This document shows positions 1 through 64,000 of a stretch of 64,000 bases of DNA, piece by piece; position 1 is the first letter of the stretch; every line of letters starts with the position of its first letter. Where the stretch lies: the NCBI RefSeq assembly GCF_030144855.1, contig NC_082712.1, positions 12,276,001 through 12,340,000 of the forward strand. Direction: 5' to 3'. Made by a program: the position numbers and the translations under genes. The notes beneath the pieces were generated by a model. The model was not told the DNA's origin. It did no database searches and worked only from the letters and a program-made list of their open reading frames with translations. This DNA comes from Hypanus sabinus (Eukaryota).

Positions 1-569
1 TTCTTATGGATCAATGTGACAGGTTGAGCCCTGTAATCGTGTCCTGTCTGCCTCCTCCCCCTGACATTCTGCTGAATCGCAATCGGGATTAGGATAATTT
101 CACCGGCTTGTGTATTGTGCAGCAGTACATTGCAATCATCATCATCGGTATGTGCTGTGTTGTGTGATGTGGGCAATCACAGTCTCGTAACCATGATGAA
201 CACACACAAAATGCTGGAGGAACTCAGCAGGCCAGGCAGCATCTCTGGAGAAGAGTAAACAGCTGATGTTTCAGGCTGACCCCTTCATCAGGACTCACAC
301 CGTGCAAAACAGGCCCTTTCATGAGTTCTGATGCAGAGTCTCAGCACAAAGCATCGACTGTTTACTCAGTTCTGGTGGGAGGAATGTTTGAAATTCTGAG
401 ATTGATGTGGCTGTTGGGCTGTAGTTTATTTTGCTCTCCTTCAGTTTCTGTTTTCTTTCCTGTTGCTGATTGGTGGGTTGGGGTTCTAGAGGGACGATGT
501 ATTGTTTTTGTGTGAGGGAGGGGTTGGGAATTGGTGTCTGATGTTCCTGTTGACTGTTCTGTGTGGGTG

Positions 570-2706
570 ATCTGTGTGGGGAGAGGGTGTTGGGTTTGGT
601 GTTGTCGGCACTGTATTTTTTGAGAGGGAGGGGGTTGGGGGCTTGAGGTTTTCGATCTTCTGACGATCATCTTCCATGTGGGTGATCTGTTGGCTTTTGT
701 GCGAGGGAGGGAGGTGGGGGGTTGAGGTTGCGAGATTTTTCTTTTTCCTTTTCATATGGGGGTATTGACGTAATGAATCCCATGGTTTATCTGGATATCA
801 TGGTTATCTGGAGAAGATGAATATCAGAGTTGTATTCTACATGCAAACTTTTGACAATAAAATGAACCTTTGATCCTTTCCCCATAGACGCTGCCTGACC
901 TGCTGAGTTCCTCCAGTATCTTGTGTGTGTTGCTCTGGATTTCCAGCAACGGCAGATATTTTCCTGTTTATGACCATGATTGTTCTTGGCAATTTTTCTA
1001 CAAAAGTGGTTTCCATCACCTTCTTCTGAGCAGTGTCTGTACAGGACAGGTGATCCCAGCCATTATCAATACTCTTCAGAGATTGTCTGCCTGGTGTCAG
1101 TGGTCACATAACCAGAATTTGTGATCTGCACCAGCTGCTCATACAACCATCCACCACCTGATCCCATGGATTCACGTGACCCTGATCAGGGGCGAAGCAG
1201 GGGCTACACCTCGCCCAAGGGTAAAGTGAAGACTAGTGGAGGGAAGGAGTGTCTTACACCTCCTTTGGTAAAGACGTATCTTCACCCTGACACCCTGTTA
1301 TACATTGCAATACATATTAATTAAAAAACTGTAAATTTCAATAAGAAATATATACCTACATGTATAATTTTAAATTAAATAAGTAGCACAAAAAGAGGGA
1401 AAAATAGGGAAAAAAGTGAGCTGGTCCTCACTTTTCTGATTGTCCATTCAGAAATCCGACGGCAGAAAGGAAGAAGCTCTTCCTGAAACGCTGAGTGTGC
1501 ATCTTCTCTGGGAAGCTTCCTGATCCTCCGTTAGAACTCCACTCATTCCTCCCAAGTTCAGGCAAGGCCCCGCCAGGGGGCCCGTTGAAGGTCTGGGGGC
1601 CACCCTGTGTGAGGGACCGTCTGAGATGGAGTTGTGGTGGGGAAATGAATCTCATCACCAGCAGAGGCTGGGAGTGGCCGATATAACATTCATCCCCGGA
1701 GTCTGGACACAGAATACAATGGGTGCTGGAGGTTCTGACCCATCCCTGAACACTGCAGAAGATGCCGAGATGGTGTGGGAGAGAGCAGAGGCCTCTGTGG
1801 ACGTGCTGGAGTCCGTCGTGGGTTGGGGACAGGCCCCTCCCATCGGTGCTGCCTTCCTCTTTTGCTCAGTGCTGCCCCCAGTGTTCACTTAGTGAGAGAC
1901 AAGCTGGACCAGGACAATATCCAATCTACCATCCAGCTCCAATCCAGACCACTCAGGAACTTGGGCAATATTATGTCTTTTTGTGACTGTATGCTTTTCT
2001 GTCATCGTAACAATGTGTACTGTGTGCTGTTGCTACTCTGCTTTACAGCTTGTCCCTGGAGGAACACTGTTTTGTTTTGCTGTACGCACGTGTGGCTGAT
2101 TGACAATTAAACTTGAACTTGAATGTGGTGACGGGTTCTTTTCCGGGTCTGATCTACAGTCAGATCTCACTCGGGGACAGACAGATAAACCCGGGGGTGG
2201 GGTTGATTAGAGGAAGGATAATGGTAGCAGGCTACCCCCCACCCCACCCCCCCCAAAACCCTCCCCATGCCCTGCAGAATGTGTCAATGATATCTTACCT
2301 GGTCTGACCTGCAACCGGATCTCACTCTGGAACACATGTATAAATGGAGGTGTGACGTGCTCTCTGTAGGATGAATAATCATGCTTCATGTTCCTGAACT
2401 CAGCCAGACACAGGTAGCTGTGACTGTCCTCCACTCTCAGCTGCTTTATCCTGATCCAGGCGCTTCCCAGCTCTGGGTCCTCGACGAGCTCGTACCGAGT
2501 CACTCCGTTTTCCGCTGCCCACGATCCATTTCCATGGTGCCTGAATGTGACGATGATTCGGTAGGGATCCTTCCTCATCCACGTCACCGTGTGTGCGGTG
2601 AGGCTCTGCCGAGGCCGTGTGAACACACAGGGTAACGTGGCCGAAGCTCCCTCAGTTCCAGTCATCACAGAGACACTCTCATTGGGAGCTGAGGGAAGGA
2701 CAGGTG
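570..2706. repeat. Segmental duplication copy 1 (V-set exon plus downstream intron); paralogue at ~45526-47270
   Basis: Long high-identity colinear match, e.g. 765-1572 vs 45841-46643 and 2056-2706 vs 46640-47270. Copy 2 lacks ~1573-2055 and has different sequence in place of ~660-760. Confidence 0.9.
2299..2688 (-). CDS. Ig V-set exon (second V domain) of a Siglec-15-like receptor; lacks the sialic-acid-binding Arg
   Basis: Acceptor cctgtccttccctcAG at 2690-2689 and donor G|GTAAG at 2298. The exon is 390 nt, phase 1/1 and open: PNESVSVMTGTEGASATLPCVFTRP...TWMRKDPY...SAWIRIKQLRVEDSHSYLCLAEF...SEIRLQVRP. It has the B-strand Cys, C-strand Trp and D-x-x-x-Y-x-C. Confidence 0.85.
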
Positions 2707-2964
2707 CCAGAATAAATCGGTTAACCCTCAGCAAAAACGTTTAACACTGACAAAATTTCCAGCCAACAAAATAATAAAAACTCCCCACAGCACCCTCCTG
2801 AATGAAAACGGCCCCACATGTGTCTCACTCATTAAAAACCATTCAAACTAGGGAAACTCTTTAGAACATAAATCAGTCCCATCGGGCAGGAGATAAAGAA
2901 GCCTAAATCTCACACCACCACGTTCAGGAACAGCTAATTCCCTTCAGACATTCAGTTGTTGAAG

Positions 2965-3300
2965 CAATTGACACCATCACTAATCAGTGGAGTGTAACAA
3001 CACCAATCAGTACAGTCTAACAACAACGACCAGTACAGTGTAACACTGGCCATTACAGGGAAACAGCACAAATCAATACACTGCAGCAACACCAATCAGT
3101 ACAGTGTAACAACACTGATCTGTACAGTGTGATATCACTAATCAGTACAGTGTGACAACACAATCACCACAATGAAACAACACCAGTCAGTATTGTTTAA
3201 CAACACTAGTCACTGTACTGAAACAACACTAATCAATACAGAGTAATAATACTGATCAATACAGTATAACAACACCAGTCAGTCCTGTGTAATGGCATTA
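2965..3300. repeat. Degenerate CA-rich satellite (acaccaatcagtacagtgtaaca-like units)
   Basis: Repeated cagtacagtgtaacaacac motifs, degenerate, about 20-23 bp per unit. Confidence 0.7.
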
Positions 3301-3489
3301 GTCACTAACCTATTAACGTAGCTGAGGGAATATTTTGCATTATGAGCTGTGTGTGATGTGAGACTGTAGATGTTTTCTGGGTGCACCGTGATCCAGAGGA
3401 ACACTGTTACATTTTGTTGTGGAGATGTACACTCAGACGACAATGGACATGATCTTCATCTGTACTTCATCTTCATCTGTATCTTCATC

Positions 3490-3826
3490 TACACTGAACC
3501 CACTCCAGTGTGATACTTACCGTACTGAAAGCGTTCAACACCCTGAGCTGGTGTGTTTGACAGGGAATCCTACAGTGAACCCACTCCAGTGTAATACTTA
3601 CTGTACTGAAACTGTTCAACAGCCTGAGCTGGTGTGTTCGAGAAGGAATTCTACACTGAGCCCTCTCCAGTGTAATACTTACTGTACTGAAAGTGTTCTA
3701 CAACCTGAGCTGGTGTGTTTGAGAAGGAATTCTACAGTGAACCCTCTCCAGTGTAATACTTACTGTACTGAAAGTGTTCTACAACCTGAGCTGGTGTGTT
3801 TGAGAAGGAATTCTACAGTGAACCCT
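3490..3826. repeat. 81-bp minisatellite, ~4.2 copies
   Basis: The unit tacagtgaaccc...ggaattc recurs every 81 bp and translates on + as a 27-aa repeat (TVNPLQCNTYCTESVLQPELVCLRRNS). Confidence 0.9.
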
Positions 3827-3894
3827 GCTTTCTACAAAGATAGTGCACTGAGCTGTTTACTGTTTACCTGTGCTGCAAACTACATGCATTCTTA

Positions 3895-5805
3895 AAAAGT
3901 AGGGGTCCCAGGACAGATCCTTGTGGCACTCCACTACTCACCGAGCTCCAGGCAGAATACTTTCCTTCCACTACGATCCTCTGCTTTCTTCCTGTAAACC
4001 AATTTTTTATCCAAACAGCTAAGGTTCCATTGATTCCATGCCTCATGACTTTCTGGATGAGTCTCTCATGGGGGACCTTGACAAATGCTTTGATAAAATC
4101 CATGTAGACCACATCTACTGCCCTACCCTCATCAATTTCTTTTGTTACCTCTTCAAAAAACTCAGTCAGGCTGGTGAGGCACAACCTTCCCTTCACAAAG
4201 CCATGTTGACTATCCTTGAGCAGACTGGACTTCTCCAAATGCTCATAGATCCTATCCTTAAGAATCCTTTCCAATAGTTTTCAGAGCACCGACGTAAGAC
4301 TCACCAGTCTCTAGTTCACAGGATTCTCCCTATTAACATTTTTAAACAAGGGGAACTACATTTGCCATTCTCCAATCCTCCGGCACCTCCCCTGCAGCCA
4401 AAGAGGATTCAAAGATCATATCTACTGTTCCAGTGATTTCTTCTCTCACCTCCCACAGCAACCTGGGGTATATCACATCCAGTCCTGGGGACTTATCAAT
4501 TTTGATGTTTTTAAGAAGATCCAATATTTCTTCCTTAATCTCCACATTGTCCAGTGCACAGACCTGCTCTATTTCGATCTCACCCTGATCAAGGTCCTTT
4601 TCACTTGTCAATACTGAAGCAAAGTATTCATTTAGGACCTCCCCAACCTCCTGCGCCTCCAAGCACATATTGCCCTCCTTATCCTTTAGTGGCCCCACCT
4701 TTGTTCTATTCATCCTTCTGTTCTTCACATACGTGTAGAACGCCTTGGGGTTCTCCTTAATCCGACATGCCAAGACTTAGAGCTCTCCTCAGTCCTTTCT
4801 TAAGCACCTTCCTGGCTACCGTATATTTCTCATGAGCCCCTCCTGTTTCCTGCTTCTTATATCTAACATATGCTTCCTTCTTCCTCTGGACGAGTTGCCT
4901 CACGTGTTTTGTCAGCCATGGTTCCCTTTTCCTATCATTTTAAACTTGTCTCAGTGGGACAAACCTATCCTGAACACAGCACAAGTGGTCCCTAAACTTC
5001 TCCCACATTACTTCTGTGTTTTCACCCTTGAACATCTGTTTCCAATTTACTCTCGCTAGTTCCTGCCTCGTCCCTTCATTGTTAGCCCTTCCCCAGTTAA
5101 GCACTTTCCCATTTTGTCAGTTTTTATCCTTTTCCATAGCTATGCTGAAGCTGAGGGAGTTGTGGTCAATCTCACCAAATGCTCCCCCACCAAGAGGTCT
5201 GTCACCAGACCAGGTTCATTACCCAGAACTAGCTCCAGTATGGCCTCTCCTCTCGTCGGCCAGTCCACATATTGTGTCAGGAATCCTTCTTGAACACACC
5301 TGACAAATTCAGCCCCATCTATCCCCCTTGCAGTTGGGTGATGCCAGTCAATGTGAGGGAAGTTGAAATCACCCATAACTACAACCCTGTATTTCCTGCA
5401 CCATTCTAAAATCTGCCTGCTTATCTGCTCCTCGGTGTCCCGAGGGCTATTTGGGGGCCTATAGACTACTCCCAGCACAGCGATTGATCCCTTCCTATTT
5501 CTGACTTCCACCCAGACCAACTCAGTGGACATTCCCTCTGCAGCGTCCTCCCTTTCTATAGCCGTGATACTATCCCTGACCAGTAATGCTACTCATCTCC
5601 CCCTTTCTACCTCCCATTCTGTTCCTTTTAAAACAGCTAAACCCTGGTACCTGCATTAGCCAATCCTGTCCTTCCTCCAGCCAAGTTTCAGTAATGGCCA
5701 CAACATCGTAGTTCCATGTACTGATCCATGCTCGAAGTTCATCCCCTTTATTCCTAATACTCCTAGCATTGAAATAGACACATTTCAACCCCTCTAACTA
5801 TTATT
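3895..5805 (-). mobile_element. CR1 LINE ORF2 fragment (APE endonuclease to RT), degraded
   Basis: KCVYFNARSI (endonuclease start), VVMGDFNFPHIDW, QHGFVKGRLCLT, GVPQGSVLGPLLF; broken into several ORFs. Confidence 0.9.
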
Positions 5806-5811
5806 CTTAAA

Positions 5812-6235
5812 CTGTGGCCTCTAGTTCTGGACTCACCCATCAGCCAGAACATGCTTCCTGCCTCCAGCATGTCCAATCCCTTAATAATCTTATATGTCTC
5901 AATCAGATCCCCTCTCATCCTTCTAAATTCCAGTGTATACAAGCCCAGTCACTCCAATCTTTCAACATATAACAGTCCCGTCATTCCGGGAATTAACCTT
6001 GTGAACCTACGCTGCACTCCCTCAATAGCAAGAATGTCCTTCTTCAAATTTGGAGACCAAAACTGCACACAGTACTCCAGGTGGGGTCTCACCAGGGCCC
6101 TGTACAACTGCAGAAGGACCTCTTTACTCCTATACTCAATTCCTCTTGTTATAAAAGCCAGCATGTCATTAGCTTTCTTCACTGCCTGCTGTACCTGCAT
6201 GCTTACTTTCATTGACTGATGTACAAGACACCTTG
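5812..6235 (-). mobile_element. CR1 RT C-terminal fragment
   Basis: [45 protein letters not shown]. Confidence 0.85.
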
Positions 6236-6419
6236 ACGTTCTGTATCTGTGTACAGTCAGATGGCAATAAACTTGACCTTGATTGCTGCTTTTCTGATGC
6301 AACGCTCTGTGCCTGTGTTGCTGCGGCAACTGGATTTTCACTGCACCTGTGCAGACACGTAGGCAGACGTGCAATGAAAATCGTCCCTGCAGCAGCAAGT
6401 AAGTTCAGTTCCACTCACC

Positions 6420-6920
6420 TCATTACAGGAAGGATGAGGAAGCTTTCGAGAGGATGTAGAGGAGATCTACCAGGATGCTGCCTGGACCAGAGAGGATGTT
6501 TAATGAGGAAAGGTTGAGCGAGCTGGAGACTTTCTCTTGGGAGTGAAGAAAGATGAGAGGTGACTTGATAGAGGTGAACAAGATGATAAGAGGCATAATC
6601 GAGCAGACAGCCAGAGACTTTTCCTGGAAAGTATTGGGGGGATGTCAGAGGTCAGAGGCAGGTTCATTACACACAGAGTGGAGGGTGTGTAGAACAGATG
6701 GAGTTCAACCCAGTTAAGTGTGAAGTGATTCATTCTGGTAGGTCAAATTTGAATACAGAATATATGAATGGTAAGACTGGTGGCAGTGTGGAGGATGAGC
6801 TGGATCTTGGGGAGTCTGTCCATAGGACACTCAAAGCTGCTGCACAGGTTGACAGTGGTGTTAAGAAGGTGTCTGGTGTACTGGCATTCATCAGCTGTGG
6901 GATTGAGTTCAAGAGCCCTG
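6420..6920 (+). mobile_element. CR1 fragments, plus strand, rearranged
   Basis: MEFNPVKCEVIH...AAAQVDSGVKK...GIEFKS CR1 RT motifs. Confidence 0.75.
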
Positions 6921-6933
6921 AGGTAATCTCTCT

Positions 6934-9900
6934 TTTTCAACAAACTATACCGAAGAGATTGACAGAGGAATACTTTGGGACTCTTTTAAGGCTTTTATTC
7001 ATGGACAAATTATCTCATATTCTGCTGGGAAAAGAAAACAAAGATATTTAGATATAGCTTTATTGGTGGATAAAATTAAAGAAATTGATAAGATTTATTC
7101 CGTTACTCCTACCAAGGAACTTTATAAGAAGAGAGTTGAACTGCAAATGGAACATAGCTTACTGTTATCTTCTTCAATTGAGAATCAATTAATTAGGACT
7201 AGGGCTCAATTTTATATTCATAGTGATCGAACTGGTAAATTGTTAGCTAATCAATTAAAAGCTATTTCGACTAAGCGACAAATTATTAAAATTTGGTAAT
7301 CTGGTAAGACGGTAAGACGGTAATCTGACTACTGATCATAAAGAAATTAATAATACTTTCCAAGATTTTTATAAATCTTTATATCAATCAGAATTTGATG
7401 GTGATATGTCTATGATGGATAATTTTTTTAACAATTTGAATATTCCCAAACTGACAGATGAAGATCGAAGTTTATTTGATGCTCCTATTTCTATGGCGGA
7501 GGTAGGAGAAGCTATTTCATCGATGAATTCAAGGAAAGCTCCTGGCCCCGATGGTTATATTATAGAATTTTTTAAAACTTTTTCTTCTTTGCTTTCCCCT
7601 TGGTTATGTGAAATCTTTAATGATGCATTTATTAAGAAGAGACTACCCCAGTCTTTTTATGAAGCTACTATTTCTTTAATTCTTAAAAAAGATAAAGATC
7701 CTACTTTATGTGCATCTTATCGCCCTATATCGTTACTAAATGTAGACTCTAAGATTCTTACAAAAATTTTAGCTGTTAGGTTAGAAAAGGTACTATCACA
7801 GATTATTTCAGGAGATCAAACTGGTTTCATTAGGAACCGATACTCCTTTTTTAATGTTAGAAAATTGATCAATATAATTTACACTTCCTCACCCACAACC
7901 CCAGAATGTGTTATTTCATTAGATGCTGAAAAAGCTTTTGATAGAGTTGAATGGATATACTTATTTAATGCCTTGAAACATTTTAACTTTAGTTCTAATT
8001 TTATATCATGGATTAAATTAATATATTATAAACCTGTTGCTTCTGTCCTTACGAATAATTATAGATCCTCTTTTTTTCAATTATCTCGTGGTACGAGACA
8101 AGGTTGTCCCTTAAGTCCTTTATTATTTAATATTGCATTAGAACTTTTAGCCATTGCTATTCGTGAATCCCCTAATATTTTTGGTATTACCCGTAATGAG
8201 AAATTATACAAGTTATCGCTCTATGCTGATGACTTGTTGTTATATATTTCTGATCCTGATAATTCTATTCCCGCTATTCTATCCTTGTTGGTTCAATTTG
8301 GTAGTTTTTCTGGTTACAAATTAAATTTGGATAAGAGTGAACTCTTCCCTTTAAATGCACAAACTTTACTGAATGACAGGATACCATTTAAAATTGTTAC
8401 TGACAATTTTATTTATTTAGGTATAAAAATTACCAAGAAATATAAAGATTTATTCAGATTGAATTTTTTACCTATGCTTCATCAAATTCAACAACTTACT
8501 ACTAGATGGTCTCCTTTATCCTTATCATTGTTTGGTCGGATCAATGCTGTTAAAATGATGATTTTACCGAAATTTTTATATTTATTTCAAGCCTTACCAA
8601 TTTTTATTCCTAAGTCTTTTTTTGATAGCATTGATTCAAAAATTTCCTCATTTGTGTGGCAAAATAAAAACCCCAGATTAAGTAAAAGACAGTTACAGAA
8701 ATCTAAAAAAGATGGTGGTTTAGCTTTACCCAATTTTAGATTTTACTATTGGGCGAATAATATTCGGAATTTATTATACTGGAAATTAGATTTAGATTTA
8801 CCATTGTGCCCACAGTGGGTAAATTTAGAATGTAATGATACACAAGGATATTCTCTATTTTCTGTTCTTGGTTCTTCTCTCCCTGTTGATTTAGTTAAAC
8901 TTAATAAACAGATATCTAACCCTATTGTCAAACATACATACGAATTTGGTTTCAATTTCGTAAATTTTTTACTCTAAAAAACTTCGTTCTTGATAGCCCT
9001 ATCTTAATTTTTTCTTTAAACCTTCTTTAATAGATCAAGCTTTTAGCATATGGAAAAGGAAAGGTATAATATGTTTTCGTGATCTTTTTTCTGAAGGTAG
9101 TTTGATGTCTTTTGATCAACTTTCTAACAAATTTAAATTACCTAAATCTAATTTTTTTAGATATTTACAAATTAGAAACTTTTTGCATAAAGTTTTACCA
9201 TCCTTTCCTAATTCAACTTTGATAGATTTTTCAGATATGATTTTTACTTTAAATCCCTGTCAGAAGAGATTAGTGGCTCTTATTTATAATATGATTATGA
9301 AAATACAACCAGAGGTATCGGGTAGAATTAAACAGGAATGGGAAAAAGAACTTCAATACAATATTTCAACGGAAAAATGGGAAAAAATTTTACAAATGGT
9401 TAATTCTTCTTCTATATGTGCTAAACATGCTTTAATACAATTTAAAATTGTACATAGAGCTCATATGTCTAAAGATAAGCTTGCTCGGTTTTATTCTCAT
9501 GTTAACCCTCAATGTGACAGATGTCATTTAGATGTGGCTTCATTGACCCACATGTTTTGGTCATGTCCTACTTTACATAATTATTGGAAGGACATATTTG
9601 CTACCATTTCCTCAATTTGGAATATTGATTTACAACCTCATTTTATCACTGCAATTTTTGGTATACCAAATGAAGATGATAGTCGATTCTCCCCTTCAAT
9701 TAGACGAATGATTGCCTTTGTAACATTAATGGCCAGGAGATCTATATTACAAAATTGGAAAGAAATAAATCCTCCTACCACATTTCAGTGGTTCTCTCAA
9801 ACTATTTCTTGTTTAAGTTTAGAGAAAATTAGAAGTACTATTTTTGATTCATCAATTAAATTTGAAGAAACTTGGGGACCATTCATTCGACACTTTCATA

Positions 9901-10275
9901 TGAATTAATTTGGCTTCTTCCGGACCTTTATTCTTATTATTCTTGTTCTGGTATGGAGTTCCGGAGTTTTTTGACACTATCATATACATATAAACTATTA
10001 TTACTGCCCATGTTAGTTTAGTTTTTTTTCATTATTTTCTTAAATATACATTTTTTCTTGTATTTTATACTTTTTTTTCTTTTGATGATTATTTTTAATC
10101 TTTTTCATGTATAATCAATGTAGATTAGATTGATTATTGTACGATCTTTTTTCGCTGGTAGTTTAATAAGATATTTTTATCTTGTTACTAATTTAATTTC
10201 AAATCTATTGTATTCATAACCTATTTAATATATTATGTTTTTTTTATAAAAACTAATAAAAAGATTGAAAAAGAA
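6934..10275 (+). mobile_element. 5'-truncated L1-clade LINE (ORF2 RT, C-terminal domain, AT-rich 3'UTR) with 13-bp TSD
   Basis: 523-aa ORF with SLDAEKAFDRVEW, GTRQGCPLSPLLF, LYADD and a C-terminal CDRC...HMFWSC motif. Direct repeat aggtaatctctct at 6921-6933 and 10276-10288; A-rich tail. Confidence 0.93.
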
Positions 10276-10619
10276 AGGTAATCTCTCTAGAGTAGGTTAC
10301 ATGGTCAGTACAGCATTGTGGGCCGAATGGCCTGTAATGTGCTGTAGATTTCTGTTTCTATATTCTCTGTAAGAGAGGATCACTGATCCTCCAGGTTCGG
10401 GGGTTCAGCTCAGGGTAACAACCCTGACGGGTAAAACAATGTTGTTATGGAAACTGCAATGGAGAATCCTTCGACATCTGAGTGTGACGGTATTCCTGAG
10501 TCCCACTCGGGAATTGTATGACTGACAGCAGTGAAAACCGAGAGGAAGCTACTGACACGATGAAGGAAGCCCTGAATGCTGCCAGAGATGGAGGCCCTTC
10601 ATTGCTGACTGAAATGGCA

Positions 10620-10753
10620 NNNNNNNNNNNNNNNNNNNNNNNNNNNNNNNNNNNNNNNNNNNNNNNNNNNNNNNNNNNNNNNNNNNNNNNNNNNNNNNNN
10701 NNNNNNNNNNNNNNNNNNNNNNNNNNNNNNNNNNNNNNNNNNNNNNNNNNNNN
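10620..10753. other. Assembly gap (N run)
   Basis: Run of n characters. Confidence 1.
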
Positions 10754-11085
10754 GGGGAGGGCGGAGAGTGGGAGGGGGGGGAGAGGGAGGGGAGAGGGAG
10801 AGAGACTCTTAGAGACTTGGATGATGTAAAAATGGAGGGCATGTGGGAGGCAAGGGGGAGAAATTGATCTTGGAGCAGGTTTAAGGGTCAGCACAACATT
10901 GTGGGCTGAAGGGCCTGTACAGTGCTGTTGTTCTATGTGCTAGTGCACATGACAATCACATCTATTTGACATGATCGTCCTGCAAAATATACTTGTACAT
11001 TATGAATAAAATGAGCTTTCAGTGAGATGAAATGTGAAATGATTAGTGTAGTTTTACAACTCAATGCTTAAACATCGATCCTCAC

Positions 11086-11469
11086 CTCCCACAGACAGAT
11101 TTGTTAGAAGCACCGTTCGAAACTTGCCAACATTGAGCTCCACCCGGCACCAATACCGACCACCGTCACTCCGGTTCAGTCGCTCCACCATTATCGAGGC
11201 ATCTCTCCGACTGAGGTTCCCCACGAATCCGAACCGCCCTCCTCCAGCCTCCTGTGTCGTTGTATCGCACCCGGAGGGGCCGGAACCGGGATATGTGCAG
11301 TTAAACACCAGTTTTTTAGCACCTGGTTCCACCCTGTACCAGATCACGGAGCCGTTCAGTGCGACATCAGGAGGTGGGTGGGTGAAAGTACACGGTAACA
11401 CAGCGGGAGCCCCTTCCTCCGCAGAGACCACATCAGCACCGGACATTGTCCAACCAGAGATCGAATAGT
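11086..11469 (-). CDS. Ig V-set exon, Siglec-15-like, retains the essential Arg (YWCRVE)
   Basis: Acceptor ctctctgtccccAG at 11471-11470 and donor G|GTGAG at 11085. The exon is 384 nt, phase 1/1 and open: WTMSGADVVSAEEGAPAVLPCTFTHP...VIWY...VFNC...GCDT...RFGFVGNLSRRDASIMVERLNRSDGGRYWCRVEL. It closely parallels the human Siglec-15 V domain as recalled (not searched). Confidence 0.9.
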
Positions 11470-11471
11470 CT

Positions 11472-11660
11472 GGGGACAGAGAGATAGTGAGAGTGTATGT
11501 GAGTGAGTGAATGAGAGAGTCAGAGAGAGAGATAGTGAATGAGTGTGAGAGAGTGAATGAGAGAGAGTGAGATAGAGAGAAACAGTGAAAGAGAGAGGAG
11601 GGAGAGAGAGAGGCAGTGATAGAGAGAGTGAGTGAGAAATTGAGTGAGAGAGAGAAATAG
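11472..11660. repeat. GA/GAGT microsatellite (polypyrimidine tract upstream of the V exon on the minus strand)
   Basis: Imperfect (GA)n/(GAGT)n run. Confidence 0.9.
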
Positions 11661-12139
11661 AGGACAATATTTGAACAACAATCTGCTGAAGGAATTCAGC
11701 CGGTCGAGCTGCATCTGTGGGTGTGAAAAGACGTTGAAGTCTTGGTTTGCATCGGGACTGTTAGAGGAATGTCGAATGGCCAGAGGGAAAGGGGAAGTGA
11801 AACTGGAATCTGAGGTGATTGATGGACAGAGGAGGGGTGAGAGAGGATACTGAGGTGATTGATAGATTGAGGAGGGTGGACAGGAGTATCAGGTGATTGA
11901 GGATTGAGGTGGGGTGAGACGGGTCTGAGGTGATTGAGGTGGGGTGTGAGGTTAAGGGCAGGTTGTGCTGGGTAGGGAGGGGAAGGGGGATGGGAGATGT
12001 GGTAAGTGGTGACAGATGGAGAAGAGGGAAGGAAAGGAGATTCAGATGGAGAGAGGTGATTGTAATCAGTTGTTTGAGGGAGGACCACCAAGGACTCACT
12101 CTCCAGCCTGATACTCTGAGATGAGAATGGGACCCACTG

Positions 12140-12792
12140 GGGGAGATGCGTCTGGCAGGTGGAACCGGGTCAAGCGTGGGGAAGGTGGGGAAAGTGGGTG
12201 AAAAATCTGGGAAACAGACATGGAGATTCACAAACCTGCCTGTCCAGGCAGACCCATTGTCTCTGCTTGCTCCTGCCCCACTGAACTCATTTCTGCCTAT
12301 CTCGACTCTGTTTTATCTCCCCTTGTTCAAACCCTTCCCACCTATGTCCGTGATTCTTCCCATGCTTTACATCTCTTCAAAGATTTCAAGTTTCCTGGAC
12401 CCCACCACCTCATTTTCAACATGGACGTCCAGTCCCTATATACCTCTATCCCCCACCAGGAAGGTCTCCGAGCTCTCCGTTTCTTCCTGGATTCCAGACC
12501 CAGCCAGTCACCCTCTACCACCACTCTTCTCCGCCTTGCGGAATTAGTCGTCACGCTTAACAATTTCTCCTTGGCTCCTCCCACTTCCTCCAAACTAAAG
12601 GTGTAGCCATGGGCACCCGCATGGGTCCTAGCTATGCCTGCCTTTTTGTCGGCCATGTGGAGCAATCTATGTTCCAAGCCTACACCGGTATCTGTCCTCC
12701 TCTTTTCTTACGTTATATCGACGACTGCATCGGCGCTGCTTCCTGCACACATGCTGAGCTCGTCGACTTCATTAACTTCACCTCCAACTTTA
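12140..12792 (+). mobile_element. Penelope-like element RT fragment
   Basis: HKPACPGRPIVS, MDVQSLYTSIP, AMGTRMGPSYACLFVG, RYIDD. Confidence 0.88.
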
Positions 12793-13359
12793 CAATAAAT
12801 ATACATAAAAGTTCAATTTGATAAGCAGTGCAAAGGTTTTGCTGTTGTCCGGGTGAGCCAAGGCCACGTGAGAAGCCAGTGAGATTGCATCCACTGTAGA
12901 CCTGTTGTGGTGACGGGCAAATTGTCATGGGCCCAGGCTCTTCCTGAGGCAGGAGTGGATTCCAGCCAAGACCAACCTCTCAAGGCATTTCATGGCAGTA
13001 GATGTGAGTGCCACTGGGTGATGGTCGTTAAGGCAGCTCACCCTGCTCTGCCTGGGCACCGACCGGTCTGATGTTACCCTTTTGAAGCAGGTGGGGCCTC
13101 TGACTGCAGCAGTGAAGGATTGAAGATATCCTTCATCTTTCCCAACAGTTGATTGACACAGGCTTTCAGCGATCTTCCAGATACACCAGCAGGGCCTGAC
13201 AACTACATGATCAGTAATGGATAGTCAGGACTGAGAACAGGCTGTGATCCATAGGAGGGTCCAGGCTGGGGGGTTTATATGTGCAATAATGGATACTCAG
13301 GAGTGGGCTACACGCTGTGGTTGGTGCTGTAGAGACCGGAGTGGAGGTTACGTCAGAAT

Positions 13360-13915
13360 CAGAATCAGATTTAATATAGAAACAGTAGAATAGACAACGA
13401 GATTGCATCACTGTCGTATGTCATGAAATTTGTTGTTTTGCGGCAGCAGTTCAAGGCAATGTATAATAATAAAATCTATAAATTGCATATAAAATAAGGA
13501 AAGGAAATAAACAAGTTGGGCAAAAAGAGTGGAAAAATACTGAGGAAGAGCTCATGGATTCATTGACAATTCAGAAATCTGATGGCGGAGGGGAAGAAGC
13601 TGTTCCTGAGTCGGTGACTGTGTGTCTTCAGACTCCTGTTCCTCCTCCCTGATGGTGGCAATGAGAAGAGGGCATGTCCTGGGTGCTGGGTCCGTAATGA
13701 TGGATGCCGCCTTTTTGAGGCGTTGCATTTTGAAGGTGTCCTGGGTGCTGGGGACACCAGTGCTCACGATGGAGCTGACTGAGTTTGTAACTTTCTGCTG
13801 GTCTTTCTGACCCTGAGCAGTGGCCCCACCAGACCAGACGGTGATGCAGCCAGTTAGAACGCTCCCCAGGTATCTCTGTAGAAATTTGCCAGTGTCTCTG
13901 GTGACAAACCAGTTC
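13360..13915 (-). mobile_element. Rex1/Babar-like LINE 3' fragment
   Basis: SVLTGCITVW...RLKKAASIITDP..HALFSLPPSGRR..RLRNSFFPSAIR, with a (tctgat) tail. Confidence 0.75.
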
Positions 13916-14569
13916 ACCTCAGACTCTTATTGAAATATAGAGCGTTACAGGCTGGGGTCGAGTCAGGGTTTCGGGGGTTTGTCATTGTCGTCTGTTCCCT
14001 GGGGCCGATGGCTTTTACAATCCTGCCACTTCATTTTCAGATGGGGAAGTGATTGGAGAATCGGGGGCACCGGTTACGGAGAGGAGAGCTCTTGGAATTA
14101 GCTCGGAGTGACGGAACAGTTGCAGCATTCAGGAGGACATTCAGCCCATTGAGTTCATACTGGCCCTGTGTAAGAACAACCCAGCCAGTCCCTCTCCCCT
14201 CACCACCAGATTCTGGCATCTTTCACCTTCCTTTCCAGTCCTGGTGAAGGATCCCAGGCCAAAATATTGACTGTTTATTCCCCTCCATAGAAGCTGCCTG
14301 AGCTGCTGAGATCCTCCAGCATTTTGTGTGTTACTCACGTTGTGGTCGATCGTGATGTCAGAAGTTCATTTTTATTACCTGATAATGGGAAACAGAATGG
14401 CTCCGTGAACCTCAGGCACCTGGTGAGCCAGGGAGGCAACAACCGGGATTTCTCAGTAGCAGATGACCATAGATTTACTGTATTTAACACGAGAACATAG
14501 AACACAGAGCAGTAGAGCACAGGCACAGGCCCTTCAGCCCACAATGTTGTGCTAAACCAATTAAATTAG

Positions 14570-15055
14570 TGACCTACTAAACTAACCCCTCTGCCTACAC
14601 AATGTCCATTTCAATGTCCAATGTCTGTTCATGTGCTGATCAAGATGTCTCTTAAAAGCCACTAATGTATCTGCCTGTAACACCTCCCCAGGCAGAGCAT
14701 TCCAGTCACCCGGCACTGTCTGTGTAAAACATTTACCCCTCACATCCCCTCTAAACCCCTTTCACCTTCAACGCAGGCCTTTGGTGTTAGACATTTCAAC
14801 CCTGGGAGGAAGATACTCTCTGTCTGCTCTCTCTGTGCCTCTCATAATCTTACAAACTCTATCAAATCTCCCCTCAGACTCCGTCGCTCCAGAGAAAACA
14901 TATAGCACATGCCCTCTAATCCAGGCATCATCCTGGTGAACCTCGTCTGTACCCTCTCCAAAGCCTCAACATACCTCCTACAGTGGGGTGACCAGAACTG
15001 TACACAATACTCCAGATGTGGCCTAGCTAGAGTTTTATAAGGCTGTAACAAAACT
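14570..15055 (-). mobile_element. CR1 3' fragment
   Basis: LYKTLARPHLEYCVQFWSP...RGDLIE. Confidence 0.8.
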
Positions 15056-15159
15056 TCATGACCTTAGCCTGGGTGGAGGAGGGGAAAGGACACTGAGAAT
15101 AAGAATCAAGAGGTTATAGTCATTGAGGGGGGATCTCTTTGCAACCTGATAGGTAACCT

Positions 15160-15333
15160 GAATATTTATAGGCCTAGATAGAGTGGATGTGGAGAGGATC
15201 TTTCCTATAATCAGTTTGAATATTTATAGGCCGAGATAGAGTGGATGTGGAGAGGATTGTTCCTATAGTCGGTTCGAATATTGATAGGCCTAGGTAGAAT
15301 GGATTTGGAGAACATCTTTCCTATAGTCATTTG
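15160..15333. repeat. 58-bp tandem triplication of CR1 3'-derived sequence
   Basis: gaatatttataggcc...ttcctata begins at 15160, 15218 and 15276. Confidence 0.85.
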
Positions 15334-15699
15334 GTGGAAGAACATCTCAGATTCCATCGGAGGGGGGGGGGGGGGGCCTCCATCCTGACAGCATCAGCAT
15401 CGATTTCTCCAAGTTGTGGTAATTTCTCCTCCCTTCTGCCTTCTCTCTGATACGCCCTCCTTTTCTCCTTACCTGCCTATCACCTCCCTCTGATTCCCCT
15501 TCTCCATCCTTTCCTCCCATGGTCTACTCTCCTATCCTATCAGATCCCTTCTTCTTCAGCACTTTACCTTTTCCACCTATCACCTCCTAGCTTCTTACTT
15601 CATTCCACTGCCCTACCCAGACACCCTCTCTCTCACCTGGTCTCTTCTCTCACCACCATCTTGTACTCCATCCCCTCCCCCCCACCTTTGAATATTGTC

Positions 15700-18600
15700 T
15701 TAGAACACAGAACATTGAAATTTACAGAACATTGCAGGTGCTTCGTAGCATAATGTTGTACCAACCATGGAAACCTGCTCTAAAAACGGCCTAGAATTTC
15801 CCCAGCGCATAGTCCTCTATTTTTCTAAGCTCCACGTACCTACCTAAGGGGCTCTTAAAAGACCCTATTGTACACTTTCATCACCGCCACTGACAGTGCA
15901 TTCCACGCACTCACCACTCTCTGTATGAAAAACTTACTCCTGACATCACCTCGGTACCTATTTCCAAGCACCTTCAAACTATTCCCCCTCATTTTAGCCA
16001 TTTCAGCCCTGGGAAAAAGCCTCTGGGTATCAACATGATCAATGCCCCTCGTCATCTTATACACCCCTATCAGGTCACCTCTCATCCTCCGTCACTCCAA
16101 GGAGAAAAGGCCAAGATCACTCAACCTATTCTCATAAGGTATGCTCCCCAATCCAGGCAACATCCTCGTAAATCTCCTCTTCACACTCTCTATAGTATCC
16201 ACATTCTTCCTGTAGTGAAGTGACCAGAACTAAGCACAGTACTCCAAGTAGGGTCTGACCAGGGTCTTATATCGTTGTAACATTACCTCATGGCTCTTGA
16301 ACTCAATCCGACAACTGATAAATGCCAACACACCATATACCTTCTTAACAACACTGTCAACCTGTGCAGCAGCTTTGAGTGTCCTATGAACACAGACCCA
16401 ATGATCTCTTTGATCCTCCACACTGCCAAGACTTACCATTAATACTATATTCTGCCATCATATTTGACCTAGCAAAATGAACCACTTCACACTTATCCAG
16501 GTTGAAGTCCATATGCCACTTCTCAGCCCAGTTCTGCATCCTATCAATTTCCCACTGTAGCCTCTGACAGCCCTCCACACTATCCAAAACACCTCCAATC
16601 TTTGTGTCATCAGCAAACTTTCTAACCCATCCTTCTACTTCTTCATCCAGGTCACTTAAAAATTACAAGGAGGACGGAAACCAGTACAGATCCTGGCGAA
16701 ACTCCACAGTCCACCGACCTCCATGCAGAACATGGACCATCTACGTCACCCTTTGCCTTCTGTGGTCAAGCCAATTCTGGATCCACAAATCAAGGTCTCC
16801 TTGGATCCCATGCCTCCTTACTTTCCGAAGGAGCCTTGCATGAGGAACCTTATGGAATGCCCAAATGAAATCCATATTCACTACATCAGCTGATTTACCT
16901 TCATCCATGTGTTTTGTTACATCCTCAGGGACTTCAACCAGGCTCGTAAGGCACGACCTGCCCTTGACAAAGCCATGCTGATTATCCCTAATCAGATGAT
17001 GTCTCTCCAAATACTCATAAATCCTGCCTTTCAGGATATTGTCCAGGAAATTGCCCACCACTGAAGTCAGACTCTCTGGTCCATACTTTCCTGGGTTATC
17101 TCTACTCCCTTTCTTGATCATGGGAACAACATTTGTAAACTTCCAATACTCTGGTACTTCTCCCATTCCTATCGATGATGCAACGATCATTGCAAGAGGC
17201 TCAGCAATCTCCTCCCTCACTTCCCACAGTAGCCTGGGGTATATCTCATCCAGTCCCAGTAAACTATCTAACTTTATGCTTTTCGAAAGGTCTGGCACAT
17301 TCTCTCTCCTTGCACACGTTTCCACCATCGCACCTAATGGGTCCTATTCTCAAACGGGTCATCCTCGTGCTCTTCACATACTTGTAGAATGTTTAGGGTT
17401 TTCCTTAATCCTGCTCACCAAGACCTTCTCATGGCCCCTTCTGGCTCTCCTAATTCCATTCTTAAGCTCCTTCCTAGCAACCTTGGAATTTTCTAGAGCT
17501 CTAACAGTACCTAGTTTCTTGAACCTTTCGTACGCTTTTCTTTTCTGCTTAACTAGATTTTCCACATCCTTTGTACACCATGGTTCTTCAACCCTACCAA
17601 CCTTTCCCTGCCTCAATGGAACATACCTATGCAGAACTCCATGCAAATCTTCCCTGAATATTTGACACATTTTGGCCGTGCATTTCATTGAGAACATCTC
17701 CTCCCAATTTATTCTCCTAAGTTCCTGTTTGTTACGTACCCATAATGGTTTAAATGAACCAGCAGCAATAGACCATGCCTGTAGTCTGGTTTTGATGTTG
17801 AAACCACTATCTTTATTAGTATCTACTTAACATAGCAGCGTAAACAAGAATAATCAAAAGTTAACAGTGTTATGAGTATCCATATGTGTAAATATAACTC
17901 CCAAACTACTGAGCTCGGGGGGCGGGGGGGCTCCAGGCTTAAAATCGTGAGATGGTGAGGTATGAAAGTTCAGTTCATCCTCAGATTAAATGATGTGAGA
18001 GAGAGAGATTTGTTATCCAAGGTGAATGTCGAGAGAGGGCATTTATGTCGTATTCCACAAGTTCCATGGTGGTAAAACAAGATAACAATTGCCATAGGAT
18101 TTATCCATTGTTATTCCAAATCCTTTTACAGATTATCACCAATAGTAGCTTATCACAAGGATAAGGGAACTACAAAGGGAACTACCACCCAGGCAAGGGT
18201 TAACACATAGGTAGATTCCACAAGATTGCCCCCATTCACACAACGTGACAGCCACTTATCAACGTGCTGGGTCAATGCACAACCCACCCTTGTGGGCACT
18301 CGGAAGTTCCAACCAGTGACCCCTTAGTCACTGGCTTCCTTCCCTTGTCCGACTCCAACTGCGACTGACTGTGTGTGAGTGAGTGTCCTTGCTTAAATCA
18401 AAACAAGCTGCAGAGTTGAATAGTTCCGCCCCTCTCTCTCTCTTAGTGAGAATCAAACAGGAGCTGAGAAAGCTGGTGGCTGACGTCACTCAGGCATTCT
18501 CTCTTAAAATGACAGTTCACGGCAAGATAGACCTAGGGGTTCATCACACTCCCTAACAGCATCATATTTCCCCCGACCCCAATTACGTGTTTTCCCAAAT

Positions 18601-19750
18601 TGTCCGCTCCTATCCCTCTCCAGAGCTATGGTGAAGAAGACAGAGTTGTGCTCATTACCTCCAAAATGTTCTCCCACAGAGAGATCTGACACATGACCAG
18701 GTTCATTTCCCAATACCAGATCGAGTACAGCCTCTCCTCTCGTTGGCTTATCTACATATTGTGTCAGAAAGCCTTCCTGAACACACCTAACAAACTCCAC
18801 CCCATTAAACCCCTCTCTCTAGGGAGATTCCAGTCAATAGTAGGACAGTTAAAATCACCAATCACAACAACCTTATTATTAGAATAATCTGTCTCCCTAT
18901 CTGCTCCTCGGTATCCATGTTACTATTGCAGGGTCTATAAAAACACCCAGTAGAGTTATTACCCCTTTCTGTTTGTGACCTCCACCCACACTAACTCCGT
19001 AGACCATCCCTCCATGACTTCCTCCTTTTCTGCAGCCATGACACTATCCCTAATTAGCAATGTCATGCCCCCAGCTCTTTTGCCTCCCTCTCTGTTCTTT
19101 TAGAAACCTCTGAAGCCGGGTATAATCAGCAGCCATTCCTATTCCTGAGGCATCCAAGTCTCTGTAATGACCACAACGTCAATGTATTGATCCACGCTCT
19201 AAGTTAATCGGTCTTGTTTATGATACTCCTTGCATGAAAATAGACACATCTCAAACCAAAAGGCTGAGTGCAACTTCGCTCTAACATCTACCCATGCCTC
19301 CTCACAAACTCACTACTGTCTCTACTTGTGCTCCAACCTCCCCATCTTCTGCCTTTTCACTTCGGTTCCCACACCACTGCAAATCTCGTTTAAACCCTCC
19401 CCAAAAGCCTTAGCAAACTTCCCCGCAAGGATATTGGTCCCCCTCAGATTCAAGTGCAACCTGTCCTCTTTGTACAGGTCATACCTGCCCCAGAACAGGT
19501 CCCAAGGATCCAAAAATCCTTCAGCCACACATTGATCCTCCATCTCATTCTATTCCTATACTCACTGTCATGTGGCACAGGCAGCAATCCCGAGATTACT
19601 ATCTTCGAGGTCCTGCTTCCCAGCTGCCTTCCGATCTCCCTCTATTCTGTCTTTAGGACCTCCACCCTTTTTCTGCCTTTGTCGTTGGTACCAATATGTA
19701 CCACGACCTCTGGCTGCTCACCCTCCCATTTCAGGATATTGTGGACTGCC
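15700..19750 (-). mobile_element. Long degraded CR1 (esterase ORF1 end, endonuclease, RT, 3' end) interrupted by a solo LTR
   Basis: WDLFWGRYDLYKEDRLHLN (ORF1), CVQEGFLTQYVDKPTRGEAVLDLVLGNEP, NQHGFVKGRSCLT, RPYLEYC. Confidence 0.88.
17730..18548 (-). mobile_element. Solo LTR (TG...CA, ~820 bp), Gypsy-like, inserted in CR1
   Basis: On the minus strand it begins TGTGATGAACCCC and ends GGGTACGTAACA, with AATAAA near the 3' end. CR1 sequence resumes on both sides, and the 3' end resembles the LTR at 28219-28785. The TSD is degenerate. Confidence 0.7.
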
Positions 19751-22069
19751 CCCGTCCTTTCCAGCCCAAATCGATGACAGTACATTCCTCTCAGTAGTTG
19801 ATGCCTGATCTGCTGAATTCCTCCAGCATTTCCTGTGTGTTACTCCACAGGGCACAGCTTCAGCTTAGAGGGACGTACCTTTAGAATGGAGATGAGGAGG
19901 GATGTCTTTAGCCAGAAGGCATTGAATCTGTGGAATTTATTGCCACAGAAGTTTGTGGAGGCTGTCATTGGGTGTACTTAATGCAGAGGTTGATAGGTTT
20001 TTGACTTCTAAAGGCATCAAAGGTTATATGGAGAAGGCAGGAAAATGGGGTGAAGAAGGATAATAAATCCTAAAATTGCGAGTTGCTACAGTGGTTACAG
20101 TGTACAGTGGTTACAGTTATGCTGTTACAGAACCAGCAACCTGGGTTCAATTCCCACAGTTGCCTGTATGGAATTTGATGAAAGGTCTTGTCTCAAAACC
20201 TCAACAATTTATTCCCCTCCATAGATTCTGCCTGACCTGCTGTTTCTCCAGCATTTTATGTGGCTCTGAATTTCCAGCATCTGCCAAATCTTTTCTGTTT
20301 GTACTTTTGCATGGAGCCAGCCTGAGGTCAATGGGCAGAATGGCCTTTTAAAAGGGCTACAACCAGTGCTCAATGCCATCAAGCAGTAAAACCTCTTGCT
20401 TCAATGCACTTCAGTGGAACCTGTGACAGTTTTGCAAACAGCAATCCAATAGAGCACTCGATCAAAATGTCCATTATTGTCAGGTAGATTATTGAACTTG
20501 TAAAGCTTCTGGCAAGCAATAAACAAAAGCTGGAAATCTCGAGCAACAAACACAAAATTCTGGAGGAACTCGGCAAATCAGGCAGCACCTATGGAGAGGA
20601 ATAAACTGTCAACATTTCAAGCTGAGATCCTAATGCAGTTCTTGCATCCTTTACAGATAGGGTAAATGCAAGCAGACTTTTTCCACTGAGGATGGGTGGG
20701 ACTACAAACAGAGGTCACGGGTAGAGGGTGTAAGGTGAAAATTTTAAGAGGAACTCAGAAGGTGGTGAGACTGGAATGACTCTATCAACAACACGGCTTC
20801 ATTGAGAGGTTGAGATGGGGGTCAAACTATGACCATGTCCAACAAGACAGAGTTACTTACATACCCAGAGCAGAACTGGCTAATATGAGAGGGTCTAATT
20901 TTAAGGTGACTGGTGAAAGTATAATGAGTAAGTTTTCGACAGAGAGTGGTGGGTGTGTGGAACATCCTGGTGGTCGTAGAGGCTGAGACATTAGGGACAC
21001 TTAGATAGACACACTGATGGAAGAGAAATGGAGGGTTATGTGGGAGGGAAGGGTTAGATTGATCTTGGGGCAGGGTAAAAGATTGGAGCAACATTGAGAG
21101 CTGAAGGGACTGTACTGTGCTGGACCGTCCAGTGTTCTCTGCGTCCTTTTGGTATTCAATAGATGGCCACAAGTGTGAAGCAGAAAAAAAACCATTGTTA
21201 CTCTGGATCCAATGAGGCACAAAAATACAATAAAATAAAGAGCCAATAATAATAACACAATAAATATAAATACTGTACATATGATAGTTTCTATACATAG
21301 ATTGATATATAGATTGACAGATAGACTTTATGTCCATAAAGTGACTCCAGGCTCAGGAGTGTCTGTACTTCAGGTGACTGACAGGAAATGATAAAGTTGT
21401 TGTTCATATGGAACTTTATGTATATACAATCAATCCACATAAATAAGCTGTCTAATGTACTAATACTTATTGTGTTCTTTAGTATTATAAATTATTATGT
21501 TATTCTTATTCAACTTCAATATAATATCCCAACTCTGTACTCAATATGTCTTCACCAACATCTTGTACAACTACAACATCACACAACCCAGGACAACAGT
21601 GACCACTTGAGCACCCAGTCAGTACTCCCTCCTTCCACCGCCAGCGCACAGTGGCCGCGGTGTGCGCCGTCTACAACACGCAACGCAGTTACTCGCCCTG
21701 CTATTCCAGCAGCCACCACCTCTCCACATCAGGGTATCGGGTGGATGTGAACACCACCACCCGCAGGCTCCCCTCCCAAGTATATTAATTTACTGAGACA
21801 CAATACAGAATAGGCCCCCTCCGGCCTTTTGAGCCGTGATGCCCAACAACCCGAGCCTAATCACGGGACAATTCACAATGATCAGTTAACCCACCAACCA
21901 GTAGATTGTGGGAGAAAACCAGAGCACCTGGAGGAAACCCATGAGGTCACAGTGAGTTCAGAGTTCAGAGTTCAATGTATATATAGATTATACAACCTTG
22001 TGATTTCTCTCCTTACAGGCAGCCACAGAACAAAGAAACCCAAAAGAACCCATCATTACTACAGTCCTG

Positions 22070-23165
22070 ATTGATTAGTTACCGAAGCTGGGCCTCAGTA
22101 CTTCTCTCTTCAACTGGATCCTCGAATTCCTAACCGGAATGTCACAATCTGTGCAGATTGCTAATAACATCTCCATCTCACTGACAATCAACACTGGTGC
22201 ACCTCAAGGATGTGTTTTTAGCCACTGTTCTAGTCTCTCTACACCCATGACTGTATGTCTAGGCATAGCTCAAACACCATCTATAAATTTGCCGACAATA
22301 CAATCATTGTTGGTAGATTCTCAGGTAGTGATGAGAGGGCGTACAGGAGTGAGATATGCCGATTAGTGGAGTGGTGTCGCACCAACAACCTTGCACTCAA
22401 CGTCAGTAAGACCAAAGAGCTGACCGTGGACTTCAGAAGGGTAAGACGAGGGAACACAAACCAATCCTCATCAAGGGATCAGAAGTGGAGAGAGTGAGCA
22501 GTTTCAAATTCCAGGGTGTTTCAAAACATCGGAGGACCGAACCTGGTCCCAACATGTCGATGTGATTACAAAGAAGGTACGACAGCGGTTATATTTCACC
22601 AGGAGTTTGAGGAGATTTGGTATGTCACGTAAAAGGCTCGCCCATCTCTACAGACGTACGGTGGGGAGCATTCTGACTGGCTGCATCACCGCCTGGAATG
22701 GGGGGGTGGGGGGCTACAGCATAAGATGGAAGGAATCTGCAGAGAGCTGTAAAATTACTCGGCGCCATCGTGGGCTCGAGCCTCCGTAGTTTCCAACACA
22801 TCTTCGAGGAGTGGTGCCTCAGAAAGGCAGCATCCATCATTAAGGACCCCCATCACCCAGGACATGCCCTGTTCTCATTGCTACCACCAGGCAGGAGGAA
22901 CAGGAGCCTGAAGACACACACTCAGCGATTCCGGAACAGCTTCTTCCCTCTGCCATCCGATTTCTGAATGAACAATGAACCCTGAAAACTACCTCATTAC
23001 TTTTTTATTTCTGTTTTGGTGCTATTATTTAACTACTTTATACACATATATACACTTACTGTGATTCAGTTTTTCTCTGTTATTAGGTATTGCATCGTTC
23101 TGCCGCCACAAAGTCAACAAGTTTCACAACATATGTCGGTGATAGTAAGCTTGATTCTGATTCTG
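22070..23165 (+). mobile_element. Rex1/Babar-like LINE RT 3' half
   Basis: [31 protein letters not shown]; ends in ttgattctgattctga. Confidence 0.82.
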
Positions 23166-23584
23166 AAGGCCGTCGAACAGCCAATGTGCAAAGGGGAAAG
23201 ATCGTGAAAACAATAAAAATAAGCAAATAGCATTGAGAACTGAAGAACGTACAGAGAGCGGCGAGAATTGAACCTGGGTCACAGGGAACGTAAAGCATCA
23301 CGCTAACCACCACACTACAGCTTCGCTCCAAATTCATCACCACCCAGGCTTGGAATTGTGCCCGGCCTTTAACTGGGATCAAACTTGGACGTCTCTTCCC
23401 AATAGTACTGGGGTTCATTGTCACCAGAAGGCAGTCCACCCCAGCACTCAGGGAAGGACAGGGTCCCAACGCCAACCCTCCACTGGCAGAACCAACGTCC
23501 AAATAGATCGCGCTGCACCACAAAGTAAAACGAGCCTTTAGGAGAGAGACAACGGGGAGACAGGGGACAATGGAAAACACCTAC

Positions 23585-23645
23585 TGTATCCCCGGACTGA
23601 GACGGACAACAGGACGGTGCAGAGACAAACCCGGAGAGAGAGCAT
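23585..23645 (-). CDS. Signal-peptide (leader) exon of the Siglec-15-like gene
   Basis: ATG at 23645; encodes MLSLRVCLCTVLLSVSVRGY plus 1 nt. Donor A|GTAGGT at 23584 is phase 1, matching the V exon at 11469 (junction codon A+AC = Asn). It lies in a non-repeat island and is not in the ORF track. Confidence 0.72.
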
Positions 23646-23733
23646 TTCCAGCGCTTCAGTGTGGAGTCCTCTCACACTTCAGTTCTTTCTTCATTCTCTC
23701 GCTGAAATACAGAAGCTGCTCGATTTGCTGCTT

Positions 23734-23742
23734 CACTTCCTC
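23734..23742 (-). promoter_or_regulatory. PU.1/ETS box GAGGAAGTG ~90 bp upstream of the leader ATG
   Basis: Plus-strand cacttcctc matches the PU-box consensus; its position is appropriate for a myeloid promoter. Confidence 0.45.
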
Positions 23743-23776
23743 AAAAAAACATTTTCAGGAACTGTCGAACTTAGTT

Positions 23777-23834
23777 AGAAGTCTTTGGCACCCCAGCTAT
23801 ATATAGGTGTCTAAGACTTTTGCACGGAACTGTA
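23777..23834. mobile_element. Tiny Tc1/mariner-like TIR hairpin remnant
   Basis: agtctttggcacc...ggtgtctaagacttttgcac...ctgta is an imperfect inverted repeat resembling Tc1 termini. Confidence 0.45.
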
Positions 23835-25204
23835 GAATTTCCAGAGAATTCTGCAGGAGGCTGGATAGAAAGTCATAGAACAGTACAGCACAGGAAAAAA
23901 CATTTCAGTCCACAAACTACTTAAATTCGTAATTAAATGTTTAACTAAACCAACTAACTGTTTCTGCTACACCAAGTCTATATCCCAAACCACAATTCAT
24001 GCATCAGTCCAAGAGTCTCTTAAACGCCTCTACGGAATCTGTCTCCCCCCGCCCCCCCAACCCCGGCAGTGCGTTCTGCACACCCACCGCTCTCTCTGTA
24101 AAGATAAATTTGTCCCCACACCCCCTTTGAAATTACCCCCTCCCAGCTGAATCACACACCCTCTGGTATCAGACATTCTTCAGCCAGACAGTCGTGATTC
24201 TGTGAAATTCATCGCCACAGATGACTGTGGGAAGCCAAGTCACTGCGTATATTTGAAATGGAGTCTGATAGTTTCTTCATTAGGAAGTGTATCAAAGGTT
24301 ACAGAGAGAGGGCAGGGACATGGGGTTGAAGGGGAAACTAAATCAGCCATAATGGAATGGTGGAACAGACTCGATGGACCGAATGGCCTAATTCTGCTCC
24401 TATATCTTGTGACCTTATGGTCCAATTCCAAGAGTGAACAGGGATAAGATACATGGATCTGGCAATTGCAATTAGTGGGTGGGGTCAAAGGGAAAGAGAC
24501 CATAAAGTACTGGATTGGAGGGGGAGAGAACTGACCAGGAGGAAGAGGTCCTGCAGGTAACTGGACACAGGCGGAGTTAGTGTCTGGGGTTTCACCGAAG
24601 GCAGTGTGACCATCATCACGGGGGCACAGAGACTGCAGATGCTGGAAACAAAACACACTGCAGGAACCCCGGATTCAACATTCAACATTCAAATTGTTTC
24701 AGATCATTTCCAGCAGACAAGTGTAAAGGAGAATGAAATAATTGTTACTCGGGGTTCGAAGCAACTCAAAAAAACACTGAGATAAAGAACACAATAATAC
24801 AAAAAGTACACAAAATAAGTATAAACACATAAGATAGTTTCTATGCACAGATCAATTGTGTGTCCTTAAAGTGACATGAGGCACAGGAGTGTGTGCACAT
24901 AAGGTGACTGTCAGGAAATGATGAAGTTGTGGTGGTGGGGGTGTGGAGAGGGGAGGGGTTGATCAGACTTGCTGCTTGGGCAAAGTAACTGTTTTTGAGT
25001 CTGGTGGTCCTGGTGTGGTGCTGATGGGAGTGGGACAAACAGACCATGAGCGAGGGGTGGGTGGGTGTGAGATCATTCATGGTGTTACCTGGCTCTTTAT
25101 TGGCACATTTCTGTGTATATATGAGTTTGATGCTGGGTAGGCTGCTGCCAGCAATGCATTAGGCAGTTTTGACTACTCGTTGTAAAGGGTTAATGTTGTT
25201 ATAG

Positions 25205-25640
25205 CTGAGGGTGGTAATACGGACAAGCTCCCACTACCTATTAAATGCTCCCAATGGCGTCTGCCTCAAAGAGCCCCTGACAGCCAAGTCCAGCTCCCGC
25301 CCTTCACGTGTGGCTCAGCTACTAAACCCAGAGGAACCATTTCTAATGACAGGAGAAGGGGCAAATGTGGGTTACAGACACTTTAAAACCAGTCGCTTAG
25401 GGCAGATGGCAGCTCATCTAGGAGAGGGAAAACTCTGATCTCAAATCCCCACCCCTTGTGACTGTATTCACTCATGAGGAAGGCCTCGGGAGTAAACCCC
25501 CAAGGTGAAATTCTGGAGCTGGAGTCCATCAGGCAGCCCTACGTTAAGTTCAACACTGACTGGCAACTCCTCGATGCAACTGGTGCCAAACTGTACCAGT
25601 CTCTGCCATTCCTTTGGGTTCATCAGATGCTTGGAGAGGG
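25205..25640 (+). mobile_element. RTE-like element 5'/SINE-like fragment; a related copy lies inverted at 27036-27438
   Basis: Shares blocks (gggagtaaaccc, aggcc, ggcaactcc, tggtgcca) with the reverse complement of 27036-27438. The family assignment is tentative. Confidence 0.45.
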
Positions 25641-26725
25641 GGAACCACCCCCCTCTTAAATATACATAATGACTCGGCCTCCATAGCTGCCTACGGCAAC
25701 AAACTCTACAGATTCACCACTCTCTGGCTAAAGAATTTCCTCCTCATCTCTATTCTAAAAGGATGCCCCTCTATTCTGAGGCTGTGTCCTCTGGTCTTAG
25801 ACTCTCCACCATAGGAAACATCCTCTCCACATCTACTCTATCGAGGCCTTTCACCATTCGATAGGATTCAATGAGGTCACTCCTCATTCTAATGAATTCT
25901 GGTGAGTAAAGGCCCAGAGACATTAAACACTCTGAATGTGACAAGTCAATCGTTTTCATGAACCTCCTTTGAACCCTCTCCAGTTTCAGCACATCCTTTC
26001 TAAGATAAGGGGCCCAAAACTGCTTCCGATATTCAGAGGAACAAACAGAAGATTCTGTGGATGTGAACAGGACACCCAGATGCTATGTTGCCTCCCAGGT
26101 GCCAGAGTCAGGGGCATCACGGATTGCGTCCACAGCTTTATGCAGAGGGAGGGAGAGCAGCCAGACATTTTGATACATATTGGTACCAGTGACATCGGAA
26201 GGAAAAGCAAAGAGAGAATTTAGACAGCTCGGTAGAAAGCTGAGAAGCGGGACCTCCAGGGTAGTAATCTCTGGATTGCTGCCTGTGCCACGCGGCAGTG
26301 ATGGTAGAAACAGGATGATTTGGTAGATCAATGTGTGGCTGAGAAGCTGGGGCAGGGGGCAGGGCTTTGGTTTTGGATTATTGGGATCCCTTCTGTGGGA
26401 GGTATGACACTGTTCAAAAGTGACGGGTTTCACCTGAACTCAAGGGAAACCAATATTCTCACGGGCAGGTTTGTTAGAGCTGTGGGGGAGAGTTTAAACT
26501 AATTTGGCAGGGGGACAGGATCTTGAGTTCAGGGACTCAGGATAGGATGGATGGTAAAAAAGCAAAGATTGGCCGTCACATGGGGCTCAGCTTCTAAACC
26601 CAGAGGAACTCAAGGGAAACCAATATTCTCTTGGGTAGGTTTGTTAGAGCTGTTGGGGAGAGTTTAAACTAATTTGGCAGGGGGATAGGAACTAGAGTTC
26701 AGGGACTCGGGATAGGATGGATGGT

Positions 26726-26921
26726 TGATGCAACATCAATAACTCTCGGAGACGGGAGGCAAAAGATAGGCTTTTATTAGCTGAAAATGTGACCACGACA
26801 TCTTGGAGACTGAGGGAGGAGCAGTGCCTCCAATCACCTTTATACAGGGGTCTGTGGGAGGAGCCACAGGAGCAGTCAGCAGAGGGGTGTGTCCAGACAG
26901 GTATACTCATAGTTTACCACA
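26726..26921 (-). mobile_element. 196-bp mini solo LTR with perfect 5-bp TSD (ATGGT)
   Basis: On the minus strand it runs TGTGG...GCATCA, with TATAAA followed by AATAAA. ATGGT at 26721-26725 and 26922-26926. Confidence 0.8.
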
Positions 26922-27035
26922 ATGGTAAAAAAGCAAAGATTGCTTGCAGTCAGACTGTCAGGAAGGGCAGGCAGCCATCAGGGTGAGTGTCAGTGCATTA
27001 GGGGTGCAGAATCAAAAAGGGTAGCAAATACAGTA

Positions 27036-27438
27036 GGCAGCCGTCAATCTCAGGGGATCATGGGTTTGTGCCTCTGGTGGACTGTGTCTTCTCCAGGGTG
27101 TAAGCCTGGGTGGGAAGATTTGAAGTTTCCCATTGAAGTTGAAGTGGGATGTTTCCCATGCAGCAGGTTCCCCATCTCCATGTCACTGATGGAGTCCAAG
27201 GGAAGGGCAAACACCGATACAGCCTGGCACCAGTGTCATCGCTGGGGTTGCCAGAGTGAAGTTGTAAACAACATCAAACTGCTTTAAGGACCCCGGCTAC
27301 GGATTTCTTCCTCAGGGTTTACTCCCGAAGCCTTTCCTGTGAGTGGGTACGGCCACAAGTAATGAAGGCCTAAAATCAGAGTTCTCCTTTTCCTCGGCAG
27401 GCTGCTGTCCAAGGCTGATGAGCCCCACCTGTCTGAAA
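27036..27438 (-). mobile_element. ~400-bp retroposed insertion (RTE-like/SINE) with 13-bp TSD
   Basis: agcaaatacagta at 27023-27035 and 27439-27451. Confidence 0.75.
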
Positions 27439-28218
27439 AGCAAATACAGTACTCAAAGTGTTATATCACAATGTACTGAGAATAAGAAATAAGGTGGATG
27501 ATCTTGTAGCACAATTACAGATTGTCAGGTATGATGTTGTGTCCATCACTGAATCATGGCTGAATGATGATTGTAGTTGGGAGCTGAATGTCCAAGGTTA
27601 CACGTTGTATCAGAGGGATATGAAGGTAGGCAGAGGGGGTGGTGTGAAACGACTGGTAAAGAATGGCATCAAATCAGTAGAAAGATTAGGGAACTGGAGC
27701 TGGAGCTGAATGAACTTCAGATCATTTGGGAGGCAGAGGCAGAAATAAACAGGAGTTACAGGGAGATCGTCACTCCTCCGAGTCAGGAGACAGGTAGCTG
27801 GGTGACTGTCAGGAGAGGGAAGGTTAGACAGAATGAGCAGAGCACCCCTGTGCCTGTTCTCCTCAATAATAAGTGTACCATTTTGGATACTGTTGGTAGG
27901 GACGACCTACCAGGGACAAGTTGCAGTGGTTGCGTCTCTGGCACCGAGACTGGACCCTCAGCTCAGAAGGAAGGAGAGAAAAGAGGAGAGCTGTAGTGAT
28001 AGGGGATTTGATAGTTAGGGGGACAGATAAGAGGTTCTTTGGGAGAGATTGAGAAACCTGGATGGTCTGTTGCCTCCCTGGTACCAGGGTCCGCGATATC
28101 TCAGAACGAGTTCTCAGTATTCTCAAAAGGGAGGGTGAGCATCTGGATGTCGTGGTCCATGTAGGGACCAATGATGTGGATAGGAAGAGTGAGGAAGTCC
28201 TGAAAGGTGACTTTACGG

Positions 28219-28785
28219 TGTGACGGGGTCCTGAATTGACCCTATGAACTATGCTCTTAAAAAGAGATAGAGGGAGGTGTCCAATGCAGAGACCTTTTTA
28301 TTAAGAGAGAGAGAAGTGAAGAGTGCTTGGAAGATTGATGTTATGGTTTCTCGGCAGTTTGTTTTCATTTCCACAAGGACAGTGGCTGCTTGTACGTTCT
28401 GACAGAGAGAGAAGGGCAGAGCAGTTTGATGGACAGCTGGTGTTCAGCATGCTGAAATAAATACCAGGTCAGCTGCTGGACTCGGACACACACGGTTTTG
28501 GACACTGGATGAGCTTGTTGTGCCCACAGGAAGATGGGTTTTTGGAGGATCGATTCGGGGAAATCGATCAGTGGCTCTCGCAGTGCAGAAAAGCTGTGAT
28601 AAAATATATAATATAATATAAATATAATATAAAATATATAATCATTGTTAACCAGTTTGATATATCTGCATTTATATCTCTGTATGGTGTAGTTACTAAT
28701 AAATAGCTTTGGTTTGTAGCAGTACCAGACTCCACGGTGTTTCCTATTTCTGCTGGTTCTTTAACCCATCACGGGCTACGTGACA
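28219..28785 (+). mobile_element. Solo LTR (567 bp, TGTGACG...CGTGACA), Gypsy-like
   Basis: Splits the CR1 ORF1 codons for DF|RELGTKLK; 4-bp TSD acgg/aggg; AATAAA near 28698. Confidence 0.82.
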
Positions 28786-29696
28786 AGGGAGTTAGGCACC
28801 AAGTTAAAGGACAGGACCTCCAGGATAGCAATCTCAGGATTCCTACCAGTGCCACGTGCAGGCGGGTTTAGAAATAGTAAGATAGCGCAGATCAACACGT
28901 GGCTGAAGACATGGTGCAAGAGGGAGGGCTTCAGATTTATAGATATTGGGAAGTCTTCCAGAGAAGGTGGAACCTGTTCCAGCAGGATGGTTTACATCTG
29001 AACTGGAGGGTAACAAATATTCTTGCAGGTAGGTTCGTTAGAGAGGCTCCAGTGGATTTAAACTAAATATGAGGTGGGAGGGGAACCAGAGTGTAGGAAC
29101 AGATGTTTGGGAGAAGGAAGAAAAAGAAGACAGTAAACTTCTTTGTACTGTAAGAGATAAACAGAGAGGAGGAGGTGGAGAATTTCTTAAATGCATTTAT
29201 TTTAATACTAGGAGCATTGTAAGAAAGATGGATGAGCTTAGAGCATGGATTGATACCTAGAAATATGATGTTGTAGCTGTTAGTGAAATATGGTTGCAGT
29301 AGGAGGAGTGTGATTGGCAACTAAATATTCCAGGATTTCATTGCTTCAGGTGTGATAGAATCGGAGGGACAAGAGGGGGAGGTGTCGCATTGCTTGTCAG
29401 AGAGATTATTATACGGGGCGCTCTGGCAAGATAAATTAGAGGGCTCGTCTAGAGAGGCTATTTGGGTGGAATTGAGTAATGGGAAAGGTGCAGTAACACT
29501 CATAGGGGTGTATTATAAACCTAATGGGGAGCAAGAATTGGAGGAGCAAATTTGTAAGGAGATAGCAGATACTTGTAATAAGCACAAGGTTGTGATTGTG
29601 GGAGCTTTTAATTTTCCACACATAGATTGGGAAGCCCATTCTATAAAAGGACTGGATGGTTTGGAGTTTGTAAAATGTGTGCAGGAAAGTTTTTTT

Positions 29697-30328
29697 AAAA
29701 ATTTTTTTAATTAGTTTTTCAAAACATTTTACAAATTAAAAACCCCAAATCCCAATGAGGAACATTAAAACAGCGCAAAATTAAGCATACAATAACAATA
29801 TGCTACAAAGGAAGAGAATTTAGCAAAAAAAAAGCACCTGAATTAAAGACAAGTAAGCTTTGTGTCCTCCCCAAGCCCCACAACACAAGAAAAAACAACA
29901 ACTCCAGACCAACCACAACACAATATAGAGAGTATAAGTCAGGACAGCCAGACTCCCAGACTGTGAATACACTCAGCAACAGAGGGTAATAATGCCTTCT
30001 ACCAGAAAAAAAAGGAGCTGAAAGCAAGGGACCGAAAAGAAAAAAAAAACCCTAGTCAAGAGGAAGGTTATGAAAGTACTCGATAAAAGGTCCCCAGACC
30101 TTATGGAACTTTAGATCTGAATTGAGAACTGAATAATGAATTTTTTCGAGGTCCAAACAGGCCATGATGTCGTTAAGCCATTGAGCATGAGTGGGCGGGG
30201 CAACATCTCTCCATCTGAGGAGGATCAAGCGTCTAGCCAGGAGAGAGGCAAAGGATAATATTCGGCATTTGGTCGGACCCAGACATAAATCTGTCTCGCC
30301 CCAAAAACCGAACAGAGCAATTAAGAGG
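29697..30328 (-). mobile_element. L1 3' fragment inserted in CR1
   Basis: LARRLILLRW...PPTHAQWL...LEKI...KFHKVWGPFIEYF. CR1 CVQES|FLQQYIE is split at a T-run. Confidence 0.85.
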
Positions 30329-33300
30329 ATAGCTTTTTTGCAGCAATACATAGAGGTACCAACTAGAGAAGGGTCAGTGTTGGATCCCCTGTTAGGGAAT
30401 GAGATAGGTCAGGTGACGGAGGTATGTGTTGGGGAGCACTTGGGGTTCAGTGATCACAATGCCATTAGTTTCAATATAATTATAGAGAAGGATAGGACTG
30501 GACCCAGGGTTGAGATTTTTTATTGGAGAAAGGGTAACTTTGAGGAGATGCAAAAGGATTTAGAAGGAGTGGATTGGAACAATTTGTTTTATGGGAAGGA
30601 TGTAATAGAGAAATGGAGGTCATTTAAAGGTGAAATTCTGAGGGTACAGAATCTTTATGTTCCTGTTAGGTTGAAAGGAAAGGTTACAAGTTTGAGAGAT
30701 CCATGGTTTTCAAGGGATATTGAAAACTTTGGAAAAAGAGAGATATCTACAATAAATATAGGCAGCATGGAGTAAATGAGGTCCTCGAGGAATATAAAGA
30801 ATATAAAAAGAATCTGAAGAAACAAATTAGAAAAAAAAGAAAATACGAGGTTGCTTTGACAATAAGGTGAAAATAAATCCAAAGGGTCTATACACTTATA
30901 TTAATAGCAAAAGGATAGTGAGGGATAAAATTGGTCCCTTAGAGAATCAGAATGGACAGCTAGTGTGAGATTTTGAATAATTTCTTTTCTTCGGTATTCA
31001 CTAAGGAGAAGGATATTGAATTGTGTAAGGTCAGGGAAACAAGTAGGGGAGTTATGGAAACTATGATGATTAACGAGGAGGAAGTACTGGTGCTTTTAAG
31101 GAATATAAAAGTGGATAAATCTCCAGATCCTGACAGGATGTTTCCCTAGGACCTTCAGGGAGGTTCTTGTAGAAATAGCAGGGGTTCTGACAGAAATATT
31201 TCAAATGTCTTTAGAAATGGGATTGGTGTATTGCTCATGTTGTTCCATTGTTTAAAAATGATTCTAAGAGTAAACCTAGCAATTATAGGCCTATAAGTTT
31301 GATGTCAGTGGAGGGTAAATTAATGAAAAGTATTCTTAGAGATGGTATATATAATTTTCTGGATAGACAGGGTCTGATTAGGAACAGTCAACATGGATTT
31401 GTGCGTGGAAGGTCATGTTTGACAAATCTTATTGAATTTTTTGAAGAGGTTACTAAGAAAGTTGACGAGGGTAAAGCAGTGGATGTTGTCTACATGGACT
31501 TCAGTAAGGCCTTTGACAAGATTCAACACGGAAAGTTAGTTAGGAAGGTTCAATCAGTAGTTATTAATATTGAAGTAGTAAAATGGATTCAACAGTGGCT
31601 GGATGGGAGAAGCCAGAGAGTAGTGGTGGATAACTGTTTGTCAGGTTGGAGGTTGGTGACTAGCGGTGTGCCTCAGGGATCTGTACTGGGTCCAATGTTG
31701 TTTGTCATCTACATTAATGATCTGGATGATGGGGTGGTAAATTGGATTAGTAAGTATGCAGATGATACTAAGATAGGTGGTGCTGTGGATAATGAAGTAG
31801 GTTTTCAAAGCTTGCAGATAGATTTAGGCTAATTATAAGAGAGGGCTGAAAGATGGCAGATAGAGTTTAATGCTGATAAGTGTGAGGTGCTACATTTTTG
31901 AAGGACTGATCAAAATAGGACATACATGGTAAATGGTAGGGCATTGAAGAATGCAGTAGAACAGAGTGATCTAGGAATAACAGTGCATAGTTCCCTGAAG
32001 GTGGAATCTCATGTGGATAGGGTGGTGAAGAAAGCTTTTGATATGCTGGCCTTTATAAATCAGAGCATTGAGCATAGGTGTTGGGATGTAATGTTAACAT
32101 TGTACAAGGCATTGGTAAGGCCGAATTTGGAGTAGTGTGTACAGTTCTGGTTACTGAATTATAGGAAAGATGTCAACAAAATAGAGAAAGTACAGAGAAG
32201 ATTTACCAGAACGGTACCTAGGTTTCAGCACCTAAGATATGGAGAAAGGTTGAACAAGTTAGGTCTTTATTCTTTGGAGCGTAGAAGGTTGAGGGGAGTC
32301 TTGACAGAGGTATTTAAAATTATGAGAGGGATAGATAGATTTGACGTGGATAGGCTTTTTCCATTGAGAGTAAGGGAGACTCAAACAAGAGGACATGAGT
32401 TGAGAGTTAGTGGGCAAACGTTTAGGGGTAACACGAGGAGGAAATTCTTTACTCAGAGAGTGGTAGCTGTGTGGAACGAGCTTCCAGTAGAAGTGGTAGA
32501 GGCTGTTCGATATTGTTATTTAAAGTACAATTGGACAGGTATATGGACAGGAAAGGAATGGAGGGTGATGGGCTGAGTGCAGGTCGGTGGGACTAGGTGA
32601 GAGTAACGTTCAGCAAGGACTAGACAGGCTGCGATGGCCTGTTTCCATGCTGTAATTGTTATATGGTTATATGGTTGTAAGATGTGACATTGGTTCAGAA
32701 GATATTGAATCCTTGTGGGTTGAGTTAAGAAACTGCAAAGGTAAAAGGACCCTGATGGCAGTTAAATACAGGCCTCCAAACAGTAGTTGGAATTTGGAAT
32801 ACAGATTACAAAGGGAGAAAGAAAAAGCATGTCAAAAGAGAAATTTATGATAGTCATGGGAGATTTTAACATGCAGGTCAATCGGGAAAATCAGTTTGGT
32901 AGTGGATCTCAAAAGTGAGTTTGTTGAATACCTGAGTGATGGCTTTTTAGAGCAGTTTGTCATTGAGCCGACTGGAGAATCAGCTCTACTGGATTGGGTG
33001 TTCTGTAATGAACTGGAGGTGATTAGGGAGCTTAAGGTAAAAGACCCCTGAGGAAACAGTGATCACAATGTGATTGAGAGTTCATCTTGAAATCTGTGAG
33101 GGAGAAAGTAAAGCCTGATGTAGCAGTATTTCAGTGGTGTAAAGGAAATTATTGTGGTATGAGAGTGAAGTTAGCCAAAGTAAATTGGAAGGAGATGCTG
33201 GCAGGGATGACAGCAGAGCAGCAATGGCTTGAGTTTCTGGGAAAAATGAGGAAGGTGCAGGGTAGATGCATTCCAAAAACAAAGCAAATCTCAAATGGCA

Positions 33301-33360
33301 AAATATACAACTGTGATTGACAAGGGAAGTGAAAGCTAATGTAAAAGCAAAAGGCAGGGC

Positions 33361-33945
33361 AAGAGGCTGAGTACAGAGGAGTGGTGGACAACTTTGTTGA
33401 GTGGTGTGGGCTGGATCACCTGCAGCTCAACATCACCAAGACAAAGGAGTTGGTGGTGGAGTTCAGGAAGGTGAAAGCACCCTGCATTCCCATCTCCGTC
33501 AGGGGAACAGGTGTGGAGGTCCTCCAAGACTACAGATTCCTGGGAACTCACCTGGACAATAAACTGGACTGGACTAAAACTACAGTAGCTCAGTACAAGA
33601 AGGGACATAGCTGACTATACTTCCCGAGGAGGCTCCAGTCATTCAACGTCTACAGTACTCTGCTGCAGATCTTCTACAACTCAGTGGTGGCCAGCATTCT
33701 ACTCTGCATTGTGGTCGCTGGGGCAGCAGGGTGAGAGCAGCTGATGCTTAGAAGATTGATAAGCTTGCCAGGAAGGCTGGTTCTGTTCTGGGGGTGGAAC
33801 TGGATCCCCTGGTGGCTGTCTGAGACGATCATTATGCAGAAACCATGGCACATTATGGACAATCCCTCTCACCCCTCCATGACATACTGGACAAAGAGAG
33901 GAGCACCTTTAGTAACAGACTGATTCCACCGAGGTGCACCACATC
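33361..33945 (+). mobile_element. Rex1/Babar-like RT fragment within CR1
   Basis: LNITKTKELVVEFRK...YRFLGTHLDNKLDW. Confidence 0.75.
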
Positions 33946-35711
33946 ACTGAACACTGAAGAGTAGATATAGGACCACTAGAAAATGAGGCCAGAGAAATAA
34001 TAAGGAGATGGCAGGTGAACTAAATGAGTATTTTGGAAGACACTAGCATTGAGCCAGGGGTTGAACAGTGTGAGGGAAGAGAAGTGAGTGCAATTACTAT
34101 TATCAGGGAGAAGATGCTCAAAAAGCTGAGAGACCTAAAGATACATAAGTCACGTGGACCAGATGAACTGCACTCAAGGGTTCTGAAAGGTAATGGTAAA
34201 GATTGCAGAGGCATTTGTAATGATATTTCTGGCATGGTTCCGGAAGACTGTAAAATTGCAAATGTCACTCCACTCTTTAAGAAAGGAGGGAGTCAGCAGA
34301 AAGGAAACAACAGATGATTTATCATCACCTCAGTGGTTGGGAAGATGTTGGAGTCAATTGTTATGGATGAGTTTATGGAGTACTTGGTGACACAGGACAA
34401 GTTAGGACAAAGTCAGCATGGTTTCCTTCAGGGAAAATCGTGCCTGACAAACCTTTTGTAATTCTTTGAGAAGATTAGATGTAGGATAGATAAAGTGGAT
34501 GCAGTGGATGTTGTATATTTGGATTTTCAGAAGGCCTTTGACAAGGTGTCACACGTGAGACTGCTTACCAAGTTAAGAGCCATGGTATTACAGGGAAGCT
34601 ATTGACATGCTTAGAGCATTGTCTGATTGGTAGGAGGAAGAGAGTGGAAATTAAAGATTCTTTATTTGTTGGCTACCAGTGACTAGTGGTGTTCCACAGG
34701 GGTCGGATTTGGGACCACTTCCTTTTATGCTGTATATAAATGATTAAGATGATGGAACAGTGGTTGTGTTGCCAAATTTGCAGATGATACGAAGATTGGT
34801 GGAGGGACAGATAGTGTTGAGGAAGCAGATAGGCTGCAGAAGGACATAGACTGATTAGGAGAATTGGCAAGAAATTGGCAAATGATAAACAATGTTGGAA
34901 AATGTATGGGCATGGTAAAAGAAATAAATGTGTGGACTATTTTCTAAACAGGGAGAAAATTCAAAAATCTGAGATGCAAAGAGACTTGGGAGTCATTGTG
35001 CAGAACACCCTAAAGGTTAACCTGCAGGTAGAGACAGTGGTGAGGAAGGCAAATGCAATGTTAGCATTCATTTCAAAAGGTCTAAAATACAAGAGCAGGA
35101 TGTGATGCTGAGGCTTTATAAGGCACTGGTGAGGCCTCTCCTTGAGTATTATGAATAGTTCTGGGCTCCCTATCTAAGAAAAGATGTGCAGGCATTGGGG
35201 ACTCTTCAGAGGAGGTTCACAAGGATGATTCTTGGAATGAAGTGGTTATCATATGAGGAACATTTGATGACACTGGGCTTGTACTCGCTGGGATATAGAA
35301 GGATTAGGGGGATCTCACTGAAACCTTTCGAATGTTGAAAGCCATTGACAGAGTAGATGTGGAAGGGAAGTTTCCCATGGTGGGGGAGTCGAGGACAAGA
35401 GGGCACAGCCTCAGGATAGACTGGTGTCCATCTAAAACAGATGTGCAGAGAAATTTCTTCAGCCAGAGGATCATGAATTTGTGTTATTTATAGCCACAGA
35501 CAGCTGTGGTGACCAGGTTGTTGGATGTATTTAAGGCGGTGATTGATGGGTTCTTCATTGGCCATGACAGCAAAGATTACGGGGAGAAGGCTGGGTAGTA
35601 GTGCTGAAGAGGGAACAAAAAGGATCAACCATGATTGAATGATGGAGCAGACACAATGGGCAGAATGGCCTAATTCTGTTCTGATGTCTTATGGTCTTAT
35701 TTTCTAATTGT

Positions 35712-38450
35712 AGAAACATAGAAAACCTTCAGCACAATACAGGCCCTTCAGCCCACAAATTTGTGCCGAACATGTCCCTACCTTAGAAATTACTAGGCTT
35801 ACCTATAACCCTCTATTTTACTAAGCTCCATGTACCTATCCAAAAGTCTCTTAAAAGACCCTATCGTATCTGCCTCCACCACAGTTGCCGGCAACCCATT
35901 CCACACACACACCACTCACTCAGTAAAAAACTGAACCCTGACATCTCCCCTGTACCTACTCCCCAGCACTTTAAACCTGTGTCCTCTTGTGGCGACCATT
36001 TCAGCCCTGGGAAACAGCCTCTGACTATCCACCATGATCAGTGCCTCTCATCATCTTGTACAGGTCACCCCTCATCCTCCTTCACTCCGAGGAGAAAAGG
36101 CCGAGTTCACTCAATCTGTTCTCATAAGGCATGCTCCCCAATCCAGGCAAGAATCTTGTAAATCTCCTCTGCACCGTTTCTATGGTACCCACATCCTTCC
36201 TGCAGTGAGGTGACCAGAACTGAGCACAGTACTCCAAGTGGGGTCTGACCAGGGTCCTATATAGCTGCAACATTACCTCTCAGCTCCTAAATTCAATTCC
36301 ATGATTGATGAAGGCCAATACACCATATGCCTTCTGAACTACAGAGTAAACCTGCACAACTGCTTTGAGCATCCTATGGACTCACACCCCAAGATCCCTC
36401 TGATCCTCCACACTGCCAAGAGTCTTACCATTAATACTATATTCCGCCATCATATTTGACCTCCCAAAATGAACCACTTCACACTTATCTGGGTTGAACT
36501 CTATCTGCCACTTCTCAACCCAGTTTTGCATCCTATAAATTTTCCATTGTATCCTTTGACAGCCCTCCACACTACCCACCACACCTCCAACATTTGTATC
36601 ATCAGCAAACTTACTAACCCATCCCTCCACTTCCTCATCCAGGTCATTTATAAAAATCACGAAGAGTAAGGGTTGCAGAACAGGTCCCTGAGGCACTCCA
36701 CTGGTCACTGACCTCTATGCAGAATATGACCCGTCTACAACCACTCTTTGCCTTCCGTGGGCAAGCCAGTTCTGGATCCACAAAGCAATGTCCTCTTGGA
36801 TCCCATGCCTCCTTACTTTCTCAATAAGACTTGCATGGAGTATCTTATCAAATGCCTTGCTGAAATCCATATACATTACATCTACTTCACTTCCTTCATC
36901 GATGTGTTTAGTCTCATCCTGACAAAATTCAATCAGGCTTGTAACGCATGACCTTCCTTTGATAAAGCCTTTCTGACTATTCCTAATCATATTATGCCTT
37001 TCCAAATGTTCATAAATACTGCCTCTCACAATCTTCTCCATCAAATTACCAACCACTGAACCAAGACTCACTGGTCTATAATTTCCTGTGCTATCTCTGT
37101 TCGCTTTCTTGAATAAAGGAGCTACATCCGCAACGCTCCATTCCTCCAGAACCTCTCTCATCCTCATTTATGATGCAAAGATCATCGCCAGAGGCTCAGC
37201 AATCACCTCCCTTGCCTCCCACAGTAGCCTGGGATACATTTTGCCTTGTCCCAGCGACTTATCCAACTTGATGCTTTCCAAAAGCTCCAACACATCCTCT
37301 TTCTTAATATCTACATGCTCAAGCTTTTCAGTCTGCTGCAAGTCATCACTACAATCACTAAGATCCTTTTCCATAGTGAACACTGAAGTATTCATTATTT
37401 CTGCTATTTCCTCTGGATCTATATGCAATTCCCCACTGTCACACTTGATAGGTCCTTTTCTTTCACGTCTCATCCTCTTGCTCTTCACATACTTGTAGAA
37501 TGCCTTGGGGTTTTCCTTAATCCTGCCCACGAAGGTCTTCTGATGGCCCCTTCTGGCTCTCCTAATTTCCTTCTTAAGCTCCTTCCTAGTAGCCTTATAA
37601 TCTTCTAGATCTCTAACATTACTTAGCCCTCTGAACCCTTTGTAAGCTTTTCTTTTCTTCTTGACTAGATTTATTACAGCCTTTGTACACCACGGGTCCT
37701 GTACCCTACCACAACTTCCTTGTCACAACGAAAGTTATCAAGAAAGACATTGCTCTATTATATGCCTTTTCTTTGGCTTTCATGTTGGCTTTGAGTTCCC
37801 TTGTTGGCCATGGTTGTGCCATCTTTCCTGGAGAATACTTCTTCCTCTTTGGATGGATATATCCTGAGTCTTCTGTGTTGCTTGCAGAAATTGCAGCCAT
37901 TGCTGTTCTGCCATCATCCCTGCCAGTGTTCTTTCCGATCAAATCCGACCATCTCCTTACTCATGCCTCTGTAATCCCCTTTGCTCCACTGGAATTCTAA
38001 TACATCTGGCTTCCACCTCTTCTTCTTAAATTTCAGGGTGAATTTGATTATATAATGATCACTTGCACCACAGGGTTCTTTTACCTTAAGCTTTCAATCA
38101 ATTCTGGTTCATTGCACAATACCTAATGCAGAATAGATGATCCTGTGATGGGCTCAGCCACAAGGTGCTGTAAAAAGCCATCTGGTAGGCACCCTGGAAA
38201 TTCCTCCTCCTGGAATCCAGCACCAACCTGATTTTCTCACTCTATTAGCGTATTAAACTCCATCATAACTATTGTATCTTTGCCCTTTTGGCGTTCATTT
38301 TCTAACTCCCAGTGTAATTTGTAGGCCACTGTTTGGGTGTCTGCATACAACTCACTTCAGGGCTTTTTGACCCTTGCAGTTCCTTAGTTCTATCCACAAT
38401 AATTCAACACCTTCCGACCCTCTGTCACCTCTTTCTAATGATTTTATTCC
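35712..38450 (-). mobile_element. CR1 elements, minus strand (tail-to-tail with the plus-strand CR1)
   Basis: [42 protein letters not shown]. Confidence 0.85.
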
Positions 38451-38894
38451 ACTTTTTACAACAGAGCAACGCTTCCCACTCTGCATTGGCCTCGTGACCG
38501 TGGGGGTTTCCTCCAGTTTCCTCCCACAGTCCAAAGACGCACATTTAGTGGGTTAATTGTTCACTGTTGAGGGCTGCTGCTTCCTGTTGGAACAAGTGAC
38601 AGGGGGAAGGGTTGATGCTTTGTGGCTGCTTCGGAGTAGAGGGGGTGGGGGGCTTTGGGGGCTAACATTTTACAAAATTTCCTTCTTCTGTTTTTTTCAT
38701 GGATGTCTGTGAAGAGTAAGAATACTGTAATCTCTTACTGTCTCTCTTCTGATTTTCAGTTCCCTTCTGATTATCTGTAATCAGCCTGGTTTTTATTGGT
38801 ATTTTTGTTATTTGCAAGTCACAAGCTAGACAACTCATTTGCTCCTTAACTTTGTCTACAGGTCCTTTCACGTCCTAACTGATCGATCTCTTCC

Positions 38895-39480
38895 TTAGAG
38901 GATCAAAGTTCAAAGTGAATTTATTGTCGAAGTACGAATATGTGGCCAGACGCTACCCTGAGATTCATTTTCTTCCAGGCATTCACAGTAGAACAAAGAA
39001 ATCAATAGAATCAATGAAAAACTACACACAAACAAAGACAGACATACAACCAATATGCAAAAAAAAGACAAACTGGGCAAAAAAAAGTGGTAAGAAATAC
39101 TGAGAACATGAGTTACAGAATGTTTGAAAGTGAGTCCGTACGTTGTCGAATCAGTTCAGAGTTGAGCTGAGTGAAGCATTCCACTCTGGTTCAGGAGCCT
39201 GATCATTGAGAAGTCATAACTGTCCCTGAACCTGGTGGTGTGGGTCCTGAGGCACCTGTACCTCCTGCCTGATGGCAGCAGTGAGAGGTGAGCATGGTCT
39301 GGATGTTGGGGGTCCTTGATGATGGAAGCTGCTTTCTTGTGGCAGCACTCCTTGAAGATGTGTTCAATGGTGGGGAGGGCATCTCCTGTGATGGACTGGG
39401 CCGTACCCACCTCTCTTTGTAGGATTTTTTGTTCTTGGGCATTGGGGTTTCCATACCAGGTCATGATGTGACCAGTCCAC
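38895..39480 (-). mobile_element. Rex1/Babar-like 3' fragment
   Basis: CHKKAASIIKDPQHPDHAHLSLLPSGRRYR...TTRFRDS. Confidence 0.75.
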
Positions 39481-39910
39481 ATACTCTCCTCTGTGAATTA
39501 CAGAAGTTAGTCACACCAGAGGTCACGTGTTCATGTTACAAGATTGGTTACAATAGTGACAACCAGAAAGAGGAACTTAGATGGTGCCAGAGAATGACTT
39601 CTTTGAGCTTGTCTGCAAAAGAGCTCAAATTCCAGTCTCTTTTTTCACTTTTCAAGGGTGAAGGAGTCCTGTCGGAGTCCATGATCTCCGACTGCACTCA
39701 AACTGCAGTTCTTCACGGCAGTGGGTTCCAGCTCCCAGAGCTTGCTGACTGCCCATTTTTGATATCTCCAGGAGTGGCCTGGAAGACGTGTATCTTTGGG
39801 CTGTGGTCTTGCACAGCTCCTGTGGACTGGGTTTCTTGGCAGTGTCACCAACTGAACCGTTGCAAAAGATTGAAACATTGAGTCGGGGGTGTGGCTGGCG
39901 AAGGCCTTTG

Positions 39911-40041
39911 NNNNNNNNNNNNNNNNNNNNNNNNNNNNNNNNNNNNNNNNNNNNNNNNNNNNNNNNNNNNNNNNNNNNNNNNNNNNNNNNNNNNNNNNNN
40001 NNNNNNNNNNNNNNNNNNNNNNNNNNNNNNNNNNNNNNNNN
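39911..40041. other. Assembly gap (N run)
   Basis: Run of n characters. Confidence 1.
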
Positions 40042-40132
40042 GTTGGGTGAGCTCGAATAAGCATAGTTTCAAATCATGTTGAAACATCGATCTGTTGATC
40101 TCCCCTCTTGCAGTGCTAGATCTCCCCTTGTT

Positions 40133-40167
<35 letters not shown>

Positions 40168-40548
40168 AGCATGTGGTATTGTTGGGTGAACAGTGTTTTT
40201 TGTTGGACTGCAGATCATGGTCTCTTTGGGGATTTGCTATTGTTTTCCTGGTGAGTGATGGAGGATCTGATGATTCCTGCTGTAACAAGTGGGGAGGGGG
40301 AGGGGGGAGGGTTGATGCTTTGCATCTGTTTGAGTGTGGGACTGGGGAGAGGCAGCTTTGAGGTTTTAACATTTTTCATTCATTCTTTGGGGGTTTTCTT
40401 CTGTTTCGTGGATATCTGAGTAGAGTAAGAGTTTCAGGTTGGATATATTCTCTGATACTAACCGGAAACGTTGACAGCATCTTCTGAACCCTGAATTGCA
40501 AAGAAGATCAATAGGTTAACATAATCATTAGAAACACCCCACACACAT

Positions 40549-41089
40549 GTAGACTTTGGTCTGTGGGGAGACTGGACTGACAGGGTTTGGTATGTGGGGA
40601 GATCGGACAGACTGGGTTTGGTCTGAGGAGAGATCGGAAAGACTGGGTTTGGTCTGAGGGTGATTGGACAGACTGGGTTTGGTCTGAGGGGAGATTGGAC
40701 AGACTGGGTTTGGTCTGAGGGGAGATTGGACAGACTGGGTTTGGTCTGAGGGGAGATCGGACGGACTGGGTTTGGTCTGAGGAGAGATCGGACAGACTGG
40801 GTTTGGTCTGAGGGACATCGGACAGACTGGGTTTGGTCTGAGGGACATCAGACAGACTGGGTTTGGTCTGAGGGGAGATCGGACGGACTGGGTTTGGACT
40901 GAGGGGACATCGGACAGACTGGGTTTGGTCTGAGGGGACATCGGACAGACTGGGTTTGGTCTGAGGGTAGACCGGACAGACTGGGTTTGGTCTAAGGGAG
41001 ATCGGACAGACTGGGTTTGGTCTGAGGGTGATCGGACAGACTGGGTTTTGTCTGAGGGAGATTGAACAGACTGGGTTTGGTCTTAGGGA
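40549..41089. repeat. 30-31-bp minisatellite, ~17-18 copies (gactgggtttggtctgaggggagatcggaca)
   Basis: ggtctg recurs at 40681, 40712, 40743, 40774, 40805, 40835, 40865 and onward. Confidence 0.95.
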
Positions 41090-41699
41090 AGATAATGATA
41101 ATGCCTAATTAGTTTCACAGCTGTAAAGACTGAACTTGCCTTTTGGGGATGTGGTAAATGAGGAAGTAGCTGGAAATATCTCCTCTTTCATTGCGGTAGG
41201 AAAAACAACACAGAACTATCAGTGACTTGGGCAGGATTATGTTACAGATTCGCTTTATCTGTCAGATATTCATCGAAATAAAGAGTTTCTTGTGTCACAG
41301 ACAGAGATGTACCACATCGAGCCGAGATGCACCCAGACATGGTGCTGTTTATGGTGTTTGATAACTCTGCTCTTGTACTCACTGAAGTTTAGAAGAATGT
41401 TGGGGGGTGCAGGGAAACTCATTGAAACCTCTGCAATAGATAGAGAGGCTTAGATAGATTGGACATGGAGAGGGTGTTTCTGATTGTGGGGAATTCTTGA
41501 AGATTGAGCTGTAAACAATAACTTTAGTAATAGATTGTAAAATGACAAGCCACGGGGGTGGGGGCACAAAATGAGAGAGTCTGAAACTGAACACAACAGG
41601 CAACAAGGTCAACTTTAGGCAGGGAGAGTGAGGACTGGGAGCAAGTATTTGTGGTCCTCTCATTTGATGAGTGAACAAGGAGTGTGGATGAGAGCTGGG

Positions 41700-43050
41700 T
41701 TGAAATAGGCTGCCAGTGATGACTCTGGAACGATCGGCAGGTGAATCCTATTGGCTGGGTGGAGATGCGAGGTGCCTGAATGTGCAGGCTGGGGTTGTCA
41801 ATATGACTGAGCCTGACACTTTGATCTGCCCAAAACTTGTTGGTCACCCAAAGAAACGAGATGTTCAGTACCTCGATTGGAGGGCTGTCCAGTGGGGAAG
41901 CCCCTTGAACAGCCTCGAGGCCACTTAAATGACAGTGGTGGTATAATTGTTAAAGATTGGTGAACACTAATTAATGACCTGAATATGAAGATTTTGTAGC
42001 TTCCTTGTTTGTATATATTTTTAATACGTATCAGGGATCTCAAAAGTGTTTTGAAAACCACCGAAGATCCGTGCTACGTATGCTAGTTGGTTGCTCACCA
42101 TGACTGGCACTATTTTGTTGCAACTTGATGCACATCAAGGAGCAAACTGGGTCTCAGATGAGCATCTAAAAGAATGGGTTGGAGAAAGGGTGCCATTGTT
42201 TCATATCAGAAGCCTTACGGTAACCAACAGAGAACTCGATACCCATGATGATGGTAAAGGAAGGTTTTTTTATGTCAGAGTGGTATTCCATATTTTCCCC
42301 ATATGGAAATAATTCAACCTACATTTTGAAAAGATGTTCACAATGTTGGATAGTATCATTAGAATACATAGATATCCTTAAGTAACCCACTGATATATGC
42401 TACTGTTATGAATGGTACTGGGAAAGGGAGCAATTTATCAAGATGCCATCAAGAGAGAGACAACTGGTCTTGTCCAGAAGGAATGACAAAGCAGAAGCTT
42501 AAAACCTGTACTTGTGAAAATTATTCATTGTCCATTTTGCCTGTGAATAACTAGGCTTTCTTACAGTATGCATTGGTGGGACAGACATATTGCATAGCAA
42601 CAAGGGCCACAAGTTATACCAAGGGATGGAAACAATGCCCTTTGGAAAGTCACAGTTTCATGAGAGGGAACGTGACTTCAGACCTGGCCATTGGAGGATG
42701 AACTTTGCCTCAGCCAGGGGGAGAACTTCAAGACTCGACGCACAGATACAGATCAATATCTGTGGGACTGTGTTGTTACTGAATTGCCACCAATTCCTCA
42801 CTTGACTGCAGACTGGACACATGTTATGGCAGAGGAAACAGAGATAATCCATCGATGGACTAAACACACTAAAGTAATTAAAACACACGCTGGAGAAGCA
42901 AATGAAATATTGAGTCACCAGGCTTTTGGAGTAAGTTTTGGAATTGGAGGTCAAATGTTCAAATACATCCATGGGTAAGAATAGTATCACATACCGCTAC
43001 AATACTAATTTTATGCCCCCTGAGGTATATCAACTGAGAAGACGCAATAA
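41700..43050 (+). mobile_element. Decayed endogenous-retrovirus envelope (TM subunit) remnant
   Basis: Furin-like PKKR|DV, then a Gly-rich STSIGGLSSG...LNSLE segment, a Cys-rich segment (CHQ..WSCPEG..CTC..YCIAT..CP) and FWSKFWNW...IHPWVRIVSHTATILILC. Many stops and frameshifts. Confidence 0.5.
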
Positions 43051-44189
43051 TGGAAAAAAAATTGAGGATAAGGTTTTCATGAAAAAGCAGAGATGATTGT
43101 AGGTATAAAGTGGGTGAAGTTAGTTAGTAAATGTTAATATTATTTATAGAATGTAAGTGTTACACACCTACAAGGCAGTCCTATGGGCAGTCATCTGAAT
43201 GAGAGGAGGATAATGATCTCAGGATAAATATCTTTGGATGAAGAGGAGGAAGATGTTGGCCAGAAGAATCTACAGTCTACAATTAGTGGATTTGATGAAT
43301 CAAGGTCAGGGGAAGGAGACAGACCAGTTGTCTTTGTTCCCTCACCCCCCATTTTGTGGATTCTGAACTATATTCATGCTCTTGGATAATCTAATCAGAG
43401 TAACTGAAAGTGGACATGAGAAACTTCAGGACCCGAAGGACCTGCTAAACCTGAGCCCATTCTCGGAGGAGGAGCTACTTATTACGTAAAATGCCAGACC
43501 TACCAAATAATCAATCTGTAATCTCGTTAGACTCTGTCTGGGTCGCCGAGTTTAATGGGTTTGGACCAGTCAGAGTTGAAAGACTCAAATACACAAGACT
43601 GGGGTGGGCAGGACCAGGAAACAATGTGGGTTGTTGCCCTGTATAATGAGCAGTAAGAAGGTGACCCAGGTAGGTCAGGTGACCTTGAGTCAAAGGGATG
43701 GAGATCCACCAGTTCAATTGATGAGGAACAGTATAAAATTCAGGAGCTCCAAATACGTAGGAGCCATAACTCTCCCGCAGTCAGAGAACAACCATCAGGG
43801 ATAAGGAGGACATGTGGAGATCGAGACCATGAGGAACACCTAGCCAGTGTGGACTCATTTCCCAGATAATCGCTTTCCTCTTCATTCACTATTCATGGAG
43901 GGTCAGGGATCCCAGTAGGGTGCACATACGTAGTTCGTTGGAGAACCCACATTCTTTTCAGTTGTGAAGTTGCTCATCATTACAAGTGGTGCTTCGTGTA
44001 ATAGTCCACAGAGCAGACCCTGATTCTCCCATCTCACTTCACTTCTTCTTCAGAAAAAGAGAGCGCTATGTGGAAGGGAATTTCTAGGCAGTGCCTAAAG
44101 TAGTTTACATGGTCAGCACAACATTGTGGGCCGAATGGCCTGTAATGCACTGTGGATTTTCTACCTTCCTATGTTTCCAACACACTTTC

Positions 44190-44450
44190 CTCAGGACAAG
44201 CCCAGTCTGTCCAACCACTCATCAGAACAAAGCCAGTCTCTTGAATCTCCCCTCAGAACAAATCCAGTCTCTCTAATCTCCCATAAAAAAAGAAATTGTC
44301 TCTGATCTCACCTCAGAATAAACCCAGACTCTAATCTCCCATCAGAACAGACCCAGTCCGACCAATCTTTCCTCAGAAAAAATACTGTCTGCGATCCACA
44401 CTCAGAACAGACCCAGTCCCTCCAATCTCCCATCAGAACAAATCCAGTAT
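44190..44450. repeat. Degenerate inverted copy of the 31-bp minisatellite, ~8 units
   Basis: Units such as atctcccctcagaacaaatccagtc are the reverse complement of gactgggtttggtctgaggggagat. Confidence 0.75.
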
Positions 44451-44454
44451 TAAA

Positions 44455-45525
44455 TCAATTCCTTCAGCAGTTTGATCGGGGCACGACTGCGCAAGCGCGT
44501 GGACGTCAGCCAGTGAGAACCGTGGGAAGAGTTTAAAAGGAGACAGCTTTACACAGCAGGCACTATAGTAGAGGGAAACAGACGAGGAAGGCTTTGGCTC
44601 AACAGGGCTTCGGCAGTAACGGGTCACGGCCAGGTAGGTTATCTGTGCAGAATACAGACAGGAAGAATGTGTGTGAGGCTGGTGTTCTGTGCTCGGTGTC
44701 AGATGTGGGGAGTATGGGAGTCTCCCAACCTCTTGGACGGCCACATCTGCACCAGGTGTGTCGAGCTGCAGCTTCTTAGTGACTGTGTTAGGGAACTGGA
44801 TCTGCAGCTTGATGACCTTCGCGTGGTCAGGGAGAGCAAGGAGGTGATAGAGAGGAGCTATAGGCAGGTAGTTACACCGGGGCCTCGGGAGTTAGGTAAA
44901 TGGGTAACAGTCAGGAGAGGGAAGGACGAGTCAGATGCCAGGCAGTACCCTTGTGGCTGTCCCCCTTAACAGTAAGTACTCCTGTTTGAGTACTGTTGGG
45001 AGGAACAGCCTACTGGGGGAAACAACAGTGGTTTACGTCTCTGGCACAGAGTCTGGCCCTGTGGCTCAGAAGGGTAGGGAAAGGAAGAGGATGGCAGCAG
45101 TGATTGGGGACTCCATAGTTAGGGGGTCAGATAGGCGATTCTGTGGACGCAGGAAAGAAATGCGGATGGTAGCTTGCCTCGATGGTGCCAGGGTCCAGGA
45201 TGTTTCTGATCGCGTCCACGTTATCCTGAAGTGGGATGGTGAACAGCCAGAGGTTGTGGTACACATTGGTACCAATGACGCTGGTAGGAAAAGGGAGGAG
45301 GTCCTGAAAGCAGACTACAGGGAGTTAGGAAGGAAGTTGAGAAGCAGGACCACATCTCCGGATTACTGCCTGTGCCATGTGACACTGAGCACAGGAATAG
45401 AGTGAGGTGGAGGATAAATGCGTGGCTGAGGGATTGGAGCAGGGGGCAGGGATTCAGATTTCTGGATCATTGGGACCTCTTTTGGGGCAGGTGTGACCTG
45501 TACAAAAAGGTTGGGTTGCATTAAA
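44455..45525 (+). mobile_element. CR1 5' end: 5'UTR and ORF1 (zinc finger + GDSL/SGNH esterase)
   Basis: CARCQMW...HICTRC, VIGDSIVRG, CLDGARV, VHIGTND. Confidence 0.88.
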
Positions 45526-45612
45526 TCTGTTTGGGGAGAGGGTGTTGGGTTTGGTGCTGTCAGCACTGTATTTTTTGAGAGGGAGGGGGTTGGGGTCTTG
45601 GGGCTTTTGATC

Positions 45613-45837
45613 TTCCCTTTCCTGACTGTTACCCATTTACCTAACTCCCGAGGCCCCGGTGTAACTGCCTGCCTATAGCTCCTCTCTATCACCTCCTTGC
45701 TTTCTCTGACCACGCGAAGGTCATCGAGCTGCAGATCCAGTTCCCTAACACAGTCACCAAGAAGCTGCAGCTCGACACACCTGGTGCAGATGTGGCCGTC
45801 CAAGAGGCTGGGAGTCTCCAGGACCTCCCACATCTGG
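45613..45837 (-). repeat. Inverted duplicate of 44701-44925 (CR1 ORF1 piece)
   Basis: Near-identical reverse complement, with only a handful of mismatches over ~225 bp. Confidence 0.92.
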
Positions 45838-46880
45838 TGGGAGTATTGAATCCCATGGTTTTTCTAGTTACCATGGTTATTTGGAGAAGATGAATATCAG
45901 AGTTGTATTCTACATGCAAACTTTAACAATAAAATGAACCTTTGATCCTTTCCCCATAGACGCTGCCCGACCTGCTGAGTTCCTCCAGTATTTTGTGTGT
46001 GTTGCTCTGGATTTCCAGCAACGGCAGATTTTCTCCTGTTTATGACCATGATTGTTCTTGGCAATTTTTCTACAAAAGTGGTTTCCATCACCTTCTTCTG
46101 AGCAGAGTCTGTACAGGACGGGTGAGCCCAGCCATTATCAATACTCTTCAGAGATTGTCTGCCTGGTGTCAGTGGTCGCATAACCAGAATTTGTGATCTG
46201 CACCAGCTGCTCATTCGACCATCCACCACCTGATCCCATGGATTCACATGACCCTGATCAGGGGGCGAAGCAGGGGCTACACCTCGCCCAAGGGTAAAGT
46301 GAAGGCTAGTGGAGGGAAGGAGTGTCTTACACCTCCTTTGGTAAAGACGTATCTTCACCCTGACAACCCTGTTATACATTGCAATACATATTAATTAAAA
46401 ACTGTATATTTCAATAAGAAATTTATACCTACATGTATAATTTTAAATTAAATAAATATCACAATAAGAGGGGTAAAAAGGAAACAAAGTGAGCTGGTCC
46501 TCACTTTTCTGATTGTCCATTCAGAAATCCAACAGCAGAAAGGAAGAAGCTCTTCCTGAAATGTTGAGTGTGTGTCTTCTCTGGGAAGCTTCCTGATCCT
46601 CCGTTAGAACTCCACTCATTCCTCCCAGGCTCAGGCAAGGCCCTGGAGGAACGCTGTTTTGTTTTGCTGTATGCATGTGTGGCTGATTGACAATTAAACT
46701 TGAACTTGAATGTGGCGACGGGTTCTTTTCCGGGTCTGATCTACAGTCAGATCTCACTCGGAGACAGACAGATAAACCTGGGAGTGGGGGTTGATTAGAG
46801 AAAGGATAATGGTAACAGGCTTCACTCGCTCCCCCCAAAACCCACCCCATCCCCTCCAGAACGTGTCTATGGTCTCTTAC

Positions 46881-47251
46881 CTGCAGTCGGATCTCACTCT
46901 GGATCACATGGTTAAATGGGGGTTTGACGTAGGATGAGTAATCATGCTTCCCTTTCCCGAACTCAGCCAGACGCAGGTGGCTGTGACTGTCTCCCTCACT
47001 CAGCTGCTTTATCCTGATCAAGATGTTTCCTCCCTCTGGGTCCCTGATGAGCTTGTACCGAGTCATTCCATTTTCCGCTGCCCACGATCCATTTCCTCAG
47101 TGCCTGAAGGTGACGATGTGTCGGTAGGGATTCTTCCTCATCCATGTCACCGTGTGTGTGGTGAGGTTCTGCCGAGGCCGTGTGAACACACAGGGTAACG
47201 TGGCCGAAGCTCCCTCGGTTCCAGTCATCACAGAGACACTCTCATTGGGAG
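46881..47251 (-). pseudogene. Disabled duplicate of the second V-set exon
   Basis: In-frame TGA at 47099-47097. The F-strand YLC has become HLR (Cys lost). There is a 9-nt deletion in the F-G loop and a 10-nt loss before the donor, making it phase 0 (371 nt). Confidence 0.88.
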
Positions 47252-47329
47252 CTGAGGGAAGGACAGGTGATCTTCCGTGAGTTATATATACACATTCCTT
47301 ATGGACTGTTTGTCCCACTCCCATCCTTT

Positions 47330-47800
47330 CCTGGGTCCCTTTAATCCAGTTCCCACTCCCCTACCAAGTTAGTTTAAACCCTCCCCAACAGCTCTAACGA
47401 ACCTGCCCATGAGAATATTTGTCCCGTTCGGGTTCAGGTGAACTCATCAATTTTATGGAGGTCCTGCCTCCCCCAGAGGAGATCCCAATGACCCCAGAAC
47501 CTCAAGTCCTGCCCCCTGGGCCCGCTTCTCAGCCACACACTAATTTGCCAAAACATCTTGTTTCTACCCTCAGTGGCCATGGCACAGGAAGCAATCCAGA
47601 AATCATTACCCTGGATGTCCTGCTTCTCAGCTTCTACCTCGCTCTCTAAATTCCCTTTTCAGGACAACTTTGCATTTTGTTCCTATGCCATTGGTACCAA
47701 TATGTACCAAGACATCTGGCTGCTCTCCCCCCACCCCCAAAATGTTGCAGACACAATCCGAGATGTCCCTGACCCTGGCACCTGGCAGACAACGTACCAT
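47330..47800 (-). mobile_element. CR1 ORF1 esterase fragment
   Basis: RCLPGARVRDISD...VLVHIGTNG. Confidence 0.8.
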
Positions 47801-47904
47801 TGGATCCCACAACCAAAATATACCTTTCCCTCTCCCCACCCCCCAACTATCCAAAGGGAAAAATCCCTACTTGACTCCATTGTCCATTCATCCATCCCCA
47901 CGAT

Positions 47905-48290
47905 CTCCCTCCTGACACTTATCCTTACAAGCAGAAGCAGTGTTACACCTGTCCCTACACTTCCTCCCTCACTACCATTCAGGGCCCTAAACAGCCCTTC
48001 CAGGTGAGGCAACTGTGAGTCTGTTGGGGTCATATACTGAGTTTGCTGCTCCTGATGTGGCCCCCTATATAACCTGATGTAGACTGGGAGTCCGCTTTGC
48101 CGAGCACCTATGCTCCATCTACCAGAAAAAGCAGGATCTCACAGTGACCACTTACTTTAATTCCACTGTGTCCATCCATGACCTCCTCCACTATTGCAAT
48201 GAGACCACACCTAGATTGGAGGAACAGCACCTTATATTCTGGTTGAGTAGCCCCCAACTTGATGGCATGAACATTGTGCAGTTGCTCCCA
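47905..48290 (+). mobile_element. Penelope GIY-YIG-end fragment
   Basis: Matches 60110-60500 (KQCYTCPY...IQGPKQ.FQVRQ...RLEEQHLI). Confidence 0.75.
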
Positions 48291-48439
48291 CCTACCCCCT
48301 CCTTCACTATTACCCATCCCCTTTTCCCTGCCTCACCTCATCTCCTTGCCCGCCCATTGCCTCCCTTTGATGTTTCAGGTTCTTGGGTCATTGGGATCTC
48401 TTCTGGGGGAGGTATGACCTGTTCAAAAGAGACGGGTTG

Positions 48440-50620
48440 CACAGGAAAGAGGAAGAAGAGGACAGCAGTAGTGATAGGGGACTCATTGGTCAGGTGAACA
48501 GGTAGAACATTCTGTGGATGTGAACGGGATGCCTGAATTGTACGTTGTCTCCCAGGTGCCAGGGTCAGGGACATCTTAGATTGCGTCCGCAACATTTTGG
48601 AGGGGGAGGGAGAGCAGCCGGATGTCTTGGTACATATTGCTACCAATCGCATAGGAACAAAATGTGAAGAGGAGGTCCTGAAAAGAAAACTTAGAGAGCT
48701 AGGATAGAAATCTGGATTTCTGGATTAAATCTGGATATAATTTCTGGATTGCTGTCTGTGCCATGCGCCAGTGAGAGTAGAAACAGAATGTTTTGGCAAA
48801 TTAATGTGTGGCTGAGATGCTGGTGCAGCGGGCTGGACTTGAGCTTCCTGGATCATTGGGATCAGGGGGAGGTATGACCTGCATAAAAGTGATGAGTGCA
48901 CCTGAACCCAAATGGGACCAATATTCTTATGGGTGGGTTTCTTAGAGCTGTTGAGGAGGGTTTAACGTAATCTGGCATTGGGGTGGGAAATGGATTGAAG
49001 TGACTCAGGAAAGGATGGATGGTAAACAAGCAAAGATAGAATTCAGTCAGGCTGTCAGGAAGGACAGGCAGATGATAGGATGTAACTGTAGACCAGCAGA
49101 ATGCGTATTGGTGCATTTGGGATGCAGAAACCAAAATAGTAAATATGATACTCAAAGTGTTATAACTCAATGCACAGAGTGTAAGAAATAAGGTGGATGA
49201 TCATGTTGCGCTATTACAGATTGTCAGGAATGATGTGGTCATCACTGATTCATGGCTGAAGGATGGTTGTAGTTGGGAGCCAAATGACCAAGACTACACA
49301 TTGTATCAGACAGATAGGAAGGTAGGCAGAGGGGATGGTGTGGCTCTGCTGGTAAAGAATGGCATCAAATCAGTAGAAAGATGTGAAATCAGATCAGAAG
49401 AATTTGAATCCTTGTGGGTTGAGTTAAGAAACTGTAAGGGTAAAAGGACCCTGATGGTACTTATATACAAGACTCCCAACAGTAGCTTGGAGGTGGACAA
49501 AGGATTACAATGGGAAATAGAAAGAGTATGTCAAAACAGTAATGTTATGTTTATCATGGGAGATTTCAACTTGTAGGTTGATTGGGAAAATCAGGTAGGT
49601 CATGGATCTCAAGAAAGTGAGTTTGTTGAACACCTGAGAGATTACTTTTTAGATCAGTTTGTCATTGAGCCTAATAGGGGATCAGTTATACTGAACTTGA
49701 TGTTTTGTAATGAACTGGAGGTGATAAGGGCGTTTAAGGTAAAAGAAACCCTTGGAGACAGTAATTACAATATCATTAAGTTCAACTTGACATTTGATAG
49801 GGAGAAAGTAAACTCTGATGTCGCAGTTTTTCAATGGAGTAAAGGAAATTACAGTGGTATGAGAGAGGAGTGGGCCAAAGTAAAGTTAAAGAATTTGCTA
49901 GCAGGAATGACAGCAGAGCAGCAATGGTGTGAGTTCCTGGAAAAATGAGGAAGGAGCAGAATAGATGTCTTCCAAAAATGAAGAAATACTCAAATGGGGA
50001 AATAGTACAACCATGGCTGACAAGGGAAGTCAAAGCTAATATAAAAGCAGAAGAGAGGACATACAACAAAGCAAAGATGAGTGGGAAGGCAGAAGATGGG
50101 GAAGCTTTTAAAACCCTACCAAGATCAACTGAAAGAATATTTAGGAGGGAAAAGATGAAATATGAAAGCAGGCTAGCAAACAATATCAAGGAGGATAGTG
50201 AAAGCTTCTTCAAATATGTAAAAATTAAAAGAGAGATGAGAGTAGATTTAGGACCGCTAGAAAATGAGGCTGGAGAAATAATAACAAGGGATAAGGAGAT
50301 GATTGATGAATCATCAGGCTTCACTGTGAAAGACACTCATAGTGTTCCAGAAGTTGAAGGGTGTGAGGGAAAAGAAGTGGGTGCAGTTACTATTACAAGG
50401 GAGAACTTGCTCAAAAAGCTGAAAGACCGAAGGGTATATTAGTCACCTGGACCAGATGAACTGGACCCTAGGGTTCTGAAAGTGGTAACAGTCGAGATTC
50501 TGGAGGAATTTATAAGGATCTTTCAAATCAATGATTGGACTGGCATGGTGCCAGAGGACTGGGAAATTGCAAATGTCACTACACTCTTTAAGAAAGGAGA
50601 AAGGCAGCAGAAAGGAAACT
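48440..50620 (+). mobile_element. CR1 (ORF1 end, EN, start of RT region)
   Basis: AVVIGDSLVR, VVITDSWL, IMGDFNL, NIKEDSESFFKY. Confidence 0.85.
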
Positions 50621-50629
50621 CCCTATATC

Positions 50630-52510
50630 GACCATCTTGCTGGTGAACGTGCAGTCTCTGGTGAATAAAATTGATTATCTCAGAGTTAGGGTACTGAATC
50701 AGAGGGACATTAGGATCGTGTGTGTCCTTTGTTTCACAGAATCCTGGTTAACTTTTTGCGTACTGGATGCAGTGATCCTGATTGATGGGTTTACTCTACA
50801 GATCTATCCTGACAGTGTAGAGTGTCTCAAAAGCAGAGGTGGAGGAGTATGCCTCATGATGAACTCCTCTTGGTGCACAAATATATCAGTGCTGTCCCAA
50901 TTCTGCTCACCAGACCTGGAATATCTAGTGGTTAAGTGTCGTCCATTTCAGCTACCACAGGAGTTCTCCTGGGTCATTTAGTTAGCAGTATACATTCCAC
51001 CTCAGGCCAGTGTCAATCAGGCTTTAGATGATCTGGGCATGGGATTAACATGCATTAAACAGCACACCCTAATGCCTTCACCATGGTTTTGGGGGATTTT
51101 AACCAGGCCAGTCTAAAAAAAACACTAAACAATAACCATCAACAGATCACTTGCAATACCAGAGGAAACAACACACTGGACCATTGTTACACCACCATCA
51201 AGAATGGTTACAGTGTTATTCCATGCCCTCACTTCAGGAAGTCTGATCACCTGGCTGTACTACGACTCCCTGAGTACAGGCAGAGGCTGAAGACAGCTGC
51301 ACCAGTAGTGAGGACCAAGAAGGTCCTCATTGAAACGTGTGTGAGTGTGTGTGTGTGTGTGTGTGTAGGAGAGTGTAAGAGAGTGTAANNNNNNNNNNNN
51401 NNNNNNNNNNNNNNNNNNNNNNNNNNNNNNNNNNNNNNNNNNNNNNNNNNNNNNNNNNNNNNNNNNNNNNNNNNNNNNNNNNNNNNNNNNNNNNNNNNNN
51501 NNNNNNNNNNNNNNNNNNNNNNNNNNNNNNNNNNNNNNNNNNNNNNNNNNNGACTCGCTATACATTCACAAATCAAAAGCTGTGGATGAACCAGGAGGTA
51601 CATCATTTGCTGAAGGCGACATCTGTGACATTTTGGACTGGCGACCGAGATCTGTACCAAAAAAAAAGTTCTGACTCGCGGAGGGTTATTTTAAGGGCAA
51701 AGAGACAAGTTTGAATGAAGTTGGAGCTGACATTGGATGCACAGCAACTCTGGCAGAGTATGCAAGACATTACTTCCTAAAAAAGCAAAACCCAAACAGC
51801 ATGAATGGCCACGATGCCTCAGTACCAGATGAACTCAACACCTTCTATGCCCACTTTGAAAGGGAGAACACAACTACAGCTGTGATGATTCCTGCTGCAC
51901 CGGATGACCCTGTGACCTCTGACTCTGAGACCAGTGTTAGGCTACCTTTAAAGAGGTTGAACCTTCGCAAGGCGGAAGGTCGGGAGCATTCAAGGACATT
52001 TTCAAACTCTCACTGCTACAGGCAGAAGTTCCCACTTGCTTCAAAAAGGCAACAATTACACCGGTGCCTAAGAAGAATAATGTGAGCTGCCTTAATGACT
52101 ATCGCCCAGTAGCACTCACATCGACAGTGAAGAAATGCTTTGAGAGGTTGGTTATGTCTAGACTGAACTCCTGCCTCAGCAAGGAACTGGACCCACTGCA
52201 ATTTGCCTATCACTACAATAGGTCAACAGCAGATGCAATCACAATGGCTCTTCATACAGCCTTAGACCACTTGGACAATACAAACACCGAATTCAGTTTG
52301 CTGTTCATCGACTACAGCTCAGCATTTAACACCATCATTTCAACACTCCTGATTGAGACGCTGCCGAACCTGGGCCTCTGTACCTCCCTCTGCAATTAGA
52401 TCCTCGACTTTCTAACCAGAAGACCACAATCAGCGTGGGTTTGTGACAACATATCCTCCTCGCTCACATTCACTACTGGTGCACCTCAAGGGTGTGTGCT
52501 TAGCACACTG
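50630..52510 (+). mobile_element. Rex1/Babar-like LINE (EN + RT), spanning a gap
   Basis: [57 protein letters not shown]. Confidence 0.85.
51389..51551. other. Assembly gap (N run)
   Basis: Run of n characters. Confidence 1.
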
Positions 52511-53839
52511 GTTGGTTGATGCTTTTGTTGTTGCCTCTGAGTGAATGGGCAGTGGGGGTCTTTGGGATTCTGGGATTTTCTATCGTTCATTCTTAGACCA
52601 CTTGGACAATACAAACACCGAAGTCAGGATGCTGTCTTTGGGATTCTGGGATTTTCATTCCTTGGAGGCTTTCTTTCTGCTTCATGGACGTCTGCAAAGA
52701 GTAAGAATTTCAGGTTGGATAGAAACATAGAAAACTTGCAGCACAATACCGGCTCTTCAGCCCACAAAGTTGTCCCGGACATGTTGCTACCTTAGAAATT
52801 ACTCGGGTTACCCATAGCCCTCTATTATATGTGGAATACATTCTCTGATATTAAATTCAACAATTGAACCATTAAACCATTGGATCGCTGCATGAAAGGG
52901 AACCTTGGGGTAGTACGTGGTGATATATACGTACTTTGGTAATTAGTTTGAACTTTGCAGGGAATCTGGAAGCACAGACTCAAGTCATCTGCAATCACAT
53001 CAATTCAGATTCCGATACAATTATGTATTAATTACACGTGAAATGCACCATTATTGTAAGGAATCTATGTGCTGGGAGGCAGGCAGTGTACAAGTGTCCT
53101 TACAATTGAAGGATCTATCCTTCCCATGAGCTTGGCCTGTCACCAGAGTCCATTTCACAGCCTCCCTCGCACCTCACATGTACCCCAGCTCTACCTCCCT
53201 GATCCTGTCTCAGGAATAGTCCCTCCCTCCTATAACCATTCCACAGCCTCACCATCACTCTGCACACCTCCCAGCTCCACCACCCTGTTTCCCTCTCAGG
53301 AACAGTCCCTCCTCTTCATCCACCCACCACCCTGAGCCCAGTTAACAGATAGGGGGCATTCGGTTGTCCTGCCCTGCTCCACCTGTCAATATGGCCATGG
53401 CTGACCATCGACTTTAGGATCCTTAACCACAATACCTTCGGCAGTGAGACATTATACAGGAACTCAGCAAGTCAGGCAGCATCTATGAAAGGAAATCGAT
53501 GTTTTGGGCCAAGATATTTCATCATGACTCAACTGTTTATTCCTTTCCATTGATGCTGCGAGACTTGCTGGGATCCACCAGAATTTGTATGTGTTGCTCT
53601 AGATTTCCAGACTCCCTTTATTTATGATTTGGCATTATGAAATTGTTCCTTCTTGAAAATATTTTGGGACTCGGCCACCTCTGCATTCGATGCTGGAGAC
53701 AATTCTGTAATGTTCACCTCACTTGGAGATAGGAAAATTTAAAGTATCTTCGGTGCGGTACCATGTGTGTCTCATGGCTGTGGCCAGAGGTCTTGGACGT
53801 CACATTGAGTATGAACAACTAAAGTGAAGGATGAATCTG

Positions 53840-53950
53840 CTATTGGTACCCTACCCTGACACTAACTACAGGAAACTGCAAAGACAACCCGAGAGTCCTT
53901 CACCCACTCCTCAGTGCTTTGGACTTCTCATTCACTGCACTTTACTTCCT
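53840..53950 (-). pseudogene. Decayed paralogue of the leader exon and promoter
   Basis: CTC TCG GGT TGT CTT TGC AGT TTC CTG TAG TTA GTG TCA aligns to the leader CTC CGG GTT TGT CTC TGC ACC GTC CTG TTG TCC GTC TCA at about 70% by eye. There is no ATG, it contains a TAG, the donor is apparently lost, and an ETS core GGAAGT lies upstream. Confidence 0.45.
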
Positions 53951-56900
53951 GACCCTGAATTACTGACCTTTTTTTCAGTTGCTGTAGGATATTGAGGAAC
54001 TGTCAAACTGTTCTTACGACTCACAAGAACCACAATGCTGACCACTCAAAAGAAGAAGTCAAACAGAGGGGAAAGTTATTCTAAGAACTTAAGGGAACAA
54101 CTGCAAAGTGTGCCTCAATGCACTCACCATATCCTGTGTAAAACAAACCTGCCCTGCCCTTTAAAGTGCACACCCTCCCCAACCAACACACATACACAAA
54201 GCTTAAGGTAGTGCTTGTAGTATTTGTAGCAATGGAGCAGTTTGGGAACAGTTTGTTCTTCTTTTCTGATGAAAGATGTGCTGGCATTGGGGGTGGGGGG
54301 GCAGAGGAGGGTGACAAGAAAGATTCCAGGAGTGAAATGGTTAACTCATGAGAATCGTTTGACAGCTCTTGGCCTGTCCTCACTGCAGCTTAGAAGATTG
54401 AGGGCACATCTCACTGAATCCTGTTGAATATTGAAAGCCTGAGTTAGAGTTGACGTGGGGAGGATGTTTTTAATGTGGATGAGTCTAGGACCAGAGGGCA
54501 TGAATCAGAATTGAGTGATTTCCATTTAGAACAGAGCTGAGGAGGAATATGGTTTGGCAGGTGGTAATGAATTGTAGAATTCACTGGCACTAACGGCTGT
54601 GTATGCCAAATCATTGAGTATATTTAAAGTTGAGGAGGATAGGTTATTGGCGTCAGGGCATCAAAGGTTAGGGGAAGAAGGCAGAAGAGAGGGATCCAGT
54701 GGGATAATAAAATAGTCATGATGGCATAGCAGGGGACAGTCGATGGGTCAAATGGCCAAATTATTCTCCTATGTGTTGTGGTCTTAACTACAACAGCCTT
54801 TATAAACTCACTGTGAACTAAGTCATGTAAACACACAGACAAGAACATGACAATACCCGATCATACACACTTCCATATAGGGGAAGATGTACAACAGACA
54901 TGAAAGTGCCAGATAATCAAACATCTCACAGTCAAAGGCATTTAGATCACATCTTCCCCATTCTGAAATTTGTTCTGAGCAACAACTGAACCTTTCAAAC
55001 ATCTCTGCATTGGGCTGCTGCCACATGAGTGATTGAAGGGGTTTAATTGAGCTGGAGGTCTGTAATTAGGGATGTTTCATAGGGTTTTGTGCTGGGACCT
55101 CTGCTGTTTGTGATGTACGTAAATGAACTGGATACAAATGCAGATTTGTGGGTTATAAAGTTTGTAGATGACACTAAGATTAGTGGATTGTGGATTATGT
55201 AGCAGACTGGCAAAGAATACAATACAATATATATCAGTAGTAGGTCTGGACAAAGAAATCACAGATGGAGTTTAACTCAGATAAATGTGGGGTTTTACAC
55301 CTTGGTAGGGACATTGCCAGGAGACAATACACTGTCAGGCAAGACTGTCAACAGGTGCGCTTTGCACCTTGGACCCAGAGGAACACTGTTTCATTTGATT
55401 GTTTTCAAGTGCACGGGTGAATGACAATTGAACTTGAACGAACTCATTAACATTTCACACTACAGCCACATGTCTCTCAATCCCATAGATCAGACGAAGG
55501 GCCTTCAATCACAGGTACTCTGCTGCTTCAAACACCTACACTTATCCTTGGTTAATCCCAGGCTCATGAGCATGCCTGAAAGGATCCCACACACCCCTCA
55601 TACAAACTCTTCTCCCTCCTGCCGTCTGGGAAAAGGCACCAAAGCATTCGGGCTCTCACGACCAGACTATGTAACAGTTTCTTCCCCCAAGCTATCAGAC
55701 TCAGATCCCTCAATACCCAGAGCCTGGACTGACACCTTACTGTCCTATTGTCTTGTTTATTATTCACTGTAATGCCGGCACTGTTTTGTGCACTTTATGC
55801 AGTCCTGTGTAGGTCTGTAGTGTAGTGCAGTTTTTTTTTCTGTGTTGTATTTTACGTAGTTCAGTCTAGTTTTTGTACTGTATCATGTAACAGCATGGTC
55901 CTGAAAAAAACATTGTCTCATTTTTCCTATGGTCGAAATGACAATAAAAAATGACTTGACAGGACTTGATATCTTTCTACGCCTTGCCTATCTAGGTACC
56001 TGTGTCAATGCATCAAACACATTCCAGAGATTAAACAGTCCATGTGTAAATTTTGGTTCATGCAAAAACCCTTTCTCACTCTCACTCTATTAGCTCATAT
56101 TGTATTATCTTCTGTGTAACGTCTGTTGGAAATTGGAAACACTCCGACAAACAGCAGATCGAAACTTCATCAATAATTGGCAGTCAGAGATCTTTTTTCT
56201 CTAATAATAATGAGAGGAAATACCAATGCCCATGAATGTAAAACCGACAAAGTGTGTTGTATACAGTCCTGTCCGTCACACGCAACGTCCTCCCCACCAT
56301 TGAGCACATTTAAAAGCAGCACTGCCACAAGAAAGCAGCACCCATCATTTAGGGCACCCACCATCCAGCCCACTCTCCCTTCTCTCTTGCTGCTATCAGG
56401 AAGAAGATAAATGCCCCTTAGGTTGAGGAAGAGTTATTACACTTCAGTCATCAGGTTTCTGAAATAGTGTGGATGACTTCACCTGCCTCAGCACAAAACT
56501 GATCACTGAACACAGCTCATGAACTCAGTTTCAAGGACTCTGCAACTTACATTCTTCATATTGTTATCTATCTATCTATTACTTGTTATTTTTTGATAGC
56601 TGGTCTTCTTTTGCACAATGGTTACTTGTCAGTTCTAACTTTACTCGCTTTTTCCCTCTCAGGGACAATTCATCCCTTTAAACCCACCCACCACTGTGAG
56701 ACCCGTTAACAGGTGTCGGCCATTTGTCTGACCGACCCTGCTCCCCCAGTCAAAACAATCATGATGGACCGTTCACCTCAGGATCCTTCATCTTTAATCT
56801 CTTTGGCATTAGAAGACTATGCAGGACCTCAGAAAGTCAGGCAACATCTATGAATAGAAATAAACCGTTGACATTTCTGGCCAAGATCCTTCATCAGGAC

Positions 56901-57399
56901 TAGATTGACAAAGGATTTCAGTCCAAAATACCAGCTGTTTATTCCTTTCCATTGATACTTACTGATTTGCTGAATTCCTCCAGCTTGTTTTTGTGTGTTA
57001 CACTGGGATTCCATCATCTGCAGTATGTTCAAAGGTTCATTTTATCATCAAGGTATATATGCATAATAGAACTCTGAAATTTGTCTTCTCCAGGTAGCCA
57101 TAGAGCACAGAAAATCATATGTTGGAAGACATCAATGCCCTCCTGCATGAAAAGAAATAAACAAAAACCCACAAACTGCAAACAACCCAAACCCTCCCTT
57201 ACACAAAAACTACAGATCACCCAAACCCCAGCCCGCTAATCTGCAGCAAGAAATAATGGGCGAGACCACGAGAAAAAAACATAGAACTGTAAGAGGCCAA
57301 TATGAACTACAGTCCAATCCATAAATCTCAGAATTTCAATAACATCTCCAAGAAAATCAGGAGTGGTCTCAGGATGCAAGAGATAATATGCCCACAAGA

Positions 57400-57960
57400 C
57401 TATAAGTCATAGGCACAGAATTTGGCCATTTGGCCCATCAAGTCTGCTCTGCCACTCAATCCTGGTCAATCCTTTCTCTCCCTCCTCAGCCCCGCTCCCC
57501 AGCCCATTCCTCGTAACCTTTGATGCCCTGTCCAGTCAAGAAGTTATCAATCACTGCCTTAAAAACCCCAGTGACTTGGTCAGTACAGCTGCCTGTAGTG
57601 ACAAATTCCACAAATTCATCACCCTCTGACAAAAGAAATGTCTCCACATCTCTGTTTTAAATGGACACCCCTCTATCATAAGATTGTGCCCTCTCCCCTA
57701 TCATGGAATACTTCCTTTCCGCATCTACTCTGTGTAGACCTTTCAACATTTGGAAGGTTTCAATGAGGTCACCCCCCTCCCATCCATCTAAATTCCAATG
57801 AGTACAGTCCCAGAGCCATCAAACGTTCATCATATGATTACCCTTTTGTTTCCAGAATCTTCCTTGTGAACCTGCCCTGAACCCTCCCCAATGCCAGCAC
57901 ATCTTTTCTCAGATGAGGAGTCCAAGACTGGTCACAATACTCATGATGAGGCCTCACCAA
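57400..57960 (-). mobile_element. CR1 3' fragment
   Basis: Typical CR1 3' end (aattccacaaattc, aaatggacaccc, ggccatttggcccatc). Confidence 0.75.
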
Positions 57961-59094
57961 TAGGTTCAATAGATACATTTAATGCCAGAGAAATCCATAC
58001 AATATACATCCTGAAATTCCTTTTCTTCACTAACATCCATGAAAACAGACGAGTGCCCCAAAGCATGAATGACAGTTAAACATTAGAACCCAAAGCCCTC
58101 CCCAGCACCCCGCTCCCTCGCAAAAGCAGCAGCAAGACAAAGCCCCCCCCCCCCCCAGCAAAGCATCAGTAAAGACACAGACTTGCAGTACCCCAAAGAC
58201 TATCCGTTCCCCTGGTAATTCGACATACCACAGGTTCCCTCTCCCACTGATAAGGGAAAAAGAGATGTTCCCGTATCTCAGCGAGAGGGGATGCATAATG
58301 AAAAACTGATTTATGATCTTAAAAGTTTGCTGCGTTGCATTTTCCAAGCTCTGCGCCCAGAGAATCGGCCCCGAGGCTCAAGTCCTGGACACACAATAGA
58401 CAATAGGTGCAGGAGTAGGCCGTTTGGCCCTTCGAGTCAGCACCACCATTCAATGTGATCATGGTTGATCATCCAGAATCAGTACCCCGTTCCTGCCTTC
58501 TTTCCATATCCCTTGACTCAGCTATCTTTAAGAACTTTACCTAACTCTTTCTTGAAAGCATCCAGAGAATTGGCCTCCACTGCCTTCTGAGGCAGAGCAT
58601 TCCATAGATCCACAACTCTCTGGGTGAAAAGGTTTTTCCTCAACTCTGTTCTAAATGGCCTACCCCTTATTCTTAAACTGTGGCCTCTGGTTCTGGAACA
58701 CAACAGGCAGCTAACCCACTGCTCCTGATGTTCCATGTTCTCCCGCAATGCCTCAGTCAGGGACACCGGCCTTGAATTTCCCGTCTCCAGAACCACGAAA
58801 ATCCGGCACCCTGAAGGCGAGCTTGCAGGCCTCGTCCTTGGGGAATCAAAAAGCGCCGGTCGTGAGGCCCTGAGAGCGGGTCCCATTCCCACAAAGAACC
58901 AAAGTCAGAGTGTAACTCTGGGTCAGGGTCTTAAAAAGATCCTTCAAAAGCGAAAAAAGACACATCAAAGATAGAAATAGAGCTGTTTTGGAAGATGCAA
59001 GCAAAAGAATCACCATTTGGCACCATCATCATTTTGCTCCACCCTTCCAGTGCCTTATAAAGCTTCAGCATCACATTTTGTCATTTTGTCACTC

Positions 59095-60880
59095 GTAGTT
59101 CAGTCCCTCCCCACCTACATCCAGAATACATCCCATGCCCTCCACCACTTCAATAACTTCCAGTTCCCCGGTCCCGACCGCTTTATTTTCACAATGGATG
59201 TCCAATCCTTATACACTTCAATTCCTCATCTAGAAGGCCTCAACCCCCTCCACTACTTTCTGGACAACAGACCTCACCAGTTCCCCAACACCACCACACT
59301 CCTCCGGTTGGTGGAACTGGTACTCACACTTAATAACTTCTCTTTTGGCTCTTCCCACTTTCTTCAGACCAAGGGTGTAGCTATGGGCACTCGCATGGGC
59401 CCCAGCGATGCCTGCCTCTTTGTTGGTTATGTGGAAGAGTCTATGCTCCAAATCTATACGGGTGCTGCTCCCCAACTTTTCTTTCAATACATTGACAACT
59501 ACATTGGTGTTGCTTCCTGCACCCATGCTGAGCTCATCAATTTCATCGACTTTGCCTCTCACTTCCACCCAGCCCTCAAATTCACTTGGTCCATCTCTGA
59601 CACTTCTCTCCCCTTTCTCGATCTCTGGAGACAGACTGTCCACTGACATCCTCTGTAAACCGAAGGACTCTCATAACTACCTCGACTTCCCATCCTGCCA
59701 AATGCAAAAATGCTATTCCTTATTTCCAGTTCCTTCGTCTCCTCCGCATCTGGTCCCAGGTTGAGGCTTTCTGTTCCAGGACATCTCAGATGTCCTCTTT
59801 CTTTAAGGATTGTGATTTCCCTTCTGCAGTCATCAATGGTGCCCTCACCCGCATCTCCTTCATTTCCCACACTTCAGCCCTTACCCCATCCGCCTGTCAC
59901 CACAACAGGGACCGAGTTCCCCTTGTCCTCACCTACCACCCCACCAGTCTACAGATCCAGCACATTATCCTCCGCCACTTCTGCCAATTTCAACAGGACC
60001 CCACCACTAAGCACATCTTTCCCTTTCTACCCCTCTCTGCTTTCTGCAGGGATCGTTCCCTCCACGACTCCCTGGTCCACTCATCCTTCCCCATAGATCT
60101 CCCACCTGGCACTTATCCCTGCAAGCGTAAGTGCTACACCTGTCCTTACATCTCCTCTCTTACTAACATTCAGGGCCCCAAACAGTCCTTCCAGGTGAGG
60201 CAACTCTTCACTTGTGAGTCTGTTGGGGTCATCTATTGCATTCGGTGCTCCCGATACGGCCTCCTCTACATCGGAGAGATCCGACGCAGATTGGGGGACT
60301 GCTTCATTGCGCACCCTCGTTCCATCTGCCACAAGAAACAGGATCTCCCGGTTGCCACCCACTTCAACTCTGCTTCACATTCCCATTCGGATATGTCCAA
60401 ACATGGCCGCGTCTACTACCATGATGAGGCCAAACTCAGGTTGGAGGAGCAACACCTCATATACGGTCTGGGTAGTTTCCAGCCCCTTGGCATGAACATT
60501 GAATTCTCGAACTTCCGGTAAATCCCTCCCTCTCCCTTCCCCCATCCCACTTTCACTCAGCCTCCTCTTCCAGCTGCCTATCACCTCTCTCATGGTTCCG
60601 CCTCCTACTACCCATAGAGCTTTCCCCTTATGTTCCTTCTTCACCTTTCCTGCCTATTGCCTCTGCTTCCCCTCCCCCGCACTTTGTCCTTTCCTCTTAC
60701 TGGATTTTCACCGGCACCTACAGCCTTCTCCTTCCCACCCTCCCCTCACCTTCTCTATAGGGCCCCTGCCCCCTCCCTCTTCATTCCTGATGAAGGGTCT
60801 TGGCCCGAAACGTTGATGCTTGTTTCCACGGATTCTGTCCAACCTGCTGAGTTCCTCCCGCGTGTGGTACGTGTTGCATC
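59095..60880 (+). mobile_element. 5'-truncated Penelope-like element: RT + GIY-YIG endonuclease + 3' terminal region
   Basis: MDVQSLYTSIP, GVAMGTRMGP, QYIDN, LPFLD, VIYCIRCSRYGLLYIGE..R, VATHFNS; ends in the gatgaagggtcttggcccgaaacg...gctgagttcctcc terminal motif. Confidence 0.9.
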
Positions 60881-61079
60881 AATCCACTGAATGCACACTT
60901 GCCACATTCCTGCAAAATTCCTCATTCTCGCAGAACTTGAGGGCACAGCCTCAAAACTGAGGAGTGACATTTTAGGACTGAGGTAAGGAGGAATTTTTTT
61001 AATCAGAGATCAGTGGATTTGTGGAATTCTCTGTAACTGACTGCTGTAGAGGCCAAGTCCGTGCGTATATTTGTGTAGG

Positions 61080-61260
61080 TGTGTGGCGAAGTGGTTAAGG
61101 CTTTGGGCTAGCGATCTGAAGGTCGTTAGTTCGAGCCTCAGCCGAGGCAATAGGCAGGAAAGATCAAGAAGGAATGTAAGCGTGTGTCCTTGAGCAAGGG
61201 ACTTAACCACACACTGCTCCTGCATGTTCCAAACCACCAGTGGCGGCGGTTGGACAAGAC
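61080..61260 (+). mobile_element. tRNA-derived SINE
   Basis: Pol III A box (gtggcgaagtggtt) and B box (gttcgagcc), followed by the gtgtccttgagcaagg core. Confidence 0.75.
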
Positions 61261-61851
61261 AAGGTGAAGTTGAAGTTGAAGTTGATCGGTCAGGGCATCA
61301 AAGGATATGGTGAAAAGGCAGGTGTATGGGGCAGAGTGGGATTAGCCATGATGGAATGGCAGAGCCGACTCACTGAGCAGAATGGCGTAATTCTGATGCT
61401 ATGTTTACATTCTTATGGGAATGCAGATTGTTTCAGAAGGGGGAAATGGAGAGAAGGCCAGGACGTCTCTGTACGCTAAAAGCAGGAGTTCAGCAGTGAC
61501 AGTTTGGAAGCAAATGTTACTTTGAACTTCATTGCAAGGTGATTTGAGAACAGAAGACAGAATGTTGCTGCAGCTGTACAGGGCCTTAGAGAGAACCTAT
61601 CTGACGTTTGTGCAGTTTGGAGTTTGTCTTTGTTGGGATGATTTATCAGAGAGCGAATGTAGTGAAGGTGTATGAAGAAACCAGAGGGAGCAGGAATAAT
61701 GCCTGATGAGAGAGTGAATTAGTTGGCCCCATAGACACTGGAGTTGAGAGGAATGTCTAAGAACTCATAGAACCTTGTAAGATTCTAACAGGACAGGATA
61801 AATATCGGAGAGCATGGAACCGGAAAACACAGACACTGGGAAATCAGAAAG

Positions 61852-61985
61852 CTATTTGGAAGTAGGAACAGAAATGTCTACACCCAGCTGGTGGTAAACA
61901 TATGGAGCGAGGAGGCCGGGTCTGCTGAACCGGTTTAAAAAACTGGTCTTCTCAGCCTCCCTTGGTGGATTGGTCTCATCCGCCT
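61852..61985 (-). CDS. Candidate terminal (cytoplasmic) exon of the upstream paralogue
   Basis: Strong acceptor ttgttctgtccacAG; the phase-1 frame is open for 43 codons to TAG and contains YHQL. No homology evidence. Confidence 0.3.
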
Positions 61986-63089
61986 CTGTGGACAGAACAA
62001 GATCAATTAACGTGATCCACGGCAGTTGCACAATGAGACCAAATCCGGCATCCCTCTTCACTTATAATTTTGGAAGGGAATAGGATCGAGACATGAACGG
62101 AATTCCCAAAGGGTAGATTTTATCATCGGTGTCAGCGTTCGACACAGATATGGTTTTCAGCCCATGTACACATCAAATTGGAAGCTTTACAGTAACGCAG
62201 CAATAGAGGTAGTGGTGTTGATAGGAAGCCGAATGGCCTTAGGCTATAGGATAGTATTGATCGAATAGTATGGTTCTTAGATTAAGACCATAAAACAAAG
62301 GAGCAGAAATAGAAGATTCAGCCATTCTATTCTGCTCTGACATTCGACTGTGGTTAATTTACTATACCTATCAACCACACTCTCCTGCCCTCATCCCCTA
62401 TGGTTCTCCGCCTTACATACATCCAGACAGACAGACATACTTTATTGATCCCGAGGGAAATTGGGTTTCATTACAGTAAATTCCACAGACTCAGCCACCT
62501 GCGGTGTAAGGAAATTTCTCGTAATCTCTGATCTAGGGGGACGTCTTTGTATGAATGGCAGAGTGAAGTAATTCTGGCTGGGAAGTGGGTACAAAAATCC
62601 TGGGTGCAACGTAAATGCAACGTATTCTGTAATGGATCAAGGTTGTAAATTAAGGAGGAACCTGATTATCAGTAATATAAGAAAAAGTTACGTGAGTTGA
62701 ATCACTTTTCGATTGTTAATATGTTTGAAGCGGTTATGACGACAGTTTAAACTGGATTACGGTGAAGGGAGATATGGCAGAGATTCAGTCAGGAGCCAGA
62801 TCTCTGAGAGATTTGCGTCGTGGGCGAGCTTTGTGGAGAATGAGAAGAGCAGAATCACCCCGGGTTGACTGATTGCCCTGGTCCCAGTGCACGTGGGATG
62901 GCGGGAGTCGAGACTTCCCTGTATTGCTTTTTCCGCGGAGGTCCGGAGTGACATTTTGTGCACATCAGAGATTAGATTTGTAGTTAGAACATAGAACATT
63001 ACAGCAGAGTTCAGGCCCTTCGGCCCACGATGTTGTGCCGAGCTGTCAGCCTTCTCTAAGCTCAAGCTATTATTTATTATGTGATGGTT

Positions 63090-63370
63090 TACAGACACAG
63101 GGCTGAGCAGTCCCTACCAGCCCACCGAGCCGTGACACCTAGCACCTCACCGATGTAATCCCAGCCTAATCACCGGACGATTTAAAATTAACAATTAACC
63201 TGCTGACGTCTTTAGATTGTGGGATGGAACCGTAGCAGCTGGAGGAAACCCACCCGCACACAGGAAGAACGTACACAGTTCCTAACAAAGGACGCCAGAA
63301 ATGAACTTCGAACTGACGCCCAATGTGTAATCGCATCGTGCTAACCGCTGCGCTACTGTGGCGTCCTAAC
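63090..63370 (-). mobile_element. V-SINE/HE1-like SINE; related fragments at ~20080-20170, 21800-21960, 23260-23320 and 38490-38570
   Basis: tRNA-like head and the central tgtgtgcgggtgggtttcctcc motif on the minus strand. Confidence 0.7.
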
Positions 63371-63676
63371 CCATCCCTCCTGCAGATCCTCACATTTATC
63401 TCTCATTCAGTAGGTATTTAGCGGGTACATTCAATCCAAAAGGTATCTCAAAACGCTAAGCAGCTTACAAACACTTCTGAAGCAGTCACTCTTATGATGT
63501 AGTAGTCACTCTGATGAGTATTTCTGTGGAGATCCAACAAACAGTGATCGGGCAGCGAGTTTTTGTTGACAACTAAAGACTGGGACGCCTCAAGTGTTTG
63601 AATCACGTCCCAGCGCCCACCGACCGTCCCAGTGAATCGGATTAGAGTCACGTCACGGCCTGAGCCTTCAGCATTA

Positions 63677-63789
63677 TTACATACAGTACCCGAGTAGATC
63701 ACAGTAGAGAACGGCGCCCATCAATCAAAAGCCGAGAGTTTTCAGTCCGAGTGGGATACACAACGTCAGCACGGCACAAGCGTCTGTCC
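63677..63789 (-). pseudogene. Transmembrane exon with central Lys (Siglec-15/DAP12-type), interrupted by an in-frame TGA
   Basis: Acceptor ttgacttgtctcactttctcttcAG at 63791-63790. Phase 1 reads GTDACAVLTLCIPLGLKTLGF*LMGAVLYCDLLGYCM**, with AAA (Lys) at 63742-63740 and TGA at 63727-63725. Confidence 0.65.
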
Positions 63790-64000
63790 CTGAAGAGAAA
63801 GTGAGACAAGTCAATCCAGACTCAGGGAAAGGGGGAGAGACTGACTGAAATCTGTAGGTGTCGAGACATACATATAATGTAGCAGATTTACCCTGACGGA
63901 GCTACGGAAGATAACGTGTATGTGAAAGAAGAAGAAAAGGATATTACTAAGAATGTGGAGATCACAGTGACATGAATTAAACATTAGAACAGGAAGTTTA

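Follow-up and report, generated by a model that had tools for sequence, protein, structure and literature searches.

The minus strand of a 64,000-nucleotide stretch of Hypanus sabinus DNA (the window) very probably carries the first three exons of a predicted gene for a Siglec-15-like type I membrane receptor. This front part of the gene comprises a leader and two V-domain exons, which together amount to 835 nt and, once joined, stay open over 278 codons with one base left over. Exon 1 (positions 23645-23585, minus strand, 61 nt) provides the start codon (ATG at 23645) and the signal peptide in 20 codons plus one base, and ends at a phase-1 donor (ACA/GTAGGT). Exon 2 (11469-11086, minus strand, 384 nt) holds a V-set domain of the Siglec-15 type (V1) between the acceptor ...tgtccccag/A and the donor GAG/GTGAGG, and exon 3 (2688-2299, minus strand, 390 nt) a second V-set domain (V2) between the acceptor ...ttccctcag/C and the donor CAG/GTAAGA. 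Every exon boundary is in phase 1 with GT/AG sites, and all six splice signals are intact. These three exons, with their splice sites, phase and 278 codons, had been put forward in the original prediction, whose coordinates and intron lengths we reproduced exactly. Both large exons are real, since their Pfam V-set scores of 45.2 bits for V1 and 44.8 bits for V2 (cut-off 26 bits) are beyond what chance gives. Use of an alternative exon 1 donor 4 nt downstream would lead into a stop in exon 2.

Intron 1 (11470..23584, minus strand, 12,115 nt) is rich in repeats and contains a reverse-transcriptase fragment (16741-17328) as well as a SINE-like element (23254-23337) that is used as an alternative first exon in the model of one paralogue. 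The length of intron 2, 8,397 nt, is an estimate since it includes an assembly gap of 134 N (10620-10753). The gap is noncoding and begins 333 nt past the donor of V1; it is spanned by no reading frame, and the RefSeq model of the locus, P0031, and all homologues go straight from V1 to V2 past its position. CT-rich low-complexity sequence borders the gap on the higher-coordinate side, i.e. towards the V1 exon. A LINE remnant with reverse-transcriptase and zf-RVT ORFs (7406..9908, plus strand; Pfam RVT_1 7e-39, zf-RVT 2e-05) lies antisense in intron 2 and explains much of its size, the same intron of the skate being just 2.1 kb long. In tblastn searches the readable sequence of the window showed no C2-like exon, no exon for an ITIM tail and no additional Ig exon. 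This agrees, as do the models that run from V1 to V2, with the earlier proposal that no C2 exon is located between the V exons. Two Ig-like snippets (~1136-1162 and ~1492-1527) were dismissed as exons, as they sit in a duplicated repeat block, and an Rfam scan of the window gave no matches.

The proposed relationship to Siglec-15 holds for the first domain. When V1 is compared with the PDB using phmmer, the best match is human Siglec-15 (7zoz_A, E 1.3e-17, 67 bits), followed by CD33 (E 1.7e-09), and in the tree V1 clusters with the V domains of bony-vertebrate Siglec-15 with a support of 93/86. V1 and human Siglec-15 align at 'LPCTFTHP' and 'CRVE', with an arginine directly after the F-strand cysteine ('WCRVEL' in V1, 'FCRVEF' in the human protein). 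The human domain has the cysteine pairs C64-C142 and C95-C104 and the essential residue R143 (PMC10264397). All four Siglec-15 cysteines are found at the aligned positions of V1, as a B-F pair and an extra C'-C'' pair, and by analogy with the human structure they would form the corresponding disulfides. The alignment also places a Phe of V1 at the position of a Tyr that is conserved in bony-vertebrate Siglec-15. NCBI has named some paralogues after TIM/HAVCR1. We rejected this identity based on the E value of HAVCR1 against V1 (2.4e-05, compared with 1.3e-17 for Siglec-15); a mucin domain is absent from the family models examined.

Comparison with V-set and C2-set profiles identifies the second domain as V-set, both by Pfam and by hhalign. 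With hhalign, V2 matches the V1 profile with a probability of 99.6% and the Siglec-15 C2 profile with only 3.5%, which rules out a diverged C2 domain. The AlphaFold2 model of V2 (pLDDT 85.5) has nine strands including C' and C'', and the 50 matches listed by Foldseek for this model in the PDB are all V-type Ig domains. V2 has the canonical B-F cysteine pair, a Leu that replaces the sialic-acid Arg (...YLCLAEF...) and a long F-G loop, the length of which varies among homologues. In the family alignment of V2, 16 columns are invariant and 23 nearly invariant. The signature VTWMRKdPYrhIVTF ... YLCL with its Arg-less F strand is kept in the V2 domain of the window, except for an Ile in column 44, where His is nearly invariant.

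The identity between V2 and V1 is only 27%, and V2 falls into one clade with the second (d2) domains of chondrichthyan proteins from chimaera, shark and ray (support 98/94). Thus, while the tandem of an Arg-bearing and an Arg-less V domain proposed earlier is present, the notion of a duplicated V does not extend to a recent duplication of V1 within the gene, which is rejected by the low identity and the separate clades. V2 belongs to an old second-V lineage that a chimaera shares with sharks and rays. A duplication confined to cartilaginous fish gave p = 0.0525 in an AU test, for a group that was picked after the tree had been seen.

The RefSeq model P0031 (LOC132396284, Hypanus sabinus, GCA_030144855.1) matches the end of V1 and the whole of V2 with 100% identity, V2 corresponding to its residues 37-165. 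It makes the identical V1-to-V2 join, runs on into '...LCIPLGLKTL...' and terminates in '...LCIPLGLKTLTLLVMGAVLY...' followed by nine residues, so that the membrane segment has a lysine and the tail is short and free of ITIMs. The TM exon is located just to the left of the window and is known from the P0031 protein model, in which it is intact. Of the C2 and TM exons that were to be sought there, this protein model contains the lysine-bearing TM segment and no C2 domain. At its other end P0031 begins at an internal Met in V1, without most of this domain and without the leader 12 kb upstream. The leader join is predicted from homology and splice logic: the leader shows 87-90% identity with those of the paralogues and orthologues P0003, P0005 and P0014, and the joined junction ...RGY/N/YS... 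agrees with that of the same three models. The practical gain at the locus is a gene model improved by the addition of the signal peptide and the larger part of V1.

The neighbouring sequence contains gene debris. A V2 pseudo-exon outside the gene (46875..47249, minus strand), 79% identical at the protein level, carries an in-frame TGA, an F-strand Cys-to-Arg replacement, a 9-nt deletion and a broken 3' end. A tblastn search of the window for extra TM exons matched only the broken Lys-bearing TM exon of a neighbouring gene (63692..63874, minus strand, outside the gene), which has an in-frame stop. Given these decaying surroundings, the copy in the window could be silent. It might indeed be intact in sequence, yet unexpressed or dying in a birth-and-death array, so that its exons are a relic; the two broken exons in the same window, the leaderless RefSeq model, the broken state of the skate copy examined and the swelling of the introns by LINEs are all consistent with this. 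We consider such a relic improbable, as 278 of 278 codons are open, none of the six splice signals is damaged, the structural residues are retained and P0031 includes an intact TM exon from outside the window.

The skate used for comparison is Amblyraja (locus L001). Its gene has a 61-nt leader, a 9.07-kb intron, a 387-nt V1 exon, a 2.1-kb intron and V2, with the TM exon ~4 kb beyond V2, although the copy examined is itself broken. A predicted exon plan of leader, long intron, V1, V2 and TM is common to the window and the skate. This bears on whether leader/V1 and V2 might belong to separate transcripts, either as two genes or by splicing of V1 past V2 to another membrane exon. The V1-only models with ITIM tails (P0014, P0016, P0017 and P0024) show that V2 is not obligatory, and the unread 134-N gap lies between the V exons. 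The window, however, contains neither a leader-like exon between V1 and V2 nor a TM or tail exon of the ITIM type, in P0031 V1 is followed directly by V2, and the order is the same in the skate gene, where a short intron separates the two. A division into separate transcripts is thus very unlikely compared with a single gene encoding both V domains.

Such a gene is not unique to the window. The V1-V2 plan is present in at least 25 of the 33 homologues obtained by word search, the family is represented in about 20 species of elasmobranchs, and several paralogues are located on the same Hypanus sabinus chromosome. The structure model of a full-length homologue shows two Ig domains and one helix (pTM 0.74). 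ITIM tails are found in six paralogues: in P0032 and P0036 in addition to the four V1-only models. Family models with a listed source all stem from genome annotation, a read-assembly origin being found only for the V-C2 protein P0033. These data place the predicted gene of the window in a C2-less, tandemly expanded subfamily with putative activating (TM-Lys) and inhibitory (ITIM-tail) forms. Our literature search, for which subscription journals were mostly outside coverage, found no account of Siglec-15-like genes in cartilaginous fish. The family is already annotated across about 20 species, seemingly without a study, and the gene of the window is one ordinary member.

Human and mouse Siglec-15 (structure 7ZOZ) are V-C2-TM proteins with a membrane lysine and are coupled to DAP12/DAP10. 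The stingray gene resembles them in V1, for which Siglec-15 is the best match among solved structures and which has the B-F and extra C'-C'' cysteine pairs as well as an Arg following the F-strand Cys, and also in the membrane lysine and short tail of P0031. In contrast, its second domain is V-set rather than C2, the gene exists in multiple tandem copies and has inhibitory paralogues, and binding is putative. Cartilaginous fish have a further set of models with a V-V-C2-TM(Lys) architecture, labelled 'Siglec-15' or 'Siglec-12' (Callorhinchus XP_042192165, Mobula XP_062903801 and Heptranchias XP_067838218). They share with the stingray gene the order V(d1)-V(d2) and an Arg-less d2 in the same clade as V2, while they differ by a third, C2-type domain and by a d1 without the extra cysteine pair.

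In bony vertebrates, the V domains of the bony-fish protein P0033 (Logan protein, V-C2-TM(Lys)) and of lungfish Protopterus XP_043934105 (V-V-C2) group with the V1 clade, and a TM lysine is common to bony-fish and lungfish Siglec-15 and the stingray family. Unlike in the stingray, however, the second V of the lungfish and gar Siglec-15 models is a recent, Arg-keeping copy of their own first V, and the tree attributes these tandem V domains to separate duplications. Contrary to what the original prediction had considered possible, the tandem V as such is therefore not confined to cartilaginous fish.

The same comparisons address whether the gene could be the one-to-one orthologue of vertebrate SIGLEC15, with its C2 domain replaced. 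NCBI has given the name 'Siglec-15' to several family members, V1 retains the extra cysteine pair that is absent from the chondrichthyan V-V-C2 proteins, and the TM lysine motif is like that of bony-fish and lungfish Siglec-15. Each genome, however, contains many tandem copies; cartilaginous fish also carry the V-V-C2-TM(Lys) genes, the C2 domain of which resembles that of bony vertebrates; and the tree pairs the two chondrichthyan groups, V-V and V-V-C2, as sisters that are jointly related to bony Siglec-15. Orthology is thus highly improbable. Since V-V-C2-TM(Lys) proteins exist in cartilaginous fish as well, the predicted gene of the window is classed as a paralogue that lacks C2 and belongs to a multigene family, and not as the Siglec-15 orthologue.

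The full receptor would consist of a signal peptide, V1, V2, a lysine-bearing TM helix and a short tail. As suggested by the biology of Siglec-15, V1 may bind sialylated glycans via its F-strand Arg, while V2, with Leu at the Arg site, would be unable to bind sialic acid in this way and more likely serves as a stalk or, through its variable F-G loop, as a second surface for contacts. The lysine in the membrane may pair with an adaptor of the DAP12/DAP10 type, so that ligand binding would activate the cell. The ITIM-tailed paralogues would then be the inhibitory partners, an arrangement known from other paired families of immune receptors.

Paired families of activating and inhibitory receptors include Siglec-5/-14, Siglec-11/-16, KIR, LILR and PILR. 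As in these families, similar ectodomains are carried on short tails with a charged TM segment or on ITIM tails, and the tandem arrays also contain pseudogenes. The stingray family differs in combining a Siglec-15-type V with a second V, and it is known from sequence. The resemblance is one of organisation and not of descent.

From fish to mammals, Siglec-15 is considered to be conserved as a single receptor of the V-C2 type, a status that few Siglecs share (PMC7226832). Cartilaginous fish differ from this picture in that a Siglec-15 scaffold with a second, Arg-less V domain has expanded into a tandem family of putative activating and inhibitory forms. A broader scenario, which is speculative and rather unlikely as a whole, is that the Arg-less V is an ancient partner: the ancestral Siglec-15 of jawed vertebrates would have been V-V-C2, its middle domain would have been lost in bony vertebrates, and a C2-less V-V derivative in sharks and rays would have radiated into a paired multigene system, in which the F-G loop of V2 may provide a second specificity not directed at sialic acid. 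The shark and ray family offers a natural comparison for the role of the membrane-proximal domain of Siglec-15 and a case of paired-receptor evolution outside mammals.

The gene lies on the minus strand, and the exon positions, phase-1 boundaries and 278 open codons of the original prediction were all reproduced exactly. A 61-nt leader exon (23645-23585) with an ATG start and the donor ACA/GTAGGT is followed by the 384-nt exon of the first V domain, V1 (11469-11086; pyrimidine-rich acceptor, donor GAG/GTGAGG), and the 390-nt exon of the second, V2 (2688-2299; acceptor ...ttccctcag, donor CAG/GTAAGA). Joined across introns of 12,115 and 8,397 nt they give 835 nt, that is 278 codons plus one base. 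With an alternative GT 4 bases past the exon 1 donor, the shifted frame would meet a stop codon within exon 2, and thus only the proposed donor works.

A word-seeded protein search returned 33 matches, of which 32 belong to sharks, rays and skates and one, P0033, derives from a read assembly. Among these related models, P0031 (LOC132396284, Hypanus sabinus, GCA_030144855.1) is the RefSeq model of the gene itself; it is 100% identical to the final 35 residues of V1 and the whole of V2, so that the RefSeq annotation of the locus contains the same V1-to-V2 join. Beyond V2 come a lysine-containing transmembrane segment ('...LCIPLGLKTL...') and a tail of nine residues. The membrane exon sits left of the window, and from the 14.6-kb span of the annotated gene the end of the gene should lie at most about 3.4 kb past position 1. 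At its N-terminus, P0031 has no signal peptide and begins with a Met inside V1. The same conserved Met opens several family models from other species, and we read the missing leader as a failure of the annotation to span the long first intron. The proposed leader exon fits its relatives, being 87-90% identical to paralogue leaders and sharing their junction '...RGY-N-YS...'. The orthologous gene of the thorny skate (Amblyraja radiata, CM021368.1) has the same exon plan: introns of 9.07 and 2.1 kb separate, respectively, the 61-nt leader from the 387-nt V1 exon and that exon from V2, and a transmembrane exon follows about 4 kb on. This is a real gene, as first observed; its expression and splice junctions are predictions, all family models with a listed source being genome annotations.

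The leader is followed, 250 nt downstream, by a SINE/tRNA-like element (23254-23337, minus strand) that shares 93% identity with the unusual N-terminus 'MNLERS...' of a paralogue model, LOC132396281 isoform X1; the first exon of that isoform is therefore likely to be an exonised repeat or an artefact of annotation. Positions 758-859 (minus strand) weakly match the non-membrane C-terminus of P0002, a paralogue model (65% over 34 residues), within a duplicated block at 770-1570; this could be an alternative terminal exon for a soluble form or a mere shared repeat.

V1 is a Pfam V-set domain (45.2 bits, cut-off 26). Its best match among solved structures is human Siglec-15 (7zoz, E = 1.3e-17), ahead of CD33 (1.7e-09) and HAVCR1 (2.4e-05). 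It retains 'LPCTFTHP', the extra cysteine pair and the arginine in 'CRVE', which correspond to C64-C142, C95-C104 and R143 of human Siglec-15, where R143 bonds the sialic-acid carboxylate (PMC10264397). The assignment of an arginine-bearing, Siglec-15-related first domain thus holds.

The second domain is likewise V-set and not C2-set, by Pfam (44.8 bits), predicted fold and profile comparison. Its AlphaFold2 model (pLDDT 85.5) has nine strands including C' and C'', all 50 PDB matches listed by Foldseek are V-type Ig domains, and its profile aligns to that of V1 with a probability of 99.6%, compared to 3.5% for a Siglec-15-type C2 profile. A full-length homologue is predicted to fold into two Ig domains and one helix (pTM 0.74). 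The position of the V1 arginine is occupied by leucine, and none of 14 aligned V2 domains carries arginine there; V2 is strongly conserved save for the F-G loop, which varies in length.

Intron 2 wholly contains a run of N at 10620-10753. The V1 donor lies 333 nt upstream of this run and the V2 acceptor about 7.9 kb downstream, and on its higher-coordinate flank, towards the V1 exon, the run adjoins CT-rich low-complexity sequence. Since the gap interrupts no reading frame, whether it is in frame is moot, and it makes only the length of intron 2 uncertain. A hidden exon in these 134 unread bases is not expected, because P0031 and all homologues join V1 directly to V2 and relatives with a C2 domain place it after the second V, not before. 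A large share of intron 2, whose skate equivalent measures 2.1 kb, is an antisense LINE remnant (7406-9908, plus strand) with RT and zf-RVT ORFs, including an open RT ORF of 523 residues.

The family is much broader than this locus. Searching a V2 profile against 1.84 billion representative proteins placed it in about 20 elasmobranch species, and V-V-C2-TM(Lys) proteins also occur in the cartilaginous fish Callorhinchus, Heptranchias and Mobula, with a third domain similar to the Siglec-15 C2 of bony vertebrates. In a domain tree, first Vs cluster with bony-vertebrate Siglec-15 Vs (93/86), while all chondrichthyan second Vs, with one long-branched frog protein, form one clade (98/94); the second V is thus older than the split of chimaeras from sharks and rays. 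The separate clade and the 27% identity between V2 and V1 rule out V2 as a recent copy of V1. The second V may have arisen within cartilaginous fish or earlier: an AU test of a chondrichthyan-only origin gave p = 0.0525, for a group named after the tree was seen. Lungfish and gar models also carry two V domains, but each duplicate pairs with its own first domain and hence reflects a separate, recent event. Of the original prediction, the Siglec-15-type V1, the V-V join and the V-set nature of V2 stand, but its duplicated V domain is not a recent copy made in this gene. Two-V architecture is not specific to cartilaginous fish, where the second V is old and lacks the arginine.

The duplicated V domains of the lungfish (Protopterus P0072 and P0043) and gar (Atractosteus P0089) models bear the arginine, with seven V domains in a row in P0043. 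These models may represent real expansions or tandem genes fused by annotation.

The surroundings contain broken relatives. A V2 pseudo-exon (46875-47249, minus strand), with neither V1 nor leader alongside, carries an in-frame TGA and a damaged donor/3' end, has lost 9 nt and encodes Arg in place of the F-strand Cys. It belongs to a segmental duplication pairing 770-2706 with 45843-47269 (86% over the exon, 95% downstream). From the next family gene upstream, whose V exons lie past the right edge of the window, come a lysine-bearing transmembrane exon cut by an in-frame stop (63692-63874) and a possible tail exon (61871-61999), both on the minus strand. Broken neighbours and duplication are the pattern of a tandem array gaining and losing copies. 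LINE reverse-transcriptase remnants lie at 16741-17328 (minus) and 31248-31832 (plus), and a tandem array of ~31-bp units (40555-41093, 87-90% between copies) is related to a block in inverted orientation at a distance of 3.5 kb (44185-44448). In the skate locus, the 'Siglec-15' model P0026 ends prematurely; its V2 exon (17636-18030 of that locus) has an apparent frameshift in the F-G loop and its transmembrane exon (22032-22181) contains a stop, so this copy is apparently either a pseudogene or misassembled.

The stingray gene belongs to a C2-less branch with three kinds of member: activating-type proteins with a transmembrane lysine and short tail; proteins with a different transmembrane segment and ITIM-like tail motifs, of which P0032 and P0036 have V2 whereas P0014, P0016, P0017 and P0024 do not; and hybrids. 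With the exons, the types of both domains, the Siglec-15 signature and the transmembrane lysine established, analogy with Siglec-15 biology suggests that the V1 arginine would bind sialoglycans, V2 may serve as a stalk or offer a further surface for contacts, and the lysine would recruit a DAP12/DAP10-type adaptor for an activating signal, with the ITIM-tailed paralogues as putative inhibitory partners. A literature search, with subscription journals mostly outside its reach, turned up no report on cartilaginous-fish genes resembling Siglec-15; a paper on fish Siglecs treats teleost Siglec-15 alone, with its conserved arginine and transmembrane lysine (PMC7226832). The gene is an ordinary member of an annotated, unstudied family. 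Its architecture, a Siglec-15-type V domain joined to an old, arginine-less V without a C2 domain, is a fresh variation on a known type.
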